The notes under the pieces are model-generated. The model saw nothing but the letters and a program-made list of their open reading frames with translations. It searched no databases and was not told where the DNA came from. Shown piece after piece: positions 1-64,000 of a DNA stretch of 64,000 nt. Both the position numbers and the translations under genes were made by a program. Location of the stretch: IMG/VR virus record IMGVR_UViG_3300029893_000001, positions 62,001-126,000 of that record; one strand, given 5' to 3'. Within the stretch, counting starts at the first letter, position 1. Each line of letters begins with the position of its first letter.

Positions 1-156
1 GCTCCGATATCTTCCCCTCGGGGATCATCTTTTTCGGGTCAGTGTACAACTTGTAGGCTACCTGGCCCTTTACGTACACTGAGCCTTCCCCACCGGAAGC
101 AAGGAAGTCATTCTTCGACAGATTCACGGCAGTGGAGCTGCCTTTGACGTAGACCT

Positions 157-471
157 TCATGTATCTCGCCCGAATATCTCGTGGAGTGCTGAGCGCACGG
201 ATTCAGCGCTGCCGTCTAGCCTGAGAACAGAAAAACCGCTCATGATTGGAGTCGTAACCCGCGACTTGTGGAAGGCAGAGGCTAATTGGCCCATGAATTC
301 CGTCTCTTCAGCCGCCTTTTCCGCTTCCTCGAAATCAGAGTAGCGTACGTCCCACGCCGCTTCCGCATCCTGAGCCATCGGGCCCGATGCTCCGCAACCC
401 AAACACACGACTCGAATGAGGGCTATCTGAAGGGCTGGTTCGATAGCCCCACAAAAGGGGCATTCTCTCAT
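157..471 (-). CDS. Lar (restriction alleviation)-like zinc-finger protein
   Basis: CPFCG...CLGCGASGP...AAW pattern; likely start is the ATG at 471. Confidence 0.6.
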   Translation of the reverse strand: MRECPFCGAIEPALQIALIRVVCLGCGASGPMAQDAEAAWDVRYSDFEEAEKAAEETEFMGQLASAFHKSRVTTPIMSGFSVLRLDGSAESVRSALHEIFGRDT

Positions 472-683
472 CGCTGTACTCGCTTCATTTTTCGGGTTGG
501 CCTGTCCCACCTCCAGAGCATTTTAGAGATGGCGTCAACTGCAACCTGTCCTACGATTTCAGCCGCCTCGCGAAGGAGTTTTTCCTCTCGAACACGCTCT
601 TCCCATTCTGCAGCACTCATCAACTCGCGCTGCTGAAGAAGAGCGTCCTCATACAGAAGTTGTCTCGCCGCTTTGAGGTCCAT
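468..683 (-). CDS. hypothetical protein
   Basis: 71 aa helical ORF with ATGA overlap to the next gene. Confidence 0.55.
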   Translation of the reverse strand: MDLKAARQLLYEDALLQQRELMSAAEWEERVREEKLLREAAEIVGQVAVDAISKMLWRWDRPTRKMKRVQR

Positions 684-1076
684 GATGACGTAGGTAGTTA
701 GTAGCTCTCTGGGTGAGGCGGTAGTTTGTTACGGCAAATTTGGTCCCGTCTTGGGACGACTTCCCGCGAGAACGCCCCCTACGAAGATAGCCATTCAGGG
801 CCAAAGATTCCATTTGATCTTTTGCTTCCCTGAACCTGAAATTATCTCGAATGAAATCGCGAGCGCCGTAGTAATCCCGAGCAACTTCAGCACAAAAAAC
901 AGGCTTGCTCCGACGTTGGATCCAGTGAAGGAGTAGCACGTCCCGCGTCTGCAGACCGGTTTCGGACCGGATGGCCTCTGCCATCGCAAAACTTCTGCTC
1001 GTGATATTCTTATGATCGCAAAACTTCTGCTCGTGATATTCTTATGCTGCCAATGTACCTTCATCGGTATTTCCAC
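649..1076 (-). pseudogene. winged-helix-like protein frameshifted by a 32-bp tandem duplication
   Basis: Removing one copy of 983-1046 joins MEIPMKVHWQHKNITSRSFA in frame to ORF 649..984 (MAEAIRSE...). Confidence 0.6.
983..1046. repeat. perfect 32-bp tandem duplication
   Basis: atcgcaaaacttctgctcgtgatattcttatg x2. Confidence 0.95.
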
Positions 1077-1309
1077 CGTCTTTTCTTGGCGCGCTTTTCT
1101 GTGCCTGGCATACCCTTCGGGATGCCCTGTGGCCCAGGCACTGGCAAGCCGTTCAACTTGGCAAAGAAAATGACAAGGCTCTCTCCGATGAGCTGACGGA
1201 TGCGCAGAGATTCGTCCATCGTAAAGACGAACGGGTCTAGCGAAGTGTGCTTGCTATGCTGCTCGACGATGCGAGCCAGCTTTTTCACATTCGCAATGGG
1301 TCTTGCCAT
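1061..1309 (-). CDS. hypothetical protein
   Basis: 82 aa ORF directly downstream of the conserved promoter-like motif. Confidence 0.6.
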   Translation of the reverse strand: MARPIANVKKLARIVEQHSKHTSLDPFVFTMDESLRIRQLIGESLVIFFAKLNGLPVPGPQGIPKGMPGTEKRAKKRRWKYR

Positions 1310-1312
1310 GAC

Positions 1313-1332
1313 TATTATCGGCTGGGTTCAGA
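1313..1332 (-). promoter_or_regulatory. conserved 20-bp motif, copy 1 (putative phage promoter)
   Basis: TCTGAACCCAGCCGATAATA, 3 nt before an ATG. Confidence 0.65.
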
Positions 1333-1615
1333 CCACTATCTCCGGCCGAAGCCACCTTGGATTCAGGGCTTCCTCGGTCCCTCGAATCTCATTAGCACAG
1401 GTATCGCAGAGGGGAGAATGCACGTCGTCGGCGCCAAAGCAATAAGGGTAGCGCTTGCGACAGCGTAGGCACACGTACGTTTTGCACGTACGCCCGTTGT
1501 CGCTCAAGTACCGTGAACAGGGTCCCCCATCGCACGGACAATATGCATCGACCGGCCAATGACGTGCTCTGGTCTTCGTGATGTGGTCAATGGCCTCTGA
1601 CGGAAGGCGCTTCAT
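1328..1615 (-). CDS. Cys-rich zinc-finger hypothetical protein
   Basis: Multiple CxxC motifs; ATGA overlap with the PP2C gene. Confidence 0.55.
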   Translation of the reverse strand: MKRLPSEAIDHITKTRARHWPVDAYCPCDGGPCSRYLSDNGRTCKTYVCLRCRKRYPYCFGADDVHSPLCDTCANEIRGTEEALNPRWLRPEIVV

Positions 1616-2472
1616 GCGTCGTCCATTGCAATGGCGGCTACAGAGAGATCGTCGTAGTGAACCCACCCCTTTTCCTGACAGGTCTTCGTCAGGAACTTTC
1701 GGACTCTACGAACAACGAATTCGCCCTTCATGTTCTTGAATTGGGTCAGCTCGTTGAGAATCGCATCAAGCGCTACTGGTGTGGCCCTTTTGCTGGTCTC
1801 ACTCGCCTCGATTCCCTGAAAGGACAACACCCCATCCGATAGAAGCATCACCAAGTCGTACTTTTTAGAGTCGAAGAACATGTGATAGGGACGAAACCAG
1901 TCTCCCTCCGTAGAGTAAAACTGGTGCGAAGACCGTAACAGAGTTCCAAATTCACCATACTCGATCCGAATAGATGCTGCACCACCTTGCGTATGTTCAA
2001 CGTACTGCAGCATTCGCGGCAAATCAATCATGTAGCTGGCGTAGGCAGGATAGCCCAGTGGGAAATCGAGGGCGTACGTGTCGAAGTATGATGCTCCGCG
2101 CCTTCGACCGACGAGAACACCGTCTCCGGCCATTTCTACGTGGACCCCACGCTTCCCTTCTAGCTCTCCTTCTACCGCAGCAATGACAGTAGCGTCAAGA
2201 CATTCGTAGGGCATATTGCACGATGACGCCATTTGCTGACCCAACGCAGCAGCCTTTACGAATGGATTTCGCTCCTTCGACTGATTCAAAGCCCATTGTG
2301 TGGCCTTTGCCATAAAGCGAGCCCCGAAGTCTGTGTCAGGACTTCCGGAACATCCGTCGGAAACGATCGCGTACGCACGGCCATCTTCAGTCACGCCCGA
2401 CAGAGCATAGTCCTGGCAAACGTGATGGCTCGCTCCGATACAAAAGTAGCTGTCGCTATGCATGTTCACCAC
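1612..2472 (-). CDS. PP2C-family protein phosphatase
   Basis: SH..CQD, VSDGCSGS, AGDG, LSDGV and DDLS motifs. Confidence 0.85.
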   Translation of the reverse strand: MVNMHSDSYFCIGASHHVCQDYALSGVTEDGRAYAIVSDGCSGSPDTDFGARFMAKATQWALNQSKERNPFVKAAALGQQMASSCNMPYECLDATVIAAVEGELEGKRGVHVEMAGDGVLVGRRRGASYFDTYALDFPLGYPAYASYMIDLPRMLQYVEHTQGGAASIRIEYGEFGTLLRSSHQFYSTEGDWFRPYHMFFDSKKYDLVMLLSDGVLSFQGIEASETSKRATPVALDAILNELTQFKNMKGEFVVRRVRKFLTKTCQEKGWVHYDDLSVAAIAMDDA

Positions 2473-3035
2473 GAGGGAATGTCTTTGGGGTCACGGTTGT
2501 CTGAGCCAATGGCCGCTATGCCTAATACAGGAAGCACTTCTATTTGGATACTCTCCAACCTAGAGAAGTACCCTCCCCATGGCACGTGAAAAGCAGACCC
2601 AAAGATGGACTGATGGGCCTTCTTGTCTTCCTTTTGCAGGGCTACTGCTACAGCATGAGCTTTCTCGGGATTGCCATATACATCAACGATATGCATGTTG
2701 CCGTAGGAGCTGTGGAACGAGTCTCCATCGCTGTAGTACCCAACGACTGCATAGATATGTGACCTGGGGACCGAGAAAGCGTCTCTAGGAACCTCAAAGG
2801 TATCGTAGTTCCATGGGCTCCACGGATCTCCACCTACCACCGCTCCCTTGAAGGTAGTCGTGGTATGTTCAGGGGCACGGCTAGCGTACGGCTCGTTCGA
2901 GAGGGCCTCTCCGCCCGTAGTTACTTGCGAGTAAAGCACGTGAACAGAAATCGTGTCCTTGGGAGGAGGCTCAGGCTTATTTGGCCTCTTCTTCCGAGCG
3001 CTTGTCTTCTTCGTGGTCTTCTTTTTTGCGGGCAC
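2466..3035 (-). CDS. hypothetical protein with basic N-terminus
   Basis: 189 aa ORF within the minus-strand gene run. Confidence 0.6.
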   Translation of the reverse strand: MPAKKKTTKKTSARKKRPNKPEPPPKDTISVHVLYSQVTTGGEALSNEPYASRAPEHTTTTFKGAVVGGDPWSPWNYDTFEVPRDAFSVPRSHIYAVVGYYSDGDSFHSSYGNMHIVDVYGNPEKAHAVAVALQKEDKKAHQSIFGSAFHVPWGGYFSRLESIQIEVLPVLGIAAIGSDNRDPKDIPSW

Positions 3036-3483
3036 AGCCAGACACCCATTCCTCCCAGAATTCAGTTCCGGGTCCCTTTTGCTTTACGAGAAGCAATACC
3101 TGCGCACACTGTTCCTCGGTCATCAAGAACATGTGCGTCTTCTCGCCGGGAAGACCCATGACGTGGCTCAACCAACGATAGGCATTCTTCCGGGAGCAGT
3201 GTTTCTTTTTCCAGATAACATCGAACGCTTCGTGTGCGGCGTTTCTGGCACGCTGCAAGGTCTTTTTGCGCGGCTCTCCTCTGGGCGAGCCGTCGTCCTT
3301 AGCAGGAAGCGATCCTTCACAGACAGGAAACCTAGAACAGCTATAGAAAAATCGCTGGACCTTCTGAGACCATCTAAGCTGAAGGACTCCGATGCAGCCG
3401 TCCTCGGCACATCGGAGTCCTTCAACCCTTCCAGGAGCCTTACTAATCCGGCGATATTCTTCAGCGCCGTACCAGCGAGTCAC
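2977..3483 (-). CDS. DUF3268-like zinc-binding protein
   Basis: Zn ribbon plus RNAAHEAFDVIW..SR..AYRWLS..MGL...H. Confidence 0.65.
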   Translation of the reverse strand: MTRWYGAEEYRRISKAPGRVEGLRCAEDGCIGVLQLRWSQKVQRFFYSCSRFPVCEGSLPAKDDGSPRGEPRKKTLQRARNAAHEAFDVIWKKKHCSRKNAYRWLSHVMGLPGEKTHMFLMTEEQCAQVLLLVKQKGPGTEFWEEWVSGCARKKEDHEEDKRSEEEAK

Positions 3484-3965
3484 GCTGCCACAGAGGCCTT
3501 TCGCAGGCCGGCAATCTGCTTTGCCTTCATTTCTCGACGAGCCGCCCGCTTGGCCTTCCGCTTTGCCTTCTGGATCTGCCTGATTTCTCCGACTGCGTTG
3601 CGAGCAAGCTCTGCCACCGAACTGGGGCTGTCTGCAAGCTTCTTCAGCTCACTGAAAGCGATGCGCGCCACAGAGTTCTTCTCAAGGGCGAGAAACGTCA
3701 AGGCCGCGACGAACGGGTGGTCCTTCTCAGGAACAAATTCCACGTTCTTTCCCTTGCCGCTCTCCACGCGACCATGAGCGATCGTGGCTCCGAGCTTACG
3801 CTGGAATCGATCCCCCATCCTCGGAAGACGGCGAAGACGGACAGGAGGCGTGGCATTCACCGCGTACGCAAAGGTAAGCTGGTTGCCGTCCACCTTCGTG
3901 ACCAGGGTCACGACGCGGTCTTCGTTCTTCGGGTCACGGATATAGCGTGTCTTCCATGTCGTCAT
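3480..3965 (-). CDS. hypothetical protein
   Basis: 161 aa, GGAGGA-type RBS, biased codons. Confidence 0.65.
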   Translation of the reverse strand: MTTWKTRYIRDPKNEDRVVTLVTKVDGNQLTFAYAVNATPPVRLRRLPRMGDRFQRKLGATIAHGRVESGKGKNVEFVPEKDHPFVAALTFLALEKNSVARIAFSELKKLADSPSSVAELARNAVGEIRQIQKAKRKAKRAARREMKAKQIAGLRKASVAA

Positions 3966-3967
3966 CG

Positions 3968-4309
3968 TCAGTCTTCCTCTTGATTCGTGGATCGTTTGCT
4001 GGAGTCCAAAATGTCAATTCCAAGTATGCCTTCCCATCTACGGACGCGCATCGCCGTTTTGTAGTCGATGGGAATGCCTTCGATAGAGTTGGCAGAGCTT
4101 CCTACAGGGGAGCCTGGTTTGTACCACCCAAACTTCTTCTCCTCGGGCGTAAGCTCCCTCTCATCGTCAAACGGGCCTATTTCTGAGGCCCGACAATTCT
4201 CGCAGTAAAATGGCCCGCACTGGACAAAACCCACCCCAACGTCTGCCCAGTCTGCGTAACATACTTCGCCACAGTAGGGACAAGTGGTTGTTTGATCGTG
4301 CAGACCCAT
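3968..4309 (-). CDS. zinc-finger hypothetical protein
   Basis: CPYC...CENC motifs. Confidence 0.6.
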   Translation of the reverse strand: MGLHDQTTTCPYCGEVCYADWADVGVGFVQCGPFYCENCRASEIGPFDDERELTPEEKKFGWYKPGSPVGSSANSIEGIPIDYKTAMRVRRWEGILGIDILDSSKRSTNQEED

Positions 4310-4313
4310 CAGG

Positions 4314-4865
4314 TCACCTTTCAGCGGGCGCAACGATGCGGAGTTTGCGGAAATCCTCCCAACCGTGCACTACCCAATCATCGTCATCTTTCTTCTTCCG
4401 AAGAAGGAGAGCGCTGCCCGTTGAGGGTTCTCCGCCGTGAGAGACCTTTCCGACCCGAAAGACCTCCTCCCCTTCGCCGACGCAGACAACTAGGTCATCT
4501 ACGAAGTAATCACGCCGCTCTGTCGCGTCTCGGTTGGCTTCCTTAAGAGCAGATAGCGTGGTCATTCCCTTTGCCCAAGCAACACCCTGAATGAAGCCGA
4601 GCCACCGCTGTGCCTTATCCAACTGACCGTCCGCAGCGAGCTTCTTCGTCTCCTCGAACATCCAAACAAGGTGCTTGAGAAGAGCTGTATTCGACACAGG
4701 CGACCCGTCCATTTCTACATCTGGGTCGACTCGTTCAGGCTGAACAAACTTTTGGACAGCTCTGTATGGCTGTCCAACCGGGTGTACCGAGGATTCGAAA
4801 ACCCACTTGATTTCATCGAACGTCTTGTCCAAAGACGTCCAAATTCGTGCCACATCCCAAGACAT
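4314..4865 (-). CDS. hypothetical protein
   Basis: 183 aa containing KAQRWLGFIQG. Confidence 0.6.
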   Translation of the reverse strand: MSWDVARIWTSLDKTFDEIKWVFESSVHPVGQPYRAVQKFVQPERVDPDVEMDGSPVSNTALLKHLVWMFEETKKLAADGQLDKAQRWLGFIQGVAWAKGMTTLSALKEANRDATERRDYFVDDLVVCVGEGEEVFRVGKVSHGGEPSTGSALLLRKKKDDDDWVVHGWEDFRKLRIVAPAER

Positions 4866-5056
4866 TATACACCCCTGTCTTCGCGCTTGATTGCTTCAGC
4901 GAATAGCTCTAAGCGTTTCTTTGCGTAGGCCTCGACGTGGGGGTCGGTTTCCCGGAGGCGGGCGGTAATCCAATCCGCAGCATCATACATCCCGTGTTCA
5001 TTCGCCAGTTTCACGAGATCGCGGATCTGGTCCGTAAGACTATCCTGGCGAGGCAT

Positions 5057-5434
5057 TTAGCCCTCCCAATAGACGGTGGACAACGTTCCCTGCTCTGGAA
5101 GATCCCCAAGTGCCAAGAGAATGTCGTTACCATCGATATCAATTCCAAGCTCCACGGGGACGTTTAGTTCGGAACTGGATAGTTCATCCATCCGAGAGGC
5201 GTCCCGTTGGTTGAAGATCTCAACAACGCAGTGGAGAATTCTTTTGAGAACCGGCGTCTCAGGATGAAATCTATTCAGTTCCGAAAACGGAATCCTCAGA
5301 TCTTGGTCCCCCATCAACCTGATGAGGGTCCCGATAGCTTGAAGCTCCGAGCCTGCACTCTCATCAATCTCTCGGTTGAGCTTCAGCCTGAAGCCGGTTC
5401 TTGTAAGTCTCTTGCCCATATCACCACAGAACAA
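5057..5434 (-). CDS. hypothetical protein
   Basis: 125 aa ORF within gene run. Confidence 0.55.
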   Translation of the reverse strand: MFCGDMGKRLTRTGFRLKLNREIDESAGSELQAIGTLIRLMGDQDLRIPFSELNRFHPETPVLKRILHCVVEIFNQRDASRMDELSSSELNVPVELGIDIDGNDILLALGDLPEQGTLSTVYWEG

Positions 5435-5719
5435 CTAATACGTTGGAGACAAGATGATCGCTTTGCGTCCATCCTCGATGAGGTCTTCCTCGTCGTATCC
5501 CTCTTCCTCCAACTCTGGAGTTAGTTCAGAATACCCGACCTCGCCGTACCAAGTCGTTTCGGCTCGATAGACCCCAGACCAAAATCCAGCAAGTGGTGTG
5601 TAGTCGTTCCCCTCGCCGTCCTTTGCCATAACGACGATGGCATCGGGGTCACATGTTTTCAGTTGCTCAATGAGCTGAGCAACCGTCATGGTATGCTCAT
5701 ACAGATCTTTGTCTGTCAC
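5435..5719 (-). CDS. hypothetical acidic protein
   Basis: MTV..LIEQL...DPDA.VV N-terminus typical of small phage proteins. Confidence 0.6.
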   Translation of the reverse strand: MTDKDLYEHTMTVAQLIEQLKTCDPDAIVVMAKDGEGNDYTPLAGFWSGVYRAETTWYGEVGYSELTPELEEEGYDEEDLIEDGRKAIILSPTY

Positions 5720-6678
5720 TTACCAGCTCCCAAGTATGCTTCCACCACATCTCGGACTCGCATCCAGTCCAAGCCACTGCCGAATTCACGATCCGAACCA
5801 CCAATGATGTCGGACCCATTCCAACTGACCTCCCGCTCGACAAGACGACGAGTGTCGTCCTCTATGAAAGCAGGAGGCTCTGCCTTGGACAACTCACGAT
5901 AGAGTTCTGGCACAGGAAAATCGATGTACCTAGAACGCCTTCCTATCGTGTATACGTAGCGACCGTCTGGACGCTGAGCTACGACACTAATGTAGCCGTC
6001 GAGTAGCCCCTGAGAAAACAGGGTGTACCGAGCCTCGTTACCCCCAATCTCGTTTACGATCTTGAACCGAGGCGAAGCATGCAGGATCTCGTATCGAGAA
6101 TCGAGGGACTTCTCTCCTGCCTGCCCAAGCAGAGCCGCATTCAGGTTCTCCATAACTGCCTGAATGCAGTTTCGAATAACCGTCTCGTCGGCGCGGGCAA
6201 GTGCACCTGACTTTCGAAGGTCAGTATACGGGCTGAAGATCCAACAATGCTGGCGGACGAGTGAGTCGTCAAGACTCATTGGATACGCCCCACCTGTAAT
6301 GTCCCAACGATCGTTTAGGGCCAACAGGCGACTAATAACAGGGTGGCTCTGTACTCCCGAAAACTGTTTGTGGTGCATCAGCAACCAAACAGCAAGGGCG
6401 GTATCTTGATCGGCGTCGTTGACATAAATGAAGCAACGATTGCCCATCCTATCCATGAGCCCGCCTTTGATAGCGAACATCACCTGCATAGCAGTGGACA
6501 TTGTCGCTTCACGAACGACGCCCTCATGATGATCAAAATTGACGTGAAGGGTCTTTTCGTCCCAAGCAGGCCCGCCGCGAACAACCCCGTCCAGCGCAAT
6601 AGAGCGTTGAGGAGTTAGGAGAACAAACTCCTCCCACGTAATCGACTGGCGAGGAAGAACTCTAATCTCGATACTCAT
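5716..6678 (-). CDS. DHH-like phosphoesterase
   Basis: IALDG, NFDHH and NDADQD motifs; start probably 6678. Confidence 0.55.
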   Translation of the reverse strand: MSIEIRVLPRQSITWEEFVLLTPQRSIALDGVVRGGPAWDEKTLHVNFDHHEGVVREATMSTAMQVMFAIKGGLMDRMGNRCFIYVNDADQDTALAVWLLMHHKQFSGVQSHPVISRLLALNDRWDITGGAYPMSLDDSLVRQHCWIFSPYTDLRKSGALARADETVIRNCIQAVMENLNAALLGQAGEKSLDSRYEILHASPRFKIVNEIGGNEARYTLFSQGLLDGYISVVAQRPDGRYVYTIGRRSRYIDFPVPELYRELSKAEPPAFIEDDTRRLVEREVSWNGSDIIGGSDREFGSGLDWMRVRDVVEAYLGAGK

Positions 6679-6700
6679 CGATATACCGCTTTCCTGAAGG

Positions 6701-7114
6701 TCAGGAGCCAGCGTTCTCGTGCTGCTCCAGCCAAGTAAGCAAAGCGTTGTTGGGGACGCCAACAGCTTGGATTTCCTGGCTGGATTCTCCTGTATCCTCG
6801 AAGTACCAGCCCTTCCCACCGTTGGCCACTGGCGTGTCGAACTTTACAGGACGTCCGGTCTTACGATCGACGACCCCCAGACGCTCCACGAGCTGAATCC
6901 CTGAGGGGCAGTCGACTCCTGTGTCCTCTACAGCTCTCACTGTTCCGTGAGGTGGACCCTTATCCCAATGATACTCAGTGAACAGGGTCTTGTATCCCCA
7001 CTCATACTGGATACCAATGAATCCGCTGGTGCCATTAAAGACAGCAACGTTGAAGTTCCGCGCTCGGACTCGGTAGAGGCGACCCTTCTTGCAGTCAACT
7101 AGAGATAAACTCAT
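6701..7114 (-). CDS. hypothetical protein
   Basis: ORF within gene run. Confidence 0.55.
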   Translation of the reverse strand: MSLSLVDCKKGRLYRVRARNFNVAVFNGTSGFIGIQYEWGYKTLFTEYHWDKGPPHGTVRAVEDTGVDCPSGIQLVERLGVVDRKTGRPVKFDTPVANGGKGWYFEDTGESSQEIQAVGVPNNALLTWLEQHENAGS

Positions 7115-7501
7115 GTTTGTTACTGTTGGCTGGAAATTCTGACAATCCAATCCTGTGAAAGAATGCAGTCACCCAACGTCCGCCATTTACACGAACGCAT
7201 TCTTCTTTGGCCTTCTTAACGGCCAATCGCCGAGTGCGACTAGCAACAAAAACAGGCTGACCGTCGCTGCGGTTGGAGGCATTCTCCAGCAAAACGAAGT
7301 AGTATTTCATCCGTTCTCTCTTGCCTCAAACCAGGCATGGAAGTGCTTTACCCACTCGGCTCTGTCCTGCTTGTCGGGCAGACGACCCGTGTCCTGTCCT
7401 TGACGGACCTGCTTTCGCCAGTCCATGACGTTCTGCAGTAGGTCCATGAATGCTTCGTCAGCAGTCATTTTAGGATTTTCAACCGGATTGCTCATAACTC
7501 C

Positions 7502-7780
7502 TCACGAGATTGGTTGGTCTTGATACCTACCAACGCAGTCGTTACAGATTCGCGCCCTAACGACACGCGGACCTTTCCACCAGCGGCCAATCTTCGAACA
7601 CTTTCGGCATGCAGGTTTCCCGCACGAATAACCAGGTTTCCCGCACGAATAACAGGTCGTTCTCGTGGAGCCCTCGCCTTCCGCCCATCCGCCTCCTGTA
7701 ATGCCGAATCCCGCAGGTGCTTCACAATCATTAGCCTGTAGGCTTACTTCACAAGCTCTACGCGCTCTTCTTTGCGTCAT
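7502..7780 (-). CDS. zinc-finger protein with internal 7-aa duplication
   Basis: CYSCGKP/GYSCGKP/ACRKC...ICNDC. Confidence 0.5.
   Translation of the reverse strand: MTQRRARRACEVSLQANDCEAPAGFGITGGGWAEGEGSTRTTCYSCGKPGYSCGKPACRKCSKIGRWWKGPRVVRARICNDCVGRYQDQPIS
7612..7653. repeat. perfect 21-bp tandem duplication
   Basis: caggtttcccgcacgaataac x2. Confidence 0.95.
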
Positions 7781-8420
7781 CGCTTGTCGCCTGAGATAGC
7801 TTAGGAAATGCAGCATGGAGCTTTTCTGCCGTTGGCCCATCTCCCTCAAACAATGCTGCGTATGCTTTCTGGTCGATGTTTTTGGGCTGAAGTGCCTCAA
7901 TCACCTGAGATAGAGCGCGAGCAAGCTCGGCGATGTCCGGCTGATTCTTCTCTTGAGTCATTTACGCTCCAAAAAGCATCTGTTTGGTATACTGCAAAGC
8001 TTCCTTGGTGAAGTGAGCCGCTTCTTCCGCAAGCTGTTTGGCTCTGTCGGCGTCACCACGGAGCACGGCGGCAAGCTGTTGATGAAAACGAACCCGAGCC
8101 TCTGCTATCGCTTCTTGCTTCTTGCGCTCGAATCATTAATCCAATTCGACGTAGTTCGTCATCGTCTACTGGAGCAGATTCCATGACTGGATTTTTACAC
8201 CACTACCGGCCTTGGTCAATCTCAAGGCCAAGAATGCGAATCCAGCGGCCACGAGCGTCATGCCCCCAATCTAACGCCCACTTGTCCGTGGGAACCGACG
8301 GCGCCCGACGATGGGGTGGATAAGCCCGGAGAAAGTCTTCTGGAGCCCACCAACAAATGTTGACGGGAATCCATGGGTTGCGATAGGCAATCCAAATTGT
8401 GGGGTGCATAAACCTTAAAC

Positions 8421-8456
8421 GTAAAACGGGCAGAGGGTTTCCTCTGCCCGTTTTAC
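8421..8456. terminator. bidirectional intrinsic terminator
   Basis: GTAAAACGGGCAGAGG-GTTT-CCTCTGCCCGTTTTAC. Confidence 0.8.
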
Positions 8457-8473
8457 TATCGCCAGGGTTCAGC
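8454..8473 (-). promoter_or_regulatory. conserved 20-bp motif, copy 2
   Basis: GCTGAACCCTGGCGATAGTA. Confidence 0.65.
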
Positions 8474-8475
8474 GT

Positions 8476-9222
8476 TCAGAAGCTGAGGCTCTGCGAGGGA
8501 CCGCCGGTCCCGAGGGCCTGCGACTGAGCGCTGATGCTCTTCGAAACGAACTCAGCGAGCTTGGCTAGCGTCTTCGCATCAGCCCGGTCGAGTTCGATGT
8601 ACTGAGTAAAACCGGCCTCACTCTCGAAGGCCTTCAGGTAGCTGCTGATCGTCGGGTCGTTGATGTTCACACCGATGAGAATGGAGACGATGCTCTCCAG
8701 CGACTCACTCTGAACGGCATCCTTCAGAGCCTGAGCCACCGAATGCGGGGTGAACGTAGACCGGTTATCCATCCCGTCCGTGATCACGAACAGGATTGCG
8801 TTGACGGAGAAATCATTCTCCGAGAGGCTTCGACCGTACTGAGAGATCGACTGCGCCAGATTGCACGAGGCATCGTAGAGGGCAGTCATGCCCATCGGAT
8901 GCACAGCCCTCGCGTAGTCATCCACATTGCACTCGGTGAGCGGCTTGAAGCCGTGCACCTCCGAGAGATCGCTGTGGAACGCCAAGAGGCGCATCATCAG
9001 GTTGTCAGCCCTTGGCGAGTGCCGGCAGGCCTTGACGATCTCCTGGATCGTCTTGTTGATCTCAGATTCGAACGTCTGCACCGAAGACGACGCATCGACG
9101 GCAATGCCGACGAGAGTGTACTCCGAAGCACCCAAATCCTCGACGCGAGTCGCCGAGAATCCGTAGTTCGAACCCTTGATCGAGTGGTTTTCGAGATCGT
9201 TGTCGTCACCGAGAAGCGGCAT
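8476..9222 (-). CDS. vWA domain protein (TerY-like)
   Basis: MIDAS-type DASSSV, GMTALYDA, VITDG. Confidence 0.85.
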   Translation of the reverse strand: MPLLGDDNDLENHSIKGSNYGFSATRVEDLGASEYTLVGIAVDASSSVQTFESEINKTIQEIVKACRHSPRADNLMMRLLAFHSDLSEVHGFKPLTECNVDDYARAVHPMGMTALYDASCNLAQSISQYGRSLSENDFSVNAILFVITDGMDNRSTFTPHSVAQALKDAVQSESLESIVSILIGVNINDPTISSYLKAFESEAGFTQYIELDRADAKTLAKLAEFVSKSISAQSQALGTGGPSQSLSF

Positions 9223-9307
9223 TCTTTTTCTCCTGAGATTGAACGTTAAAAGCAACCGAATGACTTTCGGTCACAACACTTTACCTGCGGTTTCCTGGGA
9301 GTGGCCT

Positions 9308-9565
9308 TCACGCCATTCTAGGCGCGGGCTTCTTCTTTTTCTTCTTCGCCGGGGGCTTTTTCGCGGCGGGCTTCAGAGCTTTCTTCAGAGCTTTAGTGGG
9401 TACTTCAGTACTCCACTGTAAGTGGTTTTTTACATCGCCTCCCCGGTCACCGATCCAGGACCTGCGAACCTCTATCTTGGTCATCTCTGGGCCAGACTTG
9501 ATTACTAGCCACTCGCCGTCCTTTTTGTCGCCGTAGACCTGTATCTCAGTGATGACTTCCATCAT
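9308..9565 (-). CDS. hypothetical protein with Lys-rich tail
   Basis: 85 aa with RBS. Confidence 0.55.
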   Translation of the reverse strand: MMEVITEIQVYGDKKDGEWLVIKSGPEMTKIEVRRSWIGDRGGDVKNHLQWSTEVPTKALKKALKPAAKKPPAKKKKKKPAPRMA

Positions 9566-9869
9566 CCCCTCTTTTCGAAGAGTTGTTTTTCCACTCCGAG
9601 ATGCTTGGCTACCGCTCTAATTGCTTCGGAGTACCCGTCGCAAAAAGCCCTCTGTTCGGCCTTGTCTTCCGGGTCTAGGAACCGGCATAGTCCATCTTCT
9701 CTCGTAGCCAATCTACAGAAATGGACGCTTGAGGAGATGAGGAAGACATCGAAATGACCAAGTCGGATCCGGAAGTGATCTTCTGGAATTGCTCTTCACT
9801 GACTTCGAGTTCCACCTGTCCGTAGTAAGGAGAACGGACCATCACCAGTCTCTTAGGCTTATCGCTCAT

Positions 9870-11336
9870 TCAAGTCTCCCTGTCGTCGAAAGCACGCATC
9901 CGTATTGCAGGAACATACGGCTTGTCATCAGGACCAACAACAGTGGGGTCAATCCACCTAGTCAGAATAGCAATCCACTCGTCGGGAGACTTAGGAGGCT
10001 GTCCCCTTTCCATCAGCTGCCGATAGGCATTAGAATCTGGCTCGTCTAGAGTCCAGATCTTGTACCCTCCGTCAGTGAGCTTCTTCGCGTCTTTTGGCTC
10101 AAGCGGAAGCTTGCCACGGCGGATGTAACAGCGCTCATGCCCTCTACGATCGTGACGGTAACTCAGCTCCCTAGAAATCTTCGAAAGCCTAGAGTTGCTG
10201 CGTCGCTCCGTCTCCTCGATAAGCTCTTTACGCAGACGAACAATGTAGTACGGCTTTGGAATTAGAGCAGGGACCTTTAGGCGTTCCCTCCTCTTCTGCC
10301 ACGTTCGTCGCTGCTTTGTAGTTGGGCGTGATTCGATGATCAACTTACGGTGGTCGTGGATGACTCCTACTAGGTACGTAGTAATCCACGGAGCTAGCGT
10401 AAGGACAGGATCAAACCAAATACCATTCATGCATACCACGTTAGGTAGCAAGAAGTTGTCCTCCGGCTCCACCACCTGGAGAATCTCAGTAACCCAGCCT
10501 CCCTCGGAATCCCAAATCACATAACCCAGCAGGGCAGCACCCATGATTGGCCTGGTCGGCAAAGCCGCCCTAGCAAGGAACTGATCCTGGGTAAGCGCGA
10601 CACCTGCCCCGAATCCTAGGTAGGTCGCACCGAAAGGCAGGGGGTCTGGAAACGGAACCCTGGAACCTGCCTCCCTGATAGTCTCGATGAATTGGGCCTG
10701 CTCCTCTTCTGACGGGGTGCGATTGTAATTGGGATTAGACGCTGTAGACCCTGCCGTAGGAGCTATCCAATCAAGTTTCGCTATCTTCGTCGTTGTGTAG
10801 ACGTCTGCAGCCCTGTTCGCCTTGAGCCAATCTTCTGGGCGAAAATCGAAGATGCGAGCATTCTTAGCCACCGCCCACAGCTGCCTGGCGAGTTGCACAC
10901 CCTGTTCAAGGTCAGACCCGTCCAAAGAACGAATGGCCTTTCCAGACCCATCGTCCTTTCTAGCGCGTACGTTACCTCTCGACGCATCAAGCAGAGACTC
11001 AAGCAGGTATAGATAGTTGCGTAGCGTAGCTTCGCCTGGATTTTCTACAGGAAGATCTCCCGCAGCAAGCCCTGCCTGTCGGTTGTTCTTAATGAGCTTA
11101 TTGATGAGGTCGCTAGTGTATTCTGCGTACTGCTGGAATCTTTCCTTGCCGCCGCCACTAAATGCCGCCAACAACCTGTTTCGAAGCGGCGTTCGCATCT
11201 GGTCGATAGCGACACGAGTGGCGGCGTAAAATGCAGCATTTCGAGTGGCCTCGCTACCGAAGCTGGCCAACTCTCCTACGAACCAGCGGGCCGCTTCTTC
11301 GGCTGCGGCCTTTTCTTCAGGAGTCAGCTTCATCAT
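9870..11336 (-). CDS. large hypothetical phage protein
   Basis: 488 aa; C-terminal HDRRGHER motif. Confidence 0.75.
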   Translation of the reverse strand: MMKLTPEEKAAAEEAARWFVGELASFGSEATRNAAFYAATRVAIDQMRTPLRNRLLAAFSGGGKERFQQYAEYTSDLINKLIKNNRQAGLAAGDLPVENPGEATLRNYLYLLESLLDASRGNVRARKDDGSGKAIRSLDGSDLEQGVQLARQLWAVAKNARIFDFRPEDWLKANRAADVYTTTKIAKLDWIAPTAGSTASNPNYNRTPSEEEQAQFIETIREAGSRVPFPDPLPFGATYLGFGAGVALTQDQFLARAALPTRPIMGAALLGYVIWDSEGGWVTEILQVVEPEDNFLLPNVVCMNGIWFDPVLTLAPWITTYLVGVIHDHRKLIIESRPTTKQRRTWQKRRERLKVPALIPKPYYIVRLRKELIEETERRSNSRLSKISRELSYRHDRRGHERCYIRRGKLPLEPKDAKKLTDGGYKIWTLDEPDSNAYRQLMERGQPPKSPDEWIAILTRWIDPTVVGPDDKPYVPAIRMRAFDDRET

Positions 11337-11344
11337 CCCCTCAA

Positions 11345-11474
11345 TGGGCAGGGAGGGAGTTGAACCCTCCTAGGCGGACCGTCGTCCTATTGGCCTCCAA
11401 GGATCACCCAGGAGTCGAACCTGGCCGGGGACCACCCCACGCTGGAATTGAACCAGCTACCTTCCACTCTGCCC
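11345..11474 (-). ncRNA. tRNA-like RNA with three tandem T-loop hairpins
   Basis: GGGCAG/CTGCCC closing stem; GCTGG-TTCAATT-CCAGC, CCAGG-TTCGACT-CCTGG, GGAGGG-TTCAACT-CCCTCC. Confidence 0.7.
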
Positions 11475-11476
11475 GT

Positions 11477-11510
11477 GAGAACGGAGGGTGTTCGGACTCC
11501 CTCCGTTCTC
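11477..11510. terminator. strong hairpin after pncA (terminator or processing site)
   Basis: GAGAACGGAGGG...CCCTCCGTTCTC inverted repeat. Confidence 0.6.
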
Positions 11511-11518
11511 ACGACCAC

Positions 11519-12319
11519 TCACGCCAGAAAGTCCGTCGTGGTCGTGACCTTCATGCCCTTCGACTGGAGGTCGCGAACGAAGTCGTCGCCGTACTTCTCG
11601 AAGCTCGGCACGTTCGACGACGCATCCGTGAGCAGGTGGATCTTCTCGACGTACTTCGGGTCCGAGAAGTGAGTCGCGATGTCTCGAACCGTGTTCGCAA
11701 GACAGTGCGAGAGGGCCTCGCCTGCCACAAGAATCACGTCGGCGTTCTCCAGCGTCTGGATGAATCCAGCGTTGATCTGCGTGCTCGGGTCCTCCGGATC
11801 CGGCACCTCGGCCATGACCGCCGAGAAATGCTCGGTCCACGGATTCGAGCCCTTCGTCACGAAGTCGCACATCGCATAGCGATCTTCCCAGTCGTGAACC
11901 GCCGCCGCCAGCTCGGGGACCACATTGTGGCCCTCATCGCCGATGAGGCAGTGGTAGGGCCAAATCACATGCGGGTATCGCTTGCCGGCCTCCAGGTCAC
12001 GAAGATACTTCAGAGAGCGCTTGTAGGCACTCGGCTGGCTGGTGGTCCACGTTCCGGACTCGACATCCTTCGTGGTGATCATCGTGAAGGGTGCCGGGTG
12101 TGCCCCGGACGAATTCTTCCACCACATGGGATGGCTGATGTCCACCTTGCGATGGCTATCGAGCGTGATGTGAATGTCGTTGAGCTTGTCCTTCAGGCGG
12201 TGGACGAGCTTGGCGAGGCGCTTCACATCCTCTTCGGCGCCGGGGACGAAAAGGCTCCCGTTCGGATTGCAGAAATCATTCTGCGGGTCGATGATGACGA
12301 GATCAATCTTCAGCGGCAT
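11519..12319 (-). CDS. pncA: nicotinamidase / isochorismatase-family cysteine hydrolase
   Basis: IDPQNDF, LDSH, WPYHC, KG and AGEALSHC motifs. Confidence 0.8.
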   Translation of the reverse strand: MPLKIDLVIIDPQNDFCNPNGSLFVPGAEEDVKRLAKLVHRLKDKLNDIHITLDSHRKVDISHPMWWKNSSGAHPAPFTMITTKDVESGTWTTSQPSAYKRSLKYLRDLEAGKRYPHVIWPYHCLIGDEGHNVVPELAAAVHDWEDRYAMCDFVTKGSNPWTEHFSAVMAEVPDPEDPSTQINAGFIQTLENADVILVAGEALSHCLANTVRDIATHFSDPKYVEKIHLLTDASSNVPSFEKYGDDFVRDLQSKGMKVTTTTDFLA

Positions 12320-12333
12320 GTACAGACTCTCCT

Positions 12334-12873
12334 CTACTTCTTTTCTTGCTGACCAAGGGTCTTACCCAGGTCATCCATTTTCTTCTTGTACTCATCCATC
12401 GTGATGGTACCGACCTTCATGTCAGGAGCCAGCTCGCGGGCCAGATCGACTAGGAGCTTCCCTGTCCAGTGGAACGCAGAAATCATTCCCTTTTGGGACA
12501 GCATGTCCCATCCGATTTCGGAAGAAAGAGAAACCGCCTTGGTCAGCGTGTCCACATACTCCATGAGCATGTTGTTGACCATGAACAGCACCGCTGCTCT
12601 TTCTTCGCGGATAAACTTCGACAAGGCCTCTTCGCCTGCCTCGCCAAGAACTAGGTGCACGTTCTTCTCAAGGCGGTCCAGCTCGTTTTGTAGGAGCTTG
12701 TCCTTGAGTTCGACAGCCCTGTCGAAGACCTTTTCGGGGTCAGTACTCCCGTCCCTGGACAGGGTCCTCCAGATGTGCTTCTTGTTCTCATAAGATTCGA
12801 GATTGAATTCGCGAATCAAAGAGATCGTGCGGAGAACCGCTTCCTCAGGAGACAACAACTGCTTTTCACCCAT
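12334..12873 (-). CDS. hypothetical protein
   Basis: Helical ORF within gene run. Confidence 0.6.
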   Translation of the reverse strand: MGEKQLLSPEEAVLRTISLIREFNLESYENKKHIWRTLSRDGSTDPEKVFDRAVELKDKLLQNELDRLEKNVHLVLGEAGEEALSKFIREERAAVLFMVNNMLMEYVDTLTKAVSLSSEIGWDMLSQKGMISAFHWTGKLLVDLARELAPDMKVGTITMDEYKKKMDDLGKTLGQQEKK

Positions 12874-13213
12874 GGGCGCTCTTCTTTCTGTTCTTACGGC
12901 TTCGCGAACGCTTTCTATCGGGCTCCACATCGAGGTCCTCGACGTCGACACGTACTCGTGCTCTGGCTGCCTCGATGCGGTCCGATAACGTGTCCGCTAA
13001 CGCCGCGTCTGCAACCATGATGGACAAAACCTCATCGAGCTTTTCGATCTCGCGCAGACGCCGCTCGTGTTGTGTTTGGTTCAGCGAGGCTTTGTATCGT
13101 AATCGACGATCTCGAAACCATTCTCGAATTCCATCGCCAACCTTGGTTAAGAAAACGACGACACCGAAAGCGAGAAGAATACCTACGACAGGATTCTCCA
13201 GAAGTTGGTCCAC
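12866..13213 (-). CDS. membrane-anchored coiled-coil protein
   Basis: N-terminal hydrophobic helix, GGAG RBS. Confidence 0.6.
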   Translation of the reverse strand: MDQLLENPVVGILLAFGVVVFLTKVGDGIREWFRDRRLRYKASLNQTQHERRLREIEKLDEVLSIMVADAALADTLSDRIEAARARVRVDVEDLDVEPDRKRSRSRKNRKKSAHG

Positions 13214-13479
13214 CCTCGTCTCCTTTTCAACGCACGGTTGAACTAATTGGTTCTCTTCGGGGCAGCGTATTCTTCGTGAGTTTGGGACCGAGGAGCCACC
13301 GCAGAACGCTGATCCAGTAGAACCTGTCTGCCTCCAATTCCATGGCAGCTACGAGCACCGGAGAAACGGGCAGAACGCATACCATCGTGTAGCCAGTCGA
13401 GTCCGATAGAGTTATCGACTGTCCAGTGAGGGACTTGTGACTCCGAAGCGTCCTGCCGTCTTCGCTGGAAACGATCATA

Positions 13480-14259
13480 TTAGTTGTCGAAGAAGAAGCA
13501 AATCCGAACCTCATTCGGATCGCCTAGCTGCTGCAGAGCGGGCAGCGTCTCCGTCAGGAACGATTCAGCACACTCTGCGTAGGACTTTTCCCACGAAACA
13601 AGAGTGTACACGTTGGCGACCCTGTCATATGGATCGGATTTCGGAGGATTCGAAGAAATGTACTTCTCCATCTCTTCGTTGGAAACGTGTGAAATACCGG
13701 GGCCCATGATAGCACCGCACCACCCATCAGGAGACCCCTTCTCCTTGAACGTGATGTAGCTGGAAGGCCCGACCCATCCCTGAAGCCGCGTCGTCTGGTT
13801 CCAGTCGTAATCGAGAAGCTCCTGGACCGTGAACCACGAGTGGCTGTGTCCATCCGCCTCCCACCGATCTGCCTCCCAACGGTATCCGACAGAGGCGTCC
13901 TCCGGAATGCCCTTGGGATCTGCAATTGGATTGAATCCCTCGCCGGTTTTCACTCCAGCAAAGCCACGACCGTTCCGAACGTCAGCCAGGATCGCAAACA
14001 GGTTGTAGTTGCGACCTACGTACATCGCACTGCTTCGCTTCTGCTTGTAGATTTCGTCCCACTCTTCGTAGGAGTCTACCCACTTGCCAGGGAACGAGTT
14101 GTAAAGGGCTTGCCTTTTTGCTTGCTTCTCGGGGTCGTTCTTGTAGTACTCTACGATCTCTGCCGCTTCGTCTCGGATCTCAACGAGCGTCTCTGGGTAC
14201 ACCAATGTCCAGACGCCATCGATCTTCTTCTCAACGTAAAAATGGATGTCACATCCCAT
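13480..14259 (-). CDS. conserved phage protein (MGCDIH family)
   Basis: MGCDIH...RNYNLFAILADVRN...HSHSW...FFFDN. Confidence 0.75.
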   Translation of the reverse strand: MGCDIHFYVEKKIDGVWTLVYPETLVEIRDEAAEIVEYYKNDPEKQAKRQALYNSFPGKWVDSYEEWDEIYKQKRSSAMYVGRNYNLFAILADVRNGRGFAGVKTGEGFNPIADPKGIPEDASVGYRWEADRWEADGHSHSWFTVQELLDYDWNQTTRLQGWVGPSSYITFKEKGSPDGWCGAIMGPGISHVSNEEMEKYISSNPPKSDPYDRVANVYTLVSWEKSYAECAESFLTETLPALQQLGDPNEVRICFFFDN

Positions 14260-14501
14260 CGAACTTCTCCTGATTTCCTAGCTTCAGTTCCAGCGGCGGC
14301 GGTCTTCGCTTTCTGCGGCGCAGCCTATCGTACCGCTCAAATTGGGCGTTGACAGACGGTTCCCAGCCAACGGTGACTCTCCACCAGAGCCATAGGCAAA
14401 TGTCTTGGAGGCGCTCGTCGCTGACAGAATCCCCAGACCCACAGATTGCGCTGTGAATCTCCTCTGAGATAGCCAAGACCGCATACTTATGACGGTCGGC
14501 T

Positions 14502-14933
14502 TTATCGAAACGTATCTTCACGGCCGTGAAACCCAGTCCTCCATCCACGGGCCCTAGCCATCTCGAAATTCTCCTTCGAGATCTTGAGGGCTGCAGTGCT
14601 GATGTGAACGTCGCCCATTTCTCCGTGCTCACAGTACACGGAGAACGCACGACAGAATCGGAAATTCTTCATGTGAGGCTCGGCGTACCAGGATGCCGCC
14701 TCCTTCAACTCGTCCAGGTACTCCTGGCTGTGAGGCCCAGGAGACCCAGGCAGTGCGGGATCCAAAACCTCGCAGAAAATGGCCACGCTACCAGGACCAA
14801 TGCGAATGAAGAAATCCCCCGGAGCCAACTGGCTTTGCCAGTCTTTAACGGCGTGATCTGCTTCGATGCGGTCGTTTTCGATGGCAGCAAGCATCTCGTC
14901 GAGGCTTGCGAACGAATGAATGGAGTGGGTCAT
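14502..14933 (-). CDS. hypothetical protein
   Basis: GGGAGG RBS; downstream of motif copy 3. Confidence 0.65.
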   Translation of the reverse strand: MTHSIHSFASLDEMLAAIENDRIEADHAVKDWQSQLAPGDFFIRIGPGSVAIFCEVLDPALPGSPGPHSQEYLDELKEAASWYAEPHMKNFRFCRAFSVYCEHGEMGDVHISTAALKISKENFEMARARGWRTGFHGREDTFR

Positions 14934-14948
14934 GGCAGGCCTCCCATC

Positions 14949-14968
14949 TAATATCGGCAGGGTTCAAC
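14949..14968 (-). promoter_or_regulatory. conserved 20-bp motif, copy 3
   Basis: GTTGAACCCTGCCGATATTA. Confidence 0.65.
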
Positions 14969-16283
14969 CGGCCAACACTTTGAGTCGACGCTTTCTGTCA
15001 GGAATGCGCTTCGGCATCGACCGGTTGTGTTCAGCGAATTTGCAAAGAAGGAAGTGTGCGTCGTCAGGCACGTGGCACTGTGGACTGTAGTCACACTCGT
15101 AACACGCATCGAACCACGAGCTTCTCGCCCCAGCAAGCTTGTTCCAGATTCGCTGGAACTTAGTCCTGTAGATACTGACCTCGCGTGCGTCGTCAGTCTC
15201 CGGGTCGAACGAACTGTGGCTCACTCGTCCCTTATCGTCTACATAGCACGAAAATAGCCCCTCCTGCTGCCCCGCGAAGCGAGTGTCCACTTCGGGGAGC
15301 TGGTGGCTCAAGAAGTAGGGGAGCAGCCCTTCCGAGAAGGCAATTCGAAACCCGCTCGATTGCACTTGCGTAAGTGCCCGCGGTAGAGTTACCTCGTACA
15401 CGCCCTTCGAAGGGGTGCCTTCCCAACTCGCACGTCCCACAGAGGGGTAATACGCCAATAGCACCACGTTGAGATTTCGCAGCCCGACTTCTTGCAGGTC
15501 CAGCAAATTATCAGCAACATCGTTGTCAAAAATGACGTGGACATTGAGCTGAACCCGGCTATCAAGTCGAGAACGCCACGTATCGTACGTCTGCTTGAAG
15601 TATTCCGGCCCCTTGAACGCGTGGTACGTCAAGGCGACCCCACCACAATACTTGTTGGTGGCGTTAAACACCTCATCCCGAAGGATATGCCCAGCCGTTG
15701 TGTAGTTCGGAACGGTGCCCTGTGCTCGTGTGTACTCCAAGAACCACGGAAAATCGGGATGAGCGGTAGGCTCCCCACCCCCGAAGGCGATCTGATACGG
15801 CGCCTGATCGAGGCCGCTGAAGATTTCAGCGAGAAGCTCACGCGGTGCGTGGTCTCCCTTCACGGTAGAATCCATGTAGCAGTACGAACACCCGAAATTG
15901 CACCAGTCGGTGATCTTCACGTCGATGGTCTCAGGAACGGGCGAAAACGCCTTCTCTTCTCGCCAAGTCGGAACATAAGTCGATGACCTACGAACCTTCG
16001 TACCATCAGCCTTCGTGTAAGTGTAACGGCGAGTCGTTTCGAACTTGCGGCCCCACGCCTTTTTGATGGCTTGGAATTCCGCTGTACGGTGATATCGAGC
16101 CCCAGACTCAATACCCAGGTAAGCAGCAACCGACTCTACCAGCGTGCCCTTTTGGGTGTACCAAGAGCGGTCTTCATCCTCAGGAACCTCTACGCTGCGA
16201 ACGAGGACACCTGTCTCAGTATCGAACGTCGACTCGTAGAACGTGAACCCCCTGAACGAGTTCTTCATGTGACGGAGAGCCAT
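14964..16283 (-). CDS. radical SAM protein with SPASM/twitch-like C-terminus
   Basis: CNFGCSYC, GGGEP, C-terminal CYECDYSPQC. Confidence 0.9.
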   Translation of the reverse strand: MALRHMKNSFRGFTFYESTFDTETGVLVRSVEVPEDEDRSWYTQKGTLVESVAAYLGIESGARYHRTAEFQAIKKAWGRKFETTRRYTYTKADGTKVRRSSTYVPTWREEKAFSPVPETIDVKITDWCNFGCSYCYMDSTVKGDHAPRELLAEIFSGLDQAPYQIAFGGGEPTAHPDFPWFLEYTRAQGTVPNYTTAGHILRDEVFNATNKYCGGVALTYHAFKGPEYFKQTYDTWRSRLDSRVQLNVHVIFDNDVADNLLDLQEVGLRNLNVVLLAYYPSVGRASWEGTPSKGVYEVTLPRALTQVQSSGFRIAFSEGLLPYFLSHQLPEVDTRFAGQQEGLFSCYVDDKGRVSHSSFDPETDDAREVSIYRTKFQRIWNKLAGARSSWFDACYECDYSPQCHVPDDAHFLLCKFAEHNRSMPKRIPDRKRRLKVLAG

Positions 16284-16326
16284 GGATTTTCCTCGGCGAA
16301 CGTGTTATCTTGAAAGAGGAGCAGTA

Positions 16327-16545
16327 ATGCACGACCGCCCCAAAAAGAAAACGGTAGACCTCTGCTATCACAAGCAAGACGACGGTTCGCCCTGCGAAGA
16401 AAAGGTCATGTGGAAGCTGAAGAGCGAAGAAAACGGTCGCACGTTTAAAGTGTGCGACCGTCATCTCGCGTGGGGGATTCGGCTTTCTGGGTATCCAGCG
16501 TACGTGGATGTATTCAACGCAGAGGCCCCTGCCGAAACAGACTAA
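16327..16545 (+). CDS. small Cys/His protein
   Basis: GAGGAG RBS; C...C...CDRH; one of few plus-strand genes. Confidence 0.6.
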   Translation: MHDRPKKKTVDLCYHKQDDGSPCEEKVMWKLKSEENGRTFKVCDRHLAWGIRLSGYPAYVDVFNAEAPAETD

Positions 16546-17381
16546 AAAGCCTGCGAGTAGCCGATGTTGACGTGAGTTTCGGCGGGAGTGCTCCAAAGAT
16601 GGAATTCCAAGCCAAATGCCACGCCCGTTGCTGCTAACAGAACTCCAGAAACAACGAACATAACGTTCGCACTAGTTGCGAGCGTCACGATATGCTCAAC
16701 GTCCAGAGGCGAACAGCCGGTGGCAGTTTGGCCACACGTTGACGAAAGCTCCTCGAACTGTAGCTGAGCTGCCACACCGAGCCCTACCGCAGTCACGAAC
16801 GACGCAAGCGTAAACGCTCCTCCCGTCAGCGTCCACCCGAATCCGAATCCTCGGTCTACTGGGGCAGAAACAACGACCTCGGGGATCGTAATAGCCCCAT
16901 CCTCGTCCGTGGTTTCGTCGCGCGGAGCCTCCTCCGCCTCCTCGACCGCGGAGATCTCCACTTCCTCTGCAGCCTCGTCGGCAGCCGCCATCCTGGCTCG
17001 GTCCAGTAATAGCCGCAGGTCGGCGATTCGAACTCGAATAGCCGCTGCATCCTCGGCTTGTGGAAGTTCTCGCAAGTAGCGAGAATAAGCGTCCACAGCA
17101 CGCTGCATGTACGGAATCGAATCCGCATCTCCGACGGTATCCGCAGCTCGCTCGTAACAAAGCCCGATGTTGTAGAGCAGCTCTGGCGCAAAAACAGTCG
17201 TGAACGACTGTTCGAAATGCGTAGCACAATCAAGCCAACGGCCCTGACGAAATGCTAGCTCTGCCCGGCTGAAATGTTCCTGTGCTTGCTGAATTTGCTC
17301 CTGGGAAGCCCTAGACTGAGCGTGTACCGTCCCAGGGACGCACACCAGAAGAGCCAAGAGAAAACCTACCTGTCGCAACAT
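16542..17381 (-). CDS. secreted/membrane TPR protein, myxobacterial type
   Basis: Signal peptide, TPR (ELLYNIGLCYE...YSRYL), acidic linker, two C-terminal TM helices flanking a Cys pair. Confidence 0.75.
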   Translation of the reverse strand: MLRQVGFLLALLVCVPGTVHAQSRASQEQIQQAQEHFSRAELAFRQGRWLDCATHFEQSFTTVFAPELLYNIGLCYERAADTVGDADSIPYMQRAVDAYSRYLRELPQAEDAAAIRVRIADLRLLLDRARMAAADEAAEEVEISAVEEAEEAPRDETTDEDGAITIPEVVVSAPVDRGFGFGWTLTGGAFTLASFVTAVGLGVAAQLQFEELSSTCGQTATGCSPLDVEHIVTLATSANVMFVVSGVLLAATGVAFGLEFHLWSTPAETHVNIGYSQAF

Positions 17382-17399
17382 AGCGACCTCCTTGCCCCT

Positions 17400-17419
17400 T
17401 ATTATCGGCAGGGTTCAGC
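17400..17419 (-). promoter_or_regulatory. conserved 20-bp motif, copy 4
   Basis: GCTGAACCCTGCCGATAATA. Confidence 0.7.
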
Positions 17420-17702
17420 CCCTATTGGATATGGGCGCGGGAACTGTACCTCCACACCCAACCAAGGACTCCACCCGCCTCGCGAATCAACGGCGATTTT
17501 GACTCACTCATGTGCTCGATGGCATCAGCGGGCTGCAGCACAGAAAATACCTCTGCGATGCAATCACGAAGCTCCAATGGAATGCTAGAGTCGTCCCTAG
17601 TTAACTCTATCCCATGTTTCGGGTAAGCAAACAGAAGTTGCGAAACTTGGATGAGTCGCGACCGAAGTTCGGCGCCTAGCGCGGTTTTGTCTCTTGTGGC
17701 TC

Positions 17703-18098
17703 TCATCTCTCAGAAAGTACCTGTGGTAGCCCACGTCGCTCAGAAATGCACTGCGCCTCAGGACACTCACAGTCTTGGCTTTCGCATCCACCAAAATGGG
17801 AGAAATCCGGGTCGCACGCCGCACAGAGCGCGGCACCTTCCCGAAGAAAGTCGAGTCCCTTTTTGGTGAGACGCACACTAGTCCAAGGAAAGTCGCCGCC
17901 AAGAGATTCGAGATACCCCTCCTTGAACAGGGCGTCCAACGTTTTCGCGATGGCAGGAGAAAACGTTGCCTCGAAAACCGAAAACCTCTTCGCCTTGTTC
18001 AAAACGGTGAGGATTACCTTTCGGTTTCCACGCTTGTTGCGTGGAATATCATCTAGCCCAGCCGAGAACGAGCACACGAATACAGTGTCACGTGCCAC
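17703..18098 (-). CDS. hypothetical protein (wHTH-like plus Cys cluster)
   Basis: L..EGYL...VRLTKKG pattern. Confidence 0.55.
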   Translation of the reverse strand: MARDTVFVCSFSAGLDDIPRNKRGNRKVILTVLNKAKRFSVFEATFSPAIAKTLDALFKEGYLESLGGDFPWTSVRLTKKGLDFLREGAALCAACDPDFSHFGGCESQDCECPEAQCISERRGLPQVLSER

Positions 18099-18690
18099 GG
18101 GAATTCCTAATCTGCGTGCTAGAGATGCCTGCTAGGTGAAGGGGCAGCTCCACTCCTGAGTCAAAGCAATTCTTCGGGCCTGATGCTAAGCGCATTCCAT
18201 TTCTAGGCCAGACACAAAAGCTGCAGCCCATTTTGCTAACTGCCGCCCTTCCGTTGATCTCAACAAGTCGAACGTAATTGTCGTAGCCAATGTGGAAGAT
18301 CACCTCTTCCGCATAAGAGCGAAGAACTTCGTACTTGTCCACAAAAAGCGGCTGAGCCGTTACGAGAACATCGGCATAGCCGGTAAACTGGCGAAGCCGC
18401 TTCATTAGCTCGTCTTTCGTGAGGTCAGCCTTCCCTACTCGACTTGTGGAGATTTCGAAATACTTCGCGGAAGTCGTGGCTGCAACGGCGTATCCTGCTG
18501 ATCCATAACGCTGGACCACCATGGCATCCTCATCGATCGATTCGAACATCCACCGGTGGCCGTCATGAAGGGGATCAAAAGACCCACACAGCACATGTAG
18601 CTCTCCCACCTTCATCTTTGGGCTGAACGGCTCCAGGCCACGTGCCCTGCCGAGGCCACGGAATACACCAACGTAGTTTGAGTCAAACAT
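18088..18690 (-). CDS. HxGH nucleotidyltransferase (NadD/NMNAT-like)
   Basis: GSFDPLHDGH, IGYDN, ISSTQIR. Confidence 0.8.
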   Translation of the reverse strand: MFDSNYVGVFRGLGRARGLEPFSPKMKVGELHVLCGSFDPLHDGHRWMFESIDEDAMVVQRYGSAGYAVAATTSAKYFEISTSRVGKADLTKDELMKRLRQFTGYADVLVTAQPLFVDKYEVLRSYAEEVIFHIGYDNYVRLVEINGRAAVSKMGCSFCVWPRNGMRLASGPKNCFDSGVELPLHLAGISSTQIRNSRGT

Positions 18691-18870
18691 CGAAATTACT
18701 CACAACGACATCTCGCCCGGAACGCTGCAGCTCCGGCACACGTGAACGGGTCAGTACCCACCGCACAATGTTGCTCTAATTCTTGGGCATGAGCACACCG
18801 TCTCGCACATTCTTCATCCGACGGCGGGCTGCCACAAGCGTCCAGCAAAAAGACGGCAGCTATCAGAAAC

Positions 18871-19428
18871 CTAAACACGGACCAAGAATCCACCGGTTTG
18901 CAGCTCGTCGACCAAGTCTGACGAAGTTCCTGTTGCCAGCGCAAGTGCACACTCACTGATCATCCGATCCTGAATGTAGCGCTTACGGGACACCTTATAC
19001 GTGTCGCTGTGGTCAGCCTCATCAAGCTTGTCTAGCTGGAGGTGATAAACGTCTACGGAAGAGGGGTGTCCAAACGCAATGAATGCATGATTGTCACCAC
19101 GGCGATACCTGGTAGTCGTGATCGCTCCAGTTACAGTGATAGGAAGCGCTTCCCTCAAATCATGCGAGTTGCACAAATGAAGAGCGACAACCATCTCTTG
19201 TGAGACCGAGCCGGCATTACCCAAAACGTCAGCCGCATTTGGGTGCAGTCTTTCGATAAGCGCTGCTACGCTTTCTCGTGAATACGGTACGTAGATGCTA
19301 TCGATAACCGCCGACGATCCAGGAATCCCCAAAATCCCAGTAGCGTAAGAACCTACGCCGGTCAGCAGAAGCCTAAGCTTCGGACCGGCGTAGTTCGATA
19401 CGAAGGAACAGATGTCAAATTTCGCCAT
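18871..19428 (-). CDS. CinA C-terminal / PncC-like protein
   Basis: TG.GS...IPGSS......VPYS...SVS.E...TG......RRG. Confidence 0.65.
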   Translation of the reverse strand: MAKFDICSFVSNYAGPKLRLLLTGVGSYATGILGIPGSSAVIDSIYVPYSRESVAALIERLHPNAADVLGNAGSVSQEMVVALHLCNSHDLREALPITVTGAITTTRYRRGDNHAFIAFGHPSSVDVYHLQLDKLDEADHSDTYKVSRKRYIQDRMISECALALATGTSSDLVDELQTGGFLVRV

Positions 19429-19434
19429 GACGTT

Positions 19435-19454
19435 TATTATCGTCAGGGTTCAGC
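19435..19454 (-). promoter_or_regulatory. conserved 20-bp motif, copy 5
   Basis: GCTGAACCCTGACGATAATA, 6 nt before an ATG. Confidence 0.7.
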
Positions 19455-19677
19455 GGATTGACAGTCGCACTCGCCACGCATCGGGTTTGTTAGGAGAGCG
19501 CAGTCGTCCGTGTGATCTGCAAGAAATGACGTTGCATCCCACATCTCCTCACCGACCTGCTCGTCATACTGACACTCTTCGCAATAGGAAAATGGCTCCT
19601 GAAAATGGTGAGGACATCCACCATTTTTGGAGGCCCATTTTCTCCAATCGCGCGCAGCGTTAACTAGTCGCTGGAAG

Positions 19678-20070
19678 TCAGTTCTCTTGTCCGCCATAAG
19701 AACCCCTTTCCAGGTCAAAACGGCGATGTTGTAGCTGCTCGCAGGTATCCTGAGTCAACCCGACTTCAGCGAACGCTTCGTCCCATCGCGAGTTCTCAAC
19801 CTGCACGCGATTGTATAGCCCGCTAATATGAACTAGGTTGCCATGATCAGACAGCCAGTAGATACCGTCTGATTGTGGCTCGTTTGTGATGGATTGATTT
19901 TGTAGGGCCCAGCACCTAAATGGGCGCCCTTGAAAATCATACTGAACCACGACCCAGTCCGCTCCGAAATTATCAGCACTGCACGACGAGCAGCTACGCG
20001 CTGTACCTGCACATCCAGCAAACAGAACCAGCAACAAAACCCACGGACGCTCAAACAACCACTTTGACAT
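19678..20070 (-). CDS. putative lipoprotein
   Basis: Hydrophobic N-terminus ending FAGC. Confidence 0.6.
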   Translation of the reverse strand: MSKWLFERPWVLLLVLFAGCAGTARSCSSCSADNFGADWVVVQYDFQGRPFRCWALQNQSITNEPQSDGIYWLSDHGNLVHISGLYNRVQVENSRWDEAFAEVGLTQDTCEQLQHRRFDLERGSYGGQEN

Positions 20071-20077
20071 AGCTACC

Positions 20078-20596
20078 TCAAGAAGATTGGACCCACGTTG
20101 CTACGAATAGTTCGGGACACTCGGGGTGTACCTCTGTGCGCGCCAATCCCCATCCGTCTGTGAATCCCGGCCATAGAACGGTGCCATTAAGATCGTCCAG
20201 CTCGTCTGGGACATGCGTGATAAGACACTCTGAAGCATGCTTTAGGCCTTCACGATAGACCTGCTCACCACCCATGAGCCAAATGTCTTTTCCAGGAGCA
20301 AACTCAGCAGCACACCTAAGCGCGTCTTCCATGTCTCTTGCGATCATGGAGTTGGGATTGATGTTCTCCATCCCAATTTCAACGGGTGTTTTGGATGTGA
20401 TGACGATGTTCACCCGATTCGGTAGGGGTCGCATCTTAGGCAGAAGAGACTCCCAGGTCTTGCGTCCCATGATAACCGCATGGCCACTCGTCTGGTCCTT
20501 AAAGAACTTCAAGTCTCCCTTATAGAACCAGGGAATCTTATTGTCCTTCCCAATCACTCCCTGAGGATTGAATGCAACAATCATTTTGACAGTCAT
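20078..20596 (-). CDS. folA: dihydrofolate reductase
   Basis: IGKDNKIPW...D..FF, VIMGRKTWESL, PLPNR, GG. Confidence 0.95.
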   Translation of the reverse strand: MTVKMIVAFNPQGVIGKDNKIPWFYKGDLKFFKDQTSGHAVIMGRKTWESLLPKMRPLPNRVNIVITSKTPVEIGMENINPNSMIARDMEDALRCAAEFAPGKDIWLMGGEQVYREGLKHASECLITHVPDELDDLNGTVLWPGFTDGWGLARTEVHPECPELFVATWVQSS

Positions 20597-20879
20597 GGGT
20601 GCTCCTCATCTTTCAACGTGCACGACGCGATATCGCCAGTGGGATACAATTCCCACGACATACCAAACCACTCGCGGTCCTTAGGCGGTACGTGTTCATC
20701 GCAATACGCATGCATGTCAAGCGGATGCCACCAAGTCGCCTCGCGTCCGCAGTCAAGTGAGTGGACGCGGTGCCCACCAGAACCACGTAGCCAGCGCCCG
20801 AGGCACGTCGGTGCCTCGTTTTCGTATTCGGCACGTGCCAGTTCAGGAGCATCCGCAAAACGAGGACACATTGCCTTAG

Positions 20880-21221
20880 TCATGAAGGCTCCTCGTGCGA
20901 TCTTCGCATCGGACTCATGGGCAGTACCCGCTCGCCGCCCTTTCGAGCGTCAGACGAATCTTCAGAAAGCATCTTTAGCGCTTCTGCCTCACATATTTCA
21001 CACAGTTTGTCTGTGTCTGTAACCCCAGTGGCCGTTAGGTGCCCTACATACTTTCTGCAGAGCGTATCACGCGGCGGAAGAGCCCAGGGGATATACAGAG
21101 CTATATGATACTTCTTGTCAGAAGAGCCGTATAGCACCCCAAGCACTTGGCCATCAGCCAGTTCCCCGACTCTTGAGGTATTGCCTCGTTCTGGCGGACG
21201 CAGTATTTTGATCTTGTTCAT
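20880..21221 (-). CDS. hypothetical protein
   Basis: 113 aa within gene run. Confidence 0.5.
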   Translation of the reverse strand: MNKIKILRPPERGNTSRVGELADGQVLGVLYGSSDKKYHIALYIPWALPPRDTLCRKYVGHLTATGVTDTDKLCEICEAEALKMLSEDSSDARKGGERVLPMSPMRRSHEEPS

Positions 21222-21226
21222 CCCTG

Positions 21227-21808
21227 CTAGTCCGCGCGGCTTTCGTCTTCTTCCTTCAACTCGTCCAGCATGACACTAACCACGCCAGCAATTCGAGTGA
21301 CGCGAGCCTTGGCCCGATCACGAGCCTCACGGAGAAGCTGCTTCGCCTTCTTAATCCCGGAATTGTCTGCACAATACTGCACCAGCTCACGAAGAATCTT
21401 GTCCGAATCACCGTCAAGCATCAATTCTGTAATCTCGTCAACGGAAACAGTCTCTTCACTACGCTTTCGTTCGAGAAAGCCGTCAACCATTTGCTGTTGC
21501 TTGCGCTTCTTCGCCTCCCGATCGAATTCGTCATCAGTGATATCCTCGTCCTCAGGAGGCGGAGAAACAACGACTGGCTTGGCTGGTTTGGCAACAGGCA
21601 TAGGACGACGAGCCACAGGTGCGACAGTTTCTTCGTCATCCTCTTCGTCTTCATCGTCGATGTCGTCTTCGTCCTCATTCGTTGCGACTCGAACCTTCTG
21701 ATGTGACGTTGGTGTTGGCTCGTCCTCGTCCTCATAATCTTCGTCAAGGTCATCGATGTCTTCAAGAAGATCCTCGTCTTCGTCGTGAGCAGGCTTGAGC
21801 TTCGGCAT
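21227..21808 (-). CDS. highly acidic, low-complexity protein
   Basis: D/E-rich N-half, GAGGAG RBS. Confidence 0.7.
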   Translation of the reverse strand: MPKLKPAHDEDEDLLEDIDDLDEDYEDEDEPTPTSHQKVRVATNEDEDDIDDEDEEDDEETVAPVARRPMPVAKPAKPVVVSPPPEDEDITDDEFDREAKKRKQQQMVDGFLERKRSEETVSVDEITELMLDGDSDKILRELVQYCADNSGIKKAKQLLREARDRAKARVTRIAGVVSVMLDELKEEDESRAD

Positions 21809-21841
21809 CGTTGATTTCTCCTCAAGTAAGGGGACTATGAT

Positions 21842-22450
21842 TTACAGAGCACAACAGGCGTCGACTACATCCCAAAGTTCGTACTCTTCCTGATTACAGG
21901 AAAAGGGGCACTGGTCCTCTTTGCCCGGCAAAGCGAGGATAGAAGCAAAGGGCTTGACTTTTGGTCCTCGCACTAAATGCGTAACACAAGGCTCATCGCC
22001 ACACACTTCTACCTGATGATATGTGTTTTCGTCCAGGTAGTAACTGGATCCTGCCGACACATCAAAAGTCGATACCTTCAACGCCATTACGTAACGTTTT
22101 TCGTCCGGAGCGGCCACGCCAGGTGTGCATGAGTCGTATCGCAGTACAGCAGGCAGAGCGCCTTCTCTAGAATCTGGTATAACGTTAGGAACAATCTTCC
22201 AAACATGCGTTCGCAGCGTTCCACGTAGGACATGGGAGGTAAAGTGATACCGATGATCGTGGGGATTTTCAGCGACCGCCTTTATCCCCCAAAGGCTTTT
22301 GGACCAAAAAGGATGGTAGAAGTGATACCGGGTGTCGTCATCCATCTTCATCTGAACGAAACCCAGGCCAAAGAAATGAATCTTTGTACAATGAGCCCTC
22401 AGGTAATCGACGTCGAGTAATGGCTCTTTGTACTCAGGAAGAAGAGTCAT
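21842..22450 (-). CDS. cupin-fold protein
   Basis: PHDHRY.F.S.VL.G ... YHQV. Confidence 0.6.
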   Translation of the reverse strand: MTLLPEYKEPLLDVDYLRAHCTKIHFFGLGFVQMKMDDDTRYHFYHPFWSKSLWGIKAVAENPHDHRYHFTSHVLRGTLRTHVWKIVPNVIPDSREGALPAVLRYDSCTPGVAAPDEKRYVMALKVSTFDVSAGSSYYLDENTYHQVEVCGDEPCVTHLVRGPKVKPFASILALPGKEDQCPFSCNQEEYELWDVVDACCAL

Positions 22451-23487
22451 ACGGCTACCTCTGCTTTGATTGCAGGATGACACTGATAACCATCGAATTC
22501 GAAATCCTCAGCACCGCGACACAACCTAAGGAAGTCATCGATGGACCAATTCCTAGGATCTGTAGCCTCTGTAAGAGCAGACTGGTGCTCTCCCGGAGAC
22601 CTGTACATGACACCTGCTGCGCTGGGATTCTCCAGGTTGTTACTATAGGGAACTCGGTATTCGAAAGTCTTGATGCGAAGAGTAGGAAGGTTAAAAGGCT
22701 TCCTGCTTAGCTGCTCTTCGACTTGCGTCCCATGGTTCGAATAGATATGCACCGAACCAAACGTGTGAATGAACGTCCCCGGAGTCATGCCTGCGAGCCC
22801 TGCCATGATGTGCGTCAGTGCGGCGTAACTCGCGATGTTAAAAGGCACTCCAAGGAACACATCAGCGGATCTCTGGTAGAGCTGACAGTCTAGGAAGTAC
22901 CGCTCTCCTATGACCAGCGGGTCCTTTCGGACACTGAATTGGAAGAGTGTATGACATGGAGGTAGAGCTACCATGTCTGCCTCGAAGGGGTTCCAACCCG
23001 TTACGATGATTCGACGGGAGAACGGGTTTGTACGTAAGGTATTGAGAGCCTCAGCGATTTGGTCAAAACCGTTTCTCTTGTATAGCTTCTCGTCGTTCTC
23101 GTAATCATCATTAGCATCAGCGCCAAAGTTCCGCCATTGATGACCGTATACCGGTCCCAGTTCTCCTTCTGGGTACCCAAAACGATTGCATTGTTCGGCA
23201 GTCGCCCACTCATCCCAGATGTGAACGTTCTTCTCTTGAAGAAACTTGACGTGGGTCTGGCCTCTAAGCATCCAAAGAAGCTCTTCCACCAATCCTCGGT
23301 GGAACATTTTCTTTGTTGTGAGTAGAGGGAATCCTTTGCGTAAGTCAATTCTAAGCTGATATCCAAACAGATCCCGAATGCCTGCCCCTGTTCGGTCTGG
23401 CTTATCGTTTCCGTACTGAAGAATGTTACGAAGGAGATCGAGGTACTGCTCTTCGGCGCCTTGATTGAAATTGATTGAAAAGGTCAT
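22447..23487 (-). CDS. thyA: thymidylate synthase
   Basis: DRTG, FPLLTTKK, LGPVYG.QWR, ALPPCH, YQRSADVFLGVPFNIASY. Confidence 0.97.
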   Translation of the reverse strand: MTFSINFNQGAEEQYLDLLRNILQYGNDKPDRTGAGIRDLFGYQLRIDLRKGFPLLTTKKMFHRGLVEELLWMLRGQTHVKFLQEKNVHIWDEWATAEQCNRFGYPEGELGPVYGHQWRNFGADANDDYENDEKLYKRNGFDQIAEALNTLRTNPFSRRIIVTGWNPFEADMVALPPCHTLFQFSVRKDPLVIGERYFLDCQLYQRSADVFLGVPFNIASYAALTHIMAGLAGMTPGTFIHTFGSVHIYSNHGTQVEEQLSRKPFNLPTLRIKTFEYRVPYSNNLENPSAAGVMYRSPGEHQSALTEATDPRNWSIDDFLRLCRGAEDFEFDGYQCHPAIKAEVAV

Positions 23488-24116
23488 GTACCGAAGTTTA
23501 CAGATCCCTCAGCGTCAGACGGTCGGTGGTTTTGTAGGATCTGTACGCTCAACCATCGCGACACGATCCTTTGAGGGCAGAACGGTGCGCACTGAGGAGG
23601 GAAGAAATCCAGACAGCGCGAAGACGCAAACTGCACACATGTCAACGTCGATCAGACCACCGTCCTTCGTTGACATCTTTGGGTGCTTAACTGATACGAT
23701 CCAGGTATCTCGGTCGCATCGACGACCGCACTTGTCACACAACACAGCGCGCATTGTTACAAATCCTTAATGGCTTCTTGCCATTCCTGCTTGAGCTTCT
23801 GGATGTCCCCAACTACGTGGCGGTGTTCAATGTGCCCGATGCCGTTTACGATTACTCCAATACGGATCTTGCCCTCACCGAACTCTTCCATGTCTACGAT
23901 CGCGTCAGCCCGAACGAAAATCTTTAGCTGAGCCTCGGGATCGCTGAAGTGATGTTTCTCAAATTCGAGCACCTTCATCGGTGACCTCTTGTAAGGTGAT
24001 CTTGAGCTAAGATCTGAATCCATAATTGTGTACCCTGCCATTAGGCAGGGTCACGCATTGGGCATAGCCTGGCTCAAGTTGAATCGTCTGTATCAACCAG
24101 CGTAGCCTATACCGGC

Positions 24117-24635
24117 TCATGCGTGCCCGTTTTTCTTCATCTCAAGAATACGCTCCTGATACCTACGCAACTCGAAGTACGCCTCGACTGTCAGGAGGTC
24201 TTTCATGTCTTCATAGTCCGTCGAAGACTGAATTTGCTCCTTAATGAGCGTACTACTAACCGCAGAAAGCGCTGGGTCAGAAGGCAAGAGCACAGTCTGA
24301 ACATGAGGGCATAGCTTCATGTTTTCTAGTGCCAATTCTAGCTCTGTCTTCGCGTCGGTTTCGTTTCGTACTCCGCGAATAAGCGCAGAAGCTCCAATTC
24401 TGTCTGCGTATTTCACGACATACCCGGTCGTCGCGTCAACAGACACATGAGGCATATTATCGATGTAGCTTTGAATCAGCTTTACCCGCTCTCTAGAAGA
24501 GAACATGGGCTTCTTGTCTGGATTATCCGCCACAAGGATTCGAACGTGAGAGAAGAGACGACAGCCTTGAAGAACTACGCTGAAGTGTCCCCGAGTAAAG
24601 GGATCGAACGTGCCAGGATACACCGCCACCGTCAT
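24117..24635 (-). CDS. coaD: phosphopantetheine adenylyltransferase
   Basis: VYPGTFDPFTRGH, NPDKKPMFS, IRGVR, VSST. Confidence 0.9.
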   Translation of the reverse strand: MTVAVYPGTFDPFTRGHFSVVLQGCRLFSHVRILVADNPDKKPMFSSRERVKLIQSYIDNMPHVSVDATTGYVVKYADRIGASALIRGVRNETDAKTELELALENMKLCPHVQTVLLPSDPALSAVSSTLIKEQIQSSTDYEDMKDLLTVEAYFELRRYQERILEMKKNGHA

Positions 24636-25123
24636 TTGATTCTCTCTTTCAGGTAATTAACAAGCTTGAGAAGGTCTTCCAGCGTGTTGTCTTGTTTCAT
24701 CCTGTTTGCTTTGGATGAAATGATGCAGACATTTCCTGAGACGTAGCCCCTAGAGGGAATCAGTCTATCCAGACTAGGAGATCCATCATGAACTCTTCCG
24801 ACACCGAATTCCAGAGGAATTCCAAGGATTGGGCACAAGTCCGGGATAACTATATCTGACACTTGCAGGTCAAATGGTATCCCTCTTTTCTTTGCCCTCT
24901 TCTTAGTCTCAGCCCAAATCAGCTTAGCTGGATTGGTTGCCTTTAGTCTAGCCCGAGCGTTTCTCTTAGAGGCTGCTACTGCTTCAGGCGCTTCTTTTCT
25001 GTAGGTTCTAGCCCGCTCATTCAGCTTAGCTCGGTTCTTAGCAGCATAACGCCGAACAGTTCCTCTAGAGACTTCCTTCTCTCTTTCAGAGAGTTGGCTG
25101 TATGGGGTTCCTCTAGGGGCCAT
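24632..25123 (-). CDS. HNH-type homing endonuclease
   Basis: CPILGIPL...PSLDR..P..GY..GNV..IS..AN..K. Confidence 0.8.
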   Translation of the reverse strand: MAPRGTPYSQLSEREKEVSRGTVRRYAAKNRAKLNERARTYRKEAPEAVAASKRNARARLKATNPAKLIWAETKKRAKKRGIPFDLQVSDIVIPDLCPILGIPLEFGVGRVHDGSPSLDRLIPSRGYVSGNVCIISSKANRMKQDNTLEDLLKLVNYLKERIK

Positions 25124-25410
25124 TGCTACGATTCCGTCGTCTTCATTGTGTCGTTGAGGTGCTGATAATGGTCAGCTACCGAGGTCGGAATGCACCTTCG
25201 AATCGAACCCTCCTCTTTAGTTGGACAAATTCAAAGCAACCATCCTTGGACGGGATTCCGTCGGGACGGAGCGCTAACGGCTGGTCACTTTCGTACCCGC
25301 ACTCCGATTTAGGGTCGGCGCGTTGTGCACACCATTCCATTGCCTCGAACGTGCAAGTGGCTGTACAGTGGTCGCAAACCCACTGCTCATACCCTTCAGG
25401 AATCACGGCC

Positions 25411-25950
25411 TCAATACCCTGTCACCTTTGCTTCGTCGATTTTCGGGGAACGCTTGGAGCGTCCAGGCTCCTCAGAAATGAGGTTCGCAAGCATCACCAT
25501 ATCCGGCCGATCCTTCTCCCGGATGTTCGGAATGAGACACTTCATAGCAAGCACGTGACGTAGACTCTGAACTTTGTAGCCATCAAATTCGTCCGCCTCG
25601 CCAACGAGGTCTTCCCACGTCAAGCTCCACACGCGAGGAACCGAATAGAATACGTCGATTCCATCGATGCTCACAGACAACCTGTTGCCTTCTCGTGGAA
25701 ACTTACTGCTCAGTTTGGAGGCCAAGGATGGGCTGACCACAATGTCAAGGTCACGAACATCACGAATGCCGCGGAAAGCTAGTGCTGCCGACCCAGAAAG
25801 AACAAAGTGTTCACGCTCCCAATCCCTGGGAATGCGGTCCAATAATTCGTCGAGGCACGGAGTAGCTGCCTTCTTCTTACGTCGGCTGTACCACATAAAA
25901 GAAAGAGCAAACACTGTCAGTGCAAGTCCAATGTAGAGTCCTGAAAGCAT
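25411..25950 (-). CDS. nucleotidyltransferase-fold protein with N-terminal TM
   Basis: GSAALAFRGIRDVRDLD and C-terminal REKD. Confidence 0.6.
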   Translation of the reverse strand: MLSGLYIGLALTVFALSFMWYSRRKKKAATPCLDELLDRIPRDWEREHFVLSGSAALAFRGIRDVRDLDIVVSPSLASKLSSKFPREGNRLSVSIDGIDVFYSVPRVWSLTWEDLVGEADEFDGYKVQSLRHVLAMKCLIPNIREKDRPDMVMLANLISEEPGRSKRSPKIDEAKVTGY

Positions 25951-26171
25951 CGCCTATACCCTCCAAAGCAAACGCCCCTACCCATCCAGAGTAGGGGCGG
26001 AAAGTGCTTTACAGGACTAGGGCTCAGCGGCGGCGAACAGGTATGTAAGGCCGAGACTTCTGCAAGTCCGCATCAGCCTTTAGCAGTGCTTGCCTGAACG
26101 CCTCCGGCGACGGACCCGTCGATCGCGCAAAGCTCTCGGGGTCCATGCTCACAAACAACTCCTTGGGGTCA

Positions 26172-26549
26172 TTACTCGTCAATAGTACCTCCCAACGGGT
26201 TCAGCCACGGCACATCGCTAAGACGGCGAAGGAAGCGAAAAAGACCGTCAAAACGACTGCCAATGTTGTTGATGGGGTCATCCTTCTGTGGATTATTCGG
26301 GATGTAAAGCGCCTGAGCTAAATCCTCCACGTGTTCGTGTAGCGTCATCCCCAGGGGCTCGTCTACGAGCCGCATGTTCGGACAACGCTTCCGAACTTTG
26401 TTTGCAAGTTGTCTAGCTTTCCTCGCCAACCGGATGCGTTGTCTGCGATGTTGTTCGAATTCACTGTAGACCTCCTTTGCTTCTCGAAGTAGATTGTCAA
26501 TCTCGCGTAGCCGTCGGACACGCGAGGGCTTGAGAAGGAGCGCATCCAT
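26172..26549 (-). CDS. hypothetical protein
   Basis: ORF downstream of TGTTATCTT element. Confidence 0.55.
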   Translation of the reverse strand: MDALLLKPSRVRRLREIDNLLREAKEVYSEFEQHRRQRIRLARKARQLANKVRKRCPNMRLVDEPLGMTLHEHVEDLAQALYIPNNPQKDDPINNIGSRFDGLFRFLRRLSDVPWLNPLGGTIDE

Positions 26550-26581
26550 GTCTAAAAGATAACATGGATTAGCGGAGGAGA

Positions 26582-27079
26582 TCAAACAGCCGGAAGAAAA
26601 TGCCAGTACGGTGAGCTTTCGCGGTCAGCGCATAGGTATCGCAGCTCGATCGCCGAAAGATTCTGCAACTTGTAATCCAGCATCGCCTCCGGCAGACGCG
26701 TCAACAACGAAGGTGCGAATCTGTAGACTCTGGCCACAGGGCTGCACCCACAACTCGCCCACATGTATTCAACATTCAGCCCTGCTTCGAGCAGTGCTCG
26801 GTCAATCTGCCAATACCTAGATAGCCGTCGTTCATGAACAAGAACATACCGATATCTAGCCTCTCGCACGTCTCTAACGTGAGGCTCTTGCGGTAATCCA
26901 CGTGCCTCGGCCTCTTCTCTTGCTACATGAAGAGCGCGCCGAAGCGGAACCTTGTGAACGTGATGATGATCTCGTGCCAGTTTAAGAGCGCAGCGAACTG
27001 AGCACGGGCCATCGCCGTCGGTATAGATTGAACTGAAACCACACACAGGACAAGCCGGGACCGACGCCTGAGGTTTCAT
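26582..27079 (-). CDS. hypothetical zinc-finger protein
   Basis: CPVC...CSVRC. Confidence 0.55.
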   Translation of the reverse strand: MKPQASVPACPVCGFSSIYTDGDGPCSVRCALKLARDHHHVHKVPLRRALHVAREEAEARGLPQEPHVRDVREARYRYVLVHERRLSRYWQIDRALLEAGLNVEYMWASCGCSPVARVYRFAPSLLTRLPEAMLDYKLQNLSAIELRYLCADRESSPYWHFLPAV

Positions 27080-27163
27080 GGGGAATAGCCTTCCCCGAAG
27101 GTAGCACTAGCTAGGCTCATCACCACTACTCTAACCTAGATAAGGAGCGCCACAAGGAAATGT

Positions 27164-27613
27164 TCAGTCAGAGCTTCCGGCGATGAATCGAATGTGCATA
27201 GGCTTGACGTTGCACCGATAAGAACCATCATCGTGTTCAACGTCGTAAAGCCAAGCGTTCTCAGTAACGCCCATACAAGCAATGCCGTTGGCGTAGTTAT
27301 CCAGCATTTCGCGAGTGACTCGTCTCTTGTCTCTCACACGACCAAGAGCCTTCCTCCCGTTGCCGTCATCGCATTCGACCAGATCATTAATTTCGATGTC
27401 GGTAGGGTCGGTGGAACGCCCAGAGTGAGCTATGATATCACGGCAGAGGCGCAATGTGTCAAGCACATACTGTCTCCCCTCTGCTGTATTCTCTTCGATG
27501 AGACGAACCATATCTCCGGCCGTATATGTTCGTTCGACCGTTGTCCAAACTCGCCTATTAGCAGGAAGTTCTCGCAGCAAACCAATTACAACTTCATGAA
27601 CAGAAGAAAACAT
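27164..27613 (-). CDS. hypothetical protein
   Basis: GGAG RBS, 149 aa. Confidence 0.55.
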   Translation of the reverse strand: MFSSVHEVVIGLLRELPANRRVWTTVERTYTAGDMVRLIEENTAEGRQYVLDTLRLCRDIIAHSGRSTDPTDIEINDLVECDDGNGRKALGRVRDKRRVTREMLDNYANGIACMGVTENAWLYDVEHDDGSYRCNVKPMHIRFIAGSSD

Positions 27614-27625
27614 CTAAGTCTCCAA

Positions 27626-27710
27626 TAGGGGCGGAGGGAGTCGAACCCTCATGAGCCTTGCGGCTCTTTGGATTTTAAGTCCATAGCGTCTGCCATTCCG
27701 CCACGCCCCC
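27626..27710 (-). tRNA. tRNA-Leu(TAA)
   Basis: Class II cloverleaf, loop CTTAAAA. Confidence 0.92.
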
Positions 27711-27741
27711 TTTTAGGGTGGAGTAAGTATATCTCCTATCC

Positions 27742-28128
27742 TCAATCTACGCCAGGCAGCGTAATTGCGAATCGCGCTACGGCTGCATCGATGATTTCGA
27801 AGAACTTGGCAGTGCCCTCGTGTGGCAGGTATTCGTCTGCTTCATCGTCGTATGCAACCCAAGCGAAGAACATGCCTTTCAGGAGCTTGGCCTGCTTCGC
27901 TGCTGCCTCTAAGGAGTAGAGCCACGGTGAAGCAAGCTCACCCGCCACACCATTCTCACCATCGTCGTCCAAGTAGTCGATCGTCAGAACGATACGAAAC
28001 CAAACGTCGCCTTTGAAAAGCTCAGACGTCTTCACCTCTGCGGAGGGAACACGCGTCTCCACATGTGCTTCGAACATCCAGGGGCCCAGTTGAGCCTTCG
28101 GCCCTTCGACCTGCATTTCCGTGCTCAT
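27742..28128 (-). CDS. hypothetical protein
   Basis: 128 aa, ATGA overlap. Confidence 0.6.
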   Translation of the reverse strand: MSTEMQVEGPKAQLGPWMFEAHVETRVPSAEVKTSELFKGDVWFRIVLTIDYLDDDGENGVAGELASPWLYSLEAAAKQAKLLKGMFFAWVAYDDEADEYLPHEGTAKFFEIIDAAVARFAITLPGVD

Positions 28129-28511
28129 TCTTCCTCACCTTCGTCCTCAAATCGAATAGAGGCCCCGCCAAGCATAGCACCTCCCCAAGGAACCAGAGAA
28201 CCGAACCGAGTCTCCACGTCCTCAGGATTGATATTTTCACCCTCCGTGGGGTTCTGCTTTTTGGGCGGTCTCTTACGTGGCTTTGTTTTCATGGTGGCTA
28301 AAGCAGCATTGGCTTTCTTGGCCCAGTCAGTGTTCGCTGTCATCTTCTTCCTCTTCGTCGGGGCTATATGGGGAACACGTCTTGTCAGGATTATGGGCCC
28401 ACCCACATACTGGGCACTTTTCCCAACTGAAGGGCATCATATCCTCGTCGCTGAAATCGATATCCATTAGGACCTCCATTACTCCGGAGATCCTTTACAG
28501 CGACGAGGAAA

Positions 28512-30035
28512 TCAGACGTTCGGCTTGCCCAACGCTTGACGGACAGCCGCCTTACTCAACTCAGCCGTCTCGCGCTTAATGCGGTCCATGGTTTCGGAAG
28601 ACGTGTTCGTCGTGAGAAGAACAACGTCGTCGCGGTAGGGTAGGTCCTTCTCTCGAAGGCCAGCCCGAAGGCTGTCCGCCGCACGTTCTACCTCAGATTT
28701 GTCCCAAAAGCAGCCTTCGTTCTGAGACATTCGAAGCGAAGTAAGCGCTCTCGCTTTCCGCACGTAGTCGACTCCAACCGGAACCAAACCTTCGTCTGCT
28801 TGAAGGACCCTCTCTGCCCTCTCGTCCAGTATCCCCGTGTTATGATCTGAGTTGGACGATGGAGGAGTCCAGGGGCCGCCGTGCAGGACAAGAAGATTCC
28901 CGATGGGAGGATCAGAGTTCTTCAACCACATTTTGCGGCCTGGGAGAGAAGACTTTGCTCCAGACATCTTCATGACCGGACAACCGTCGACTTCCACGAG
29001 CTTGTATACAAATCCCATGCTGAAATCAGGGGACGCAAGCCGACTTCCAATACCAATTCCGTCGACTAGCGGTAGCACCCCAGCAATCCGCAGCTCCCTG
29101 ATCAACGGTTCCGCAAAGTCGCCAGAGACAATGATCTTCGTCTCAGTAAACCCCATCATGTCGAGCAGTCGACGCACCGCAGGGAGGGTCTCTGTCCAAA
29201 CCCCAGAATCCAAGCGAACTGCCTTCAGAGGAATTTGAGTCTCAAACGAGGCACGCATAGCGTTAGCGACACCGGCCATGATGTCGAACGTGTCGACGAG
29301 AAGAACATGCGTTTCAGGGTAAGTTCGAATGAACTCCTTGAAAGCACGCAGCTCGCCCTGCATTCCGTAAGACAGAACGTACGCATGCGCCATCGTTCCA
29401 CTGACCGGCACGTGATAGACACGTCCTGCCTCTAGATTCGAGGTAGCATCAAAGCCCCCAATCACAGCCGCCACTGCGGTGTGTACGGCCGCCGCCTCAT
29501 CCTGACGGCGAGTAGAAAAATCGATCAGCTTCATCTCGCCAGCCACATTTCGAATTTTTCGAGCCAGCGTAGCCGCTCGTACCGAAGAATTCAGAATGCT
29601 CAGGATTGGAGTCTCCAGCATGTGAACTGCACCGATAGGACCCGTGACTTGGACGGTCGGGAAATCCCAGTAAAGAATTTCGCCGTCCCGGACATACGAG
29701 ACCTCAAGACTTGCCAATTCTTGAGGAAAGGTCTCACGCAGATAGGTCTCGAACGGTTCAAACTCATCATCAGAGACCCTCAGAACGTGGTTCTGAATAT
29801 AAGCCATATCGTCATACGAGAACGGGTCCCTGAACTCTGATGAGTTCAGCATCTCATTGAGACGGTAGGCTCCAGCCATGATGACAGTATCGATGTCTTC
29901 AGTACCCCCGGGATAGCGAGTATGTGGGTACCTACGGAAGAAAGCCTCCGCAGTTGCCAGAGTCGAGGCACGTCCATTCTTCCAATGCGCGTAAAGCATC
30001 GAAAGTTGGTAGGCGTCGTTGTGGAAAATGTTCAT
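28512..30035 (-). CDS. pncB: nicotinate phosphoribosyltransferase
   Basis: DAYQLSM, DFSTRR, TSN, GTMAH, LVDTFD, RLDSG, VYKLVE. Confidence 0.92.
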   Translation of the reverse strand: MNIFHNDAYQLSMLYAHWKNGRASTLATAEAFFRRYPHTRYPGGTEDIDTVIMAGAYRLNEMLNSSEFRDPFSYDDMAYIQNHVLRVSDDEFEPFETYLRETFPQELASLEVSYVRDGEILYWDFPTVQVTGPIGAVHMLETPILSILNSSVRAATLARKIRNVAGEMKLIDFSTRRQDEAAAVHTAVAAVIGGFDATSNLEAGRVYHVPVSGTMAHAYVLSYGMQGELRAFKEFIRTYPETHVLLVDTFDIMAGVANAMRASFETQIPLKAVRLDSGVWTETLPAVRRLLDMMGFTETKIIVSGDFAEPLIRELRIAGVLPLVDGIGIGSRLASPDFSMGFVYKLVEVDGCPVMKMSGAKSSLPGRKMWLKNSDPPIGNLLVLHGGPWTPPSSNSDHNTGILDERAERVLQADEGLVPVGVDYVRKARALTSLRMSQNEGCFWDKSEVERAADSLRAGLREKDLPYRDDVVLLTTNTSSETMDRIKRETAELSKAAVRQALGKPNV

Positions 30036-30434
30036 ACTTGTCGATCCTCGAACTCGAACGTCTTCGTCTTGGTGTTGTACCAAACCTTGTTGGCTCGGTA
30101 ATACCGGTCAAGCTGCTCAGAGCTAAGGCTCCAGAGCGCTTTCTGAACGGTATCCTTCAGGTCACCAGAGATATCCGCTGTACGGTCATCCCTAGCCTTT
30201 ACTAGAATCCTTGTCACTACCAGTCTCCCTGAATATAGTGCTCAGCGCTTGCGTAAACGATGACGTTTTGGCCGCAATCAGGACACTTTCCGAAGAATCT
30301 GGGGAAGTGTTTTCGTACCTCGTCTGAGGACATGTTGTGCGCTGCAGAAGAGTCATAGTGTGGAACGCATTTTTGGTGCGTGCATTCCGGATACTCTCCC
30401 GAAAGGATTGTTATTCCATCAGGGCCAATGATTG

Positions 30435-31016
30435 TCATTGTGGCACCGACTGAGAAGCCCGAAATTCCTGTTCCGCTACCCAATCTAGAACATCCTGGGA
30501 TGCCTGCCAGAACAAGGCAGCTAGTTGGGGCGGAAGCTCGCCCTTCGAATTCAAGGCCGCAACGACTTCACGTCCGTGAAGCGCGTATTCTCGAATCCTA
30601 TCCGCAGACCATCCGGGAGGGCAGCGGACAAGGTCTCGCATGTTACTCGTCTTGTCCGCAGCCTTGACCAGCTTTGCGGCGTAGCTCTTCGCTGGCGCAC
30701 TCGACACCTGCGCTCGCTTCTGGGCATCTCGTGGCATGCTCGGATCGTCAGTTACTTCCTTAACGATCGAAAGCACCCTGTCGCCATACTTGAACCGGAG
30801 ATCCTCTTCTTTCGCGTCAGTGTCCTCCAACGAGTCGTGAAGGACGGCTGCGATAAGGACATCCTCGTCAGCCACACCACATTCCGCCAGTATTTGTGCG
30901 GCCTCCAGAGTATGCGTCACGTACGGAATCACCGTACGGTTCGCTGCCTTGCGTCGCATGTGGGCATGCTTAAGTGCAGCGAAGCGACAAGCTTCAATAA
31001 AACGAGGACTCGCCAT
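30435..31016 (-). CDS. HD hydrolase, SpoT/Mesh1-like small alarmone hydrolase
   Basis: PYVTH, AAVLHDSLEDT, EVTDD, VKAADK..N. Confidence 0.88.
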   Translation of the reverse strand: MASPRFIEACRFAALKHAHMRRKAANRTVIPYVTHTLEAAQILAECGVADEDVLIAAVLHDSLEDTDAKEEDLRFKYGDRVLSIVKEVTDDPSMPRDAQKRAQVSSAPAKSYAAKLVKAADKTSNMRDLVRCPPGWSADRIREYALHGREVVAALNSKGELPPQLAALFWQASQDVLDWVAEQEFRASQSVPQ

Positions 31017-31027
31017 GATGTCTCCCT

Positions 31028-31498
31028 TCAGCTATCAATTGCGTCCCGTGAATACATCAAGCGGTCCGCCTCACTTGGGTACTTTTTGAGCAGTTCGTGA
31101 AGCTGCTTCTTCTCAGACTCGGCTTTCTTCTGTGCCTCAGACTTCTTTCGCTGCAGGTTTCGTTCACGAGCGATTTCGCCTGCAATCATTTCCTTTTCGG
31201 TCTTTCGCCGGTAGCCAATCGCGGTGACTTGTACTTGGGTCTCTTCCCCGTAATCAATAGGGTAATCAGTCACTTGAAACGTAAGACCCTCCACCTTTTG
31301 GGCCTTCGCTTCCTTTTTCAGCTCTTCGATGAGCGGCTTTACCGACTCCCAAGCAGAGAGTTTGGAGGTTTGCTTCTTGATCTCCTGTACGGTTCCCTCG
31401 GCATAAAAGGACACGTCAAGAGAACCCCAGCGCTGCCTCTTCCACGTCTTGTATGTCTCTGCCGGAAATTCCGGAGGGCGCTTCTTTTCTTGTGCCAT
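31028..31498 (-). CDS. hypothetical protein
   Basis: 156 aa downstream of motif copy 6. Confidence 0.6.
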   Translation of the reverse strand: MAQEKKRPPEFPAETYKTWKRQRWGSLDVSFYAEGTVQEIKKQTSKLSAWESVKPLIEELKKEAKAQKVEGLTFQVTDYPIDYGEETQVQVTAIGYRRKTEKEMIAGEIARERNLQRKKSEAQKKAESEKKQLHELLKKYPSEADRLMYSRDAIDS

Positions 31499-31517
31499 TC
31501 ACAGTCCCTTCAATACG

Positions 31518-31537
31518 TACTATCGTCAGGGTTCAGC
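31518..31537 (-). promoter_or_regulatory. conserved 20-bp motif, copy 6
   Basis: GCTGAACCCTGACGATAGTA. Confidence 0.7.
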
Positions 31538-31792
31538 CCACCCCAACTCTCGAAGACGCTGGAGTTCATCCGCTTTGTCCCCGAGCTTTTGGCTCAGTTC
31601 TTCGACTTCAGTACTCAGCTTTTTGACACGTGCGAGCCAACAGGACTCACAAAGTTCGCTCTGCCCCAAAGTCGGAGACGACCCACATGTGGTCATGTCC
31701 CCACTATCCCAAACACGAGCGATGCAAGTATACGAAAGCTGTCGGACGGACTGCATAGGAACCTCCTGGTAGGTTCCTTTTACGGGCCCGGA

Positions 31793-33208
31793 TCATGTCC
31801 GTCGAATTGCGGACCCGTCAGCATGAACGAGGTATGAACCTGCGGTTATCATGTTGGAAGCGATTTCGGTGACCGGTACAAGTGTACCACATTCGTACGC
31901 TGTTCCCGCAACAATCGTTGGAGCCGTAATAATATGAACAGTCCCACCGCTCGTGGCCTTTACGGCTGTTCCTGTTCCAACGTCAACTGTCTGACCTCCA
32001 GTAAGTTGGATATCAGCACCACGCTGTGCGAGTACGCCAACGCCGTCAGAGGTGGACCGAATACTAGCGTCAATACGCAAACAAGCCCCAGTATACGTAG
32101 CCTGAATTACGGGGCTCGCTGCGGCCTCCACATCACTTGCCCCCGCATCTCCAAGGTAAAGCACGTGACGTGAAAAGTAGACGCTACACGCTCCGGATTC
32201 TCCGTTCCCCAACACGCGGATCCCATCAGTAATCCTGAATGCAAATACCTGTGCACGGGGGCAGCCCCACCAAACTGTTCGATGAGCATTTAAGCCCAGC
32301 AAATATGCACTAATACCAGTAAAGTGGAGATTGTTTGCGACCTGAACTAGGCCCCACGCGGCCCAGGAAGTGGCCGACGCTGCACCCAACTCCTGCCCAG
32401 CACGAGAAGCAATACCGTCGAGCTGAATGCCTGTGTCGCTCCCAACCTGAAGAGAGGAACCGCTTGGTGTTCCAGCGATCCAAACGTTAGTGGCTGCACC
32501 CACGATCTCAATGCCATGTAGACAAAGAGATCCAGTGAAGGAAATCTGCAGCGAAGCTGCCTGTGCGTCCACTTTGAGGTTAACCAGAACGAGGCCCTTA
32601 GCAGAATGTCTTAACCCCAAATTTTGAGCGCCGGAAACGGGATACCCACAACCTTCAGAAAGCATCCACGTATCTGTAGCACATCGAATAACGACAGCCG
32701 ACTCAGTAACTCGATACGCGCTTCCAGCGGGGACTGCTGCGCTGAATCCAACTAGAGGTATCAACGAGTTGCCTGTGTTCGTACGAAGAGTGCGCCTCTC
32801 CGTGGCCATAGCACCGTCAAGAATTTCTAATGTCTTGCCCCGAAGTACGTCATCTGCTCCAGTAGCCTCGTTCACAGTCTGGTTTAGGTTATTAGACGAG
32901 GACATCGTACCAGTGAGAAGCTCAACATAGTCTTCGCCAATCACATAGATATTCTCGTGGCAGCAGCGCGCATGAAAAAACGGAGGGTCATACCCAGCGC
33001 CTGGGTGGGCCTTAACGTGAATGAGCACAGGGTGCGTAACAACGAAGGGAATTCTCCTCTCAGCCTCAACGATTGTTGCGAGAGGAGAAGTTGCATCCCC
33101 TGTATTCGTGTCGGAACCAACAGCCGCGTCAACGTAAATGTCAACGCGCCCGTCTACTCGACTAACCGTGTAGGGAGAGATAGATATTGTAGACATCGTT
33201 CCCTGCAT
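31793..33208 (-). CDS. beta-helix/tail-fibre-like protein
   Basis: IYVD...GSD.NTG....PLATI.EA N-terminal motif; G/A/T/V-rich. Confidence 0.6.
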   Translation of the reverse strand: MQGTMSTISISPYTVSRVDGRVDIYVDAAVGSDTNTGDATSPLATIVEAERRIPFVVTHPVLIHVKAHPGAGYDPPFFHARCCHENIYVIGEDYVELLTGTMSSSNNLNQTVNEATGADDVLRGKTLEILDGAMATERRTLRTNTGNSLIPLVGFSAAVPAGSAYRVTESAVVIRCATDTWMLSEGCGYPVSGAQNLGLRHSAKGLVLVNLKVDAQAASLQISFTGSLCLHGIEIVGAATNVWIAGTPSGSSLQVGSDTGIQLDGIASRAGQELGAASATSWAAWGLVQVANNLHFTGISAYLLGLNAHRTVWWGCPRAQVFAFRITDGIRVLGNGESGACSVYFSRHVLYLGDAGASDVEAAASPVIQATYTGACLRIDASIRSTSDGVGVLAQRGADIQLTGGQTVDVGTGTAVKATSGGTVHIITAPTIVAGTAYECGTLVPVTEIASNMITAGSYLVHADGSAIRRT

Positions 33209-33233
33209 AGATAAGCAAGGAACGTTTTTTGGG

Positions 33234-33362
33234 CTAGCTTGCTAAATACCAAATGAAGCCTACCAGCCCAGCTCCTACGGCAAACGCAAGGATTATCACT
33301 GCCACCACTACACCGACTATACGACGAAGCGTAAAGCCAATCATATCAGGATCAACGCCCAT
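33234..33362 (-). CDS. 42-aa single-TM protein (below ORF-track cutoff)
   Basis: GGAGGA RBS; MGVDPDMIGFTLRRIVGVVVAVIILAFAVGAGLVGFIWYLAS. Confidence 0.65.
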   Translation of the reverse strand: MGVDPDMIGFTLRRIVGVVVAVIILAFAVGAGLVGFIWYLAS

Positions 33363-33381
33363 AAGTCCTCCTAATTCTGTA

Positions 33382-33464
<83 letters not shown>

Positions 33465-33471
33465 AAACGGC

Positions 33472-33494
33472 GAAAGCCCCGCCACGGCGGGGCT
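33472..33494 (-). terminator. terminator after Ro60
   Basis: AGCCCCGCC-GT-GGCGGGGCT-TTC. Confidence 0.6.
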
Positions 33495-33508
33495 CTCTAG
33501 CCTCATGT

Positions 33509-35149
33509 TCAGTCGAGCTGCATGCTCTCGATCTTCTCCACCCAGAACCGCGAGTCTGAACCCTGGCTGAAGGCGGAGATGACCTCAAACACTTGGTCGG
33601 AGAAGCCTCCGATGTTTAGCACCGAATTTCTCTCGTTTGGCACCTGAGTGGTCCCATTCGGTTGAACATCGATGCATACCAGCTTGCAGTCGGGGTTCTT
33701 AGCCTTGATCTGCTGCCAGATCGTCTCGCTCGCAGTGGCCGAGGCGCCGTACCAGTACGAGTACCTCTGCCGGTCCATCCACGACTCATTGTCAGAGACA
33801 ATGATGATCAGAGAAGGCTTGCTCCTCTGCCCAAGGATATGCTGGAAGCACGAGCTTACGTTCGTGCCGCCGCCTCCAATCGAGGCGAGTTTGTTTGCGT
33901 TGGTCATCACCGAATCCCTCGGGTTGAGGGACAATCTGGTGATAACCTGCTGCTCGAACGGAAGAACCTTTGCATTCGGAGAAGTGCGTAGAACAGATGC
34001 CGCAACTAGCGCAGCGACATCGATTACGCGGACAGAAGTCGTAGCGCCCTTACGGTGTCCCGTAACGGGCGAAGACATCGATCCGGACACGTCGGGGCAA
34101 ACCCAGACTTCGCCGTCGAACGCCGGAACGTTCTTGGTGGCGATCTCCATGGCATCCTGAAGAGCTAGCTTCAGCTCCATCGGGATGTCACTGTTTTTCT
34201 CCGTAGACTTGAACGCCATCAGGAGCTGATACGGGAATACCCGTGCCTTCCTGATTTCGTTCTCATCTCGAAGCTTGTCTGCAAGCTTCTTGACGACCGA
34301 AGCATCCTTTAACACACCGTGGCGTGCGAAGGTGTTCAGGTTCATCCGCACAAAGTGCCAACGACCGTTGAGAGCGATCTCTGTCCACTGCTTGGTGCCC
34401 AAGCTTAGCGCAGTGAGCATTTCGAACGGAACCTTCGGAACCTCGGCCGTCTTGGGAGACGACTTGAATTCCTCGAAGGACCGAATCAAGCGCGGTAGAT
34501 TGTCGGAGTTAGTCGCACCTTCCTTACCGAGTAGGTAATTGAAGGTAGCGTGCTTCTCTGCGTCAGAGCCGCTCTTGGGGCGTGCCAGGTGGATCACGTC
34601 CACAAGAGACGGGGAATTGCCGACGCTGTCACGGAAGATCTGCTCTGCAGTCCTTCGGTTGAACCAGTCCGCGATGACGGCCTTACCTGCGGTCCCAAAA
34701 GACTTACGACCAGTGACTCCAGATCTCACGATCTGTACGAAGTTGCGAAGCATCTTCGCATTGTCGATCGCGATGGGGAAGACCGTCTTGAAGAGACGAC
34801 GGTTCTCGGGATTCCCGTCCGCTGCACGAGCAAACAGGATAGCCGTCAAGAGAGCCGGCATGTCCTTCATAAAGGCGTTCTTTCGTGAGTAGATTGCCAA
34901 CTTCGCGAGGAAGCCGCTATCTACCTTCGACGCCATATCGAGGGTCTTCTTGAGCTGGTCCTCCGCCGACGCGTAGAACGTGCCGCTCAGCGTACCTGTG
35001 CAGGCATACTGCGCAAGTGCGCCGCGATGTCCGAGATCGTAAGCCAGGCCTCCTGCCTCGTTGCGGGTGGGTGCACCACTCGCATCGGTGGTAACAGGAC
35101 GCGGCTTCTTTCCACGCGGAGCAGAACCAAACAATTGCTTATTCGCCAT
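33509..35149 (-). CDS. rsr: Ro60 / TROVE-domain RNA-binding protein (Rsr orthologue)
   Basis: NEAGGLAY...GTFYAS, MLRNF, RMNLNT, FPYQL, vWA DVSGSM, GGTN, SDNE. Confidence 0.93.
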   Translation of the reverse strand: MANKQLFGSAPRGKKPRPVTTDASGAPTRNEAGGLAYDLGHRGALAQYACTGTLSGTFYASAEDQLKKTLDMASKVDSGFLAKLAIYSRKNAFMKDMPALLTAILFARAADGNPENRRLFKTVFPIAIDNAKMLRNFVQIVRSGVTGRKSFGTAGKAVIADWFNRRTAEQIFRDSVGNSPSLVDVIHLARPKSGSDAEKHATFNYLLGKEGATNSDNLPRLIRSFEEFKSSPKTAEVPKVPFEMLTALSLGTKQWTEIALNGRWHFVRMNLNTFARHGVLKDASVVKKLADKLRDENEIRKARVFPYQLLMAFKSTEKNSDIPMELKLALQDAMEIATKNVPAFDGEVWVCPDVSGSMSSPVTGHRKGATTSVRVIDVAALVAASVLRTSPNAKVLPFEQQVITRLSLNPRDSVMTNANKLASIGGGGTNVSSCFQHILGQRSKPSLIIIVSDNESWMDRQRYSYWYGASATASETIWQQIKAKNPDCKLVCIDVQPNGTTQVPNERNSVLNIGGFSDQVFEVISAFSQGSDSRFWVEKIESMQLD

Positions 35150-35219
35150 GGGACACCTCCAAATTGGAGTAGGGTTTAAAGACACAGAGCGTTAGCAACG
35201 ACCAACGCTCAAGAATAGT

Positions 35220-35349
35220 GCAGCGACAGGAAGTAAAGAGACTTGTTTTGTTTAGCTACTAGCCTTTTGGGCCGGTGGGACTTGAACCCACATTGAGAGA
35301 ATTTTGGTCTCTTGCTTTATCCGATGTAGTCCCTTTGAGCATTCGCTGC
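35220..35349 (-). ncRNA. Y RNA-like 1 (permuted tRNA-like module)
   Basis: GCAGCGAATG...GACTACA...T-arm GTGGG-TTCAAGT-CCCAC...CCTGTCGCTGC. Confidence 0.8.
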
Positions 35350-35353
35350 GATG

Positions 35354-35429
35354 AGCATCGCTGGGATTCGAACCCGGCTGGATTAGCCTACCAAGTAGAG
35401 GTGCATCCATCTACCCCCACTAACGATGC
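35354..35429 (-). ncRNA. atypical tRNA-like RNA with expanded anticodon region
   Basis: GCATCG/CGATGC acceptor, GGGTTCGAATCCC T-loop, TGGAT...ATCCA enclosing 21 nt. Confidence 0.55.
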
Positions 35430-35496
35430 AAATTGGAGCCTCCTTGGGATTTGCTGGTCAAGGTCGGCAGGAACACCAGATTCCGGAAGAATTAGT

Positions 35497-35570
35497 GCAG
35501 TGATAGGGAGTGTAGAGATGACGTGTTTTTCACCAAAAGAAAATGTAATCCCTACGAGCATTCACCCCGC
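35497..35570 (-). ncRNA. Y RNA-like 2 (short, no tRNA module)
   Basis: GGTGAATGCTCGTAGGGATTACA...ATCTCTACACTCCCTATCAC. Confidence 0.65.
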
Positions 35571-35576
35571 GATAGT

Positions 35577-35716
35577 TGGGCGACAGGAGATGAAGAGACA
35601 TCCATGGTTTTATGCTGCCGTTACACCACGTCCCCGCATGTGGGGACGCTAGGATTCGAACCTAGACCTCTTGCTTATCAGGCAAAAAAGATGTAGTCCC
35701 TTCGAGCATTCGCCCA
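35577..35716 (-). ncRNA. Y RNA-like 3 (permuted tRNA retaining a GAU anticodon hairpin)
   Basis: GGGCGAATG...TTGC-CTGATAA-GCAA, T-arm, looped acceptor CGTCCCC/GGGGACG, D-arm...CCTGTCGCCC. Confidence 0.82.
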
Positions 35717-35878
35717 GAAAATCGGCGCCCGTTAGGCTCTAATAGGGCGCCTCCGTCTTTTTCAGAGCCATACGGTCAGGATACCTGACCTTCAAAGACG
35801 TAGAGTCCCAGTTACACCAGCTTTGGTAGCTAGCTTGCTAAGCTACCGAGGTAGCTGTTGCGGAGGAACTCAGAAAAG

Positions 35879-36013
35879 TGCGACAACAGGAATTGGAGAG
35901 TGAGTTTTTCGCGTGCAACCCTTACACTTCCCCCGGATACATTCCAGGGGCCAGGACTCGAACCTGGTCCTCGTCCTCCCAATGGATGTACACCCTCCGG
36001 GGCATTTGTCGCA
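35879..36013 (-). ncRNA. Y RNA-like 4
   Basis: TGCGACAAATG...CCAGG-TTCGAGT-CCTGG...CCTGTTGTCGCA. Confidence 0.78.
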
Positions 36014-36046
36014 GAACTGTAGTTTTTCAGAGAACGAAGGCTAGCG

Positions 36047-36074
36047 AAACTAGCAGAACCAATGTGGCTGTCAA
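36047..36074 (-). promoter_or_regulatory. sigma70-like promoter for the Y-RNA/Ro60 cluster
   Basis: TTGACA-16nt-TAGTTT with TGn extension. Confidence 0.55.
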
Positions 36075-36107
36075 GAACTTTTTGACAGCTACTCTGTCTT
36101 TACAGAG

Positions 36108-36179
36108 TCGGCCGGGGCGGCTTCGAACCGCCGACCTCTACCGTGTCAAGGTAGCGCTCTACCCCTGAGCTACCGGCCG
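36108..36179 (-). tRNA. tRNA-Val(GAC)
   Basis: Cloverleaf, loop TTGACAC. Confidence 0.9.
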
Positions 36180-36188
36180 GTATAAGTC

Positions 36189-36217
36189 TAGAGTAGCAGA
36201 GGGACTAGGGCTGTCAA
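36189..36217 (-). promoter_or_regulatory. sigma70-like promoter
   Basis: TTGACA-16nt-TACTCT with TGn extension, upstream of tRNA-Val. Confidence 0.55.
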
Positions 36218-36419
36218 CGACGTTCAGCTTTCTTCCTGCTCGCAACGTAGCTAGCGAACGATTCTCTGTTCCCGCCAGCCGCTCCAGTCTCTGGCTTCTT
36301 GTCTTGCTCATCCTCACCAAGAACAAGGCGCAGCGTTTCAGGAATGATGCCAATCAATGCTGGAACAGACGCCAAAACCAACTGCTTAAAGAAGTCACGA
36401 TTTGGGTTGTCGCTAAGCA

Positions 36420-37001
36420 TCAGTCCGTCTCAGTATCAGCAGGGTTCAGCGCCTTCAGAAAGGCGCACACCTGTTTCCCGCGCTTGTCTAACTTCTTCGC
36501 TTTGATTTTGAATGAGGTGGAGTTCACCCCACCAAACATAGCCGCATTGCTATGAACCTCAGCGAGGGCCGACAAAAGCAGTGACACAGCAAATCTAGGG
36601 TTGGTCTCGCACAGGAAGTCAGCACACTCATCGTAGTTCATGGTGTGCATCTTCATGTCATTCCGGATCAAGAACGCAACGTCTAGGTCATCACTGACTT
36701 CAAGCCACGTACGGCAACTTACTTCAGCGTGATTAGGAAAGTGGACCCTACCCTGACTGTCCACCTCTTTACAGCGTGGCTTCCCGCAGTCGTGGAACGT
36801 AGCATACTCCTGCAGAATACTTTCCGGAAGTACCAGTGAGCGGAGTAGCTCCCTATGCTCAGACAGCCATAGAGGCACCTTCCACCGGGTTTGGTCTAGC
36901 GGCTGTCCGTCTAAGAATAGCAATAACTCGTTCAGGTGAGACCAAACAGACAGGCCGTGTTGCAGAATGGTCTGACCAGGAGTCTGTTCGCACGATTGCA
37001 T
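36420..37001 (-). CDS. HD-domain phosphohydrolase
   Basis: QH...FHDCGKP...HF..HAEVS. Confidence 0.75.
   Translation of the reverse strand: MQSCEQTPGQTILQHGLSVWSHLNELLLFLDGQPLDQTRWKVPLWLSEHRELLRSLVLPESILQEYATFHDCGKPRCKEVDSQGRVHFPNHAEVSCRTWLEVSDDLDVAFLIRNDMKMHTMNYDECADFLCETNPRFAVSLLLSALAEVHSNAAMFGGVNSTSFKIKAKKLDKRGKQVCAFLKALNPADTETD
36431..36450 (-). promoter_or_regulatory. conserved 20-bp motif, copy 7
   Basis: GCTGAACCCTGCTGATACTG. Confidence 0.6.
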
Positions 37002-37552
37002 CTCAGAAACTAGAGATACCTACTGCTTATCGTCCTTGTACATTGTTACCTCGTTGTATGGGCTAGCACGAGTCTGCTAGCGCACGTCTGCCGTTCTCAG
37101 TGATTTCGTAACGCAAATACGTTGCGTTAGGATCTATTTTGGCCCAGCCAAGCTCAGCGGCTACGTCATAGGCCGACAAAGGGTAGAGTTCGGGATTTCT
37201 ATCACGCGGCTCTACCGCGCCGTTTTTCGCCAAATCTTCAACAACCAGCCAAACACTACGTCGTTGGTCTATAGATAGCCGGCGCCCAGGAATTAGGGGA
37301 GGCGGCTTCATCCCTCACCCTCGTCTGCTTCAAGAGGGCTGAGAACCTTAGGAACGGTGCCTTCCTCGGCTCTCAAGTAGGCCAGGTGTTTCCCGCGGAC
37401 GTACACGTTAGCCTGCCATCCGTCACCTATGGAATAGGCAGCTCCCAATGTGTAGAAGGGAAATACCTTCTCCAGGCTTACACGGCCGTAGAATACAGGA
37501 GGCTCGTACGGAGTAAGCGAACAGGGTTGAGACGCCGACTCGTGATCTTTAC

Positions 37553-38671
37553 TCACATGTCCTCCGGAAGCCGGAAGGCGATGCCAACAGGGAATTGCGG
37601 CTTACCTTCATCTGTGAGCTTGAAGTACTTAACCTTGAGCATTTGTCCTACGTATGAGTCAGCCTCTTTCAACATTTGTCGACGCTCTTCCATTGAGCCC
37701 TTGATGACAACGTCGAACGTTAGGCTCTCATTATCTGGCATATGACAGATCCAGATCGGGCACTCTTTGAATCTCCCAACACCAGTCTTGTAGCCAATCG
37801 TCCTAAACTCTCCGTCAACGAATGATTTCACCTTCAGCAGTCGATTAGACCGGTAGGCAAACCGGTACCTGGAGCCGTCGTACATTCTAACGATGGCACC
37901 CTCATACCCCTCCTCAACTACCTTTCCATAGATTCGGAGGATCTCTTCTTCGGTGGTTGCCTCATAGGTATCTACTAGCCGAACAGAGTCACCGAGAGCG
38001 TCAGCGTGATTAGTCAAGAATTGGTGAAGAGCTTCATACCTAGTTGGCCACTCTGCCTCCAGATTGTCCAACACAACACAGTCGTAGCAGTTGTACGTGA
38101 TTTGTGAAGTGTTTGCCTGAAGTCTTTTAACCCAACTAGTGATCGTCTGGAGACTCTGCCCGTGGACGTACAGCTCTCCGTCTAGTACCAGGTTTGGGGG
38201 CAATACTGGCTTGAGGGCCTCGATAACGTGCGGAATGTTGTAGTCCTTGCCACCACGGGATAGTAGCTTGAGTTCTTCCCCGTCCCAGTAAGCCATGCAC
38301 CGCACCCCGTCCAATTTTGGCTGGACATCGCATGGATACGTATGGCCCTCTTTCTTTCGTCCCCTACGCTTTTCGAATTCCCCAGCCAGCATGGGAAGAA
38401 AGATCTCATCATTCTGAGCTTCGTCGAGTGACTTCCGATACTTCCTCTCGATTCGGTGAGTCCACATCGACTTGGCTTCTAGGTCAGCCTGTTGCTCAGG
38501 GGTGGTCTCGTTAGACTTACCAGTGTTCTTGGCCTCAGCCGTTTTCCTGGCAAGCTGCTTCTTCCCGTCAACCTGGCCGTACTCGGTAACGATGTCCGGT
38601 CCTTCGGTCCAAACTCGCCACGAATAAATGGCACCAGACGATCCGCGATGGAAAAGCGTGTCAAGTTCCAC
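37553..38671 (-). CDS. ATP-dependent DNA ligase
   Basis: PMLA, QPKLDGVRC, LDGELY, GYEGAIVR, LLKVK. Confidence 0.93.
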   Translation of the reverse strand: MELDTLFHRGSSGAIYSWRVWTEGPDIVTEYGQVDGKKQLARKTAEAKNTGKSNETTPEQQADLEAKSMWTHRIERKYRKSLDEAQNDEIFLPMLAGEFEKRRGRKKEGHTYPCDVQPKLDGVRCMAYWDGEELKLLSRGGKDYNIPHVIEALKPVLPPNLVLDGELYVHGQSLQTITSWVKRLQANTSQITYNCYDCVVLDNLEAEWPTRYEALHQFLTNHADALGDSVRLVDTYEATTEEEILRIYGKVVEEGYEGAIVRMYDGSRYRFAYRSNRLLKVKSFVDGEFRTIGYKTGVGRFKECPIWICHMPDNESLTFDVVIKGSMEERRQMLKEADSYVGQMLKVKYFKLTDEGKPQFPVGIAFRLPEDM

Positions 38672-38681
38672 TTAGTCTCTC

Positions 38682-38969
38682 CTAAAACTCAATCTTGAGA
38701 ACGTATTCGTAAGTGTTGTTACGCTGTGGCCAGCTCACACCAAGTCCAAACACATCCAGTGAAACCACCTCAAATGGGGTAGGCAATACGATAGGACTCA
38801 ACTCCCCGGGCTGAGAACTGACATACCTTTTAAGGTGCTCTCGTATAAAATCCTGCATCCACTGTCGGCACTGCGTCAGCGAAAAGCAGCGACAGTCAGG
38901 GTTAGAGCATTCAACCGAAAAACCGCTATTGTATGCCCCATCAGAATTACAGTAAGGACATGTACTCAC
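38682..38969 (-). CDS. zinc-ribbon protein (paralogue of 41813..42082)
   Basis: CPYC...AY.....VECSNPDC. Confidence 0.55.
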   Translation of the reverse strand: MSTCPYCNSDGAYNSGFSVECSNPDCRCFSLTQCRQWMQDFIREHLKRYVSSQPGELSPIVLPTPFEVVSLDVFGLGVSWPQRNNTYEYVLKIEF

Positions 38970-39442
38970 GTTTATTCCTCACCGCTCAAAACAAGCCTTG
39001 AGGGCGGAGTGAATCCAGCCCGCAGGCACGAGGCCACTATGTTCTGATACGCCAGCTCACGCTCAACTAGGTAAGCCTGCTGCTTCTCCTTAGTTGGGAA
39101 CTGAAGGGCCAATTTGCCGACCTCATACCCGTAATGAAGTTCGTCTTCAGTAAGTTGGCGCTTGGCGCCTCCCTGAGCTGCATCCTTGACTGCCTTCATC
39201 GCTGCCTTCGAACTCTGTCCCACGTAGACACAGGCTCGATCCATAGTTTGATATCTTCATCTCGAACGTCTGATACGTCTTCGGACGTCAGTAGAGTTAG
39301 TGCATCATCTACCGTGGATCTAAACCTTCTTACCACCTCTCCAGGGGGAGCTTTCTTCCACCATTCGGCACGGAGAAGTCGTTCGATTATGTCGTCCTTG
39401 AATCCCTTCTTGGGGGTGAACTTGTTCTCTTCGTCTGACATA

Positions 39443-39516
39443 CGTCCCCGGCAGGACTCGAACCTGCGACCTGCAGTTTAGGAAACTGCTGCTCTATCCG
39501 ACTGAGCTACGAGAAC
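39443..39516 (-). tRNA. tRNA-Arg(CCT)
   Basis: Loop TTCCTAA. Confidence 0.92.
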
Positions 39517-39518
39517 AT

Positions 39519-39592
39519 CGCTTCCGGCAGGACTCGAACCTGCGGCCTTTGGTTCCGGAGACCAACGCTCTAATCCACTGAGCTACGGAAGC
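39519..39592 (-). tRNA. tRNA-Arg(CCG)
   Basis: Loop CTCCGGA. Confidence 0.92.
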
Positions 39593-40255
39593 CTAACAAT
39601 CTTTGTACGCTAAAAAGTCTCTGGCAAACCGCTCTGGGTCGATTCTTTCGTCTGCAGCGAAATCATCACGAGAAAGCTCAGGATTAGCCTCAAATGTAGT
39701 TGAATGGTCAACTACGACCCCCCGAACCGGCTTCTTCTTAAGCGCCGTAACTAGCTGCACGTATGAGCTATTTCTTTGGCTAGGAGAAGAACAAGTAAAA
39801 ACGAATCGTGACAGGCTCTCGGCCTTCTTAATTAGTCGATCTGCCTCTGGTGTGAGCCAGTCAATCTCATCAATGAAAACAGCATCGAATCTGATAGACG
39901 TGTCATCTTCTAGAAACTTCCGTACTGAGTACGTATGAAAGCAAGCGGGCAAGTCCGACAAAGAAAGTGGTGCCACATGTAGTTTGAGGGGAGTGAAGAA
40001 ACATGCATTTACCTGGGTCGCCGCGCCTACTACAGCAATCTGGTGTGTCTTCCATGGGTCTAGACCCAGAAAATCTAGACAGATGATGGGCGCAAGATGC
40101 GTCTTTCCAGCCCTCTGTCCCCACAACACATGAACTGAACTGGCCTTACGTGCTAGTCGCCTGATTTCAAGCTGTCTGTCCCGAAGACCCAAGTCATTCG
40201 ACAGAAATCCATTGAGACCGGCGTGCAAGAATGTGTCGCTGGGATTAGTAGTCAT
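39593..40255 (-). CDS. stand-alone terminase-like P-loop ATPase domain
   Basis: WGQRAGKT, FIDEID, SSP, TFEANP. Confidence 0.6.
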   Translation of the reverse strand: MTTNPSDTFLHAGLNGFLSNDLGLRDRQLEIRRLARKASSVHVLWGQRAGKTHLAPIICLDFLGLDPWKTHQIAVVGAATQVNACFFTPLKLHVAPLSLSDLPACFHTYSVRKFLEDDTSIRFDAVFIDEIDWLTPEADRLIKKAESLSRFVFTCSSPSQRNSSYVQLVTALKKKPVRGVVVDHSTTFEANPELSRDDFAADERIDPERFARDFLAYKDC

Positions 40256-40806
40256 CTATCTAGCTTTCTAAACGTTAGGGAGATACGTCCGCCGCAAGGT
40301 TCTGAGTGCTTGGGGATCTTGTGGAAATGATTATCCTGATACCCACCAGGCATGATGAAAACGGATCCCTTGGTAAGAAGGAACTTGTCTTCTTCGGGAA
40401 TGTTGCCCTTAAAAGACTTCTCCTTTACATAGATATACCTCTCCGCACCAAACGACACCACCGCAATGGGATGGCTGAGATCCTGTTCTGGGCTGTCATC
40501 TGCGTGCCAACCAAGGTGCTGATGCTGCCCCTGGTAGTAGTTCAACACACAGACATTGTACTGGCATCCGAATTCAGCGTTCAGGCGCTCTAGGATGCGC
40601 AAGACAGCAGGATGCATCGGCACTGCGTGATACGTATGGAGGGCCTCCCTCAGAGAATTATTGTTCCCGTAACTGTACGATAAGCTCGTGTCAAGAGCCA
40701 TGAAGCATTCGTCACGAGGAGACGAGCGGTTTGTCCACGGAACGTTTTGACGAAGCTCTTCAAAAAGATCCTGGGGCTCATACCCAGGAATGAACTCGGG
40801 TCGCAT
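40252..40806 (-). CDS. AlkB-family 2OG-Fe(II) dioxygenase
   Basis: LNYY...GWHAD...HKIPK...RISLTFR. Confidence 0.9.
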   Translation of the reverse strand: MRPEFIPGYEPQDLFEELRQNVPWTNRSSPRDECFMALDTSLSYSYGNNNSLREALHTYHAVPMHPAVLRILERLNAEFGCQYNVCVLNYYQGQHQHLGWHADDSPEQDLSHPIAVVSFGAERYIYVKEKSFKGNIPEEDKFLLTKGSVFIMPGGYQDNHFHKIPKHSEPCGGRISLTFRKLDR

Positions 40807-41026
40807 AGGTCACTCGCTTGAAGGGTTACCCCTTCGAGGATTTCCTTCACATCTCGTGAGTTTAGGAGAGACTTGTGTCTCTCCGCAAGTTCCTTCACAT
40901 GTCGAGAAGCAAAACTATCTCTGGTTTTTGCATGACGCCATGACCAAAGAAGGAGAAGACGAATGTCTTCTTCGTCGAGGTCAAGTTGAGGTGCCTCTCT
41001 CGAATCAGAATCGTATGTAGTCATAC

Positions 41027-41425
41027 TTAGAGACAGTTACGAAGAGAGCCTTGGTTTGAGGACTGTTCCTGTAAGAAACGATCCTCGTACTTCTTACGAA
41101 GCTCCAAGAATCTCTTGTACTCCCTCTCTTCTTCGTCTCGCGCGCTCTCTTGTCGCTCTTGATAGTACTGATCAAACCACTTCTGAAATGGAAGTTCTAC
41201 TTGCGATTGCGCATCCAGCCGATACATGCGAATGTCTAGGTCTCGTGCCATCTCTGGCGTCACCTGAACAGGGAGTTTATGACGCCAGTGGTCTGCGATC
41301 TGCTGATCGACGCATTCGGCTGCTGACGATAGCGCAGCTTCTTCTGAGTAGGACCAAGATTGGATCTCACCAAATTGGACCACTACATACATCGGTTTGA
41401 TTTCATACTTCTCGGCCTCGCGCAT
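41027..41425 (-). CDS. hypothetical protein
   Basis: AGGAG RBS, 132 aa. Confidence 0.6.
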   Translation of the reverse strand: MREAEKYEIKPMYVVVQFGEIQSWSYSEEAALSSAAECVDQQIADHWRHKLPVQVTPEMARDLDIRMYRLDAQSQVELPFQKWFDQYYQERQESARDEEEREYKRFLELRKKYEDRFLQEQSSNQGSLRNCL

Positions 41426-41440
41426 AAGACTTCTCCTTAG

Positions 41441-41513
41441 TGGAGCTGAGGGGGTTCGAACCCCTGACCCCCTGCGTGCAAAGCAGGTGCTCTCCCAACT
41501 GAGCTACAGCCCC
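41441..41513 (-). tRNA. tRNA-Ala(TGC)
   Basis: G3:U70 pair, loop TTTGCAC. Confidence 0.95.
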
Positions 41514-41812
41514 GAAAGACAACAAGCCTACCAGATTGGCAAGCGATGTCCAGTCACTTTGATTCGAGTGTCCGCATGACTCGGGTCCATTCTTCGTAGG
41601 GTACAAACTTGTCCCCGTCTGGTGACGATAGAACCCACCCACCACACACTCTAGACAAACAAAGTAGGTTTGCCATGTCACTGAAGTCTACCGTGGACAA
41701 CTTCGCCTGCCCTAGGCAGGCCCGAAAGAGAACGATCTCCCAGCCGAGTACGTGCTCTTTACCGTGTGTCTTGACGCACAAACGACGGATCTCTTTGGCC
41801 AGCTTCTGCTGA

Positions 41813-42082
41813 TTATTCGTGAGGGTACCCATCGCTGTTGTGCATCCTACGAAACCACTCAGAAAATACTCGATCGTATTCTCGAAGCCACATCTCGCCA
41901 AGAATAGTGTGAAGTTCGTCCCCCAAACCCAAGTCCTCAACAATATTGTCCAGGTCTTGTTCCGCTTCTTTTAGCTTCTCCTCAAGATAGCTTTGCTTGA
42001 AGTGGACACAGTCAGGGTTGATACAATCGACATTTGAGAGGCCGATGTATGCGTCTTCGGACTTGCAGGCAGGGCATTCCAT
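41813..42082 (-). CDS. zinc-ribbon protein
   Basis: CPAC...AY.....VDCINPDC. Confidence 0.55.
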   Translation of the reverse strand: MECPACKSEDAYIGLSNVDCINPDCVHFKQSYLEEKLKEAEQDLDNIVEDLGLGDELHTILGEMWLREYDRVFSEWFRRMHNSDGYPHE

Positions 42083-42083
42083 C

Positions 42084-42524
42084 TCAGTACTCGTAATAGC
42101 CCTTGTCGAGACGCATTTCAATTCCGCAGAACTTAAGGATTTCTAAGTTCCGCTCTTCATGCGTAAGAGCAGAAAAAGCATCCCACACAGAATTCCAATC
42201 CTTTTGTCGGTCCTCTCGACGAAAACTATTAGGGAGATGGTCCCGCTCCAACGAAAGCAAGGTCTCGTATGGAAGTCCTGGATACGTCGGAGGCCGAATG
42301 ACGCTCATCCCTAAAGCGAAGCCAAAATGGGAAGTCCCCATTCTGGCAGCAAATCCCTCTTTCCGTACGAGGGATTTTACCTTACGCCACTCCCAAGGAG
42401 TTAGTGGACGCGCCAAAATATGGCCCTCAACACGTCGGCTGTGCCGACCATGCATCTGGCTATATGAATGAGACTTCCAGATTTTCTCGTTGAGACTTTT
42501 GAGGTAAGATGCTGCGTCTGCCAT
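42084..42524 (-). CDS. hypothetical protein
   Basis: ORF within gene run. Confidence 0.5.
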   Translation of the reverse strand: MADAASYLKSLNEKIWKSHSYSQMHGRHSRRVEGHILARPLTPWEWRKVKSLVRKEGFAARMGTSHFGFALGMSVIRPPTYPGLPYETLLSLERDHLPNSFRREDRQKDWNSVWDAFSALTHEERNLEILKFCGIEMRLDKGYYEY

Positions 42525-42536
42525 CGAAAACTCTAA

Positions 42537-42640
42537 ACCCACACCCAGGAGTCGAACCTGACCTCCACAGTTTCGTAACAACGGTCCTAAGGCTCGCGGC
42601 CCGGTCCAGTGCGTTGTGGAGTCCCCCTCGGGAGTGTGGG
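42537..42640 (-). ncRNA. tRNA-framed RNA with about 45-nt insert replacing the anticodon loop
   Basis: CCCACAC/GTGTGGG acceptor, CTCCACA/TGTGGAG stem, TCAGG-TTCGACT-CCTGG T-arm. Confidence 0.65.
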
Positions 42641-42646
42641 ATTATC

Positions 42647-43267
42647 TCATAGATACTGTTCGGCCTTATCACCGTGAAGTGCCTTGACGCGATCAATCCA
42701 CGCCTGATTCTTCACCTTGAACATCGTGGGTGCCTCCCACTTTTTACTGAGTGGGGCCTTAGCCACGACACCCTCGAACGTCATCCCTTCCAAGGAGCCG
42801 TTGCGAATTTGCTCCTCTAGTTCCTTGTTGAAATTGCCACGGTGCAGCAACGCTGGGATGTCTACGACGCCATCGAACAAGCGCAAAAACTCGCGCGTGT
42901 CGAGCAGGCCCTGCTTGTGCACATGCACGTCGATCAGGGTCACCTTATGCGGTTCTACCTGATGTAGGCCAGCGAACGAATTCGGTCCCCAAAACTCGAA
43001 AAAGCAAACAACCTGCTGCCACCGCTCGCTTTGAAAGGCTTTGGCCAGGGCTTCTTCGAGCTGCTTAACCAAATCAATAGACTCTGCGAGTAGCGTCTGC
43101 TGGTCTGTCTCGCCTCGCTGGCCCAACAGCACCTTCCTGCTGCCGAACTTGTAGAAGCCCTGCTTCTTACTCCACTCCGCTCGGATATTCGAGCCGTCAA
43201 TCTTGTCGAAGACATAGTAGGGACCGCCGTACTGGACGGTCCTGGAAATCGAGGGGTACTGCTTCAT
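42647..43267 (-). CDS. RNA ligase-like nucleotidyltransferase (Rnl2-type)
   Basis: KIDGSN, FEFWG, EGVV, FKVKN. Confidence 0.75.
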   Translation of the reverse strand: MKQYPSISRTVQYGGPYYVFDKIDGSNIRAEWSKKQGFYKFGSRKVLLGQRGETDQQTLLAESIDLVKQLEEALAKAFQSERWQQVVCFFEFWGPNSFAGLHQVEPHKVTLIDVHVHKQGLLDTREFLRLFDGVVDIPALLHRGNFNKELEEQIRNGSLEGMTFEGVVAKAPLSKKWEAPTMFKVKNQAWIDRVKALHGDKAEQYL

Positions 43268-43638
43268 GTTTTCATTAGCTCGGGATCCCCGCTCAACTCC
43301 TCATCCGTGAAAAGCATGAGTTGAGGATCGTCTTCTTGTTCAAAGTCGAGACCGCTATAGTCAGTCTCCCGCGGAGGAATGACCAACGTCTCACAGAACT
43401 CATCCCAACATGGCTCACAAATGTCTATCTGCTGACGTGTAAGATCCTTCTTGGAATAGAATCCCCAGCACTTGTCAACAGTGACGCACTCCATTGAGCC
43501 AATGTCTGGACTGCCCATAAAGGAAAGCCCATAATGATTCTGCGGTACTGTTGAAATGGACTTGCCGCACTTATTGCAGATGATATCATCAATGATGATG
43601 ACTTCATTCGTCTCGATTTCCTTATGTGTCTTTAGCAT
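43264..43638 (-). CDS. zinc-finger hypothetical protein
   Basis: CNKCGK...DICEPCW. Confidence 0.6.
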   Translation of the reverse strand: MLKTHKEIETNEVIIIDDIICNKCGKSISTVPQNHYGLSFMGSPDIGSMECVTVDKCWGFYSKKDLTRQQIDICEPCWDEFCETLVIPPRETDYSGLDFEQEDDPQLMLFTDEELSGDPELMKT

Positions 43639-43653
43639 TACCAAGCCCTCGCA

Positions 43654-43725
43654 CGCCTGCGGTGGGGATCGAACCCACGACATAGGGATTTAGAATCCCA
43701 CGTTCTACCACTGAACTACGCAGGC
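43654..43725 (-). tRNA. amber suppressor tRNA (anticodon CTA)
   Basis: Canonical cloverleaf; GGGA-TTCTAAA-TCCC. Confidence 0.88.
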
Positions 43726-43748
43726 AAACGGCACCAAGTTCTGGTGCC

Positions 43749-43768
43749 TAGTATCGCTAGGGTTCAGC
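43749..43768 (-). promoter_or_regulatory. conserved 20-bp motif, copy 8
   Basis: GCTGAACCCTAGCGATACTA, upstream of the suppressor tRNA. Confidence 0.65.
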
Positions 43769-43860
43769 CGCTTTCTAAGTCAGCGGAAGCAAAAAGATCG
43801 CTTCAAGCGCGCCCAGACAACAGCGACGAACCCCTACGTCGACGCCACGGAGTAGGAATA

Positions 43861-44184
43861 CTAGGTGACACCATCACCACTCTCTAACTTCTCACGAGTG
43901 GCCCATGCCTGAAGGTCAGGCTTCGTAGGAAAGTTAGGAGCACTCTTAGAGACGCGTTCTGCGCACGCATACGGAGTCCCATTGTGGAACGCTAACGTCA
44001 GGTGACACAAACGCGCCAAGGCAGACAATACATGCCTGTACCTCTGTAGGTCTGCCTGCTTGGAAATGTCGGTCTTGGACCGACGTATTTCTCTTCGGGC
44101 CCAGCGAATTTCCTCGTTTAGACCCTTCAAATGACGCTCCACAGATCTCTTCGTTAGATAGTCCATTTTCATCTCTCCAGTCAA
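43861..44184 (-). CDS. hypothetical protein
   Basis: 107 aa; H...AF..G.PY...E motif. Confidence 0.55.
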   Translation of the reverse strand: MTGEMKMDYLTKRSVERHLKGLNEEIRWARREIRRSKTDISKQADLQRYRHVLSALARLCHLTLAFHNGTPYACAERVSKSAPNFPTKPDLQAWATREKLESGDGVT

Positions 44185-44310
44185 ATGTGTAGTCGATCGA
44201 CTCCGGTGCGACCGGTGCGACTAGAGAGGAGGACCCCTAGGGAGGTGGAGCTACGTGAATCCGCTATGGACCTACAGCATCAAACTATCCTAAATCTGGG
44301 TTCAATGTTG

Positions 44311-44625
44311 TCAACCACGTTTGTGCCATACTGGCTGGTCCGTCTTATGACGACCAGCCCGCTTCGAAACCCAAGCAACAAACCCTGCGACTTTATCGTG
44401 AGCACGGAGCCTATCTAGGGTGTTGTACTCGGTTCCCAGAACCTTCTCTGGGATGAAACGATGAATGGCATCATGGCAGTCTTTACATAACTCAGATCCA
44501 CTACTGAGTTGCTCTGCCGTGAAGTTCTTCTTGAACCACTTCCTAGAATGAAGTGTCCTTGGAATCAAGTGGTGGAACGTCAGATCCAGACCTTCACGAC
44601 CACAGAGTTCACAGGCATCCGTCAT
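44311..44625 (-). CDS. HNH-like nuclease (YisB-type)
   Basis: CELC...TFHHLIP...LCKDCHDAIH. Confidence 0.75.
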   Translation of the reverse strand: MTDACELCGREGLDLTFHHLIPRTLHSRKWFKKNFTAEQLSSGSELCKDCHDAIHRFIPEKVLGTEYNTLDRLRAHDKVAGFVAWVSKRAGRHKTDQPVWHKRG

Positions 44626-44769
44626 TCATACCTCATCCGTCTAAGTTTGGTTGACATTGGGATGGTGTGAATTTGCCCATTCACCCACTTACTGTCAGCT
44701 AACCATCAGGTAGCGGTTCGGGAAAGTTAAATGAAAGACAGCAAGTCTTGTCATGTTGACTGTTTTACA

Positions 44770-44841
44770 AGCCCACGGCGAGATTCGAACTCGCGACTTC
44801 CTCCTTACCAAGGAGGTACTCTGCCCCTGAGTTACGTGGGC
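44770..44841 (-). tRNA. tRNA-Thr(GGT)
   Basis: Loop TTGGTAA; TTGACG-16-TATCTT promoter just upstream. Confidence 0.92.
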
Positions 44842-44875
44842 GCATGGGAGGAAGATAGCATTCCTCCCCGAAACG

Positions 44876-45838
44876 TCAACGAGTCGCTGCGTCTGCCAGA
44901 AGCCAGGCCGCGTCGTGACTCACTCTGGTATCATACACAGAGAATTCTACGATTTCCTTCTCGACCTGAAATCCTTCGCCTACAAGAGTCGCCTTGAGCG
45001 CGTCAATAGCAGCCCTGAATTCCTCGTACAGCATCTTGTAATCGCGATAAGTGACCATAATGGTATAGGTGCCGTCTTCATAGCGCTTCCACGCGTTACG
45101 GCTCTTGTGGGCGTTGTGCCTCTTTGCGATGGCGTCCAAGTCAGCCTCCCTAGACTCGGTACATAGGACGTTGAAATGGCACTCGAAATAGCAATTCGGA
45201 GGCATATGAGGATTATGATGTGTCCTAGACGGTGCTGCAGGGTGCCACGGAATGGTCTCGATCTTTTCCCGCAGCACCTTGAACCCTCGGGTGGACAGGA
45301 ACGTAGAAATTCGGCGCATCTCCTCGAATGCCTCTCGATTGTTCCCCATGAACACAGAGCTTGTCATCAGGTCTTGCATTGCGCCCCCACCCCTAAGATG
45401 CAGATCAAGTAGAATTGGCTTCACACGCGCCTCAGTGCAAGCAACCTTGAAGTCTTCGATTCCGGAACCCGCATCAACAGTGACATGAATTTCGAAAGGC
45501 ACAGGGTACTTGGCGCGACCCTCGCGGGCCTGAAGATCTGCCCAGTACTTCATCTTGTGACCTACCATCTGCTCGAACTCCTCGTCCGAGAAGTTGAGGT
45601 CCTCAAGGATCGAACGGTGCACAAGATAGCAGTCGGCTAGCTCTTCCAGGATCTTGGCCCTGTCGACGAAGCGGTGCGTCGTTGCGAACGCATTCTCGAA
45701 GGGTAGGATGACCTTAGCCAGCTCGCCTACCTCCTCAGCAAGCTTCAGCGTCTTCTGGCTCAGTGTCTTCTTGTCGGTCTTGGTCAGGGTCCGGATGTAG
45801 TCAAGTAAGCGTGTGTCCACGACAAGCACCTCCAGCAA
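44876..45838 (-). CDS. MazG-like pyrophosphohydrolase fused to a C-terminal domain
   Basis: KLAEEVGELA...EELAD; repeated FEIH/FECH modules. Confidence 0.8.
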   Translation of the reverse strand: MLEVLVVDTRLLDYIRTLTKTDKKTLSQKTLKLAEEVGELAKVILPFENAFATTHRFVDRAKILEELADCYLVHRSILEDLNFSDEEFEQMVGHKMKYWADLQAREGRAKYPVPFEIHVTVDAGSGIEDFKVACTEARVKPILLDLHLRGGGAMQDLMTSSVFMGNNREAFEEMRRISTFLSTRGFKVLREKIETIPWHPAAPSRTHHNPHMPPNCYFECHFNVLCTESREADLDAIAKRHNAHKSRNAWKRYEDGTYTIMVTYRDYKMLYEEFRAAIDALKATLVGEGFQVEKEIVEFSVYDTRVSHDAAWLLADAATR

Positions 45839-45897
45839 GTAGTCTCTTCTGTGTTGTACAGACAGACCTTGCCGAGGGACCGACGGCAGTGTACCTA

Positions 45898-46152
45898 TCC
45901 TGAGACTCCCTGTCGTGACCCGAGTCGCCTGTGCAGCACCGTGTGGCGTAGGACAACATTACCTGGTGCATGTAGTCCCGGACGAGACATGTTGTCACGG
46001 TGCCTCATGCCACCATGTAGGGACATGCCTGATAGTCTGGCCTGGGAGTCCGTGGTACTCGTTACTTGCACTACTTGCCGGTAGTGAGGTGGCGGCTACG
46101 ACGGGGAAGCACCCGCTACCTCGACAGTAGCAGCCCTAGTACAGTCTCAGGA
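45898..46152 (+). ncRNA. structured leader/ncRNA upstream of a plus-strand gene
   Basis: TCCTGAGACT/AGTCTCAGGA closing stem covering the RBS; several internal helices. Confidence 0.5.
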
Positions 46153-46160
46153 GAAACTTC

Positions 46161-46481
46161 ATGGAACAGAGAAACAACGACACGACCACCGTCGCCCCCG
46201 AGCGCGAGGACGTCATCCACCGGCTCATCACCGAACTGACGTCCCTGACCAAGGAGAACAGGAACCTGGCGATCCGCAAGGCGTTCCAGGCGGTTCAGCT
46301 GGCACAGGAGCGACGGAACAGAGCAGACAAGCAGTGGCTCATCGCTCTGCGTGTCCTCCGCCGAGTCGTCGGCGGACCTACGTTCGCGATCGACGGCCAG
46401 AAGTACCAGATCAGGGTCAGAGACGGGAAGCCATTCATCTGCATCCTGGATGAAGCCAACAAGGCATCGGCCGCCGCCTAG
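46161..46481 (+). CDS. hypothetical protein (strong codon bias)
   Basis: AGGAG RBS, GC3-rich codons, followed by terminator. Confidence 0.75.
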   Translation: MEQRNNDTTTVAPEREDVIHRLITELTSLTKENRNLAIRKAFQAVQLAQERRNRADKQWLIALRVLRRVVGGPTFAIDGQKYQIRVRDGKPFICILDEANKASAAA

Positions 46482-46493
46482 TAGCCAAAGGCG

Positions 46494-46543
46494 AGAAACA
46501 GAAAAGGGGTGCCGGAATTTTCCGGCACCCCTTTTCTGTTTCT
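46494..46543. terminator. bidirectional intrinsic terminator
   Basis: AGAAACAGAAAAGGGGTGCCGGAA-TT-TTCCGGCACCCCTTTTCTGTTTCT. Confidence 0.88.
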
Positions 46544-46860
46544 ACAACTGGATGCGACCCCGGTACAACAAAACTCCGCTTTGGACGGCCGATTCTTCAA
46601 CCTTCCTCAGGGAGTCTAATTCCTCATCCGTCATTTGCCTTACCCAGACTGCTCCGGCTACTAAAACCGACCCATGAGGAGTGATGCACTCGTACATGGA
46701 TTTGAGTTCTGGTACGTCGCTATGAGCAGCGAGGCTACCCGCAATTCGACACAACCAAGACGGTTGCCCGTCTGGGAAATCTACCGCGCAGGGATCGCCT
46801 TTCGAGAAAACACCAACCTCGTAGACTTTCATGGTCCCTCAGGTGTGGGTAGGAATGATA

Positions 46861-46933
46861 TGGCGGAGGCCGGGATCGAACCGACGACACCTTGGGCTTC
46901 AACCAAGTGCTCTACCAACTGAGCTACTCCGCC
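46861..46933 (-). tRNA. tRNA-Phe(GAA)
   Basis: Loop TTGAAGC. Confidence 0.92.
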
Positions 46934-46952
46934 TTAATTTTCACAAATTTCA

Positions 46953-47024
46953 CAGGCTAGCCAGGACTTGAACCTGGAGTAACGGATTTGGAATCCGTCG
47001 TGTTACCAATTACACCACTAGCCT
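46953..47024 (-). tRNA. tRNA-Trp(CCA)
   Basis: Loop TTCCAAA. Confidence 0.9.
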
Positions 47025-47035
47025 ATACTCTTCCA

Positions 47036-47440
47036 TCAGCCAAACTGGCTGGTGGTACGGCGTCTATGACAGTTTGCGCAGCGAACTACACATTTCTCTA
47101 TTTCAGAGACGATCGTCTCCCACGAATAACTATTCTGAATCATGGCTGATATAGCGGCACGCTTGTTGTCTGGGTCAACGTGATCGAACTCCAGAACAAC
47201 GGGGTCTTCTTCTCCACAATCAACACAGGGGTTACGGAGAAGGAAAGATAACAGCCTCTTCTTGTTTTCATCCATTATCTTGATATTATTAGCTCTATAA
47301 CGACCACTATTTCGCTGGTAGTGGGAAGCGTTCATAGACTTCATGCAGAGCTTACAGTAACTCTGTCGCCGGCCCTTCTTTCTGTTCCGCCATGAGAACA
47401 TAGAGTCGGGTCTGTCGTTCAAGCATCGTCGACATCTCAT
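47036..47440 (-). CDS. HNH endonuclease
   Basis: CVDCG...LEFDH...EIEKC...CANCHR. Confidence 0.85.
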   Translation of the reverse strand: MRCRRCLNDRPDSMFSWRNRKKGRRQSYCKLCMKSMNASHYQRNSGRYRANNIKIMDENKKRLLSFLLRNPCVDCGEEDPVVLEFDHVDPDNKRAAISAMIQNSYSWETIVSEIEKCVVRCANCHRRRTTSQFG

Positions 47441-47481
47441 GTCGACGATGCTTGAACTCCAAACTAACGCTTTAAGTTGGA

Positions 47482-47612
47482 GCGCTGACAGGAGGTGTGA
47501 GGACCAGCTTCTTTTGCTCTACCAACTGAGCTACCCCTCCACACAACGGAGGGGGTTGGACTCGAACCAACGACACAAAGATTTACAATGTAGTCCTCAC
47601 TGCATTCAGCGC
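47482..47612 (-). ncRNA. Y RNA-like 5
   Basis: GCGCTGAATG...GACTACA, T-arm, looped acceptor CCCCTCC/GGAGGGG, D-arm AGCTCAGTTGGTAGAGC...CCTGTCAGCGC. Confidence 0.85.
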
Positions 47613-47750
47613 AGTGATCTTAGGCGAGCGTCACCAAAGGCGGTTGACGTCAGCCCAGCCCGTAAATCGCCAAGCATCATAGCAATGACGATAACGGTTG
47701 TTTGGGCTGTTGGGGAACACGGAAAGCATTCTCTCCTCCGTCAACCAACC

Positions 47751-47778
47751 ATGGTAGCAAGGCGGAAGCACTTGTCAA
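47751..47778 (-). promoter_or_regulatory. sigma70-like promoter
   Basis: TTGACA-16nt-TACCAT with TGn extension. Confidence 0.6.
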
Positions 47779-47967
47779 GCAACAATGTGAATTAGAGGTA
47801 ACTAAGACACAGTCTGCAGTAACATTCTTCATCGTAGCCTTCCTCGTGCTCCTCTAAATCAGGACCAGGAACGCCACGCTCTTCGGCCAAATCACGAATC
47901 TCTTCCAGTGTCATGGCTTCTTCTTGCGTCGTGACCTCATCTGCACGAAGATCCACCAATAGTCTCA

Positions 47968-48054
47968 CGGAGGGTGAGGGATTCGAACCCCCGGTGCCCT
48001 TTCGAGCACGCCTGTTTTCGAAACAGGTGCCATCGACCACTCGGCCAACCCTCC
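47968..48054 (-). tRNA. tRNA-Ser(CGA)
   Basis: Class II, loop TTCGAAA. Confidence 0.92.
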
Positions 48055-48081
48055 TGGTTAGGAGCTTGCCGCCCTCCCACA

Positions 48082-48519
48082 TCACCGTCCATCCCCAACA
48101 AGAAGTTTGGACTTCTCGGTTACAACTCTTCCGTCACTGAGAATGATGAAGGTTTGCTTATTGCGCTTCCAAGCGTATTTCACTGTCTCCCACGATCCAC
48201 TGCCCTTTTTCAAAAGGTAATCCGTAGGAGGAGCAGCGAACAACTTGTGGCAAACACTAGCAAGCTCTCGGTTTCGAGGCATCGGACTCAAATCAGCCCG
48301 AGTAGTGCGAACTCGAAACCCTAGCTCTCGTGCTAACGTAGCGAATTCTTGGTCGGAGCCTTGCCCGTCGTTATGGAGAGCAATACAAGACTCACGGTCG
48401 TGTGCATTGAGTAGCTCCAACAACGTATGCCTCTGTGCCTCCGTGAGGCCTGCCGAGCGCCCGGTGAAACCCAAGTACACTACGTAGGTGCCGGTTTCAG
48501 GGTCGTATGACGGAGTCAC
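48082..48519 (-). CDS. SLOG-family protein
   Basis: GFTG....G.T, H.D..G.D, RN, SGSW.T. Confidence 0.7.
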   Translation of the reverse strand: MTPSYDPETGTYVVYLGFTGRSAGLTEAQRHTLLELLNAHDRESCIALHNDGQGSDQEFATLARELGFRVRTTRADLSPMPRNRELASVCHKLFAAPPTDYLLKKGSGSWETVKYAWKRNKQTFIILSDGRVVTEKSKLLVGDGR

Positions 48520-48957
48520 CTAGAACTCGAAAGAGCGCGCGGGACGGACATTCCCTTTAAGTAGACGGGATGACCCTCCCATGAATCTGGGAGTTCCTTC
48601 TTTGCCTTGATCAAAAGGGAGGTGCGGGACTCCTCGTCGTCGTTCATCGCGTATACAATGATTCCAGGTGCGCCTCGACGTTCAGGATCGTACCCGTACC
48701 CCAAAGAGTATCCGGAGTCTTGCTCCAGGAAAGTCTCGTGAGCAGCGCGGAATCGATCGAGGGCCTTCTTGAGGTTGTCCATTCTAAGCATTCCTAGTGG
48801 TTAGAGAGCACACAGAACTATTTACCGTCTAGAACGGCGACGCTTGTATCGCAGCCAAACAGACCCGAGTAGAACAGATACCGATTGAGCAATTGTTTGC
48901 GGCGCCCAATTAGTAGCCCTGCCTAATCGAATCATGAACTTTTCGAACCATCGCATA

Positions 48958-49042
<85 letters not shown>

Positions 49043-49046
49043 TCTT

Positions 49047-49118
49047 TGGGCCGGGAGGGAATCGAACCCTCAACATTTCGCTTAAGAGGCGAATGCTCTA
49101 CCGTTGAGCTACCGGCCC
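49047..49118 (-). tRNA. tRNA-Lys(CTT)
   Basis: Loop CTCTTAA. Confidence 0.92.
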
Positions 49119-49285
49119 ATAAGTGCGACAGTTGTAAGTACGCTGTCGCTCACCGTACCCGTCTACTATCTGTGACAGCTCTCGTAGACGATCGAGAGTT
49201 GTTCTGCCAACGGCATCCTCACGAATGCCGCAACCTCACATCAAACTGCGAAGTGAGGTCCCAATTTCCTTCAAGTGTAGCACAC

Positions 49286-49993
49286 TCATTTGAATGAGTG
49301 GGGATCTTTTTCGAGTTCCTCATTGGTAGTTGGGTTGCTCTCCGAGCTTCGGGCATAGAGAGCCTCGTCAAATCTAGCCTCAGCATCGTACAAGGCAGAC
49401 CTGGTCAGCCTATTGGACCACCACGCGCGGATAAGGTCCAATCCAGCGTCCATAAGTCTCTCGTCTCTAAGCTCCTCGTGAATGCGTTTTGTAGTGGTCT
49501 TAGATTTGCTGGCACTCGAATCTGTACTAGCTTCGTTAGAATTCGACGATCTGCGCGCAAACAAGACATAGGCGTGCCTCATATCAGGAAATTCCGTAAG
49601 AAGCTCTGATACCGCCTGTCTGAGAGGACTTAGATCTGAATCATCCGATAGAAGATCTTGGATCGAAGGTGGTTGGGCACGTCGAAAGTTGTGGGTCGAA
49701 TCTGGAACAAGAGCAGGAGTGTCGCGCGTCAAAGGCAACTCACCCTGTTCTAAGTAGGCCGCCGCGTCCAAAAACATGAGTGCTAAATCTCGCAATTGGC
49801 GAGCTGTCAGGCCTTTGTAGTCATTTCCGCGAATCTCCATGTTTGTCGAAAACGCGCCAAAAGCACCGTTTTGCACAAACACTACAGCACGGTCTACTCG
49901 TCTCACGTCCCTTGTGATGCTAAATGTTACTCCACTGTTGCCAGTATGGATGTACCTAGACGAGAGGCACAACTCTTCTTTGTTTCTAGCCAT
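49286..49993 (-). CDS. hypothetical protein
   Basis: 235 aa, GGAG RBS. Confidence 0.6.
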   Translation of the reverse strand: MARNKEELCLSSRYIHTGNSGVTFSITRDVRRVDRAVVFVQNGAFGAFSTNMEIRGNDYKGLTARQLRDLALMFLDAAAYLEQGELPLTRDTPALVPDSTHNFRRAQPPSIQDLLSDDSDLSPLRQAVSELLTEFPDMRHAYVLFARRSSNSNEASTDSSASKSKTTTKRIHEELRDERLMDAGLDLIRAWWSNRLTRSALYDAEARFDEALYARSSESNPTTNEELEKDPHSFK

Positions 49994-50074
49994 TTTACTT
50001 TCTCCAGTTTGGTGTTCAGCTAGTCTGCTGAATTTAACCGAACCAAAGCTTTACAAGGCTAGAGGCAGACAAAG

Positions 50075-50161
50075 CGGAGGGAGTGGGATTCGAACCCACG
50101 GTACCCTTGCGGGTACACAGCATTTCCAGTGCTGCGCCATCGACCACTCGGCCATCCCTCC
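50075..50161 (-). tRNA. tRNA-Ser(GGA)
   Basis: Class II, loop CTGGAAA. Confidence 0.92.
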
Positions 50162-50653
50162 AAAGAACACGTTTACAGAGGCGGAATGATGAATCTGGAG
50201 CCTCGGAACTTTTTCCAATTCCTACCCGTCCGACGCTCCGCGCGCGCCGCCCGCCTCTTCCATTTCTTTCGGCTCCGGGCAACGTGTGTACTATTACTAC
50301 CGGAGCAAGGGGCCCTCCTTCCCACGTTGGACCGTGGTCTTGAATATGACCGTGACCGCGACGATGATTTACATGACTACTCACGACTACTTCCCGTTTC
50401 CGGAGGAACTATCAGAAGGACTGGACTGTCTAGCCAGCGTATCTTGGCAGTCCTGGAGCCATTTTGCAAATTCCGCCTTGGGAATTCGTTGAATGATACC
50501 TTCATGTCGAAGAGAAGAACGGATCTCTACCCAATCCAACAGTGGATTGATGGAAGCAGAAAGATTCCTCTTAGGCCATCCATCATCCTCTGTGTCCCCT
50601 GCGTACACTGTCTCAGTGTGAATCCACGTGCGATCGTCCGACACAAATACCTC

Positions 50654-50824
50654 CTAGGGGTCTAAACCCATATCCAGCAACAATGTGACTAGAAAAGGCG
50701 CTGAGATTCCACAGCGCCGGCAGTACCACAGTGTCGTATCATCATACGGACTGTCGTTCCGCCAGCGCCAATCATGGCGACATTTTCGTTCCTGGGGGTA
50801 TTCCGGAACGCGATAGGCACTCAT
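50654..50824 (-). CDS. small Cys/His zinc-finger protein (below ORF-track cutoff)
   Basis: MSAYRVPE...KCRHDW...WYCRRCG; ATGA overlap with the vWA gene. Confidence 0.55.
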   Translation of the reverse strand: MSAYRVPEYPQERKCRHDWRWRNDSPYDDTTLWYCRRCGISAPFLVTLLLDMGLDP

Positions 50825-51921
50825 GCTGCAACAGCCGCAGACCAGTCCTCAACTTCGTAGAGGAATCGAGTCCCGGCAATCAACTTACGATTCGACGAAG
50901 TCGACTGAATGAACACGTTGTAGTCCTCAAGCTTTGAATCCCTCGGATTCACATTTCCACGAGTCCCGAATGGGAGACCAATCATGGCCCTAGCCTGTAC
51001 CCCAGAGAACAAATCACCCGAAGCCTTGTGCTCCAAAATGACTTCCTTGTTCTCCTGAACAAGGACCGACTTCGTGAATTCGTAGAAGCCTCGTCCCTTT
51101 GCGAAGGTGGCTCCCATCGATTCGGCGAATTCCTTAATCGGAGTGTCTCTGTCCACTTTGAAAATCTGGAACCGACCAGGCGGGACAGGCTTCAAGTCCT
51201 TTGGTGACCCGAAGTCAACCTTTACTTCCTTCCCAGTTAGAACTCCGAAGATCTGAGCCATGTCGCGATTCATACGACCTGCGTCTTGCACATGGTCGCG
51301 GAATCGAATCAGGCGTTCTTCGCCCGCCTGCTTGTAGCAAATGGCCATAATCAGGTCGACAACCTGACGAAACTGATTCAGGTTGAGGTGTAGGCCGCCA
51401 GAGCCCTTCGCAATCTCTCGATAGAACGAAGTAGACTCGTACCGGTTCAATGCTTGTACTCCGTATACATGAATGCCAGCCTCGCGGAGGAGTGCGATCT
51501 CATTTCTCCAATCGAGGCGCTTCACATTGTCTGGATACGTAGGAGGATGCGGGGTTGCATCACCAATCATTACGAGTACTTTCTGCTTGCCTGCAGACCA
51601 CGTTAGACGGCGAGCCTCATGAAGTACCAATTCATAGCACTCTGGAGCGTCGCCTCCCCCAGTCGGTTCGACTTTTTGGACGAACTTCACGATCTCGTCC
51701 TCATTAGTTGTGAGGTCGAGCATCTTGATGACGTACTTACCGCGTGGAGGGGCATCGCAGTAATCGCCATGGGCGATGATACCAATGCGAATTCCCGGCA
51801 CGTCCTTGAAGAGCTGCTTCACAGTAGAGGCTACTGTGGCCCTCACTTGGGAAAGGCAAGGATACATGCTGCCGGTGGTGTCAAAGGAGAAAACAATATC
51901 AATGGATTCGGGGGATGACAT
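50821..51921 (-). CDS. vWA domain protein
   Basis: FDTTGSM, HGDYCD, GGGDAPE, IGDA.PH. Confidence 0.88.
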   Translation of the reverse strand: MSSPESIDIVFSFDTTGSMYPCLSQVRATVASTVKQLFKDVPGIRIGIIAHGDYCDAPPRGKYVIKMLDLTTNEDEIVKFVQKVEPTGGGDAPECYELVLHEARRLTWSAGKQKVLVMIGDATPHPPTYPDNVKRLDWRNEIALLREAGIHVYGVQALNRYESTSFYREIAKGSGGLHLNLNQFRQVVDLIMAICYKQAGEERLIRFRDHVQDAGRMNRDMAQIFGVLTGKEVKVDFGSPKDLKPVPPGRFQIFKVDRDTPIKEFAESMGATFAKGRGFYEFTKSVLVQENKEVILEHKASGDLFSGVQARAMIGLPFGTRGNVNPRDSKLEDYNVFIQSTSSNRKLIAGTRFLYEVEDWSAAVAA

Positions 51922-51993
51922 ACAACGTACTCTAGGGTAAGGGGTTACGGAATGACGTCTCGTACTTGGATGGCTACGAGCGGCCTAAAGAAA

Positions 51994-52066
51994 TGGAGCT
52001 GAGGGGGATCGAACCCCTGACCTCATGACTGCCAGTCATGCGCTCTCCCAACTGAGCTACAGCCCC
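51994..52066 (-). tRNA. tRNA-Ala(GGC)
   Basis: G3:U70 pair, loop CTGGCAG. Confidence 0.95.
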
Positions 52067-52091
52067 AGGTCGTCTTGAAAGATAGCAGGCA

Positions 52092-52652
52092 CTAGGTAAG
52101 AGTCCATCCATTTTTGAGACATAATTTCTGGTATCTGCCCCAGGCGTTCTTGATCTCTACACGCTTTTTCTGGGCATATTGGATGCAACTAAAGGTGCCT
52201 CCAGAAGTACTGCCGTCCCACAGGGCTAAAAGCCGCCCTCTTTGGGCTTCCTTAGACAAAACTGCATCCGAAACACGGTCTACCATCCACTCATTTCGGC
52301 GATGAAGCTTCCACGCCGCATAGCCTCCAGGACTAACCACAGTCGTCTGGGACGCCATCTTCAGAAGAGCATGGTATTCTTTCTGTGCAGCCTTCGGCCA
52401 TTTAGCTTCCTGTCCCTCGAACGGGACTGCTGCGATCCAAGGAATACCAGCGGACACAGCCGCCGATGCTAATGCTTGATCCCAACCCTGGGCCATACCG
52501 CTAACTACTAATAGTGTATCGACTTTAGTTAGGTAGTAGGCCAAACATTCCGAGGCGAGGTCTACCAATAACTGAAAGCCGTCGGATGAATAGCCCTTCG
52601 CTAATCGACTTGGTCGATGTCCGGTACCTGCAAGGATGAGGTCTACGTTCAC
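52092..52652 (-). CDS. YspA/DUF1273 SLOG protein
   Basis: TGHRP, SGMAQGWD, RNEWMVD, WDG..SGGT. Confidence 0.85.
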   Translation of the reverse strand: MNVDLILAGTGHRPSRLAKGYSSDGFQLLVDLASECLAYYLTKVDTLLVVSGMAQGWDQALASAAVSAGIPWIAAVPFEGQEAKWPKAAQKEYHALLKMASQTTVVSPGGYAAWKLHRRNEWMVDRVSDAVLSKEAQRGRLLALWDGSTSGGTFSCIQYAQKKRVEIKNAWGRYQKLCLKNGWTLT

Positions 52653-52654
52653 GG

Positions 52655-53134
52655 CTATCTTTTCTCATACAGGTAAAGCACTGCTGCCCACGGTGAGGGC
52701 AAAACATGAGCTGCTTCTTCCATGTTCTCTGCACACCAGACCATTTGGTCTAAAAACATGCGGGCATGAAAGTATGCCTCCAAAATAGGCCTGGTGTGCA
52801 TCAGCCAATTCTCGTTATGACTTAGGTCGAAGACCTTGTGAGTACCCTCAGAGACGATCTGTTCATACCATTTGTTTAGAGGGCATCCACCAAGCTCCCT
52901 AAACATCTCCGTCCAGTCGACGGTAAATCCTTGAATGCGGTAGAATTTGAAGCTTTGATGGTAGAACCGGTAGAAGAGATCTGGGGCCCCGAACTCACGG
53001 TCTGCATTTCTCTGCTCATCCTTGAGCTTAGGGAGATGGTCCTTTAGCCGCCGTAAGAGGGCCTCATGGAATTCATGCATCTTACGCTGCTGCTCTCGAA
53101 GCTCTTCTTGCCACTGCTCTTTGGTCTTTGTCAT
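52655..53134 (-). CDS. hypothetical protein
   Basis: YRFYHQSFK...W...TRPILEAYFHA. Confidence 0.6.
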   Translation of the reverse strand: MTKTKEQWQEELREQQRKMHEFHEALLRRLKDHLPKLKDEQRNADREFGAPDLFYRFYHQSFKFYRIQGFTVDWTEMFRELGGCPLNKWYEQIVSEGTHKVFDLSHNENWLMHTRPILEAYFHARMFLDQMVWCAENMEEAAHVLPSPWAAVLYLYEKR

Positions 53135-53144
53135 TTGAGCACCG

Positions 53145-53186
53145 CCAGAGTGGACACAACACCGACCAGAGTGGACACAACACCGA
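53145..53186. repeat. perfect 21-bp tandem duplication
   Basis: ccagagtggacacaacaccga x2. Confidence 0.95.
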
Positions 53187-53358
53187 CAGCCAGCCCAAAA
53201 CAAAACCACAGTGTTCGAGTAACAAGACGACTCAGTTGCCACTCTCGGTCGGCCTCCTGAAAGGCTCCGATCACTAGCGCCCTGTCACGAGGTTCAAATT
53301 CACGCAGTCTCTCCAGCAAAGCAGTTCGCTTTTCTCCAAGATCCACCTGATACTCCTA

Positions 53359-53432
53359 TAGCAATGGTCGGACTCGAACCGACGACCTATCCCTTATGAG
53401 GGGATCGCTCTAGCCACCTGAGCTACATTGCC
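53359..53432 (-). tRNA. tRNA(CAT), Met or Ile2
   Basis: Loop CTCATAA. Confidence 0.9.
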
Positions 53433-53907
53433 GAATAGCGTGTACGACCTCCAATGCAGCTTCTCGCATTGTATGCTTTGGAGTACGTCGTGTAACCTTT
53501 TGGTAGAGCCAAGAAGGGTATGACATTTTCTCGGCGGTCTCTGGATAGCCGAGAATAATGTGCTTTTCTCGAAGCCAGTATCCCAGTTCAATGTTCGAAG
53601 TGAACCCAGGCATTCCTCCCGCGACATCACGAGGAATCCAGAAAAGGAGAACGTCGCAAGAACTGATGGCTAGGTACTCCCACTCTGTCTGATGATCGTA
53701 GTTACCGTGATATTTTCCTGTGCGATCTTCGGGAATAACGAGAGCAGGCTCTTTCCCGTTGAGGTGGGTAACCATGAAATACTGGGTAAGGATGTCCACC
53801 ATCTCTGGTCTCCACGACTTCACATCGTTAGAACGTGGCGTGGGACCAGCCAAGAATACCATTTTCATGGAATATGGAATTGGCTCCAAAGCGTAGACCA
53901 GCTTCAT
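53410..53907 (-). CDS. nucleoside 2-deoxyribosyltransferase-like protein
   Basis: VFLAGP, SWR, Q.EWE, FW.PR, T.N.ELG. Confidence 0.8.
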   Translation of the reverse strand: MKLVYALEPIPYSMKMVFLAGPTPRSNDVKSWRPEMVDILTQYFMVTHLNGKEPALVIPEDRTGKYHGNYDHQTEWEYLAISSCDVLLFWIPRDVAGGMPGFTSNIELGYWLREKHIILGYPETAEKMSYPSWLYQKVTRRTPKHTMREAALEVVHAIRQCSSGG

Positions 53908-53937
53908 TACGGTTTACCCTTTCGGTTATCTAGAAGT

Positions 53938-54213
53938 ATGCGTTACCTACTCCTGACAACACTTTTACTAACTGGCTGTTCCTCCGGACCACAGATTCCG
54001 ACAACGACTCCAGTTGTATACGTCGCGTGCACGTGGAATGTGGCAGATGGCGGCACGTGTTCAAATTGCACGTGCTCGATTGAGCGCAGTCTAGCCGTTG
54101 CCAAACCACTTACTGTTGGGAATGAGATTCCTGACGCAAATGTCACGGTGAATGGTGCTGTAAACACCACCGTTTCAGGGCAAGAATCTGAGACTGAACA
54201 AGCTTCGGAGTAA
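53938..54213 (+). CDS. putative lipoprotein
   Basis: MRYLLLTTLLLTGC lipobox. Confidence 0.65.
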   Translation: MRYLLLTTLLLTGCSSGPQIPTTTPVVYVACTWNVADGGTCSNCTCSIERSLAVAKPLTVGNEIPDANVTVNGAVNTTVSGQESETEQASE

Positions 54214-54215
54214 AA

Positions 54216-54288
54216 TCGGACCGGGTGGAATCGAACCACCGACCTCACGATTATCAGTCGTGCGCTCTAACCGCTGAGCTACGGTCCG
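54216..54288 (-). tRNA. tRNA-Ile(GAT)
   Basis: Loop CTGATAA. Confidence 0.92.
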
Positions 54289-54293
54289 TCGAG

Positions 54294-54367
54294 TGATCCC
54301 AGGGGGATTTGAACCCGCCATTACCAGCGTGAGAGGCTGGTGTCCTGAGCCATTAGACGATGGGACC
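54294..54367 (-). tRNA. tRNA-Glu(CTC)
   Basis: Loop CTCTCAC. Confidence 0.9.
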
Positions 54368-54370
54368 AAA

Positions 54371-54406
54371 TCGGCGACAGGAGGTAGTCCCCGTTGCATT
54401 CGCCGA
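54371..54406 (-). ncRNA. Y RNA-like 6 (minimal 36-nt Ro-binding stem)
   Basis: TCGGCGAATGCAACGGGGACTACCTCCTGTCGCCGA. Confidence 0.65.
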
Positions 54407-54730
54407 AGAAACAGATTAGCAGAGGTCCCTGATTAAGTCACGCCACTGCTTTTGATAGCGGCGCCGACGTCTCTCCTGACCCCCATCACCTACAGTTATC
54501 ACTGTAGTCGTAACGGTCTTCGGAGCCGGTTGCATGTCAATCACTGGACCGTGTGACTGCCTCGGAGTCGCCCCGCAGGACGCACATGTTGGTGTTGGAG
54601 CAACGACTCCCCACCAAAACTGCGGAACCTGAACTGGGCCACCGCAGATTGAGCAAGTTCCAACGGTTCTACAATTGCCTAGATGCATGTTGCCTTCTTT
54701 CTTCCCCAACAGAGGGGACTCGAATTCTTC

Positions 54731-55339
54731 TTAGTGAAGTGATCGATTCTTTCGATTCTGAAAGGCTTCGTACTGCTTCTGGGCAAAAAGTTTGCCCTCC
54801 GCAGTCGTTGCCCAGAAACCATTCTCGCCGCACACCCAAAAGCGGCCCCTACCATGATGCTCGCAGCGATGGCATGTAGTGCCAGCCAGATGCCATTCGT
54901 CCGAAAATTCGCGGTAGCCCCAACTCAGGCCGTGCCGATGAGCTAATGAATTCATGCATCGCTCGCACGTCTCTGCTGCAAGCAGGACAGCCATTTCAAA
55001 GTCGTACGTCTTCGCAAATGACCCATATCTCAGAAACTGAATTGTGCGGTCCCTTAGGGTAGGCCGGCACATTGCGAGCACGAGATCAGAACTGTACGAC
55101 GATGTAGCTGAAGCTATAAGCTCACAGCCACCATCATCTTTCAAGCGCAACCACTTGGTGTGAACTTCTCGTGGAAAACGACTGACCTGAATGGTCGCCC
55201 CGCTCGGCGCACCCTGCCACGGTTCTGTGGTGGCTGGGATATACTCGCCTTCATCGTTTTCGTACCAAATGCGCTCAAATCTAAATGCCATTTCTAAGCC
55301 CCGCTGAAAAGAATTAGACGACAGGTGGTGCAGAGACAT
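54731..55339 (-). CDS. hypothetical protein
   Basis: CERC...CHRC; true start probably MAFRFE. Confidence 0.55.
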   Translation of the reverse strand: MSLHHLSSNSFQRGLEMAFRFERIWYENDEGEYIPATTEPWQGAPSGATIQVSRFPREVHTKWLRLKDDGGCELIASATSSYSSDLVLAMCRPTLRDRTIQFLRYGSFAKTYDFEMAVLLAAETCERCMNSLAHRHGLSWGYREFSDEWHLAGTTCHRCEHHGRGRFWVCGENGFWATTAEGKLFAQKQYEAFQNRKNRSLH

Positions 55340-55458
55340 TTACCGCTACGTCTGCCAATTTCGCCATACAGCTCCTAGGAGCTGCACCCGGACTCGAACC
55401 GGGACGCCACGTGGGCCGCGGTTTCTTTGTAGATGTAGTCTCTACGGCATTCGTCTAA
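55314..55458 (-). ncRNA. Y RNA-like 7 (Leu-type class II mimic)
   Basis: GACGAATG...variable arm, T-arm, looped acceptor, D-arm TGGCGAAATTGGCAGACG...CCTGTCGTC. Confidence 0.85.
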
Positions 55459-55530
55459 AGCGGCTGGCGGGATTCGAACCCGCGACATCTTGCATGGCAA
55501 GCAAGTGCTCTACCCCTGAGCTACAGCCGC
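55459..55530 (-). tRNA. tRNA-Gly(GCC)
   Basis: Loop TTGCCAT. Confidence 0.93.
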
Positions 55531-55619
55531 AGTCAAGACGGTACACAAAACTGCCTTCGGAGAGGATTCGCTTTGCTTCTCTGATGTCATTCATCAATCC
55601 AGCCGTCTTACCTGGCGAA

Positions 55620-55691
55620 AGCGGGCGATGGGATTCGAACCCACGACATTCTGCTTGGAAGGCAGACACTCTACCACTGAGTTACACCCGC
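55620..55691 (-). tRNA. tRNA-Gly(TCC)
   Basis: Loop CTTCCAA. Confidence 0.93.
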
Positions 55692-55759
55692 ACTGGTTCA
55701 TCTAGATAAGGTATCTCGTATCAGCATATCAGCCTGCACCTCGCTAATCCCATAAGCCG

Positions 55760-55799
55760 TAACAAAGAGCCCCCTAAGATAACAAAGAGCCCCCTAAGA
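55760..55799. repeat. perfect 20-bp tandem duplication
   Basis: taacaaagagccccctaaga x2. Confidence 0.95.
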
Positions 55800-55923
55800 C
55801 CAGAACGGAAATCAGGGCAAGAATTCCACAACAAAATTATATCTTCGTTGGACAAGCGCGATAGTTTATCGAGCACGTCGTTCGTGTAGCCTGAGAGAGC
55901 TATGATCAAATCTCGATCCATGT

Positions 55924-55994
55924 AGCAGCGTGTTGGACTCGAACCAACCTAGGGACGATTTTGCAGACCGTCTTGGACACCCGTCCTACGCCGC
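55924..55994 (-). tRNA. tRNA-Cys(GCA) with reduced D-loop
   Basis: GCGGCGT/ACGCTGC acceptor, U73, loop CTGCAAA. Confidence 0.78.
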
Positions 55995-56085
55995 GCTGTT
56001 CTTAGTCGATGGCAGTTGACACACACCAACTCACATTTTTCTAGTTCGCGAATTATACGTGCTTTCGAATAACCCCGACTAGGAG
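55995..56085 (-). pseudogene. HNH endonuclease C-terminal remnant
   Basis: GYSKARIIRELEKCELVCVNCHRLRT matches the C-terminus of 47036..47440. Confidence 0.6.
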
Positions 56086-56370
56086 CTGCTCGTCCAGCAG
56101 CTTGTAGCGGCGCTCGGTCTCCGCGATCATGCGCGGCAGCGCTTCGTAGCCCGCATCGGTGAGCCAGCCGGTCCGCAACGACACGCCGTACTCCCACCAG
56201 CCCTTGCGGGTCCACTTGTCCAGGACGTAGGCCCAGCGCGACGACAGCTCTGCCCACTCCGCTTCGGAGAGGCAGTCCTGTTCCACGACGCTGCCGCCGC
56301 GGAAGTCGCGCTCCATCTCCAGCATCCGGCGCATCATCCGGATCTCGTCGGGCTTCACGTGGCCGTTCAC
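56053..56370 (-). CDS. hypothetical protein on a GC-rich insert
   Basis: AAGGAG RBS, strongly GC3-rich codons. Confidence 0.65.
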   Translation of the reverse strand: MNGHVKPDEIRMMRRMLEMERDFRGGSVVEQDCLSEAEWAELSSRWAYVLDKWTRKGWWEYGVSLRTGWLTDAGYEALPRMIAETERRYKLLDEQLLVGVIRKHV

Positions 56371-56726
56371 GGTTCTCTCCTTCGACTACGGTCTGCGGCC
56401 CGGATCCGCCTGACGGGGGCCTGGACCTCGGTGCCTCGTCCTTAGTGTGTCCGTCTAAGAAGGCACAAGCGTCTCCTCCTGGAGTTACGAAAGCCTCAGA
56501 ACGGGTTTTTGCCAACAGGTTTCCTAGCCTAATTTCGTCTCCGATACGGACTTTTTTGTTGAAAGAAGCCGCCATCGCTAATTGCTCTTTCACAATCTCT
56601 AATTTCCCTGATATGAGGCACAGGTACTTTGTATGTATTTGCTAAGTGTGTCAACAGCTTCATCTAAGGATAACACGCCTATTTCTTGAGCAGTGATGCT
56701 TTTCATTACTATTTTTCCTTATGCCA

Positions 56727-56800
56727 TAGGGACGGTGGGATTCGAACCCACACTGCACAGATCCTAAGTCTGTTGCCTCCTGCCGTTGGGCTACGTCCCC
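56727..56800 (-). tRNA. tRNA-Leu(TAG), short variable arm
   Basis: Loop CTTAGGA. Confidence 0.85.
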
Positions 56801-56859
56801 TTCTTGTTGCCCCATGTCTTCGTTTGCTGATGACGTGGCACAACGCACTGTTTTACAAA

Positions 56860-57080
56860 CGTCCACAGCGGGATTCGAACCCGCACCACTTGAACCAAGC
56901 CTTCTTGTTAGGAAACGCGCTTCCGTAGCGACCCGGGTCCTCCGTGCCATTCCGTGCATCCGCAACCTTTGAAGGCGCCCCACACCCCTACTTTGCAATC
57001 TTCGAGTAGCAGGTGTTCTCAGTGCCTTTTACGGCCATCGGCTCCGTTTTTCCGACGCTCTGCCCTTGAGCTATGTGGAC
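56860..57080 (-). ncRNA. 221-nt tRNA-framed RNA with about 170-nt insert at the anticodon arm
   Basis: GTCCACA/TGTGGAC acceptor, GCTC-AAGGGCA-GAGC D-arm, GCGGG-TTCGAAT-CCCGC T-arm. Confidence 0.75.
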
Positions 57081-57563
57081 AAAACTTTGTGTGTTCCCTC
57101 TATTGGCGTACCCTCGTGTTTGAGAGTGGCAATTTGGGCATAGAAATCGTAAGTTATTCGGACGATTGTCGGCCCAATCGCCGTTCTTATGATCGATCTC
57201 AAGAATCAACGGTTGCCTGTTCCATTCAACCAGCAAACACTTCTCACATTCATACTTTCGTCCTGACTCAATCAAAGCACGACGAAGTATACGCGACTTT
57301 TGCCTTTTATCAGCAGCAGATTTAACGAGTCGTTCTTGCCAAGATTTCTTCTGCGGACCACCACGATGGTGAGATCCTGAATTAGACGCCTTGCCCAGAA
57401 AGTGAGTTGTGTCTAATCCAAAACGTTTGATGGTCCTCGATAAGTGTGTAGATATACTACCAGTCTGGCGCTTACCCAATTTTCTGAGTACTTCGGCAAC
57501 TGAGATACTATCTTTTACGAGAGGCTCCAGAAGCTCTCTGGTGTATTTTGTGTACGCTCGCAT
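56988..57563 (-). CDS. HNH homing endonuclease
   Basis: CEKC...LEIDHKNGD..DNR..NLRFLCPNCHSQT. Confidence 0.9.
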   Translation of the reverse strand: MRAYTKYTRELLEPLVKDSISVAEVLRKLGKRQTGSISTHLSRTIKRFGLDTTHFLGKASNSGSHHRGGPQKKSWQERLVKSAADKRQKSRILRRALIESGRKYECEKCLLVEWNRQPLILEIDHKNGDWADNRPNNLRFLCPNCHSQTRGYANRGNTQSFVHIAQGQSVGKTEPMAVKGTENTCYSKIAK

Positions 57564-57574
57564 CTCTATTTTAC

Positions 57575-57657
57575 TGTCGAGGGAGGGAGTCGAACCCTCA
57601 TGCCCATAAGGGCGTAGCATCCTTAGTGCTATGCGTCTGCCATTCCGCCACCCCGAC
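57575..57657 (-). tRNA. tRNA-Leu(AAG)
   Basis: Class II cloverleaf; TAGCA-CTAAGGA-TGCTA. Confidence 0.88.
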
Positions 57658-58200
57658 AAGCTAACAAGTGTTAGTCATCTATGAACAGTACACCCAATAC
57701 CTCTTTACGTGCACCATTTATAGTGACACGAAACCAGGCACCGTCTGATTCTCTCTCTAGGAGAAGAATCGCAAAATTAGAGTCCAACCAATCAGCTTTT
57801 CCTGCCTCTGTCCAGTCTCTCCCTCTAAGAGACCATCCGTTGTACGGAGTATGATCTCTAGTGGAAAGCTCCTCGATCACGTCCCAAGAAATGTATGGCT
57901 CTATGGTTTGGATATTGTTGCTATTCATCTATTAAACTACCTTTCTTGTTTACGTCCCAGCCAAACTACAACAACGGCCAGCGAGCATTACCCTACCGCA
58001 ATGGCGACAAGGTTTAACTAGCTCGGCCTCTAGCTTGGCCATCTCTCCCCACCATTTCATGACCAAAGCCTTTCTATGCTGAGGATTAGCACACGAATCC
58101 ATGTTTCCTACGCATAGTCGGTCCTCCTCGGAGGTACATGAAGTAGCACAAGTTTCCTTGCTGACTTGCTTTGTAGTTTCCATCGAAGACCTGAATTAGC

Positions 58201-58335
58201 GTGTCGACAGGAAGTGTGAAGACGACTTTACGGTGTCCTGGACCTCTAGACGAACTCCCCACAAACAGGGGAGTCTAGGATTCGAACCTAGGTTACCGGC
58301 GTGGTAGGCTTGTAGTCCTCACGAGCATTCGACAC
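58201..58335 (-). ncRNA. Y RNA-like 8 (Glu-type mimic)
   Basis: GTCGAATG...CCGGTAAC, T-arm, looped acceptor, D-arm TCGTCTAGAGGTCCAGGAC...CCTGTCGAC. Confidence 0.85.
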
Positions 58336-58343
58336 AAAAAGAA

Positions 58344-58475
58344 GCACTGACAGGAATTGGAGTGACATTTGGAGCCAATTGCTCTACCCCTGAGCTACCA
58401 GTCATCCAGGATGACTGGGCGGGACTCGAACCCGCGACCTACTGGTTAGATGTAGTCATCTCCGGCATTCAGTGC
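58344..58475 (-). ncRNA. Y RNA-like 9
   Basis: GCACTGAATG...GACTACA, T-arm, CCAGTCAT/ATGACTGG, D-arm...CCTGTCAGTGC. Confidence 0.85.
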
Positions 58476-58480
58476 ATTTA

Positions 58481-58640
58481 GACCCGCAGTGTGGATTCGA
58501 ACCACCAAGTTGCCTTGTCATCCATGGTACTATTGGACTGCAGGGGTTTTGGTCCTGTGCAACTTCTCTCGGTGGACCTTCCGAGTTTATATGGGCTTGT
58601 CCTAACCCAGACCGTTTGTAGACGCTAGAACGGCCAACGA
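58481..58640 (-). ncRNA. multi-hairpin RNA ending in a T-loop
   Basis: AAGTTGC/GCAACTT junction, several hairpins, GTGG-TTCGAAT-CCAC. Confidence 0.5.
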
Positions 58641-58642
58641 TC

Positions 58643-59263
58643 TTAGAAATCTCTCAGGTAACGAAGAGCCATCGCAGCTACCTGGACGGCCTCTTTGCGT
58701 GCCTTGGGATGGTCATTGTTCTTAACCTCATCCCACATCTCATCTACCTCTTCTTGCAAGACAGCGTAGGCTTCGTGTCTTGAATTGAAGCGGGCGAACT
58801 TAGCCTCTGCACGTAGAAGCTCAGTCTTGGCTTCTTCTAGGACCTTGTCTACAGAGTTGCGCTCGCCACCTTCTTTGGACTTAGCGGGCCAATTATCCAG
58901 CTTGATCTTGTCAATCGCATCGTAATCGGCCTGTGTGACCTCTCCGTAGAGCTTACGAACAACGATTTCTCTTCCTGCGTCCACAGCTCTCTGGACACCG
59001 TAGACCATGCCGCGACTAATACCACGGTCGAGATAGACGACGCTTCTCTTTGCAGCGGCTCCCCATGCCAAACCTGCTTCAATCCCTAGCCTTCTCTCCT
59101 CTGGGATGGTATCGTCAAGGATGCCTTCCTGAGTGAAAAACAGATGACTGGCGTACGGAGATTCTCCGCGCTGTAGACAATCACGCACACAAGCTTTCGC
59201 GTACGCGACATTTTCCTCAATGTCACCTGCGTACGGCGATTCAATTACGACCAAGTCCATCAA
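58643..59263 (-). CDS. NDT-like domain fused to a MazG-like domain
   Basis: VIESPYAG...SPYASHL...IS.GM; C-terminal HEAYAVLQEEVDEMWD...EAVQVAAM. Confidence 0.75.
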   Translation of the reverse strand: MMDLVVIESPYAGDIEENVAYAKACVRDCLQRGESPYASHLFFTQEGILDDTIPEERRLGIEAGLAWGAAAKRSVVYLDRGISRGMVYGVQRAVDAGREIVVRKLYGEVTQADYDAIDKIKLDNWPAKSKEGGERNSVDKVLEEAKTELLRAEAKFARFNSRHEAYAVLQEEVDEMWDEVKNNDHPKARKEAVQVAAMALRYLRDF

Positions 59264-59297
59264 AGCTCCTCCTTGATGAACCAGGCTTTACAGAGAG

Positions 59298-59372
59298 GGC
59301 GACCGACGGGATTCGAACCCGCAACCTCAGGAGCCACAATCCTGCGCTCTAACCATTTGAGCTACGGCCGCC
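59298..59372 (-). tRNA. tRNA-His(GTG)
   Basis: G-1:C73, loop TTGTGGC. Confidence 0.92.
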
Positions 59373-59383
59373 ATGTGAGGTAT

Positions 59384-59412
59384 TTGCACACCTTATAAAT
59401 CTGAAGTACTAT
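59384..59412 (+). promoter_or_regulatory. sigma70-like promoter, probably leaderless
   Basis: TTGCAC-17nt-TACTAT, ATG 6 nt later. Confidence 0.55.
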
Positions 59413-59418
59413 TAGAAC

Positions 59419-60030
59419 ATGAAACATAGGAGGGTAGGTGGATTCCTACTGCTGCTATTCGCAGCGTGCACACCTACCCACTATGTAACAACAGGGATCG
59501 ACCAACGATGCGCAGCCCAACTAATGCAAAACATCGACGGCATTCCCCAACACTGGCCATCGTACTCTTTCCCCCTCGATGTCAGGGTGAACGATGAATT
59601 GCCGGACCAGTACTTGAGGGCTATAGAACAGGCTGTCGACGGGTGGAATAGCGCACTAGGTGTAGAGTTCCTTCTCTTAGGCACAACGTATGACAGAGTA
59701 CCTACAACTGGTACTATAATTGTGTATTCTGAAGACCTTGGGTCTAACAAAGTCTCTGGGGTTCGCCTGCTAGGCGACGCCAGAAGTAACGTGAGACCAC
59801 AAGGTACAGTACGTAGCGCTAGGATCAGGCTAGACAGCGGAATGACTCATCACAAGACACTAGTCCATGTTGCTATGCACGAAATAGGACATACGCTAGG
59901 GCTGCGTCATGACGACGAGGACAAGCACTCGTTGATGTATCCGTACACCTGGAGTCCCGAACAACAATTCCTTCGACAAGAAGACATCGAAGCAGTTCGA
60001 GCCCAGCTCCCAGATCACCTACGCTACTGA
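59419..60030 (+). CDS. matrixin-family metalloprotease lipoprotein
   Basis: Lipobox FAAC; HEIGHTLGLRH; Met-turn SLMYP. Confidence 0.9.
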   Translation: MKHRRVGGFLLLLFAACTPTHYVTTGIDQRCAAQLMQNIDGIPQHWPSYSFPLDVRVNDELPDQYLRAIEQAVDGWNSALGVEFLLLGTTYDRVPTTGTIIVYSEDLGSNKVSGVRLLGDARSNVRPQGTVRSARIRLDSGMTHHKTLVHVAMHEIGHTLGLRHDDEDKHSLMYPYTWSPEQQFLRQEDIEAVRAQLPDHLRY

Positions 60031-60547
60031 GCGCTCACCGTATCTCACGTCTACACAAGCGACGTACTTGAGCCCAGAAGGAACGGCCTCTTCGAAATGA
60101 GGGGGACTCTAGTTCATCTACGTGTACTTGAAGCATGCTGACTTCTGCCAGAAGTCTGTTTGCAACTTTCAATCCCTCTCTTAGATTAACGACACGAATC
60201 GCTAGATCCTGTTCCCGTGTATACGGCCTCATTTGCTTCGCCGTCATGGCCACTCCGAACACGCGACAACACGTCCGTAGCCTGTACGCTGGTGTTCTAG
60301 CGATGCTGTCCACATGTCCACATTAGGCTCGCAGTCACCACGGCAAATGGTCGCACGCGCCTCGGCCTCAAAAACCTCTCGCACATCGTCGGCGGTAATT
60401 GGATCGATCTTCTCGGACGCAAACGTGAAACCCTCGGCCTCCTCGATAGCTATCTGCAGATCGGATGGCTCGCCCGTTTCGCTGAGCACCCAATAAGTGG
60501 CTCCGCCGTCATCGACACAAAAGAGTCTCACTTCCTCACCTCTTTGA

Positions 60548-60634
60548 TGGGCAAGGTGGGATTCGAACCCACTCAGGCACAAAGGCCACCTGATTTACAG
60601 TCAGGCCCGGCTCTCCAACGCGCGGCGCTTGCCC
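60548..60634 (-). tRNA. tRNA-Tyr(GTA)
   Basis: Class II, loop CTGTAAA. Confidence 0.9.
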
Positions 60635-60658
60635 GAAGGGCCCATATGGGCCCGCATT

Positions 60659-62923
60659 TCACTCAGCAGCTTCTGCTGCTTCCAAACTCACGACAAGCTT
60701 CTTTGCTTCCTGATAGGTTGCAACAGCCGTCGAAATCTCGTGCTGAATTGCAATGTTACAGAGATGGTACTCCACAGAACGATTAAGGTCTTCGGGGGTT
60801 ACCTGAACACCGTAAGACTGAAGTCTGTTGTGGAGATAGGTACGCCTCTTTGCGTCGAATTTCTCGATGCTAAAGACCAAACGGTCTCCGTTTTCATCCC
60901 GGTTCAGCTCCTCAACTAGCTTCTTCGCTTCGTCCGGCTGCTTTCGAACGAAAGTGGTCATTTTCTCACGCCACACGTGATCGACCACCTTTCGAATGAC
61001 ATCACCCGTAGCGCCTTCGAGCCTCCTGGCTGGAAGATCGAAATCGGAGTCCGAATTCACCACAACCGGAAGAAACGAGGAGAAGTGCTTCAGTAGCTTA
61101 ACACGGTCTGCTTGGGTCAACTCTCCGACAATCAACACCTTGTTGAACCGCCGAATCATCGGCATCGGAATTCGACCAGGATGGTTCGTGGCACCCCAAA
61201 CAGACAGTTGGGGATAGCGAACAATACCGTCCATCAAGATCTGGAATTCAGTCGTAAGGTTCACGCCACCGAATGATCGGTAGCCTTCATCCTTCTTGAG
61301 GACCGCATCAATCTCGTCGATGAGAATGTGCACGTGCTTCTTAGACGACTTCTGAATCTTGAGGGCACCCTCGAACAGACGCTTCGGATTCTTCTCCGCC
61401 TCGCCCAACCAACACGTCAAGAAATCAGACCCTTGCGCGAACACGCCCACAGACTTCTTATCGCCACCAACCGCTCGAAGAATTTCACTCTTTCCACATC
61501 CCTGAGGACCGATGAGCAGGACATTGCTCTTGTCAGCCGACCTAGACGGTGAAGTCGCCATGAACAAGTCATGGAAGGCGGCAGAAGACTCAATCTGGTT
61601 GATGAAATCCTTCACTTCGTTGAACCCGGAACCTACGATTTCCTCCAGGTTGACCACCGGGCGTTCGCCTGGAACGATCTGAAGACCTCCAGGAGCATCA
61701 CCCAAAAAGCTGTTCCCGCTGCCAATATGACAGGTGAAGAAAGTGTTTTCGCCTTCGTAGTAGTTCCGCAGTTCTGACTTACGGCTCAAAACGTACTGAA
61801 CTACTTCCTTAGCCGTTGCGCCTGCCGTAAGTAGACCTGCTACAGTAGCGATGGTCTCATTTTTGAATGCGATGGCGAACCGCTCCTCTGCAGTAAGAAT
61901 CCCTTCCTTCTCTTTGTACGAGACACGATTTGGATCCAAATCCGAAATGAAATCAAGTGCTCGCTCGAAATCGAACAAAGTCGGAGAATTCTTAGGAGTT
62001 ACCTTCCGCAGAACCGCGTAGACAGGACCACGAAGCGGATCTACAAAAGCCCGGATTTGCTTCGAAAGCTCCCAAAGCGCCTGAAACCGGGATTTCACGA
62101 ATTCGATGAGAGCCTGTGGCTTCTGAATGAAGCCCTGAATAATGCCCTCTTGCATAGTCCTAATCATCAATTCGGCCTTCCGAATTGAGTACGCACTCAC
62201 CTCGTCTGGCGCCTTCCCGTCTGCGATTTCCCCATGCGCGTCTACGTTCTGATAGATCGAAAGGGCGAGGTCCGTTACAATCGGCGTCACGTGAATCTCA
62301 TACCCATCCACCGAATGACGCTTCACGAGTGTGTTGTAGTAGCTATCCAGAGCGTCAGTAACCAGGTACGCCAGATTCGTCAGATTCTGAGGAAGTGCCT
62401 CCAACTCCAAAACAGCGCCCACGAACCGACTCACTGCTTCAGCGTTGAACTGAATCTCCACCATTGCACGCTGGAGATTATCGGGATCGAACAAGTCCCG
62501 ATTACGGTCCTTCTTGGGACACAAGAGAAGCTCGCCGGGAGTCAGCCGTTCCACAGCCTCACGAATACGATGAATGCCGTCCTGCATGCCGCCCATGATT
62601 GAAATCACAAGGCGAATGAAGTTGTTACCAGTCACCGCCGACAATTCCGAAAACGGATCGCTATCGAACTCCTGTGTCGATGCGAATGGATTCCGCCTGC
62701 GCTGCGAGTTATGCAACTCTTCAGTAAGAGCCCTCCCCAACTGCTTGAGGGTGTGTACGTCATCGTCGAAATCATCGACGGTCTTATTGAGAACGATGCT
62801 AATGTCCTCAAGCTGAGGGCCGAGTTCACCGTTCGTCAACAAGCCTTGCATCAGGTCTGCAAGAGCGTAAAAATCGGTGGGACGAATGTGGACCGTGCTC
62901 GGATCTTTCAAGTTCTGAAGCAT
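60659..62923 (-). CDS. AAA+ ATPase with long N-terminal region
   Basis: GPQGCGKS, IDEIDA, GATN, RRF. Confidence 0.9.
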   Translation of the reverse strand: MLQNLKDPSTVHIRPTDFYALADLMQGLLTNGELGPQLEDISIVLNKTVDDFDDDVHTLKQLGRALTEELHNSQRRRNPFASTQEFDSDPFSELSAVTGNNFIRLVISIMGGMQDGIHRIREAVERLTPGELLLCPKKDRNRDLFDPDNLQRAMVEIQFNAEAVSRFVGAVLELEALPQNLTNLAYLVTDALDSYYNTLVKRHSVDGYEIHVTPIVTDLALSIYQNVDAHGEIADGKAPDEVSAYSIRKAELMIRTMQEGIIQGFIQKPQALIEFVKSRFQALWELSKQIRAFVDPLRGPVYAVLRKVTPKNSPTLFDFERALDFISDLDPNRVSYKEKEGILTAEERFAIAFKNETIATVAGLLTAGATAKEVVQYVLSRKSELRNYYEGENTFFTCHIGSGNSFLGDAPGGLQIVPGERPVVNLEEIVGSGFNEVKDFINQIESSAAFHDLFMATSPSRSADKSNVLLIGPQGCGKSEILRAVGGDKKSVGVFAQGSDFLTCWLGEAEKNPKRLFEGALKIQKSSKKHVHILIDEIDAVLKKDEGYRSFGGVNLTTEFQILMDGIVRYPQLSVWGATNHPGRIPMPMIRRFNKVLIVGELTQADRVKLLKHFSSFLPVVVNSDSDFDLPARRLEGATGDVIRKVVDHVWREKMTTFVRKQPDEAKKLVEELNRDENGDRLVFSIEKFDAKRRTYLHNRLQSYGVQVTPEDLNRSVEYHLCNIAIQHEISTAVATYQEAKKLVVSLEAAEAAE

Positions 62924-62967
62924 TGAACCTAGCCTTCTTCTGAGTCTGAATTTTGAAGGACTGAAAA

Positions 62968-63042
62968 CGAGGGCGATGGGATTTGAACCCACGATCTCCG
63001 GCGTGACAGGCCGGTGTCCACTCCAGGCTGGACCGCGCCCCC
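62968..63042 (-). tRNA. tRNA-Asp(GTC)
   Basis: Loop CTGTCAC. Confidence 0.9.
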
Positions 63043-63047
63043 AGAAC

Positions 63048-63272
63048 CGAGGAGTAGAAGCCCGCTGCCTAGGATGAGCGTCGCTCCTCGTGTAGTTGGA
63101 TTAGTCGGTTAGCCCCACACACGCTACCGACCACAGCTCCCCTACCATGGAGCTTTACCATCCTCACCAGCTCAAACAAAAGGCCGCATGCTGGATTGCG
63201 AATCCAGCCCTTCTATTTGAGTGCCAGCTATGGAACGTCTCTACATTCTACCGGCCGGATAGTGTAGAGTTC
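63048..63272 (-). ncRNA. multi-hairpin non-coding region
   Basis: Five consecutive stem-loops, no ORF. Confidence 0.45.
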
Positions 63273-63280
63273 AAAACGAA

Positions 63281-63466
63281 GCGGTGACAGGTTTTCGACC
63301 GAGTCTTATGTGGCCTCTCTTACTGTGCCTAAAACATCGTAGGTTAACAGCAGTGAGCATGGGTGTTTTGTTACCTACGCACCCTGGCTAGTCCACCTTT
63401 CCGAAGAAAGGGAGGAACATCGCTGTCTTAGGGCCGTTAGTGTAGACCGCAGTCTGCATTCACCGC
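63281..63466 (-). ncRNA. Y RNA-like 10 (non-tRNA pseudoknotted module)
   Basis: GCGGTGAATG...GTCTACA...CCTGTCACCGC; loop-loop CGTAGGT/ACCTACG. Confidence 0.7.
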
Positions 63467-63477
63467 GAGATATGATC

Positions 63478-63628
63478 TCAGTCTTATAGGTAACTGCTGC
63501 TTTATGCGGGGAGCTTTCACGATTTGCCCTTGGCTTTCACGGTTGCCCGTAAACACGAGTCCAGCGCGCTAGACATGGTGCCGCTCCCTCACAAGGGCCG
63601 CCTAAAACATAGTTACCTATAAGACTGA
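63478..63628 (-). ncRNA. structured RNA closed by an 18-bp perfect inverted repeat
   Basis: TCAGTCTTATAGGTAACT / AGTTACCTATAAGACTGA. Confidence 0.55.
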
Positions 63629-63637
63629 AACCAGATC

Positions 63638-63883
63638 TCAACCTTTCCTAACATGTATTTCAGCGTCGGCGTCACCATCTATTACGTGATAGTGGGTAAC
63701 AGCGGTCACACAGAACTTCTTAGGTTCATCCCGCTGGGGATGTGTTGCAGCCCCAGAGTTGGGGAGAACGACAAACTCACCCACACAAGGTACACGACTG
63801 AAACAGATAGGAACTGAATCCCACTTGCGTAAGCTTAGTTCGTCCTCAACAACAACCAAAATCTTAGCACCGATTTTACTCAT
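63638..63883 (-). CDS. hypothetical protein
   Basis: 81 aa; RVPCVGE motif. Confidence 0.55.
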   Translation of the reverse strand: MSKIGAKILVVVEDELSLRKWDSVPICFSRVPCVGEFVVLPNSGAATHPQRDEPKKFCVTAVTHYHVIDGDADAEIHVRKG

Positions 63884-63900
63884 CCTGTTTGCTCTTTACA

Positions 63901-63973
63901 CTCCGACTCCTGGATTCGAACCAGGGACCCGCGAGTTAACAGCTCGCCGCTCTGACCGCTGAGCTAAGTCGGA
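63901..63973 (-). tRNA. tRNA-Asn(GTT)
   Basis: Loop CTGTTAA. Confidence 0.92.
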
Positions 63974-64000
63974 ACAACACCTACTAAACCTGCATGAACT

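What the first reader, a model, noticed from the sequence alone, without database searches (positions are those of the whole stretch)
11519..30035. Phage-encoded deamidating NAD+ salvage route (PncA, PncB, PncC-like, NadD-like)
Seen: nicotinamidase (11519), HxGH adenylyltransferase (18088), a nearby CinA/PncC-like gene (18871) and NAPRT (28512). Established: PncA then PncB, or PncC, yields NaMN, and NadD yields NaAD. Described phage NAD-reconstitution pathways (NARP1, NARP2) use amidated routes instead. Inference: a distinct counter-measure to NAD-depleting defences (SIR2/TIR). NadE is not in this window.
Basis: partly seen in the sequence, partly recalled or inferred. Interest (0 to 1): 0.6.

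Follow-up and report, generated by a model that had tools for sequence, protein, structure and literature searches.

The report
Huge phage encodes nicotinamide-to-NAD salvage

Summary
The four genes are real, all on the minus strand at the stated coordinates. The PncA-like protein keeps the nicotinamidase catalytic and metal-binding residues. The NAPRT scores 262 bits against the nicotinate-PRT model. The 200-aa protein has the NadD/NMNAT fold and both signature motifs. NadE, missing from the window, lies 143 kb further along the same 392-kb phage genome, so nicotinamide -> NA -> NaMN -> NaAD -> NAD+ is fully encoded. Related phage contigs keep the set, and in one of them NadE sits next to NAPRT.

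Two corrections follow. First, the "PncC-like" protein has the CinA fold, but the PncC Ser/Lys dyad is not conserved: no Lys in any of 163 relatives, and the Ser site is variable. The protein is always followed by, or fused to, the NadD-like enzyme, in phages, bacteria and protists. It is best read as an uncharacterised partner of that enzyme, not a proven NMN deamidase. Second, the route is not new for phages. "NAD-jumbo phages" with pncB-nadD-nadE were described in silico in 2024.

A counter-defence role is plausible but untested. Verdict: new member of a known kind, with one uncharacterised module worth biochemical study.

The parts
11519..12319 (-). PncA-like nicotinamidase (266 aa), isochorismatase-like fold family, with a ~45-residue insertion between the DxH motif and the WPxHC motif
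   Evidence: Pfam Isochorismatase 26.3 bits (cut-off 27) and NCBIfam PncA NF008623 31 bits. The best solved relative is yeast nicotinamidase Pnc1, 2h0r, E 8e-5. D11, D54, H56, W120-P121-x-H123-C124, K156 and C206 are invariant in an alignment with E. coli PncA and two phage homologues. The nearest ESM Atlas clusters are named 'Nicotinamidase family protein' and are mostly viral. Identity to relatives is 86-88%, against 54-65% for the other three genes.
18088..18690 (-). NadD/NMNAT-type nucleotidyltransferase (200 aa) with GSFDPLHDGH and ISSTQIR motifs and a ~25-residue beta-hairpin insertion; its preference for NaMN or NMN is unknown
   Evidence: The motifs are read directly from the sequence. 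A profile of 13 homologues hits S. aureus NadD 2h29, E 5.6e-5, over both N- and C-terminal parts. For the AlphaFold model (pLDDT 82), 34 of the 40 listed fold hits are NaMN/NMN adenylyltransferases, including the first 29, and PPAT appears only from rank 36. In every related locus the gene lies directly downstream of, or is fused to, the CinA-like gene.
18871..19428 (-). CinA-fold protein (185 aa) lacking the PncC Ser/Lys dyad; obligate partner of the NadD-like enzyme
   Evidence: For the model (pLDDT 91), all 21 solved-structure hits at E <= 0.001 are CinA/PncC, e.g. 2a9s at TM 0.6. Three alignment methods place the PncC Lys at V54. Two of them place the Ser at T23 and the third places it at L22. 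Among 163 relatives the Lys site is never Lys, and the Ser site is T 79, A 38, V 11, S 10. G37, S39, Y49, T100 and R150, the PncC binding positions, are kept. R107, R109, K134 and D154 are family-specific near-invariants. All eight long relatives tested are CinA-like + CTP_transf_like fusions.
28512..30035 (-). Nicotinate phosphoribosyltransferase (NAPRT, TIGR01513 type); the ORF is open up to a TTG at 30083; the C-terminal ~130 residues match no family
   Evidence: TIGR01513 262 bits, E 1e-77 (equivalog cut-off 297). The NAMPT-type model NF006629 scores only 22 bits. Pfam NAPRTase_N (41.9) and NAPRTase (23.1) are above their cut-offs. It is the only PF04095 gene in the genome. Relatives are 47-54% identical, with the alignment starting at residue 17.

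Best explanation
The window belongs to a 392-kb huge phage from subsurface metagenomes. The phage encodes the whole deamidated (Preiss-Handler) salvage of nicotinamide:
- PncA-like nicotinamidase: Nam -> nicotinate.
- NAPRT: nicotinate + PRPP -> NaMN.
- A NadD/NMNAT-type adenylyltransferase, acting with a CinA-fold partner: NaMN -> NaAD.
- An ammonia-type NadE, encoded 143 kb beyond the window's end: NaAD -> NAD+.

Expressed during infection, the set would raise or rebuild the NAD+ pool from nicotinamide, independently of the host's own salvage.

Shown here: gene presence, family and fold, conservation of catalytic residues in PncA and of signature motifs in NadD and NadE (a GTMAH stretch in the NAPRT was seen only by eye), completeness of the pathway, and recurrence in related phages. 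Inferred: the enzyme activities, the NaMN preference of the adenylyltransferase, the physiological purpose, and what the CinA-fold partner does. My best guess for the partner is a mononucleotide-binding or -processing subunit, and not a canonical Ser/Lys NMN deamidase.
For: - Genome: a virus record of 392,328 bp, with CheckV completeness 100.
- PncA: catalytic triad and metal ligands conserved.
- NAPRT: E 1e-77, and clearly of the NAPRT type, not the NAMPT type.
- NadD-like: fold and motifs.
- NadE: PF02540 127 bits and TIGR00552 131.6 bits (cut-off 63.65), with an SGGIDS PP-loop.
- Relatives L001-L003 keep NAPRT, the CinA-like gene, the NadD-like gene and PncA in the same order.
- The more distant L013 has NadE directly beside NAPRT, together with the same further genes.
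- Three published huge-phage genomes that carry the PncA-like gene all carry NadE, and two also carry a strong PF04095 gene.
- Fusion of the CinA-like and nucleotidyltransferase domains in 8 of 8 long relatives, and in phage LR745208, ties genes 2 and 3 together.
- Published precedent for Preiss-Handler sets in jumbo phages: PMC11662467.
Against: - Three of the four window proteins fall below curated HMM cut-offs, so their functions rest on motifs and predicted folds.
- The genes are spread over 18.5 kb among about 25 unrelated genes, and NadE is far away, so this is a gene set and not a cassette.
- No PRPP synthetase is encoded.
- The substrate preference of the adenylyltransferase cannot be read from the sequence. 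In one distant phage (L011) the same two-gene module sits next to a NAMPT-type PRT, which fits NMN use equally well.
- No RNA data show expression.
- No activity was measured.
Confidence: 0.7

Rival explanations
1. The set is specifically a counter-defence, a 'NARP-like' deamidated pathway. On this reading it was selected because it rebuilds NAD+ from the nicotinamide released by Sir2, TIR, SEFIR or DSR NADases, and so rescues the phage from abortive infection.
For: - The entry enzyme uses nicotinamide, the very product of defence NADases.
- The PncA-like gene is much better conserved than its pathway partners: 86-88% against 54-65%.
- Three other phage NAD+-rebuilding routes have been shown to act this way.
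- The genome also encodes an ADP-ribosylglycohydrolase.
Against: - There is no test of any kind here.
- The route costs three ATP-consuming steps plus PRPP, and does not reuse ADPR.
- The genes sit among general nucleotide and cofactor genes (ThyA, DHFR, CoaD). That fits broad metabolic self-sufficiency of huge phages, which is how PMC11662467 reads such sets.
- The host and its defence systems are unknown.
Confidence: 0.35
2. The CinA-like protein is, after all, an NMN deamidase that uses other catalytic residues (for example K134, with T23 or water). NMN would then be funnelled through NaMN into the same NadD-NadE trunk.
For: - CinA fold.
- The PncC substrate-binding positions are kept: G37, S39, Y49, T100, R150 (residue roles from PMC5384747).
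- A near-invariant Lys (K134, 151 of 163) exists elsewhere in the chain.
- Fusion to a NaMN/NMN adenylyltransferase makes pathway sense.
Against: - The Lys general base (AtCinA K63 / Ec K61) aligns to a hydrophobic or small residue in all 163 relatives.
- The Ser site is Ala or Val in 30% of them.
- K63A and S31A abolish activity in AtCinA (PMC5384747). E. coli CinA paralogues without these blocks are inactive (PMC3855486).
- The phage uses an ATP-dependent ligase, not an NAD-dependent one, so it has no NMN source of its own.
Confidence: 0.22
3. The NadD-like/CinA-like pair is an NMN-using (amidated) unit, independent of the PncA-NAPRT-NadE genes. The phage would then have two partial routes and not one linear pathway.
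For: - In the distant phage contig L011 the pair lies 1 kb from a NAMPT-type PRT (NF006629, 160 bits) and not a NAPRT.
- Fold hits include the dual-specificity human NMNATs.
- In L010 the fused form lies beside an ADP-ribosylglycohydrolase.
Against: - This genome has no NAMPT, PnuC or NadR-type source of NMN.
- In the closer relatives the pair always travels with NAPRT, PncA and, where the contig reaches it, NadE.
Confidence: 0.25
4. The genes are bacterial DNA mis-binned or mis-assembled into a viral record, or chance look-alikes with unrelated functions.
For: Three of the proteins score below curated family cut-offs.
Against: - The contig is a single sequence with uniform composition and strand bias, and 28 co-oriented tRNA genes.
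- The same genes occur in the same order in several independent phage-like contigs from other samples.
- The window's DNA recurs in at least one further study.
- Conserved catalytic residues and confident folds argue against chance.
Confidence: 0.03

Closest known systems
'NAD-jumbo phages' with a Preiss-Handler gene set (pncB-nadD-nadE, e.g. phage Kuafu_71; Microbiome 2024, PMC11662467)
   Same: - Genome above 200 kb.
- It encodes NAPRT, a NadD-type adenylyltransferase and NadE, so NAD+ can be made from nicotinate without host enzymes.
- In both cases the evidence is in silico only.
   Different: - This phage comes from subsurface or rock metagenomes, not animal guts.
- It adds a nicotinamidase in front, so nicotinamide is the entry substrate.
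- Its genes are dispersed, with NadE 143 kb away, and not in a tight cluster.
- Its adenylyltransferase belongs to a divergent family that is paired with a CinA-fold protein.
NARP2 (NAMPT + NMNAT; vibriophage KVP40 type) and NARP1/NARP3 phage NAD+ reconstitution pathways (bioRxiv 10.1101/2024.02.11.579819; PMC13464706)
   Same: Phage-encoded enzymes that rebuild NAD+; nicotinamide is a starting material for NARP1 and NARP2; an NMNAT-fold adenylyltransferase takes part in NARP2 and NARP3.
   Different: - Those routes keep the amide, passing through NMN, ADPR-PP or NR, and need two genes.
- This route deamidates first, needs NadE to put the amide back, and uses four to five genes.
- Adps/Prs-like, NAMPT-type and PnuC genes are absent here.
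- Counter-defence has been shown for the NARPs, not for this set.
Bacterial pyridine nucleotide cycle: PncA-PncB-NadD-NadE with PncC (E. coli, Salmonella)
   Same: The same chemistry and the same enzyme families for four steps. The catalytic residues of PncA and the signature motifs of NadD and NadE are conserved.
   Different: - The NAPRT is of the TIGR01513 type, not the enterobacterial TIGR01514 PncB type (29 bits).
- The CinA-fold protein lacks the PncC Ser/Lys dyad.
- All the proteins are highly diverged from cellular enzymes.
Uncharacterised CinA-like + cytidylyltransferase-like fusion proteins (~350-400 aa) of bacteria, protists and viruses, auto-annotated 'PncC' or 'NadD'
   Same: The phage's genes 18871-19428 and 18088-18690 are the split form of this fusion, with the same conserved residues in both halves.
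   Different: The phage form is two genes, separated here by 180 nt. No member of the fused family was found to be characterised in the literature searches.

Membership tests
Nicotinamidase (PncA/Pnc1; isochorismatase-like hydrolases) | Catalytic triad Asp-Lys-Cys | tested here: met
   D11, K156 and C206 align with the corresponding residues of yeast Pnc1 and E. coli PncA, and are invariant in the phage homologues. The residue roles are taken from my own knowledge of the Pnc1/PncA structures.
Nicotinamidase (PncA/Pnc1; isochorismatase-like hydrolases) | Metal-binding Asp-His-His (DxH motif plus WPxHC motif), which separates nicotinamidases from other isochorismatase-like enzymes | tested here: met
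   D54, H56 and H123 (within W120-P-Y-H-C124) are conserved against E. coli PncA and Pnc1.
Nicotinamidase (PncA/Pnc1; isochorismatase-like hydrolases) | Score above curated family cut-offs | tested here: not met
   Pfam PF00857 26.3 bits against 27; NCBIfam NF008623 31 bits against 174. The protein is a divergent, largely viral subfamily.
Nicotinate phosphoribosyltransferase (NAPRT, TIGR01513 type) | Full-length match to NAPRT models that is better than the match to NAMPT-type models | tested here: met
   TIGR01513 262 bits, E 1e-77, over residues 21-389. The NAMPT-type model NF006629 scores 22 bits. Both Pfam NAPRTase domains are above their cut-offs. The score is still below the equivalog cut-off of 297.
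Nicotinate phosphoribosyltransferase (NAPRT, TIGR01513 type) | Preference for nicotinate over nicotinamide | not testable with these tools
   This needs an enzyme assay. A GTMAH stretch containing the conserved His is visible in the sequence, but it was recognised only by eye and from memory.
NadD / NMNAT nucleotidyltransferases | (H/T)xGH and ISSTxxR ATP-binding motifs on a Rossmann-like fold | tested here: met
   GSFDPLHDGH (residues 36-45) and ISSTQIR (189-195). H42, H45, S191, T192 and R195 are invariant in 13 homologues. 34 of the 40 listed fold hits are NadD or NMNAT.
NadD / NMNAT nucleotidyltransferases | Score above curated cut-offs, and NaMN specificity | tested here: inconclusive
   PF01467 19.4 bits against 21; the NadD equivalogs score about 21 bits against more than 112. 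Specificity cannot be read from the sequence. Gene context points to NaMN in this lineage but to NMN in L011.
PncC NMN deamidase (CinA domain, PF02464) | CinA-domain fold | tested here: met
   All 21 solved-structure matches at E <= 0.001 are CinA/PncC, with TM 0.52-0.61.
PncC NMN deamidase (CinA domain, PF02464) | Ser/Lys catalytic dyad (AtCinA S31/K63; Ec S29/K61), essential for activity | tested here: not met
   K61 aligns to V54 by HMM, MAFFT and hhalign, and the site is never Lys in 163 relatives. S29 aligns to T23 by MAFFT and hhalign (to L22 by HMM); that site is T 79, A 38, V 11, S 10. Its essentiality comes from PMC5384747.
PncC NMN deamidase (CinA domain, PF02464) | Substrate-binding residues (AtCinA G46, S48, Y58, T105, R145) | tested here: met
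   G37, S39, Y49, T100 and R150 are conserved at 76-98% in the family.
NAD+ synthetase NadE (outside the window) | PF02540/TIGR00552 above cut-off, with the PP-loop SGGxDS | tested here: met
   127.5 bits (cut-off 21) and 131.6 bits (cut-off 63.65). The motif is GLSGGIDS. There is no CN-hydrolase domain, so it is the ammonia type.
NARP1 / NARP2 / NARP3 | Adps (Prs-like) + Namat; NAMPT + NMNAT; PnuC + NadR | tested here: not met
   There is no PF13793 match, only one PF04095 gene and that of the NAPRT type, and no PnuC match in the 392-kb genome. No NUDIX domain either.
NAD-jumbo phage, Preiss-Handler class (PMC11662467) | Phage genome above 200 kb that encodes pncB, nadD and nadE | tested here: met
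   392,328 bp; NAPRT, a NadD-like enzyme and NadE are all present.

The most novel reading that the evidence does not exclude
The CinA-fold protein and the divergent NadD-like enzyme form a previously unrecognised two-part NAD-pathway enzyme. It is split in this phage and fused in over a thousand bacterial, protist and viral proteins. Its CinA-like half has swapped the PncC Ser/Lys amidase site for an Arg/Lys-rich site (R107, R109, K134, R150). On this reading it does something other than NMN deamidation, for example capturing or handing over a phosphorylated pyridine or ADP-ribose-derived substrate, or hydrolysing a different bond. That would allow the module to plug into either NAPRT- or NAMPT-based phage routes.
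Probability: 0.25. Interest if true: 0.65.

Novelty: new member of a known kind. Interest (0 to 1): 0.4.

Why it matters
NAD+ depletion is a common way for bacteria to abort phage infection, and every phage rebuilding route proven so far keeps the amide group. A phage-borne route that starts with nicotinamidase and ends with NadE would show that the classical bacterial Preiss-Handler cycle can also be carried by a virus. It also offers a concrete five-gene set to test against Thoeris, DSR and Sir2-HerA systems. Separately, the work singles out a widespread, automatically mis-annotated 'PncC/NadD' fusion family whose CinA-like half lacks the known catalytic residues. Working out what that half does would correct many annotations and could reveal a new step in NAD metabolism.

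Tried and rejected
- A DNA search of 20 kb against 50,697 phage records found nothing.
- Single-protein scans of IMG/VR for the CinA-like and NadD-like proteins found no confirmed relatives.
- A tblastn of the CinA-like protein against deposited phages found nothing. Only the profile found the fused form in LR745208.
- The phmmer search of the CinA-like protein against PDB sequences was empty. The profile reached 2a9s only at E 0.01.
- Complex prediction for the NadD-like and CinA-like proteins gave 'no answer' (score 0.00). It is not evidence either way.
- The idea that the CinA-like protein recycles NMN from a phage NAD-dependent ligase is rejected: there is no LigA, and an ATP-dependent ligase is present.
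- The idea that the second CTP_transf_like gene (24117-24635) is an NMNAT is rejected: it is CoaD/PPAT, above the equivalog cut-off.
- Membership of NARP1, NARP2 and NARP3 is rejected.
- Promoter and terminator scans of the region showed no more sites than shuffled sequence.
- No RNA run holds the sequence.
- One literature search did not confirm the yeast Pnc1 residue numbers, so those numbers rest on my own knowledge.

Full report
**What the window is.** The window is bases 62,001-126,000 of a single 392,328-bp virus record. CheckV estimates it as complete, and no end repeats were found. Base composition is even, at 50-57% G+C with a steady negative GC skew. Nearly all genes, and all 28 tRNA genes, lie on the minus strand. 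The DNA is held by subsurface-metagenome runs from two studies, which may be its source. An independent rock-metagenome run holds 88% of the sampled words. No RNA run holds it. It has no near relative among 50,697 deposited phage genomes at the DNA level.

1. 11519-12319, 266 aa. The HMM evidence is thin: Pfam Isochorismatase scores 26.3 bits against a cut-off of 27, and the NCBIfam PncA model scores 31 bits. The best solved relative, however, is yeast nicotinamidase Pnc1. Aligned with Pnc1 and E. coli PncA, the protein keeps the Asp-Lys-Cys triad (D11, K156, C206). It also keeps the Asp-His-His metal site (D54, H56, and H123 within WPYHC). The residue roles come from my own knowledge of those structures. 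The nearest ESM Atlas clusters are named nicotinamidase families and are mostly viral. I accept it as a nicotinamidase.

2. 28512-30035, with the ORF open up to a TTG at 30083. It scores 262 bits, E 1e-77, against the TIGR01513 NAPRT model. The NAMPT-type model scores only 22 bits, and both Pfam NAPRTase domains are above their cut-offs. It is the only gene of this superfamily in the genome.

3. 18088-18690, 200 aa. HMMs see only the N-terminal GSFDPLHDGH motif. The C-terminal ISSTQIR motif is also there. A 13-sequence profile reaches S. aureus NadD at E 5.6e-5 over both halves. For the AlphaFold model (pLDDT 82), 34 of the 40 listed fold hits are NaMN/NMN adenylyltransferases, including the first 29, and PPAT appears only from rank 36. 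It is a NadD/NMNAT-type enzyme. Whether it prefers NaMN or NMN cannot be read from the sequence.

4. 18871-19428, 185 aa. The sequence evidence for CinA is sub-threshold. The model is confident (pLDDT 91), and all 21 solved-structure matches at E <= 0.001 are CinA/PncC proteins. The fold claim holds.

**NadE.** It is present in the genome at G000:C1:268832-269806, minus strand, 324 aa. It scores 127.5 bits on PF02540 and 131.6 bits on TIGR00552 (cut-off 63.65). It has an SGGIDS PP-loop and no glutaminase domain. The phage therefore encodes every step from nicotinamide to NAD+ by the deamidated route.

**Other NAD-related genes in the genome.** I found no NAD-dependent ligase, NUDIX, Prs-like, second PRT or PnuC gene. 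That excludes NARP1, NARP2 and NARP3. An ADP-ribosylglycohydrolase is encoded far away at G000:C1:329076-329780.

**Is the set a unit?** The four window genes are spread over 18.5 kb. Among them lie thymidylate synthase, DHFR, a bona fide CoaD and a radical-SAM protein, plus many unknowns. This is not a compact cassette.

The set does recur, however:
- Contigs from other samples (L001-L003) keep NAPRT, ThyA, the CinA-like gene, the NadD-like gene, the radical-SAM gene and the PncA-like gene in the same order.
- A more distant 81-kb contig (L013; its NadD-like and CinA-like proteins are 42-43% identical to the window's) has NadE directly beside NAPRT, followed by the same genes.
- Three published huge-phage genomes that carry the PncA-like gene (LR745208, LR756511, LR756500) all have NadE. 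Two of them have strong PF04095 genes.
- NAPRT homologues are otherwise rare in deposited phages, at 24 of 50,697 records. Bacillus phage G is one, and several of the others are short, doubtful fragments.
- The PncA-like protein is far better conserved than its partners: 86-88% against 54-65% identity in L001-L003.

**The CinA-like protein is not a canonical PncC.** Mutagenesis of A. tumefaciens CinA showed that S31 and K63 are essential, supporting a Ser/Lys dyad (PMC5384747). E. coli CinA paralogues that lack the conserved blocks are inactive on NMN (PMC3855486).

Three alignment methods (HMM against 2a9s, MAFFT with E. coli PncC, and hhalign) all place the catalytic Lys opposite V54 of the phage protein. 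MAFFT and hhalign place the Ser opposite T23, and the HMM places it opposite L22.

An exhaustive profile search found 885 cluster representatives of this family. In an alignment of 163 of them:
- the Lys site is V, L, T or S and never Lys;
- the Ser site is Thr 79, Ala 38, Val 11, Ser 10;
- the PncC binding positions are kept (G37, S39, Y49, T100, R150);
- a new set of near-invariant residues appears (R107, R109, G111, K134, D154).

NMN deamidation by the known mechanism is therefore not supported. An alternative catalytic arrangement cannot be excluded without coordinates or an assay.

**The CinA-like and NadD-like genes form one module.** All eight long relatives (359-480 aa) that I tested are N-terminal CinA-like plus C-terminal cytidylyltransferase-like fusions. 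They include a Planctomycetaceae MAG protein and a protein of the amoeba Willaertia magna. A search with the C-terminal half of one fusion found 1,607 proteins, mostly 350-400 aa, some on megabase contigs. Sources auto-annotate them as 'PncC', 'CinA family' or 'NadD'. Atlas and BFVD neighbours include diatom, haptophyte, giant-virus and caudoviral proteins of the same architecture.

In every locus I fetched, the CinA-like gene is followed by, or fused to, the NadD-like gene. In one distant phage contig the pair lies 1 kb from a NAMPT-type PRT and not a NAPRT. In another, the fused form lies beside an ADP-ribosylglycohydrolase.

The module thus seems to be the 'mononucleotide to dinucleotide' unit that phages combine with either kind of PRT. 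A complex prediction for the two phage proteins gave no answer, which counts for nothing either way. I found no paper that characterises this fusion.

**Comparison with what is known.** NARP1 and NARP2 contain no mention of nicotinamidase, NadD or NadE, and the 2026 NARP3 is PnuC plus NadR. The deamidated route in phages is not new as an observation, though. A 2024 survey of 668 jumbo phages named 174 'NAD-jumbo phages'. Some of these carry the Preiss-Handler set, with pncB, nadD and nadE clustered in phage Kuafu_71, and the survey also mentions phage pncA (PMC11662467). That work was computational. I found no paper showing that such a set counters NAD+ depletion.

**Mechanism and purpose.** The most likely mechanism is the linear pathway Nam -> NA -> NaMN -> NaAD -> NAD+, run by phage enzymes. 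The host supplies PRPP and ATP, and ammonia is presumably the amide donor because the NadE has no glutaminase domain. Two purposes are compatible with the sequence: general independence from the host's cofactor supply, which suits the neighbouring ThyA, DHFR and CoaD genes, and recovery from defence NADases, which suits nicotinamide as the entry substrate and the strong conservation of the nicotinamidase. I put about 0.7 on the pathway itself and about 0.35 on counter-defence as its main selected role.

**Limits.**
- No activity, expression or host is known.
- Three proteins rest on motifs and predicted folds.
- Residue roles for Pnc1/PncA and for the NAPRT histidine come from memory.
- Read laying was not used, because no RNA run was found.
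- Nothing resembling human sequence was met, and no step needed referral.

Noticed in passing
window 27626-63974 (minus strand); suppressor at 43653-43726: There are 28 tRNA genes, all co-oriented with the protein genes. One has anticodon CTA, which reads TAG (ARAGORN calls it tRNA-Pyl). The NAD genes studied read through cleanly under table 11, so I did not invoke another genetic code.
   Followed up: no
window 24117-24635 (-): A phage-encoded phosphopantetheine adenylyltransferase (CoaD): TIGR01510 135 bits against an equivalog cut-off of 103. A homologue occupies the same place in relative L013.
   Followed up: partly
window 20078-20596 (-) and 22447-23487 (-): Dihydrofolate reductase (120 bits) and thymidylate synthase (336 bits) lie between the NAD genes. 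The block is therefore a general nucleotide and cofactor region.
   Followed up: no
window 14964-16283 (-): A radical-SAM protein of 439 aa is conserved between the NadD-like and PncA-like genes in all relatives (L001-L003, L013). Its function is unknown.
   Followed up: no
window 33509-35185 (-): A Ro60/TROVE-like protein with a vWA domain lies within the tRNA-rich region. It may point to RNA quality control or a Y-RNA-like partner.
   Followed up: no
window 30435-31016 (-): An HD_4 (RelA/SpoT-type hydrolase-like) domain protein lies upstream of the NAPRT gene, about 350 nt away, with a small 88-aa ORF (30217-30483) lying between them. An HD_4 protein also occurs in the distant contig L011.
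   Followed up: no
window 18691-18870 (-), between the CinA-like and NadD-like genes: There is a 180-nt spacer here, where relatives have 1 nt. It can be read as a small Cys-rich ORF of about 60 aa with a hydrophobic N-terminus followed by Cys, which looks lipoprotein-like. It starts at a GTG that overlaps the CinA-like stop codon.
   Followed up: partly
window 11231-12352 (+): A 373-aa ORF lies antisense to the PncA-like gene. It is probably spurious, because homology supports the minus-strand frame.
   Followed up: no
G000:C1:329076-329780 (-) and 142235-142591 (-), outside the window: An ADP-ribosylglycohydrolase (97 bits) and a sub-threshold Macro-like ORF (20.9 bits) elsewhere in the genome suggest that the phage also handles ADP-ribosylation.
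   Followed up: no
window 37553-38671 (-): An ATP-dependent DNA ligase. The genome has no NAD-dependent ligase, so phage replication itself does not generate NMN.
   Followed up: yes

Follow-up and report, generated by a model that had tools for sequence, protein, structure and literature searches.

The binding partners of the tRNA-like half of bacterial Y RNAs have been a question since 2014. Because the one solved structure, that of Salmonella YrlA (PDB 6cu1, bioRxiv 10.1101/312249), "lacks the anticodon loop", thinking has centred on the elbow formed by the D and T arms. The anticodon-stem equivalent of this RNA consists of two strands leading to the Ro-binding module, and a dimeric-tRNA model for the origin of YrlA is cited in the same work (bioRxiv 10.1101/312249). 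In many other YrlA RNAs a less conserved stem-loop, named 'V', was described upstream of the T arm by Chen et al. 2014 (PMC4201824), who equated it with the variable arm of tRNAs; the GNCGAAN0-1G motif of YrlA RNAs is also defined there. The original prediction for the locus studied here, that in typical YrlA the Ro stem replaces the anticodon loop, describes the solved Salmonella RNA, but not the many RNAs for which 'V' has been published. Since this stem-loop is in the literature, the position of the hairpin described below was already known and only its anticodon-arm character is new, the literature compared (to which the Wolin-laboratory reviews of 2018 and 2020 do not belong) calling it a variable arm. 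YrlA's tRNA-like domain has also been floated as a competitive inhibitor of an anticodon nuclease, and the Salmonella rsr operon responds to the cleavage of tRNAs in the anticodon loop (PMC7790460).

Here we describe Y_a, a Y RNA of a jumbo phage that can be compared with several known RNAs. Yrn1 of Deinococcus radiodurans, judged an independent lineage, was likewise modelled with a possible 5-bp 'anticodon arm' (PMC4201824), but it differs from Y_a by a 6-nt loop, a different order of the arms relative to the RNA ends and a doubtful D arm. The TYMV TLS also mimics the anticodon domain (bioRxiv 10.1101/312249). Together with tmRNA, it resembles Y_a in being a non-tRNA that mimics tRNA, but both have free CCA ends and are charged, whereas in Y_a the acceptor end is closed and a Ro-binding module is attached. 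Circularly permuted tRNA genes were reportedly described in Cyanidioschyzon merolae by Soma and colleagues in 2007. In these genes the anticodon arm, T arm and 3' acceptor strand come before the 5' acceptor strand and the D arm, and ordinary mature tRNAs are made from them via a circular intermediate. The match of Y_a to them is limited to the order of the parts; unlike theirs, its flanks pair into a Ro-binding stem that is conserved, and an ordinary tRNA-Ile(GAU) is present in the phage too. Nothing suggests that Y_a would be processed to a normal tRNA through a circular intermediate.

Y RNA genes of the phage and the rsr neighbourhood

The window, i.e. the whole stretch of 64,000 nt analysed, comprises bases 62001-126000 of a 392,328-bp virus record (jumbo phage) judged complete. 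The sequencing runs in which the Y_a sequence occurs are DNA metagenomes only (subsurface, rock) and, as the metagenome contigs over 35100-36100 are identical to the window, this region offered no variation to exploit. Megablast of the Y_a locus against deposited phages gave zero matches and a scan of the locus found no promoter-like site. About ten Y RNA genes were found in the phage, four of them in tandem upstream of rsr on the same strand and the others among tRNA genes. These genes and rsr are the following:

33509 to 35149, minus strand: rsr, Ro60 homologue of 546 aa from the ATG at 35149 (Pfam TROVE and vWA_Ro60)
35220 to 35349, minus strand: Y_b (the 'Y1' of the original prediction), with hairpin AGAGA-CCAAAAU-UCUCU, T arm and short acceptor-like hairpin
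35499 to 35566, minus strand: Y_c, short Y RNA, sole apical element the hairpin UUUUC-UUUUGGU-GAAAA (35527-35543)
35577 to 35716, minus strand: Y_a, YrlA type, 140 nt (Rfam YrlA RF02553, MFE fold, covariation)
35880 to 36012, minus strand: Y_d, sister Y RNA, hairpin CAUCC-AUUGGGA-GGACG (35972-35988)
47482 to 47612, minus strand: Y_e, among tRNA genes
54371 to 54406, minus strand: minimal Y-like hairpin of about 37 nt, CGGCGA-AUGC...GGGGACUAC..CUCCUG-UCGCCG
55316 to 55456, minus strand: Y_g, among tRNA genes
58201 to 58335, minus strand: Y_h, among tRNA genes
58344 to 58475, minus strand: Y_f, among tRNA genes
G000:126725-126876, just outside the window: Y RNA copy with an extra 6-bp hairpin after the D arm

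The rsr ORF spans 33509-35185 on the minus strand, with the real ATG at 35149, and its product is 61% identical to the Rsr of the related 424-kb phage G002 and 50.6% identical to the Rsr of Myxococcus phage Mx1. The 3' end of Y_a (35577) lies 428 nt upstream of this ATG, both being on the minus strand, so that Y_a is placed as YrlA genes are, within ~4 kb of rsr and on the same strand. Directly downstream of rsr there is an ORF of 471 aa (31793-33208, minus strand) without Pfam or PHROG match, a candidate partner of the Rsr/Y RNA system. On the other side, a GC-rich hairpin GGCGCCC...GGGCGCC followed by GAUUUUCU (35716-35751, minus strand) ends exactly at the first base of Y_a and may be a terminator-like element or signal processing between Y_d and Y_a. 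It is absent from our consensus scan list, its loop exceeding the length allowed in that scan.

Among the tandem genes, Y_c has no tRNA-like domain and shares its hairpin loop exactly with the phage tRNA-Gln(UUG), which suggests that a Ro-binding stem can carry an anticodon-like hairpin by itself. The second hairpin that had been pointed out in this array is indeed present in Y_b (35296-35312), but position 2 of its loop is not U and the RNA has no D arm. Between Y_c and Y_b there is also a tRNA-like element of 75 nt (35355-35429, minus strand, with a leader to about 35497) that has an acceptor-like stem of 7-8 bp, a T arm (GGGUUCGAAUCCC) and an odd interior, with an MFE z of -1.8; neither ARAGORN nor Rfam called it. 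A stretch partly like it (65% column identity, same T loop) was found just upstream of the G002 rsr, where ARAGORN gives a 'tRNA-???' with a 4-base anticodon.

The D-arm halves of the Y RNA genes scattered among the tRNA genes resemble different tRNA species. They are generic in Y_e and Y_f, Glu-like in Y_h (20/23 to the phage tRNA-Glu) and Leu-like in Y_g, which has in addition a short hairpin of class-II type. The minimal form at 54371-54406 is located directly upstream of tRNA-Glu and contains Ro-binding motifs and nothing else.

Fold of Y_a and its resemblance to a permuted tRNA

The MFE fold of 35574-35716 (minus strand) has an energy of -51.1 kcal/mol (z = -3.06, 0/200 shuffles as good). 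All the elements that had been claimed for this Y RNA were found in sequence and MFE fold, on the minus strand. After the Ro-binding stem come a hairpin, a 4-nt connector, the T arm, a loop-closed 7-bp acceptor and an imperfect D arm:

35710 to 35716, minus strand: stem 1, 5' strand UGGGCGA, 7-bp closing stem paired with 35577-35583
35707 to 35714, minus strand: GNCGAAN0-1G motif (GGCGAAUG), proposed Rsr-contact motif (sequence)
35696 to 35703, minus strand: stem 2, 5' strand (GAAGGGAC), 8 bp, paired with 35592-35599 and followed by the conserved UACAU
35670 to 35686, minus strand: anticodon-arm-like hairpin UUUGC / CUGAUAA / GCAAG, loop at 35675-35681
35666 to 35669, minus strand: connector AGGU of 4 nt, in length and sequence like the variable loop of class-I tRNAs
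35649 to 35665, minus strand: T arm CUAGG-UUCGAAU-CCUAG (Rfam, MFE fold)
35629 to 35648, minus strand: acceptor-like stem of 7 bp, CGUCCCC/GGGGACG, with the 6-nt loop ACAUGC (MFE fold, ARAGORN, covariation)
35612 to 35628, minus strand: U8-like base and D-like arm of GUGUAACGGCAGCAU type (MFE fold, covariation)
35600 to 35611, minus strand: A-rich 3' linker (AAAACCAUGGAU), whose AUG can pair with CAU at 35691-35693
35592 to 35599, minus strand: stem 2, 3' strand (GUCUCUUC) (MFE fold, covariation)
35577 to 35583, minus strand: stem 1, 3' strand UCGCCCA (MFE fold, covariation)

Stems 1 and 2, the T stem, the acceptor-like stem and the D arm have covariation support from 13 homologues. The hairpin has a core of 5 bp and two more outer pairs are possible, giving up to 7 bp. 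The U of the connector may, in our reading, form a Levitt pair of the A15:U48 type with the D loop. In the acceptor loop the first base, A, occupies the place of the discriminator and is followed by C. The weakest element is the D arm, for which two forms are possible: GUG/CAU, with 3 bp and a 9-nt loop, or a stem of 6 bp that includes a G.G mismatch. A D arm of this type (GUGUAACGG...) was also found in the contigs L148 and L155 and in Streptomyces phage Satis.

Y_a is like YrlA in being beside rsr on the same strand, in its paired ends, in the GNCGAAN0-1G motif near the 5' end and within the end-pairing stem (GGCGAAUG) and in having the T, acceptor and D elements in the same permuted order. 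Its closing stems carry the GNCGAAUG motif, and an acceptor-like stem-loop is flanked by the T stem-loop and the D stem-loop, the latter of the divergent GUGUAACGG type with three good pairs. In contrast to the YrlA of Rfam RF02553, it scores below the gathering threshold of 69 (31.4 bits, with an E of 1.7e-4 when 1.5 kb were searched); the hairpin of Y_a, for which the model lacks positions, becomes a 20-nt insert, and paralogues of Y_a score 61.7 and 54.8 bits. It also departs from Salmonella YrlA in that the anticodon-stem helix is closed by a 7-nt loop of anticodon type, and in RNAs of the Y_a type the Ro stem hangs from the 26/27 junction via a linker of 2-7 nt and an A-rich one of 10-12 nt.

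The hairpin has all the attributes of a canonical anticodon arm, namely a 5-bp stem, a 7-nt loop, U33 and a purine at 37 (UUUGC-CUGAUAA-GCAAG), and the stretch from the hairpin to the T loop aligns colinearly with tRNA positions 27-63 with ~78-80% identity. As had been noticed, its loop CUGAUAA is identical to the anticodon loop of the phage tRNA-Ile(GAU) (54216-54288). The stems of both have nothing in common, and with no similarity between the stems a recent copy of the phage's own tRNA-Ile was rejected.

The arms of Y_a follow each other as they would in a tRNA whose acceptor end had been closed and whose chain had been opened between positions 26 and 27. After a cut in the acceptor loop and joining of the end of the D arm to the hairpin, ARAGORN identified a tRNA-Ile(GAU) with every junction length tried, and the same operation converted most of the hairpin-bearing homologues into ARAGORN "tRNAs" in which the anticodon is taken from the hairpin loop. 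Both the arm order and the ARAGORN result on the rejoined sequence make the description of Y_a as a complete circularly permuted tRNA accurate, the D arm being its weakest part. Y_a does not form a contiguous canonical cloverleaf with free acceptor ends. On the unaltered sequence the Rfam tRNA model RF00005 gave 28.2 bits against a gathering score of 29, with the D arm deleted in the alignment, and ARAGORN gave a "tRNA-Ile" at 35640-35713. Both use the hairpin, the connector, the T arm and a makeshift acceptor taken from a strand of the Ro stem. This makeshift acceptor pairs equally well when strands of different paralogues are combined (p = 0.49), i.e. the pairing is not conserved, so we consider both the Rfam tRNA and the ARAGORN calls artefacts of a real resemblance. 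An alternative conformer, suspected to be a conserved switch or an internal repeat since Y_d and Y_f behave likewise, was attributed to chance on the same comparison, in which duplex energies within 35 RNAs were set by permutation against those between mismatched RNAs (-5.31 vs -5.30 kcal/mol, p = 0.49).

The hairpin in related Y RNAs

Homologues were gathered with the Rsr protein and by scanning collections of viral sequences, metagenomes and genomes for motifs, a start that was motif-selected. A loose 14-base motif gave mostly chance matches in the viral contigs and tighter motifs were used instead. The sources were phage G002, the contigs L148/L161, L155, L139, L110, L114, L031 and L009, the phages Mx1, Satis and Myrna and a Prosthecobacter genome. 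One of them, L139 (IMGVR_UViG_3300009179_000175), a viral contig of 112 kb estimated to be 52% complete on which no Rsr homologue was found, contains ~13 Y-RNA-like genes, short and long, in ~4.2 kb (4250-8440).

Two architectures were distinguished among the related Y RNAs. In the classical one (Y_e, Y_f and Y_h) the strands preceding the T arm and following the D arm pair with each other, forming an open equivalent of the anticodon stem with a one-base link to the D stem. In the closed-hairpin type, to which Y_a, Y_d and many others belong, a closed hairpin stands in place of this stem and the D arm is followed by an unpaired linker, A-rich, that is common to the hairpin-bearing homologues. 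A hairpin with five stem positions and a 7-nt loop, located 2-7 nt before the T stem, was found in 21 of the 37 distinct related Y RNAs of phages and bacteria, compared with 6.2 +/- 2.2 (maximum 14 in 2000) in shuffled controls, and seven is also the modal loop size. The presence of this pattern at a fixed place in the Y RNA family is far beyond chance. The other 16 have no such hairpin and their junction is closed by an ordinary stem, indicating that the family can do without it. Carriers of the hairpin type include Streptomyces phage Satis, Mycobacterium phage Myrna and, in the Verrucomicrobia, a Prosthecobacter genome. The geometry of an anticodon arm is common and conserved in related Y RNAs, where the element had until now been interpreted as a "variable arm".

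In an anchored alignment (A1) all five stem pairs have changed on both sides. The inner three are formed in 95-100% of the sequences versus 40-48% when the partner columns are slid, percentages that are inflated by a set chosen for having the hairpin and that include some ambiguous registers in U/A-rich stems. Independent of this choice is the class with the stem CAUCN/NGACG, in which the covariation CC/GG, CU/AG, UC/GA and CA/UG was found and the stem is kept with differing loops. The hairpin was missed by RNAalifold when full-length MAFFT alignments were the input, since this length-variable region is misaligned in them, hence the use of the anchored alignment.

The sequences of the loops follow the rules of anticodon loops. 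Position 2 is U in all 17 loop families, which are not fully independent of each other, compared with 24% of 35,679 genomic hairpins that have this geometry. A purine occupies position 6 in 15 of the 17 and A occupies position 7, likewise in 15, and the central triplet (positions 3-5) varies freely. Besides, G37 accompanies G36 in 6 of 8 loops and another base 36 in 0 of 13 (Fisher p = 5e-4), a coupling that runs in the same direction as in real tRNAs (G36-G37 and (A/U)36-A37). In five of the 17 families the loop is that of a real tRNA from the same contigs (Ile-GAU, Ser-GGA, Tyr-GUA, Asn-GUU and Thr-UGU), and most of the loops without an exact match are one change away from one. On the other hand, position 32 is A in 7/17 families, rare in real tRNAs (4/197), and the triplets AUG, AUU and AUC match no natural anticodon. 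These triplets and the frequent A32 argue against faithful copies of particular tRNAs, and point to a mimicry of shape that would not always be that of a particular tRNA.

A check proposed originally was whether the loop of Y_a itself is conserved in homologues, and its outcome is split. The hairpin and the frame of the loop are kept, but the Ile triplet differs in the nearest ones. The homologue with the most similar Ro stem, at 202373 of G002, has (U)CGC-CUAUUAA-GCG(G), in which the CU..UAA frame is kept and the triplet differs. The most similar overall, L155 (CAUCU-CUAUGGA-AGACG) and L148 (CAUUC-AUACGGA-GAACG), share with Y_a the sequence of stem 2, the connector, the D arm and the 3' strand. 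Relative to both, Y_a retains CAUC but then has a different hairpin, and its 3' linker has an extra CAUGGAUG able to pair with the orphaned CAU. In Y_d, 20 of 20 positions of hairpin and connector are identical in G002, a phage with just 61% identity in Rsr, with diverged T, acceptor and D arms. The geometry and the loop frame are thus conserved, the triplet is sometimes, and the Ile identity of Y_a is not.

The most serious alternative to an anticodon-arm mimic, unlikely in our opinion, is that the hairpin is only the known 'V' of YrlA, a variable-arm strut of the tRNA-like core, and that the match to the tRNA-Ile loop is a coincidence. This is how Chen et al. 2014 (PMC4201824) interpreted a stem-loop at this place, the Ile triplet is not kept in homologues, and a single match has a background chance of ~0.75% per hairpin, the frequency with which genomic 5-bp/7-nt hairpins have some anticodon loop; five exact matches in 17 families are far above it. 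In the class-II tRNAs of the same contigs (36, of which 34 were scored), the variable arms have loops of 3-5 nt in 30/34 cases, mostly 4 nt, and connectors of 0-2 nt in 27/34, mostly 1-2 nt. Y_a, with 7 and 4 nt respectively, does not have these dimensions, and in the related Y RNAs the connector to the T stem is mostly of 4-5 nt, often AGGU(C), as in class-I tRNAs. Neither the 7-nt loop nor the invariant U at position 2, R37/A38, the 36-37 coupling or the connector of 4-5 nt is a class-II property here. One RNA of the phage does fit this description: the short hairpin of Y_g, its closing stem between which and the T arm the hairpin lies, and its Leu-like D arm indicate that a true variable-arm mimic also exists in the phage.

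Possible roles of the hairpin

On balance, we think that Y_a is a YrlA-class Y RNA whose apical half mimics a whole permuted tRNA, and that its hairpin has probably been kept by selection as a look-alike of an anticodon stem-loop. The paired 5' and 3' ends with the GNCGAAUG motif would serve the phage Rsr (Ro60), whose gene follows directly downstream, as a handle, and this Ro-binding stem would be attached where tRNA positions 26 and 27 would meet. The apical half would provide the anticodon-arm-like hairpin, the 4-nt variable loop, the T arm, the loop-closed 7-bp acceptor and the D arm. The hairpin corresponds to the published 'V' stem-loop and would here be a look-alike with a 5-bp stem and a 7-nt loop of U-turn type with U33, R37 and A38, the central triplet being free to differ between paralogues and species; Y_a would simply happen to carry the loop of tRNA-Ile(GAU). 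The analysis shows the anatomy, the link to rsr and the pattern of conservation, and from there we infer that Y_a is expressed, is bound by Rsr and has a partner. Once on Rsr, the RNA would present a tRNA-shaped surface, anticodon loop included, to factors that inspect this end of tRNAs, candidates being anticodon-loop modification enzymes, anticodon nucleases and the ribosome. It could act as a decoy or as an adaptor that brings Rsr, and any nuclease it may act with, to those factors. That the partner reads the anticodon end is likely given that the stem is kept while the loops change within tRNA rules, and given the persistence of the feature from actinophages to Verrucomicrobia.

If the fourth stem-loop is a conserved mimic of the anticodon arm, then the whole tRNA is mimicked and the search for partners of these RNAs should include enzymes that read the anticodon loop. 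The CUGAUAA loop would then be predicted to carry t6A37 and the ..GG-G-A loops m1G37, with cleavage or inhibition by anticodon nucleases as a further prediction. Such a role ties in with the reported link of the rsr operon to the cleavage of tRNA anticodon loops. A far-reaching version, to which we give little credence, is that 'V' is a working anticodon stem-loop, and that phages and bacteria would have panels of Ro-tethered permuted tRNA mimics, each displaying a different anticodon loop. The loops would receive the modifications of position 37, the mimics with 7-bp acceptors such as Y_a would be opened by RNase P and gain CCA, and all would serve as decoys or sensors for anticodon nucleases or other readers during infection.

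The hairpin could also be a leftover of descent from tRNAs, either the anticodon arm of the first tRNA of the dimer or the product of a later gene conversion by a tRNA-Ile, with a loop that has no present function. A dimeric-tRNA model exists (bioRxiv 10.1101/312249), the Y genes are located among 28 tRNA genes, the colinearity with tRNA positions 27-63 is high, and Y_a looks remodelled in comparison with L155 and L148, with a new hairpin after CAUC and the extra CAUGGAUG. We find this improbable, however, as there is no near-identical donor tRNA in the phage and the stem is wholly unlike that of its tRNA-Ile. Furthermore, the CAUCN/NGACG stem is constant and the loops on it change within tRNA rules, indicating point mutation under selection rather than repeated copying, and the feature is conserved across very distant hosts. 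The suggestion that Y_a might be a one-off evolutionary intermediate fails for the same kind of reason: the hairpin spans from actinophages to Verrucomicrobia, with covariation and invariant loop positions, and this broad occurrence, together with both properties, speaks of selection rather than of a leftover. A tRNA-dimer origin fits the anatomy, the hairpin being the first tRNA's anticodon arm, but this arm would be maintained and not transitional. These RNAs are a natural data set useful for examining that proposed origin.

Within a selected anticodon-arm mimicry, a more specific function, also proposed originally, is that of bait. Y_a would be a decoy or competitive inhibitor for a host anticodon nuclease against tRNA-Ile(GAU), and the paralogues (UGG, UUG...) would cover other nucleases. 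The idea is reasonable in the light of the published suggestion of a nuclease inhibitor and of the response of the Salmonella rsr operon to anticodon-loop cleavage (PMC7790460). The loop of Y_a is identical to that of tRNA-Ile(GAU), with the U36-A37 context, and the paralogues of one phage differ in their triplets (GAU, UGG and UUG here; ACG, GUU and GAA in the L148 contig). Against it, the triplet is unconserved between homologues and some triplets are not natural anticodons. We also searched the phage for RtcB, an RNA repair protein that would hint at pressure from anticodon nucleases, and found none. This specific bait role seems to us improbable, and the broader mimicry of an anticodon arm described above does not depend on a particular triplet. 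Very improbable is a processed form, in which RNase P would cut the acceptor loop before GGGGACG and a phage enzyme would add CCA, the product being a tRNA-Ile-like molecule, nicked and tethered to Ro, with the potential to be charged or to enter the ribosome: M. smegmatis YrlA, with its 7-bp acceptor stem, is a precedent, being cut by RNase P and gaining CCA in vivo, Y_a has a 7-bp stem with A at the discriminator place and then C, and the phage encodes an enzyme of the PolyA_pol/CCA-adding family, but most homologues have acceptor stems of 8-9 bp and the pairs outside the anticodon that are said to be identity elements for IleRS are not evident.

The gene for the PolyA_pol/CCA-adding family enzyme is outside the window (G000:C1 13073-13444; 442-aa frame, 123.9 bits), as is the phage's own tmRNA (G000:C1:130644-131041), with a tag ending in ...AEPLPLAA. 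In the whole record, ARAGORN gave 43 tRNA calls, excluding the spurious one in Y_a, plus the tmRNA; 28 tRNA calls are in the window, every one on the minus strand. A tRNA with the anticodon CUA (amber suppressor) was found at 43653-43726 on the minus strand, labelled 'Pyl' by ARAGORN and scoring 69.8 bits with the Rfam tRNA model. In a jumbo phage, it may be a hint of TAG reassignment or suppression during infection.

Follow-up and report, generated by a model that had tools for sequence, protein, structure and literature searches.

A conserved tRNA-shaped RNA of a giant phage carries an antisense to helix 69 of 23S ribosomal RNA

Next to an RNA ligase gene, the giant phage represented by IMG/VR record IMGVR_UViG_3300029893_000001 encodes a conserved tRNA-shaped RNA whose enlarged "anticodon loop" is complementary to helix 69 (H69) of bacterial 23S ribosomal RNA, and which may therefore be a natural guide RNA aimed at the ribosome. 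The element was examined within a window of 64,000 nt (positions 62,001 to 126,000 of the record; coordinates below are those of the window). The original prediction, made from the sequence alone, described an RNA with a 7-bp acceptor stem, a mini D hairpin, a 7-bp stem at the anticodon position around an insert of roughly 45 nt and a T arm, starting 6 nt after the stop codon of an Rnl2-like ligase gene, and proposed that it was a ligase substrate with a spliced intron-like insert, a cofactor RNA or a decoy. The observation is confirmed in our analysis: anatomy, position and ligase family are all as described. The interpretation is only partly supported, since the intron-like substrate reading finds no support and the decoy has no specific support, while the cofactor RNA survives in a more concrete form. 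The features of the locus are collected in the table.

Features of the tRNA-shaped element and its neighbourhood. Cells are alignment cells over 8 non-redundant sequences; handles beginning with L denote loci in related giant-phage contigs.
Coordinates	Strand	Feature	Observations
42537..42640	-	Whole tRNA-shaped RNA (103 nt plus discriminator U at 42537)	No CCA is encoded, as for all 44 tRNAs of this phage; supported by constrained folding, homologs and covariation
42634..42640	-	Acceptor stem, 5' strand; pairs with 42538-42544 and starts with C1-G72	7 Watson-Crick pairs; C1-G72 is swapped to G1-C72 in L042 and L049; 52/52 cells paired
42622..42633	-	Mini D hairpin, 4 bp with a 4-nt loop ending in a GG pair, like G18-G19 of tRNA	3-4 pair types per column; 28/28 cells paired; a GG dinucleotide is kept in the loop of all nine sequences
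42615..42621	-	Anticodon-position stem, 5' strand; 7 bp with 42563-42569	The six junction-proximal pairs covary, with five different stem sequences among the homologs; 47/48 cells paired
42570..42614	-	45-nt loop (insert) of the anticodon-position arm; a variable 5' part with a small G+C hairpin is followed by the invariant block	27-52 nt long among homologs; no conserved intramolecular partner for the block, whose mean unpaired probability is 0.31-0.50
42580..42592	-	Invariant 13-nt block, perfectly antisense to E. coli 23S rRNA 1918-1930 (3' strand of helix 69 plus the next six nt)	Local BLAST against rrlB of NC_000913.3; present in all nine elements (13, 13, 13, 13, 12, 13, 12, 12, 13 nt)
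42574..42579	-	Invariant 6-nt block, antisense to 23S rRNA 1909-1914 (5' side of the helix 69 loop plus two stem pairs)	Abuts the 13-mer in the window; in relatives 0-3 nt intervene, opposite 1915-1917; in L042 and L049 the 3-nt spacer can pair through G.U, U-A and G.U, giving 21-23 continuous pairs
42545..42561	-	T arm, 5-bp stem and 7-nt loop of tRNA consensus (UUCGACU)	40/40 cells paired; the third pair has four pair types
42538..42544	-	Acceptor stem, 3' strand	As for the 5' strand
42647..43267	-	206-aa RNA ligase consisting of the nucleotidyltransferase domain only; motif I is KIDGSN, and motifs III, IV (EGVVAK) and V (KVK) are present	PF09414 30 bits; phrog_548 1.4e-14, covering positions 4-238 of 341; the model of ortholog P0005 (pLDDT 92.9) matches T4 Rnl2, T. 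brucei REL1, MthRnl and NgrRnl best
43264..43683	-	139-aa zinc-ribbon protein (CxxC...CxxC); its stop overlaps the ligase start	Co-conserved directly upstream of the ligase in the window, L014, L040, L042, L045, L048, L053 and L056; no Pfam family above cut-off
42084..42524	-	146-aa ORF downstream of the RNA, no family assignment; the RNA ends 13 nt before its ATG (42524)	Homologous only to the ORF after the RNA in L040 and L045; other relatives have unrelated ORFs there
40252..40806	-	AlkB-like 2OG-Fe(II) oxygenase, conserved 0.2-2 kb downstream of the ligase in relatives	PF13532 2e-22; same family in L040, L042, L045, L048, L049 and L053

A single linker G separates the anticodon-position stem from the T arm. 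With acceptor and T arm constrained, ViennaRNA returns exactly the predicted fold at -41.7 kcal/mol, against an unconstrained optimum of -43.8 kcal/mol. From this one sequence alone the case is weak. The MFE z-score of -1.25 is not significant, a search of Rfam returned only noise at E<=10, including no hit to the tRNA model RF00005, and ARAGORN in default mode is silent. Its intron mode gives a tRNA-Pro(agg) with a 21-nt intron at these coordinates, but the call is not reproduced on the excised piece and the intron position is not canonical, and it was rejected as a model. Searches with the DNA itself were equally unproductive: the 3-kb region containing the element found nothing by megablast in the phage collection, the element found nothing in three related giant-phage records, and an exact 26-mer found nothing in viral contigs. 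No element was seen downstream of distant relatives of the ligase (<=52% identity).

The case becomes strong with eight homologous elements from related giant-phage contigs, which were reached through the ligase of one relative, L014. Linkage to the ligase in relatives had been named in advance as a test of the original prediction, and it holds: all nine known copies lie 4-645 nt downstream of the orthologous ligase on the same strand, six of them within 43 nt, while ORFs on either side come and go. Covariation supports all four helices over the 8 non-redundant sequences. Of 20,000 column shuffles, 2, 0, 0 and 106 reach the observed pairing of the acceptor, D, anticodon-position and T helices, respectively, although the alignment was made by hand and the sequences are related, so that these counts are not strict probabilities. 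Neither a covariance-model search of public collections nor an Rfam search of the relatives' elements was part of this analysis. Linkage is not strict in the other direction. Six loci whose ligases are only 62-70% identical lack the RNA, and a ligase of the same family occurs without it in XacN1, whose whole genome, when scanned, has no anti-H69 block; the ligase therefore does not need the RNA.

The element shares with tRNA the acceptor stem and a 5-bp T stem with a 7-nt loop that fits the consensus UUCRANY. It departs from tRNA in the D loop, which is of 3-5 nt instead of 7-11 nt, and in the anticodon arm, where a 6-7-bp stem replaces the 5-bp stem and 7-nt loop. No excision restores a 7-nt anticodon loop. 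The insert carries the only invariant sequence of the family, and removing it leaves a stem with no anticodon loop. No bulge-helix-bulge motif, splicing endonuclease motif or group I features were seen.

The invariant block is complementary to ribosomal RNA. Together, its 13-nt and 6-nt parts are antisense to sequences that flank the tip of H69. A 20-nt block matches either strand of the E. coli rRNAs over 13 nt with a probability of about 9e-4, and we estimate that the collinear 6-mer adds a further factor of about 1e-3. About 40 chance 13-mer matches to rRNA occur genome-wide, so the argument rests on this 13-mer being the invariant block. Predicted duplexes with the target are -28 to -43 kcal/mol, against -8.3 kcal/mol for the H69 hairpin alone. 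The variable spacer lies opposite 1915-1917, where m3-pseudouridine 1915 cannot pair. H69 is one of the most conserved rRNA elements in bacteria, although 23S sequences from other phyla were not compared here and conservation of the site across bacteria rests on general knowledge. A 9-nt complementarity to 16S rRNA 1495-1503, next to the colicin E3 site, was seen repeatedly but was judged too short and is largely a by-product of the CGUAAC shared by h44 and H69; two copies of a 16S 13-mer in the genome lie in coding or ribosome-binding-site context and were dismissed; and the other tRNA-framed orphans of this genome show no rRNA antisense above chance.

The neighbouring gene encodes an Rnl2-type ligase by motifs, Pfam and PHROG profiles and predicted fold. 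Residues K22, D24, G25, N27, E91, E165, G166, K170, K184 and K186 are invariant in 32 homologs. The structural model of ortholog P0005 has Foldseek top hits 2hvr, 1xdn and 1s68, with E from 4e-8 to 4e-7, and so resembles nick-sealing ligases most closely; the window protein itself was not folded, and a sequence search of PDB with a ligase profile gave nothing useful. The protein lacks the C-terminal domain required by T4 Rnl2 for adenylate transfer at a nick, and sealing of 3'-OH/5'-PO4 nicks in duplex RNA was not assayed. Modelling of a complex between the ligase and its zinc-ribbon neighbour gave no verdict and speaks neither for nor against binding. The genome carries a broader RNA-repair toolkit: three further PF09414 hits (one a weak hit in a 372-aa frame that we take for the ATP-dependent DNA ligase), an AAA_33 kinase, the AlkB-like oxygenase, a TROVE/Ro60-like protein with several Y-like RNAs, and a CCA-adding enzyme.

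What the comparisons show is a conserved tRNA-like top half, made of acceptor stem, T arm and mini D hairpin, and a stem in place of the anticodon arm whose large loop presents an invariant, apparently unpaired stretch antisense to the two sides of the H69 tip; that it is the gene of a real conserved RNA family appears very likely to us, and that the RNA is aimed at H69 more likely than not. The remainder is inference. The RNA would be a stable, trans-acting species, cut from the ligase transcript by RNase P and RNase Z and given CCA by the phage's own CCA-adding enzyme, like the phage's tRNAs, and would base-pair with H69 of host 23S rRNA. The most likely use of that pairing is as a guide or splint, holding the two sides of a broken H69 loop in a duplex so that the co-transcribed nick-sealing ligase, perhaps with its zinc-ribbon partner, can reseal it. 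This would be phage counter-defence by RNA-guided ribosome repair, a reading to which we give a probability of only about 0.35. Precedents exist for its parts: H69 is a nuclease target (PMC13189344), cleaved rRNA can be repaired in bacteria by PrfH-RtcB2 (PMC9304027), and jumbo-phage ligase paralogs have been proposed to repair different RNase damage (PMC7824862). Several points count against it. There are no transcript or processing data, since every sequencing run holding this DNA is a DNA run, and no nuclease that cuts bacterial H69 during phage infection was found in the literature examined. With a 0-2-nt spacer, as in the window, 1915-1917 would bulge out, and a nick inside a bulge is a poor substrate for known Rnl2 enzymes. 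In mature ribosomes the target is partly base-paired and lies at the subunit interface. Adjacency also carries little weight, since the region holds about one tRNA gene per 2 kb and two other ligase genes of this phage are also followed by tRNAs.

The same antisense block, predicted accessibility and duplex energies are also compatible with an H69 blocker, which we consider possible but less likely. In this view the processed RNA binds free 50S subunits or vacant ribosomes as a deacylated tRNA would and its loop invades H69, removing intersubunit bridge B2a, so that ribosomes are silenced, split or parked (host shut-off, timing control or exclusion of competitors) without any part for the ligase. 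The conserved tRNA-like elbow and acceptor fit docking to the ribosome or to tRNA enzymes, and the 6-nt arm sits immediately 5' of the 3' strand of the anticodon-position stem, which by inference is where, in a ribosome-bound tRNA, the H69 loop (A1913) touches the A-site tRNA. The occurrence of the ligase family without the RNA also suggests that the two may be independent. However, the phage depends on the same ribosomes and no way of sparing phage translation is apparent, nothing shows that a naked RNA can open H69 in an assembled subunit, and a blocker does not explain why the RNA has stayed beside the ligase cassette in nine lineages while neighbouring ORFs changed. Somewhat more doubtful is a degenerate tRNA kept as a cis-acting processing or stability signal, RNase P/Z "punctuation" that defines the 3' end of the ligase mRNA and the 5' end of the next one, the rRNA complementarity having no function. 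The helices conserve the parts that RNase P and RNase Z recognise, the element fills the intergenic gap almost exactly in the window, L048 and L052, phage tRNA regions are transcribed as polycistrons, and chance 13-mer matches are common. Yet a punctuation signal needs no invariant 19-nt loop sequence, whereas that block is the most conserved part while the helices drift, the bipartite, collinear match has a chance probability near 1e-6, and in L014, L049 and L056 the element is not at the ligase 3' end.

An adaptor for the phage Ro60/Y-RNA machinery appears improbable. Such an RNA would be a second kind of tRNA-mimicking RNA directing Ro60-exonuclease complexes, or the AlkB-like oxygenase, to 23S rRNA for decay, trimming or demodification around m3-pseudouridine 1915. 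Bacterial Ro60 is linked to rRNA decay and maturation in work of the Wolin laboratory, the genome encodes a Ro60-like protein and YrlA-like RNAs, and an AlkB-like gene is conserved near the ligase in most loci; in L053 both Ro60 and an AlkB-like gene lie within 3 kb of the ligase. However, L053, the locus with Ro60 closest to the ligase, lacks the element. Least likely of all is the principal idea of the original prediction, an intron-containing tRNA or other ligase substrate whose insert is excised and whose halves are rejoined by the neighbouring ligase, or whose insert is circularised. Apart from the adjacent ligase, only the unstable ARAGORN call favours it, and the phage already has tRNAs for all 20 amino acids.

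The element has partial parallels among known RNAs. Like tmRNA (SsrA), which this phage also encodes and which acts on the ribosome, it builds from its two ends a tRNA-like frame with an acceptor stem, a T arm and a reduced D region around a large insert that carries the functional module. It is only about 105 nt long, however, has no pseudoknots, is not called as tmRNA by ARAGORN or Rfam, and its insert carries an rRNA antisense rather than an mRNA-like segment; C3-G70 is present in 8 of 9 sequences (including the window) and the G.U pair of alanine identity in none, and no conserved frame ending in a stop was seen. YrlA RNAs (RF02553) are tRNA-mimicking non-coding RNAs found in phages and linked to RNA repair or decay loci, and true YrlA-like hits in the same window score 55-62 bits. 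YrlA is circularly permuted, its ends lying in the Ro-binding helix and its acceptor being closed by a loop, whereas here the order is unpermuted, with an open acceptor and a closed anticodon arm, no Ro-binding motif is present, and the YrlA model gives no hit even at E<=10. In kinetoplastids, REL1, an Rnl2-family nick-sealing ligase, acts on breaks held in a duplex by a trans-acting guide RNA whose arms flank a few unpaired target nucleotides; the organisms, guide architecture and target (mitochondrial mRNA) differ, no editing endonuclease or exonuclease was identified here, and the functional link between RNA and ligase is inferred only from gene order.

C/D and H/ACA sRNAs also carry 10-21 nt of antisense to conserved rRNA sites, and one C/D guide lies inside the archaeal tRNA-Trp intron, in the anticodon region of a tRNA gene. 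No C (RUGAUGA), D (CUGA) or ACA boxes are conserved in the nine sequences, the context is that of a bacterial phage, no fibrillarin or Cbf5 partners are known here, and the guide part is not an excised intron. Repair of PrrC-cut tRNA-Lys by phage T4 Rnl1/Pnk and of colicin-E3-cut 16S rRNA by bacterial PrfH-RtcB2 (PMC9304027) likewise reseal a specific break in the translation apparatus, but these systems use proteins alone to find the break, with no guide RNA involved, and the sites are an anticodon loop and 16S A1493/G1494, not H69. A full-text literature search found no precedent for a tRNA-like RNA complementary to 23S rRNA.

The in vivo role of phage Rnl2-type nick-sealing ligases has been open since T4 Rnl2 was described: such enzymes need a duplex, yet no natural splint is known outside trypanosome RNA editing. 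Here a conserved RNA beside such a ligase carries a 19-23-nt antisense to a functionally central rRNA element, intersubunit bridge B2a next to the decoding centre, which turns the question into a direct experiment with one RNA, one ligase and one rRNA site. If giant phages do carry an RNA-guided ribosome repair (or ribosome-editing) module, in which a tRNA-shaped guide made by the tRNA processing machinery programmes the ligase to reseal H69, a possibility that is not excluded but that we regard as unlikely rather than likely, this would be the first natural guide or substrate assigned to a phage Rnl2-type ligase and the first rRNA-directed guide RNA in the bacterial world. The family also shows that tRNA finders and Rfam miss conserved tRNA-framed RNAs in giant-phage tRNA islands. 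If the link to the ligase fails, a tRNA-shaped RNA aimed at helix 69 would still be a new way for a virus to act on the ribosome, and a natural design for tRNA-scaffolded antisense RNAs.

The window covers bases 62001-126000 of a virus record of 392,328 bp which is rated complete. ARAGORN identifies 44 tRNA genes and a tmRNA in the genome, all on the - strand, with 28 of the tRNAs located in the window. The nearest named relatives of the ligase gene are from uncultured phages of 485-642 kb, Xanthomonas phage XacN1 and the Lak phages, and sequencing runs which contain the DNA are subsurface and rock metagenomes. The region is therefore the tRNA island of a giant phage. None of the 44 tRNA genes encodes the 3' CCA, and the phage has its own CCA-adding enzyme (PF01743, 1.5e-36). 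The tmRNA has an unusually long 26-residue tag. The coordinates of the element and of the other features considered here are collected in the table below.

Coordinates of the element, its neighbours and other features (window positions unless a locus or the genome record, C1, is named; L numbers denote contigs of relatives carrying the ligase)
Feature	Position	Strand	Remark
tRNA-framed element	42640-42538	-	
Discriminator	42537	-	
Ligase ORF	42647-43267	-	
ATG following the element	42524	-	
3' arm of the invariant block, complementary to 16S rRNA 1495-1503	42574-42582	-	
AlkB-like oxygenase gene	40252-40806		
tRNA with anticodon CUA	43653-43726; L014 2248-2322	- (window)	two genes upstream of the ligase
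YrlA-like (Y RNA-like) RNAs	47479-47612, 58341-58475, 55312-55457 and 35877-36012	-	27-62 bits against a gathering score of 69
Further orphan T arms	near 35268 and 58268		
Further site listed with the YrlA-like RNAs and orphan T arms	C1:126816 (window frame 64816)		outside the window
TROVE/Ro60-like frame	C1:96199-96387 (window about 34.2 kb)		560 aa
tRNA-framed element with a large insert	56859-57081	-	223 nt
Three tandem T-arm-like hairpins	11346-11457	-	just downstream of an ORF
10-codon mini-ORF	L040 5624-5656, and the matching positions in L045 and L042		between ligase stop and RNA
Recurrent motif	L048 about 1870-1895; L049 about 1340-1365; L042 about 5765-5800; C1 near 126.9 kb and 128.7 kb		
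CCA-adding enzyme gene	C1:13073-13444		
tmRNA	C1:130644-131041		outside the window

The element occupies the 121-nt gap between the ligase stop and the next ATG. It includes seven Watson-Crick acceptor pairs, a 4-bp hairpin with a 4-nt loop, a 7-bp stem around a 45-nt loop, one linker nucleotide and a 5-bp T stem with a loop of tRNA consensus. The anatomy described in the original prediction is thus present: with only the acceptor and T arm imposed, ViennaRNA returns the predicted fold at -41.7 kcal/mol, against -43.8 for the free optimum. Taken alone, the sequence is not compelling. Its z-score is -1.25, an Rfam search is blank at E<=10, and ARAGORN is silent in default mode, while its intron mode gives a tRNA-Pro(agg) call which disappears when the excised piece is analysed. 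Transcription had been proposed beforehand as a test, but no RNA run contains the stretch and there is no expression evidence. The case for the element therefore depends on its relatives.

Ligase homologs of 52% identity or less showed no element downstream. Neither did two closer ones, in the loci L014 (77%) and L015 (70%), directly after the stop. A generic scan for a T arm followed by a strand able to pair with an upstream 7-mer then revealed a copy in L014, which has the same acceptor and lies 645 nt downstream of the ligase, behind an inserted 145-aa ORF. We used the L014 ligase as the protein query and examined contigs of its closest relatives, which provided further copies (see the table of distances). 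Relatives were reached through the ligase only, without a covariance-model search of public collections. Linkage to the ligase in relatives had been put forward as a condition that the original prediction should satisfy, and all copies indeed lie on the ligase strand. Every locus with a ligase at least 73% identical to that of L014 has the RNA. Of seven loci at 62-70% identity, one has it (L056) and six do not within the DNA examined (L015, L043, L044, L051, L053/54 and L055). XacN1, scanned whole, lacks it. In three lineages (L040, L045 and L042), a conserved 10-codon mini-ORF (M-x-E/K-K-I/T-R/K-T-G-P/G-I/A-stop), absent from the window, lies between the ligase stop and the RNA. A recurrent motif close to GAACCCUGNCGAUAGUAG appears just downstream of the RNA in relatives and upstream of other small RNAs in this genome, and may be a phage promoter or processing signal.

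Distance of further copies of the RNA from the ligase stop
Locus	Distance (nt)	Note
L040/L041	40	
L045-L047	43	
L042	41	
L048	8	
L052	4	short form with a 27-nt loop
L049/L050	326	
L056	423	

In a structural alignment made by hand, the stem at the anticodon (AC) position takes five unrelated sequences, all of which pair. The D hairpin shows three or four pair types at every position and its loop contains a GG pair in every copy. The first acceptor pair flips from C-G to G-C and the third T pair has four pair types. Counts over 8 non-redundant sequences are given below; they should be read with the relatedness of the sequences and the manual nature of the alignment in mind. The tRNA top half, including the elbow contacts, is thus under selection. 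As for all 44 tRNAs of the phage, no copy encodes CCA and the discriminator varies.

Pairing in the four helices over 8 non-redundant sequences
Helix	Cells paired	Shuffles (of 20,000) reaching this
Acceptor	52/52	2
D	28/28	0
AC	47/48	0
T	40/40	106

The loop varies from 27 to 52 nt and usually contains a small G+C hairpin of changing sequence. Its 3' part is invariant and is composed of a 12-13-nt block, then 0-3 variable nt and then a 6-nt block that abuts the stem. This rules out an intron, because the insert is the conserved part and no anticodon arm can be restored. The interpretation attached to the original prediction, in which the RNA would be a ligase substrate with a spliced intron-like insert, a cofactor RNA or a decoy, is only partly supported. 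The block resembles the reverse complement of 23S rRNA around helix 69 (H69), and this was examined by comparison with rrlB of E. coli K-12. All nine elements are perfectly antisense to 1918-1930 (12-13 nt), which is the 3' strand of H69 and the six nt following it, and the 6-nt block is antisense to 1909-1914. In L042 and L049 the 3-nt spacer can pair with 1915-1917 through G.U, U-A and G.U, giving 21-23 continuous pairs.

A 20-nt block matches either strand of the E. coli rRNAs over 13 nt in about 9 of 10,000 shuffles, and we estimate that the collinear 6-mer adds roughly another 1e-3. Since about 40 chance 13-mers occur genome-wide, the weight of the argument lies in this being the invariant block of the family. 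Predicted duplexes are of -28 to -43 kcal/mol, against -8.3 for the H69 hairpin, and the block has no conserved partner within the RNA. The 3' arm of the block is also complementary to 16S rRNA 1495-1503 (9 nt in the window, 8 nt in most relatives), directly 3' of the colicin E3 cleavage site, but this match arises from the CGUAAC shared by h44 and H69 and was judged too short to weigh. The eukaryotic version of the H69 site differs, so the match is to the bacterial ribosome.

The ligase carries motifs I, III, IV and V, with a weak PF09414 hit and a phrog_548 hit over the nucleotidyltransferase part only. A confident model of the ortholog P0005 (pLDDT 92.9) matches T4 Rnl2 on a nicked duplex, T. 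brucei REL1, MthRnl and Naegleria NgrRnl best; the ligase of the window itself was not folded. These are mostly duplex nick-sealing enzymes. The stop of a zinc-ribbon ORF overlaps the ligase start and this ORF travels with the ligase in eight loci; a structure prediction of the complex gave no verdict on whether the two proteins associate. Two genes upstream of the ligase is a tRNA with anticodon CUA (amber suppressor, labelled tRNA-Pyl by ARAGORN), conserved in L014; whether the phage reads UAG as sense was not examined. The ORFs after the RNA differ between lineages, and ORFs have been inserted between the ligase and the RNA three times. An AlkB-like oxygenase follows within 0.2-2 kb in most loci.

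Elsewhere, the genome includes three more PF09414 hits, one of them weak and probably the ATP-dependent DNA ligase, and an AAA_33 kinase; it has no RtcB. It also includes a TROVE/Ro60-like gene and several YrlA-like RNAs, an unusually large Y-RNA complement for one phage. Most of the orphan T arms are preceded by a GAAUGC...GACUACA motif which we take for the Ro-binding helix. Another tRNA-framed element, of 223 nt, has a perfect 7-bp acceptor and normal D and T arms but about 126-150 nt inserted in the anticodon/variable region. ARAGORN in intron mode calls it a tRNA with a 126-128-nt intron; it shows no rRNA antisense above chance and its nature is unknown. Finally, three T-arm-like hairpins lie in tandem, one of which shares 21 of 22 nt with the T arm/acceptor of the element studied here. 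ARAGORN in intron mode joins one of them to a 5' half 2.4 kb away as a tRNA-Thr with a 2378-nt intron. These may be tRNA fragments or another tRNA-like RNA.

What the analysis establishes is a new conserved tRNA-framed RNA family whose loop displays an antisense to both sides of the H69 tip and which is kept beside an Rnl2-type ligase cassette; that the RNA undergoes ordinary tRNA-type processing and pairs with 23S rRNA is our inference. The use we consider most likely is as a splint or guide for the ligase at a damaged H69. Rnl2-type enzymes need a duplexed nick and REL1 uses guide RNAs. H69 is a known nuclease target, in eukaryotic ribosomes (PMC13189344), rRNA repair exists in bacteria (PMC9304027), and jumbo-phage ligase paralogs have been proposed to be specialised for different damage (PMC7824862). 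Several points weaken this view: no H69-cutting defence nuclease is known from the literature examined, 1915-1917 would bulge out in the version present in the window, the ligase occurs without the RNA in some lineages, and adjacency to a tRNA-like gene carries little weight in a tRNA island. The main alternative is an H69-occluding antisense RNA that docks like a tRNA. A purely cis-acting processing element is less likely, because it would not need an invariant loop, while an adaptor for Ro60 or AlkB is possible but unsupported.

The element does not satisfy the criteria which define tRNA, intron-containing tRNA, tmRNA, YrlA or C/D guides. In architecture it is closest to tmRNA, a tRNA-like frame with a functional insert, and in proposed action to kinetoplastid guide RNA with REL1. 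Rfam 15 has no such family and the literature searched provided no precedent. Both tRNA-like non-coding RNAs and rRNA-directed antisense RNAs are already known, and what is shown here is a variant of these. The role as a guide for the ligase, if true, would be categorically new for phages and bacteria.

Follow-up and report, generated by a model that had tools for sequence, protein, structure and literature searches.

Orphan stop-codon-reading tRNAs in jumbo phages that keep the standard code are a recurring and unexplained puzzle. Xanthomonas phage XacN1 (about 385 kb, standard code) carries two CUA tRNAs, and in-silico readthrough of 18 amber stops yielded no targets for them (PMC5852040). 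Pectobacterium phage vB_PcaM_CBB (378 kb) has a tRNA labelled 'Pyl' with the anticodon CTA, and Sinorhizobium phages phiM12, phiM7 and phiM19 have a UUA-anticodon tRNA, which in phiM12 reads UAA. A Klebsiella phage paper takes up the same open question on orphan stop-reading tRNAs. Borges et al. reported suppressor tRNAs mostly in recoded phages, and also in one standard-code relative; the route to recoding that they describe starts from low GC and rare stops. The recoded code-15 phages (crAss-like, Lak) share with the locus described here a phage-encoded CUA tRNA that is presumably charged by the host, but differ from it in carrying in-frame TAG within genes for structure and for lysis, in their low GC and rare TAG stops, and in having RF2 where a release factor is present.

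The locus lies in a stretch of 64,000 nucleotides, here called the window, which corresponds to bases 62001-126000 of a 392,328-bp IMG/VR record (G000) of an uncultured phage. CheckV rates the record as complete. Its GC content is 53%, and almost all of its 44 tRNAs and its tmRNA lie on the minus strand; ARAGORN places 28 tRNA genes in the window, every one of them on that strand. RNA-related accessory genes, namely an AlkB-like oxygenase, an RNA ligase and an HNH endonuclease-like ORF, are dispersed between the tRNAs, and two other records, G007 and G008, also have tmRNAs. Among the tRNAs of the window is one with the anticodon CUA (tRNA-CUA). It belongs with the orphan CUA tRNAs of standard-code jumbo phages, a phenomenon already known from XacN1 and CBB: the gene sits in the tRNA island of a phage larger than 200 kb in which TAG is a stop, and it has no identifiable target.

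The comparison with XacN1 extends to jumbo size, a large tRNA complement, the standard code, the CUA tRNA itself and the lack of target genes, with the difference that the two CUA copies of XacN1 sit in long terminal repeats and that its host is known. The two phages are unrelated: for DNA polymerase A of the present record, identity to cultured phages does not exceed 28%, the value for the best match. The stop-codon-reading tRNAs of CBB and the phiM12-type phages similarly occupy tRNA islands of large standard-code phages, and are among the nearest to tRNA-CUA in the cultured-phage collection (81-83% over 61-63 nt). Common descent with them is not established, because the likeness resides mainly in generic D and T arms and is equalled by Asn and Lys tRNAs (79%).

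The gene was brought to attention by a first-pass annotation, made from the sequence alone, which described a canonical cloverleaf with anticodon CUA and G73. This description was borne out by ARAGORN, by Rfam and by direct reading of the sequence. At window 43653-43726 (-) ARAGORN places a tRNA whose anticodon is CTA, and RF00005 matches it over model positions 1-71 of 71 at a score (gathering score 29) that ranks sixth among the 26 tRNA matches of the window. The acceptor stem has 7 bp (GCCTGCG/CGCAGGC), the D arm a 4-bp stem with the loop AGTGGTA, and the T arm a 5-bp stem with the loop TTCGATC, while the variable loop has 5 nt with C48 at its end. Read from the minus strand, U8, A9, A14, G18G19, A21 and G26 are in place, and the set of universal nucleotides and tertiary pairs is complete, U33, G53, T54, psi55, C56, A58, C61 and the 15-48 pair included. 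The only departure from the canonical form is in the topmost pair of the anticodon stem, where U27 and U43 are mismatched (U27:U43). Discriminator G73 is followed by TGC, so that CCA is not encoded, and the same holds for most other tRNAs of the genome.

The anticodon, at window 43691-43693, lies in a 7-nt loop, UU-CUA-AA. With CUA in a loop of this size, U33 and a purine at position 37, it has the form of an amber suppressor anticodon, and the U33-CUA-A37-A38 loop suits the reading of a U-starting codon. ARAGORN labels the gene as tRNA-Pyl, an identity that we rejected. A tRNA-Pyl is recognised by a 6-bp anticodon stem, a 3-nt variable loop, a small D-loop without G18G19, the absence of T-psi-C and a single base between the acceptor and D stems. 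No such hallmark is found in tRNA-CUA, which has a 5-position anticodon stem, a 5-nt variable loop, GG in the D-loop, TTCGATC in the T-loop, and both U8 and A9; the label arises from the anticodon alone.

We also considered whether the anticodon could be a sequencing error, a possibility that the first-pass annotation had named as a potential refutation. All 31-mers sampled from window 42600-44700 (100%) were present in separate assemblies of four runs, and 98-99% were present in two further runs. The six runs, of subsurface and rock metagenomes, belong to three studies, and every one of them may be a source sample. With the 31-mers recovered in six runs and three studies, an error in the anticodon is unlikely. 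None of the RNA runs among those checked contained the tRNA stretch. The coordinates of the gene and of the features that surround it are given in Table 1.

Table 1. Features of the tRNA-CUA locus and related features of the record (window coordinates unless another record is named)
Feature	Position	Strand	Remarks
ORF pair	5057..5719	-	5435-5719 ends in TAG; 5057-5434 follows in frame, with TTG directly after the stop and ATG five codons later
AlkB-like 2OG-Fe(II) oxygenase	40252-40806	-	PF13532, E 2e-22
G000-specific block, ~2.4 kb	41813..44184	-	ORF107 (ends in TAG), motif and tRNA-CUA, ORF124, RNA ligase, ORF165, ORF102
RNA ligase, 206 aa	42647..43267	-	PF09414, 30 bits against a cut-off of 27; in the tRNA-CUA transcription unit
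ORF124 (124 aa)	43264..43638	-	Directly 3' of tRNA-CUA; weak zinc-ribbon match PF18912, E 0.009, below cut-off
tRNA-CUA	43654..43725	-	ARAGORN; Rfam RF00005 69.8 bits, full model; cloverleaf drawn; universal positions read from the sequence
23-nt leader, motif to tRNA	43726..43748	-	Hairpin GGCACCA-GAAC-TTGGTGCC then GTTT, read from the sequence
Motif copy 8	43749..43766 (core 43749-43763 behind TGA)	-	TGA ACCCTAGCGATACTA; presumed promoter
HNH endonuclease-like ORF	44311-44625	-	Among tRNAs
tmRNA	G000 130,644-131,041	-	Outside the window; tag peptide ANNVVSLFGNVVANDNGTAEPLPLAA
Class-I release factor, RF1 family	G000 264,583-265,270; L005 927-1614	-	Outside the window

To place tRNA-CUA among other tRNAs we compared its body with those of sense tRNAs and known suppressors. 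Its nearest counterparts, at 78-79%, are Asn and Lys tRNAs together with other phage suppressors; Gln tRNAs are the least like it (at most 62%). Within the genome the best match is a Thr tRNA at 74-76%, and an origin from a sense tRNA of the same genome was rejected, as this left no close parent. Laboratory amber suppressors (E. coli/T4 supE, supF, Su7 and T4 psu1+) are single anticodon mutations of identifiable sense tRNAs, in which CUA is placed in a normal elongator tRNA; their suppression is partial, competes with RF1 and is tolerated by the cell. Unlike these, tRNA-CUA has no close sense parent in the genome. The phage encodes no synthetase of the three families tested (Glu/Gln, Trp/Tyr and Asp/Asn/Lys). 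In E. coli, amber-suppressing CUA tRNAs that lack a strong acceptor identity receive Gln or Lys through U35, and G73 favours charging with Gln. By inference only, Gln or Lys may be the residue carried by tRNA-CUA.

The region upstream of the gene bears a conserved 17-nt motif, YGA-ACCC-NNNN-GATA-N-TA (ACCCNNNNGATANT[AG]), and the first-pass annotation had placed an eighth copy of it ahead of the tRNA. A genome-wide search upheld this and found 71 copies on the minus strand and none on the plus strand, against an expectation of 1.85. The copies are intergenic in 59 of 71 cases, with the next called start no more than 50 nt away for about 60% of them. They cluster at 1-148 kb and 306-392 kb, and the interval of 185-305 kb is free of strong copies. 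Within the window the minus-strand positions are 1327, 8468, 14963, 17414, 19449, 31532, 36445 and 43763, the last of these being copy 8, which ends 23 nt before tRNA-CUA; other copies lie directly upstream of a tRNA-Gln pair and of a tRNA-Glu. The motif contains a -10-like GATANT and lacks a conserved -35 region. Its strand, position and number suggest that it is a promoter, probably that of one temporal gene class. In the relatives G001 and G006 there is no copy at all. A pairing of the motif with the downstream leader as a hairpin was also considered and set aside, the excess of complementarity being weak (8 copies against 3.2 expected).

No terminator is present in the sequence between tRNA-CUA and ORF124. 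A Shine-Dalgarno-like AAGGA lies approximately 20 nt past the 3' end of the tRNA, and the ATG of ORF124 is found within about 30 nt. With no terminator after the tRNA, the motif would head an operon in which tRNA-CUA is the first element, followed by ORF124, the RNA ligase and others. Homologs of the RNA ligase in other large phage contigs are 43-52% identical to it. The earlier description of a tRNA with its own conserved promoter thus stands as regards the motif copy immediately upstream, and has to be modified in that the putative promoter would be shared with the operon.

These observations allow us to propose a model, to which we give about an even chance, in which tRNA-CUA is an expressed and recently gained amber suppressor that is weak at ordinary TAG stops and has no dedicated target; its transcription, charging, amino acid and suppression are all presumed. 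One lineage of huge standard-code phage would have gained the gene recently, within a small accessory block of the tRNA island. Transcription would start from the motif copy, with the tRNA at the head of a short operon, and RNase P and 3' processing would release the tRNA, to which CCA would be added afterwards. A host synthetase would then charge it, Gln or Lys being the usual outcomes for such CUA tRNAs. The charged tRNA would compete with RF1-type termination at ordinary UAG stops in both phage and host messages, and the outcome would be partial readthrough with short C-terminal extensions. It would serve no recoded or dedicated readthrough gene in the genome, and any benefit would be diffuse, in the form either of host protein disturbance or of the buffering of amber mutations. 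Counting against this model are the U27:U43 mismatch, the lack of the stretch in any RNA run, the absence of the gene from the only relative that covers the region, the lack of clear adaptation of the genome to a suppressor, and the presence of a release factor of the RF1 family, whose action would oppose suppression if it is specific for UAG.

We examined the distribution of the gene among relatives of the phage. The only relative that spans the tRNA-CUA region is G006, a 133-kb IMG/VR fragment that is collinear with 43-199 kb of G000. G001 (IMGVR_UViG_3300009702_000016) is syntenic only to 150-320 kb, and the tRNA island lies outside this range. The G006 fragment has 20 tRNAs in the order of G000, including ...Trp, Thr-GGU..., and no CUA tRNA. 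The gene belongs to a G000-specific block (Table 1), and the orthologs that flank this block are only 256 bp apart in G006. The only relative to cover the region is without the gene and so lends no support to purifying selection on tRNA-CUA. A search for orthologs gave a similar picture. None turned up in five related records, an exact-pattern scan of IMG/VR that allowed any anticodon was equally negative, and a scan with a looser pattern returned one match only, an unrelated suppressor of an AT-rich phage. The 20-kb loci of relatives found via the RNA ligase contain tRNA islands and no CUA tRNA. The idea that the block is a cassette was rejected, as the RNA ligase was its only member with homologs in other loci.

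We next looked for signs that the genome had adapted to a suppressor. In-frame backup stops no more than three codons on follow 22% of TAG, 12% of TAA and 16% of TGA stops, a small difference. The share of TAG is lower at 150-306 kb (9.7% against 19.7%, p = 0.006), and G000 also has fewer TAG stops than G001 in orthologous genes (p = 0.002): among the discordant pairs, 21 TAG stops of G001 are TAA or TGA in the G000 orthologs, and five are the reverse. Stop usage thus differs sharply between these syntenic relatives, TAG ending 30% of G001 genes and about 10% in the orthologous region of G000. Among 22 three-way orthologs the TAG count is 3 in G006 and 2 in G000. An interpretation of the depletion as adaptation to tRNA-CUA was therefore rejected, because G006 is similarly TAG-poor and no CUA tRNA was found in its fragment. 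Overall, there is no clear sign that the genome has adapted to the suppressor.

The same observations bear on an alternative in which tRNA-CUA is a neutral passenger, an intact tRNA without a selected function that arrived with a mobile block, or that is poorly charged or expressed, and that will be lost again. We regard this account as possible but doubtful. It would explain why the gene is missing from the collinear G006 and confined to a G000-specific block, why no ortholog appears in the related records or the IMG/VR exact-pattern scan, why stop usage and backup stops show no adaptation, and why no target genes were found. HNH endonuclease genes scattered through the tRNAs, such as that at window 44311-44625, fit it as well. 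Three features of the gene speak for a working suppressor instead. The cloverleaf has no flaw at any universal position and its score is one of the highest for a tRNA in the window, the U33, A37 and A38 context is what an efficient UAG reader needs, and a good copy of the phage's own motif lies upstream. Given that this motif is absent from G001 and G006, its presence here indicates that tRNA-CUA is wired into the regulation of this phage.

To determine whether the genome is recoded, we measured coding density as greedy ORF coverage under the standard code and with each stop in turn read as sense. The first-pass annotation had proposed a comparison of codes 11 and 15, and this gave no recoding signal: the density is 0.919 under code 11, and 0.927, 0.917 and 0.921 with TAG, TGA and TAA as sense, respectively. 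When the span from 140 to 300 kb is divided into eight 20-kb segments, the code-11 density is 0.97-0.99 in five of them. Every altered code alike raises the density at 120-140 kb and 360-392 kb, segments that contain tRNAs, the tmRNA and many promoter-bearing spacers. Gene calls under code 15, under code 4 and with TAA as sense brought no specific gain in density and were rejected. A codon-usage model called 509 genes, which end in TGA (303), TAA (120) or TAG (86, about 17%). The earlier observations that genes are intact under code 11 and that many end in TAG therefore hold for the whole record.

Comparison with relatives supports the same conclusion. Orthologs whose C-termini align within 10 residues number 87 in the comparison with G001, of which 7 end in TAG, and 79 in that with G006, of which 9 do, which identifies TAG as a true terminator in this genome. 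Each stop was also masked as X in turn, and the frames so obtained were aligned to proteins called in two relatives. A true ortholog match runs across neither a TAG nor a TGA or TAA in any of these alignments; the single alignment that touches a TAG is an upstream non-coding extension set against a gap. Matches of the masked frames to six-frame translations of the relatives were off-frame artefacts only and were discarded. The genome thus has none of the marks of code 15, which are in-frame TAG in conserved genes, a rise in density, rare TAG and low GC, and it uses the standard code.

A standard code accompanied by a CUA tRNA could also be read as a pre-recoding intermediate, in which the gain of a suppressor is the first step towards TAG reassignment, as has been proposed for gut phages. 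The published model does include a standard-code phage with a gained suppressor tRNA, and the combination found here, tRNA-CUA present and recoded genes absent, is what such an intermediate would look like. That model, however, begins with low GC and rare TAG, and a genome with 53% GC in which TAG makes up 17% of stops is a poor fit to it. None of the relatives is known to be recoded, TAG being a stop in the two whose code was checked, G001 and G006, and the release factor aboard is of the RF1 family, as opposed to the RF2 of TAG-recoded phages. The pre-recoding state suggested by the first-pass annotation is in this sense possible and out of step with the published route, and we consider it improbable.

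We then asked whether individual TAG stops might be read through. In-frame continuation was defined as at least 40 codons of coding-like sequence after a stop, and is seen after 9 of 86 TAG stops (10.5%), 15 of 120 TAA stops (12.5%) and 31 of 303 TGA stops (10.2%). All nine TAG junctions have a start codon, which in eight lies 0-8 codons past the stop, as it does for the TAA and TGA cases; at the ninth, at G000 366492, it lies 37 codons downstream. Scans of both halves of five TAG junctions against Pfam and PHROGs found no split domain or family. Three of these five have a family match, and in each the matched ORF is full-length alone, the matched downstream ORFs spanning their PHROG family from the first position. 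The nine include the pair singled out in the first-pass annotation, in which the TAG of the ORF at 5435-5719 is followed in frame by the ORF at 5057-5434. The continuation there is real and ordinary, occurring at the same rate as after TAA and TGA. No family is shared by or split between the two ORFs in Pfam or PHROGs, and the pair is a chance adjacency.

These results weigh on the view that tRNA-CUA has a dedicated target, that is, an in-frame TAG or a programmed readthrough, whether by recoding of late genes or by a longer protein of the Q-beta kind. The nine TAG-ending genes that continue in frame would be its candidates, and most of the small ORFs have no homologs, which leaves room for a hidden case. 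Against this, continuation is equally frequent after TAA and TGA, every candidate has its own start codon, with eight of these within a few codons of the stop, and the downstream ORFs that could be matched cover their families from position one. No alignment to relatives spans a TAG, code 15 brings no rise in coding density, and XacN1 gave the same negative (PMC5852040). Among genes with families or orthologs, none has the conserved or same-family extension expected of programmed readthrough. The earlier suggestion of timed readthrough accordingly finds no support. The 392-kb record, in which the density is 0.92 and no in-frame TAG is backed by an ortholog, refutes within its bounds that of recoding confined to late genes elsewhere. 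The dedicated-target view is largely refuted, and we hold it to be very unlikely.

The record also encodes a class-I release factor. The gene is split, a 37-codon start ending at cGGAGGggaCTT TGA g and the remainder continuing in the +1 frame, and its two parts were searched separately. The protein resembles RF1 more closely than RF2 (151 against 96 bits with solved structures, and 198 against 132 bits with NCBIfam models); it is missing domain 1, retains the GGQ motif and has the tripeptide P-P-N in place of the P-x-T of RF1. The site at the split reads GGAGG-gga-CTT TGA and has the architecture of the prfB frameshift site, and the gene would need a prfB-like +1 frameshift. A 2025 survey reported that programmed frameshifting is absent from bacterial prfA (PMC12421855). 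The family of the factor is large, with members in at least 80 IMG/VR records, most of which are contigs of 60-470 kb, and some of its members are unsplit. In 14 related loci, the closest relatives included, the N-terminal piece lies in the -1 frame and ends in CTT TGA in 12 and CTT TAG in 2, and a GGAGG-like or GGGGG Shine-Dalgarno-like run precedes the site in 11 of the 14. A frameshift-dependent RF1-family phage factor is the more novel by-product of the tRNA analysis.

No RF-1 domain was found in G001, G002 or G006. The gene lies in a segment of about 10 kb (G000 264-271 kb region), against about 4.7 kb in G001 (52.9-57.6 kb), and its DNA aligns to that of otherwise unrelated phages of 61-63% GC, which suggests horizontal transfer. 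Three huge phages whose release factors are closest to this one encode 33-46 tRNAs, none of them a stop suppressor, with a tmRNA in two, and a 'code-change module' made up of tRNA-CUA and the release factor was rejected on these grounds. A further record, G009 (IMGVR_UViG_3300032024_000165; 198 kb), has a frameshifted release factor too. At G009 187,418-187,495 (-) ARAGORN gives a tRNA whose anticodon loop has 8 nt and whose anticodon has four bases (ttcg), which could be a frameshift-suppressor-like tRNA or a mis-call. There is only a slim chance that the phage tunes the strength of UAG stops during infection with two accessory genes, an amber suppressor driven by the abundant, early-type motif and an RF1-family factor without domain 1 that is encoded in the motif-free part of the genome and would depend on a prfB-like +1 frameshift at CUU UGA, giving a switchable stop while the standard code is formally kept.

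The present case adds a clean example to the orphan stop-reading tRNAs of standard-code phages: the whole genome was checked and no target found, a collinear relative is without the gene, the three synthetase families tested are absent and there is no adaptation. Such an example argues that a phage can acquire and keep a tRNA of this kind with no recoding at all. For annotators it follows that a CUA tRNA alone is no reason to switch a phage to code 15. If suppression is real, this phage would be a natural test of how much global UAG readthrough is tolerated or exploited in an infection.
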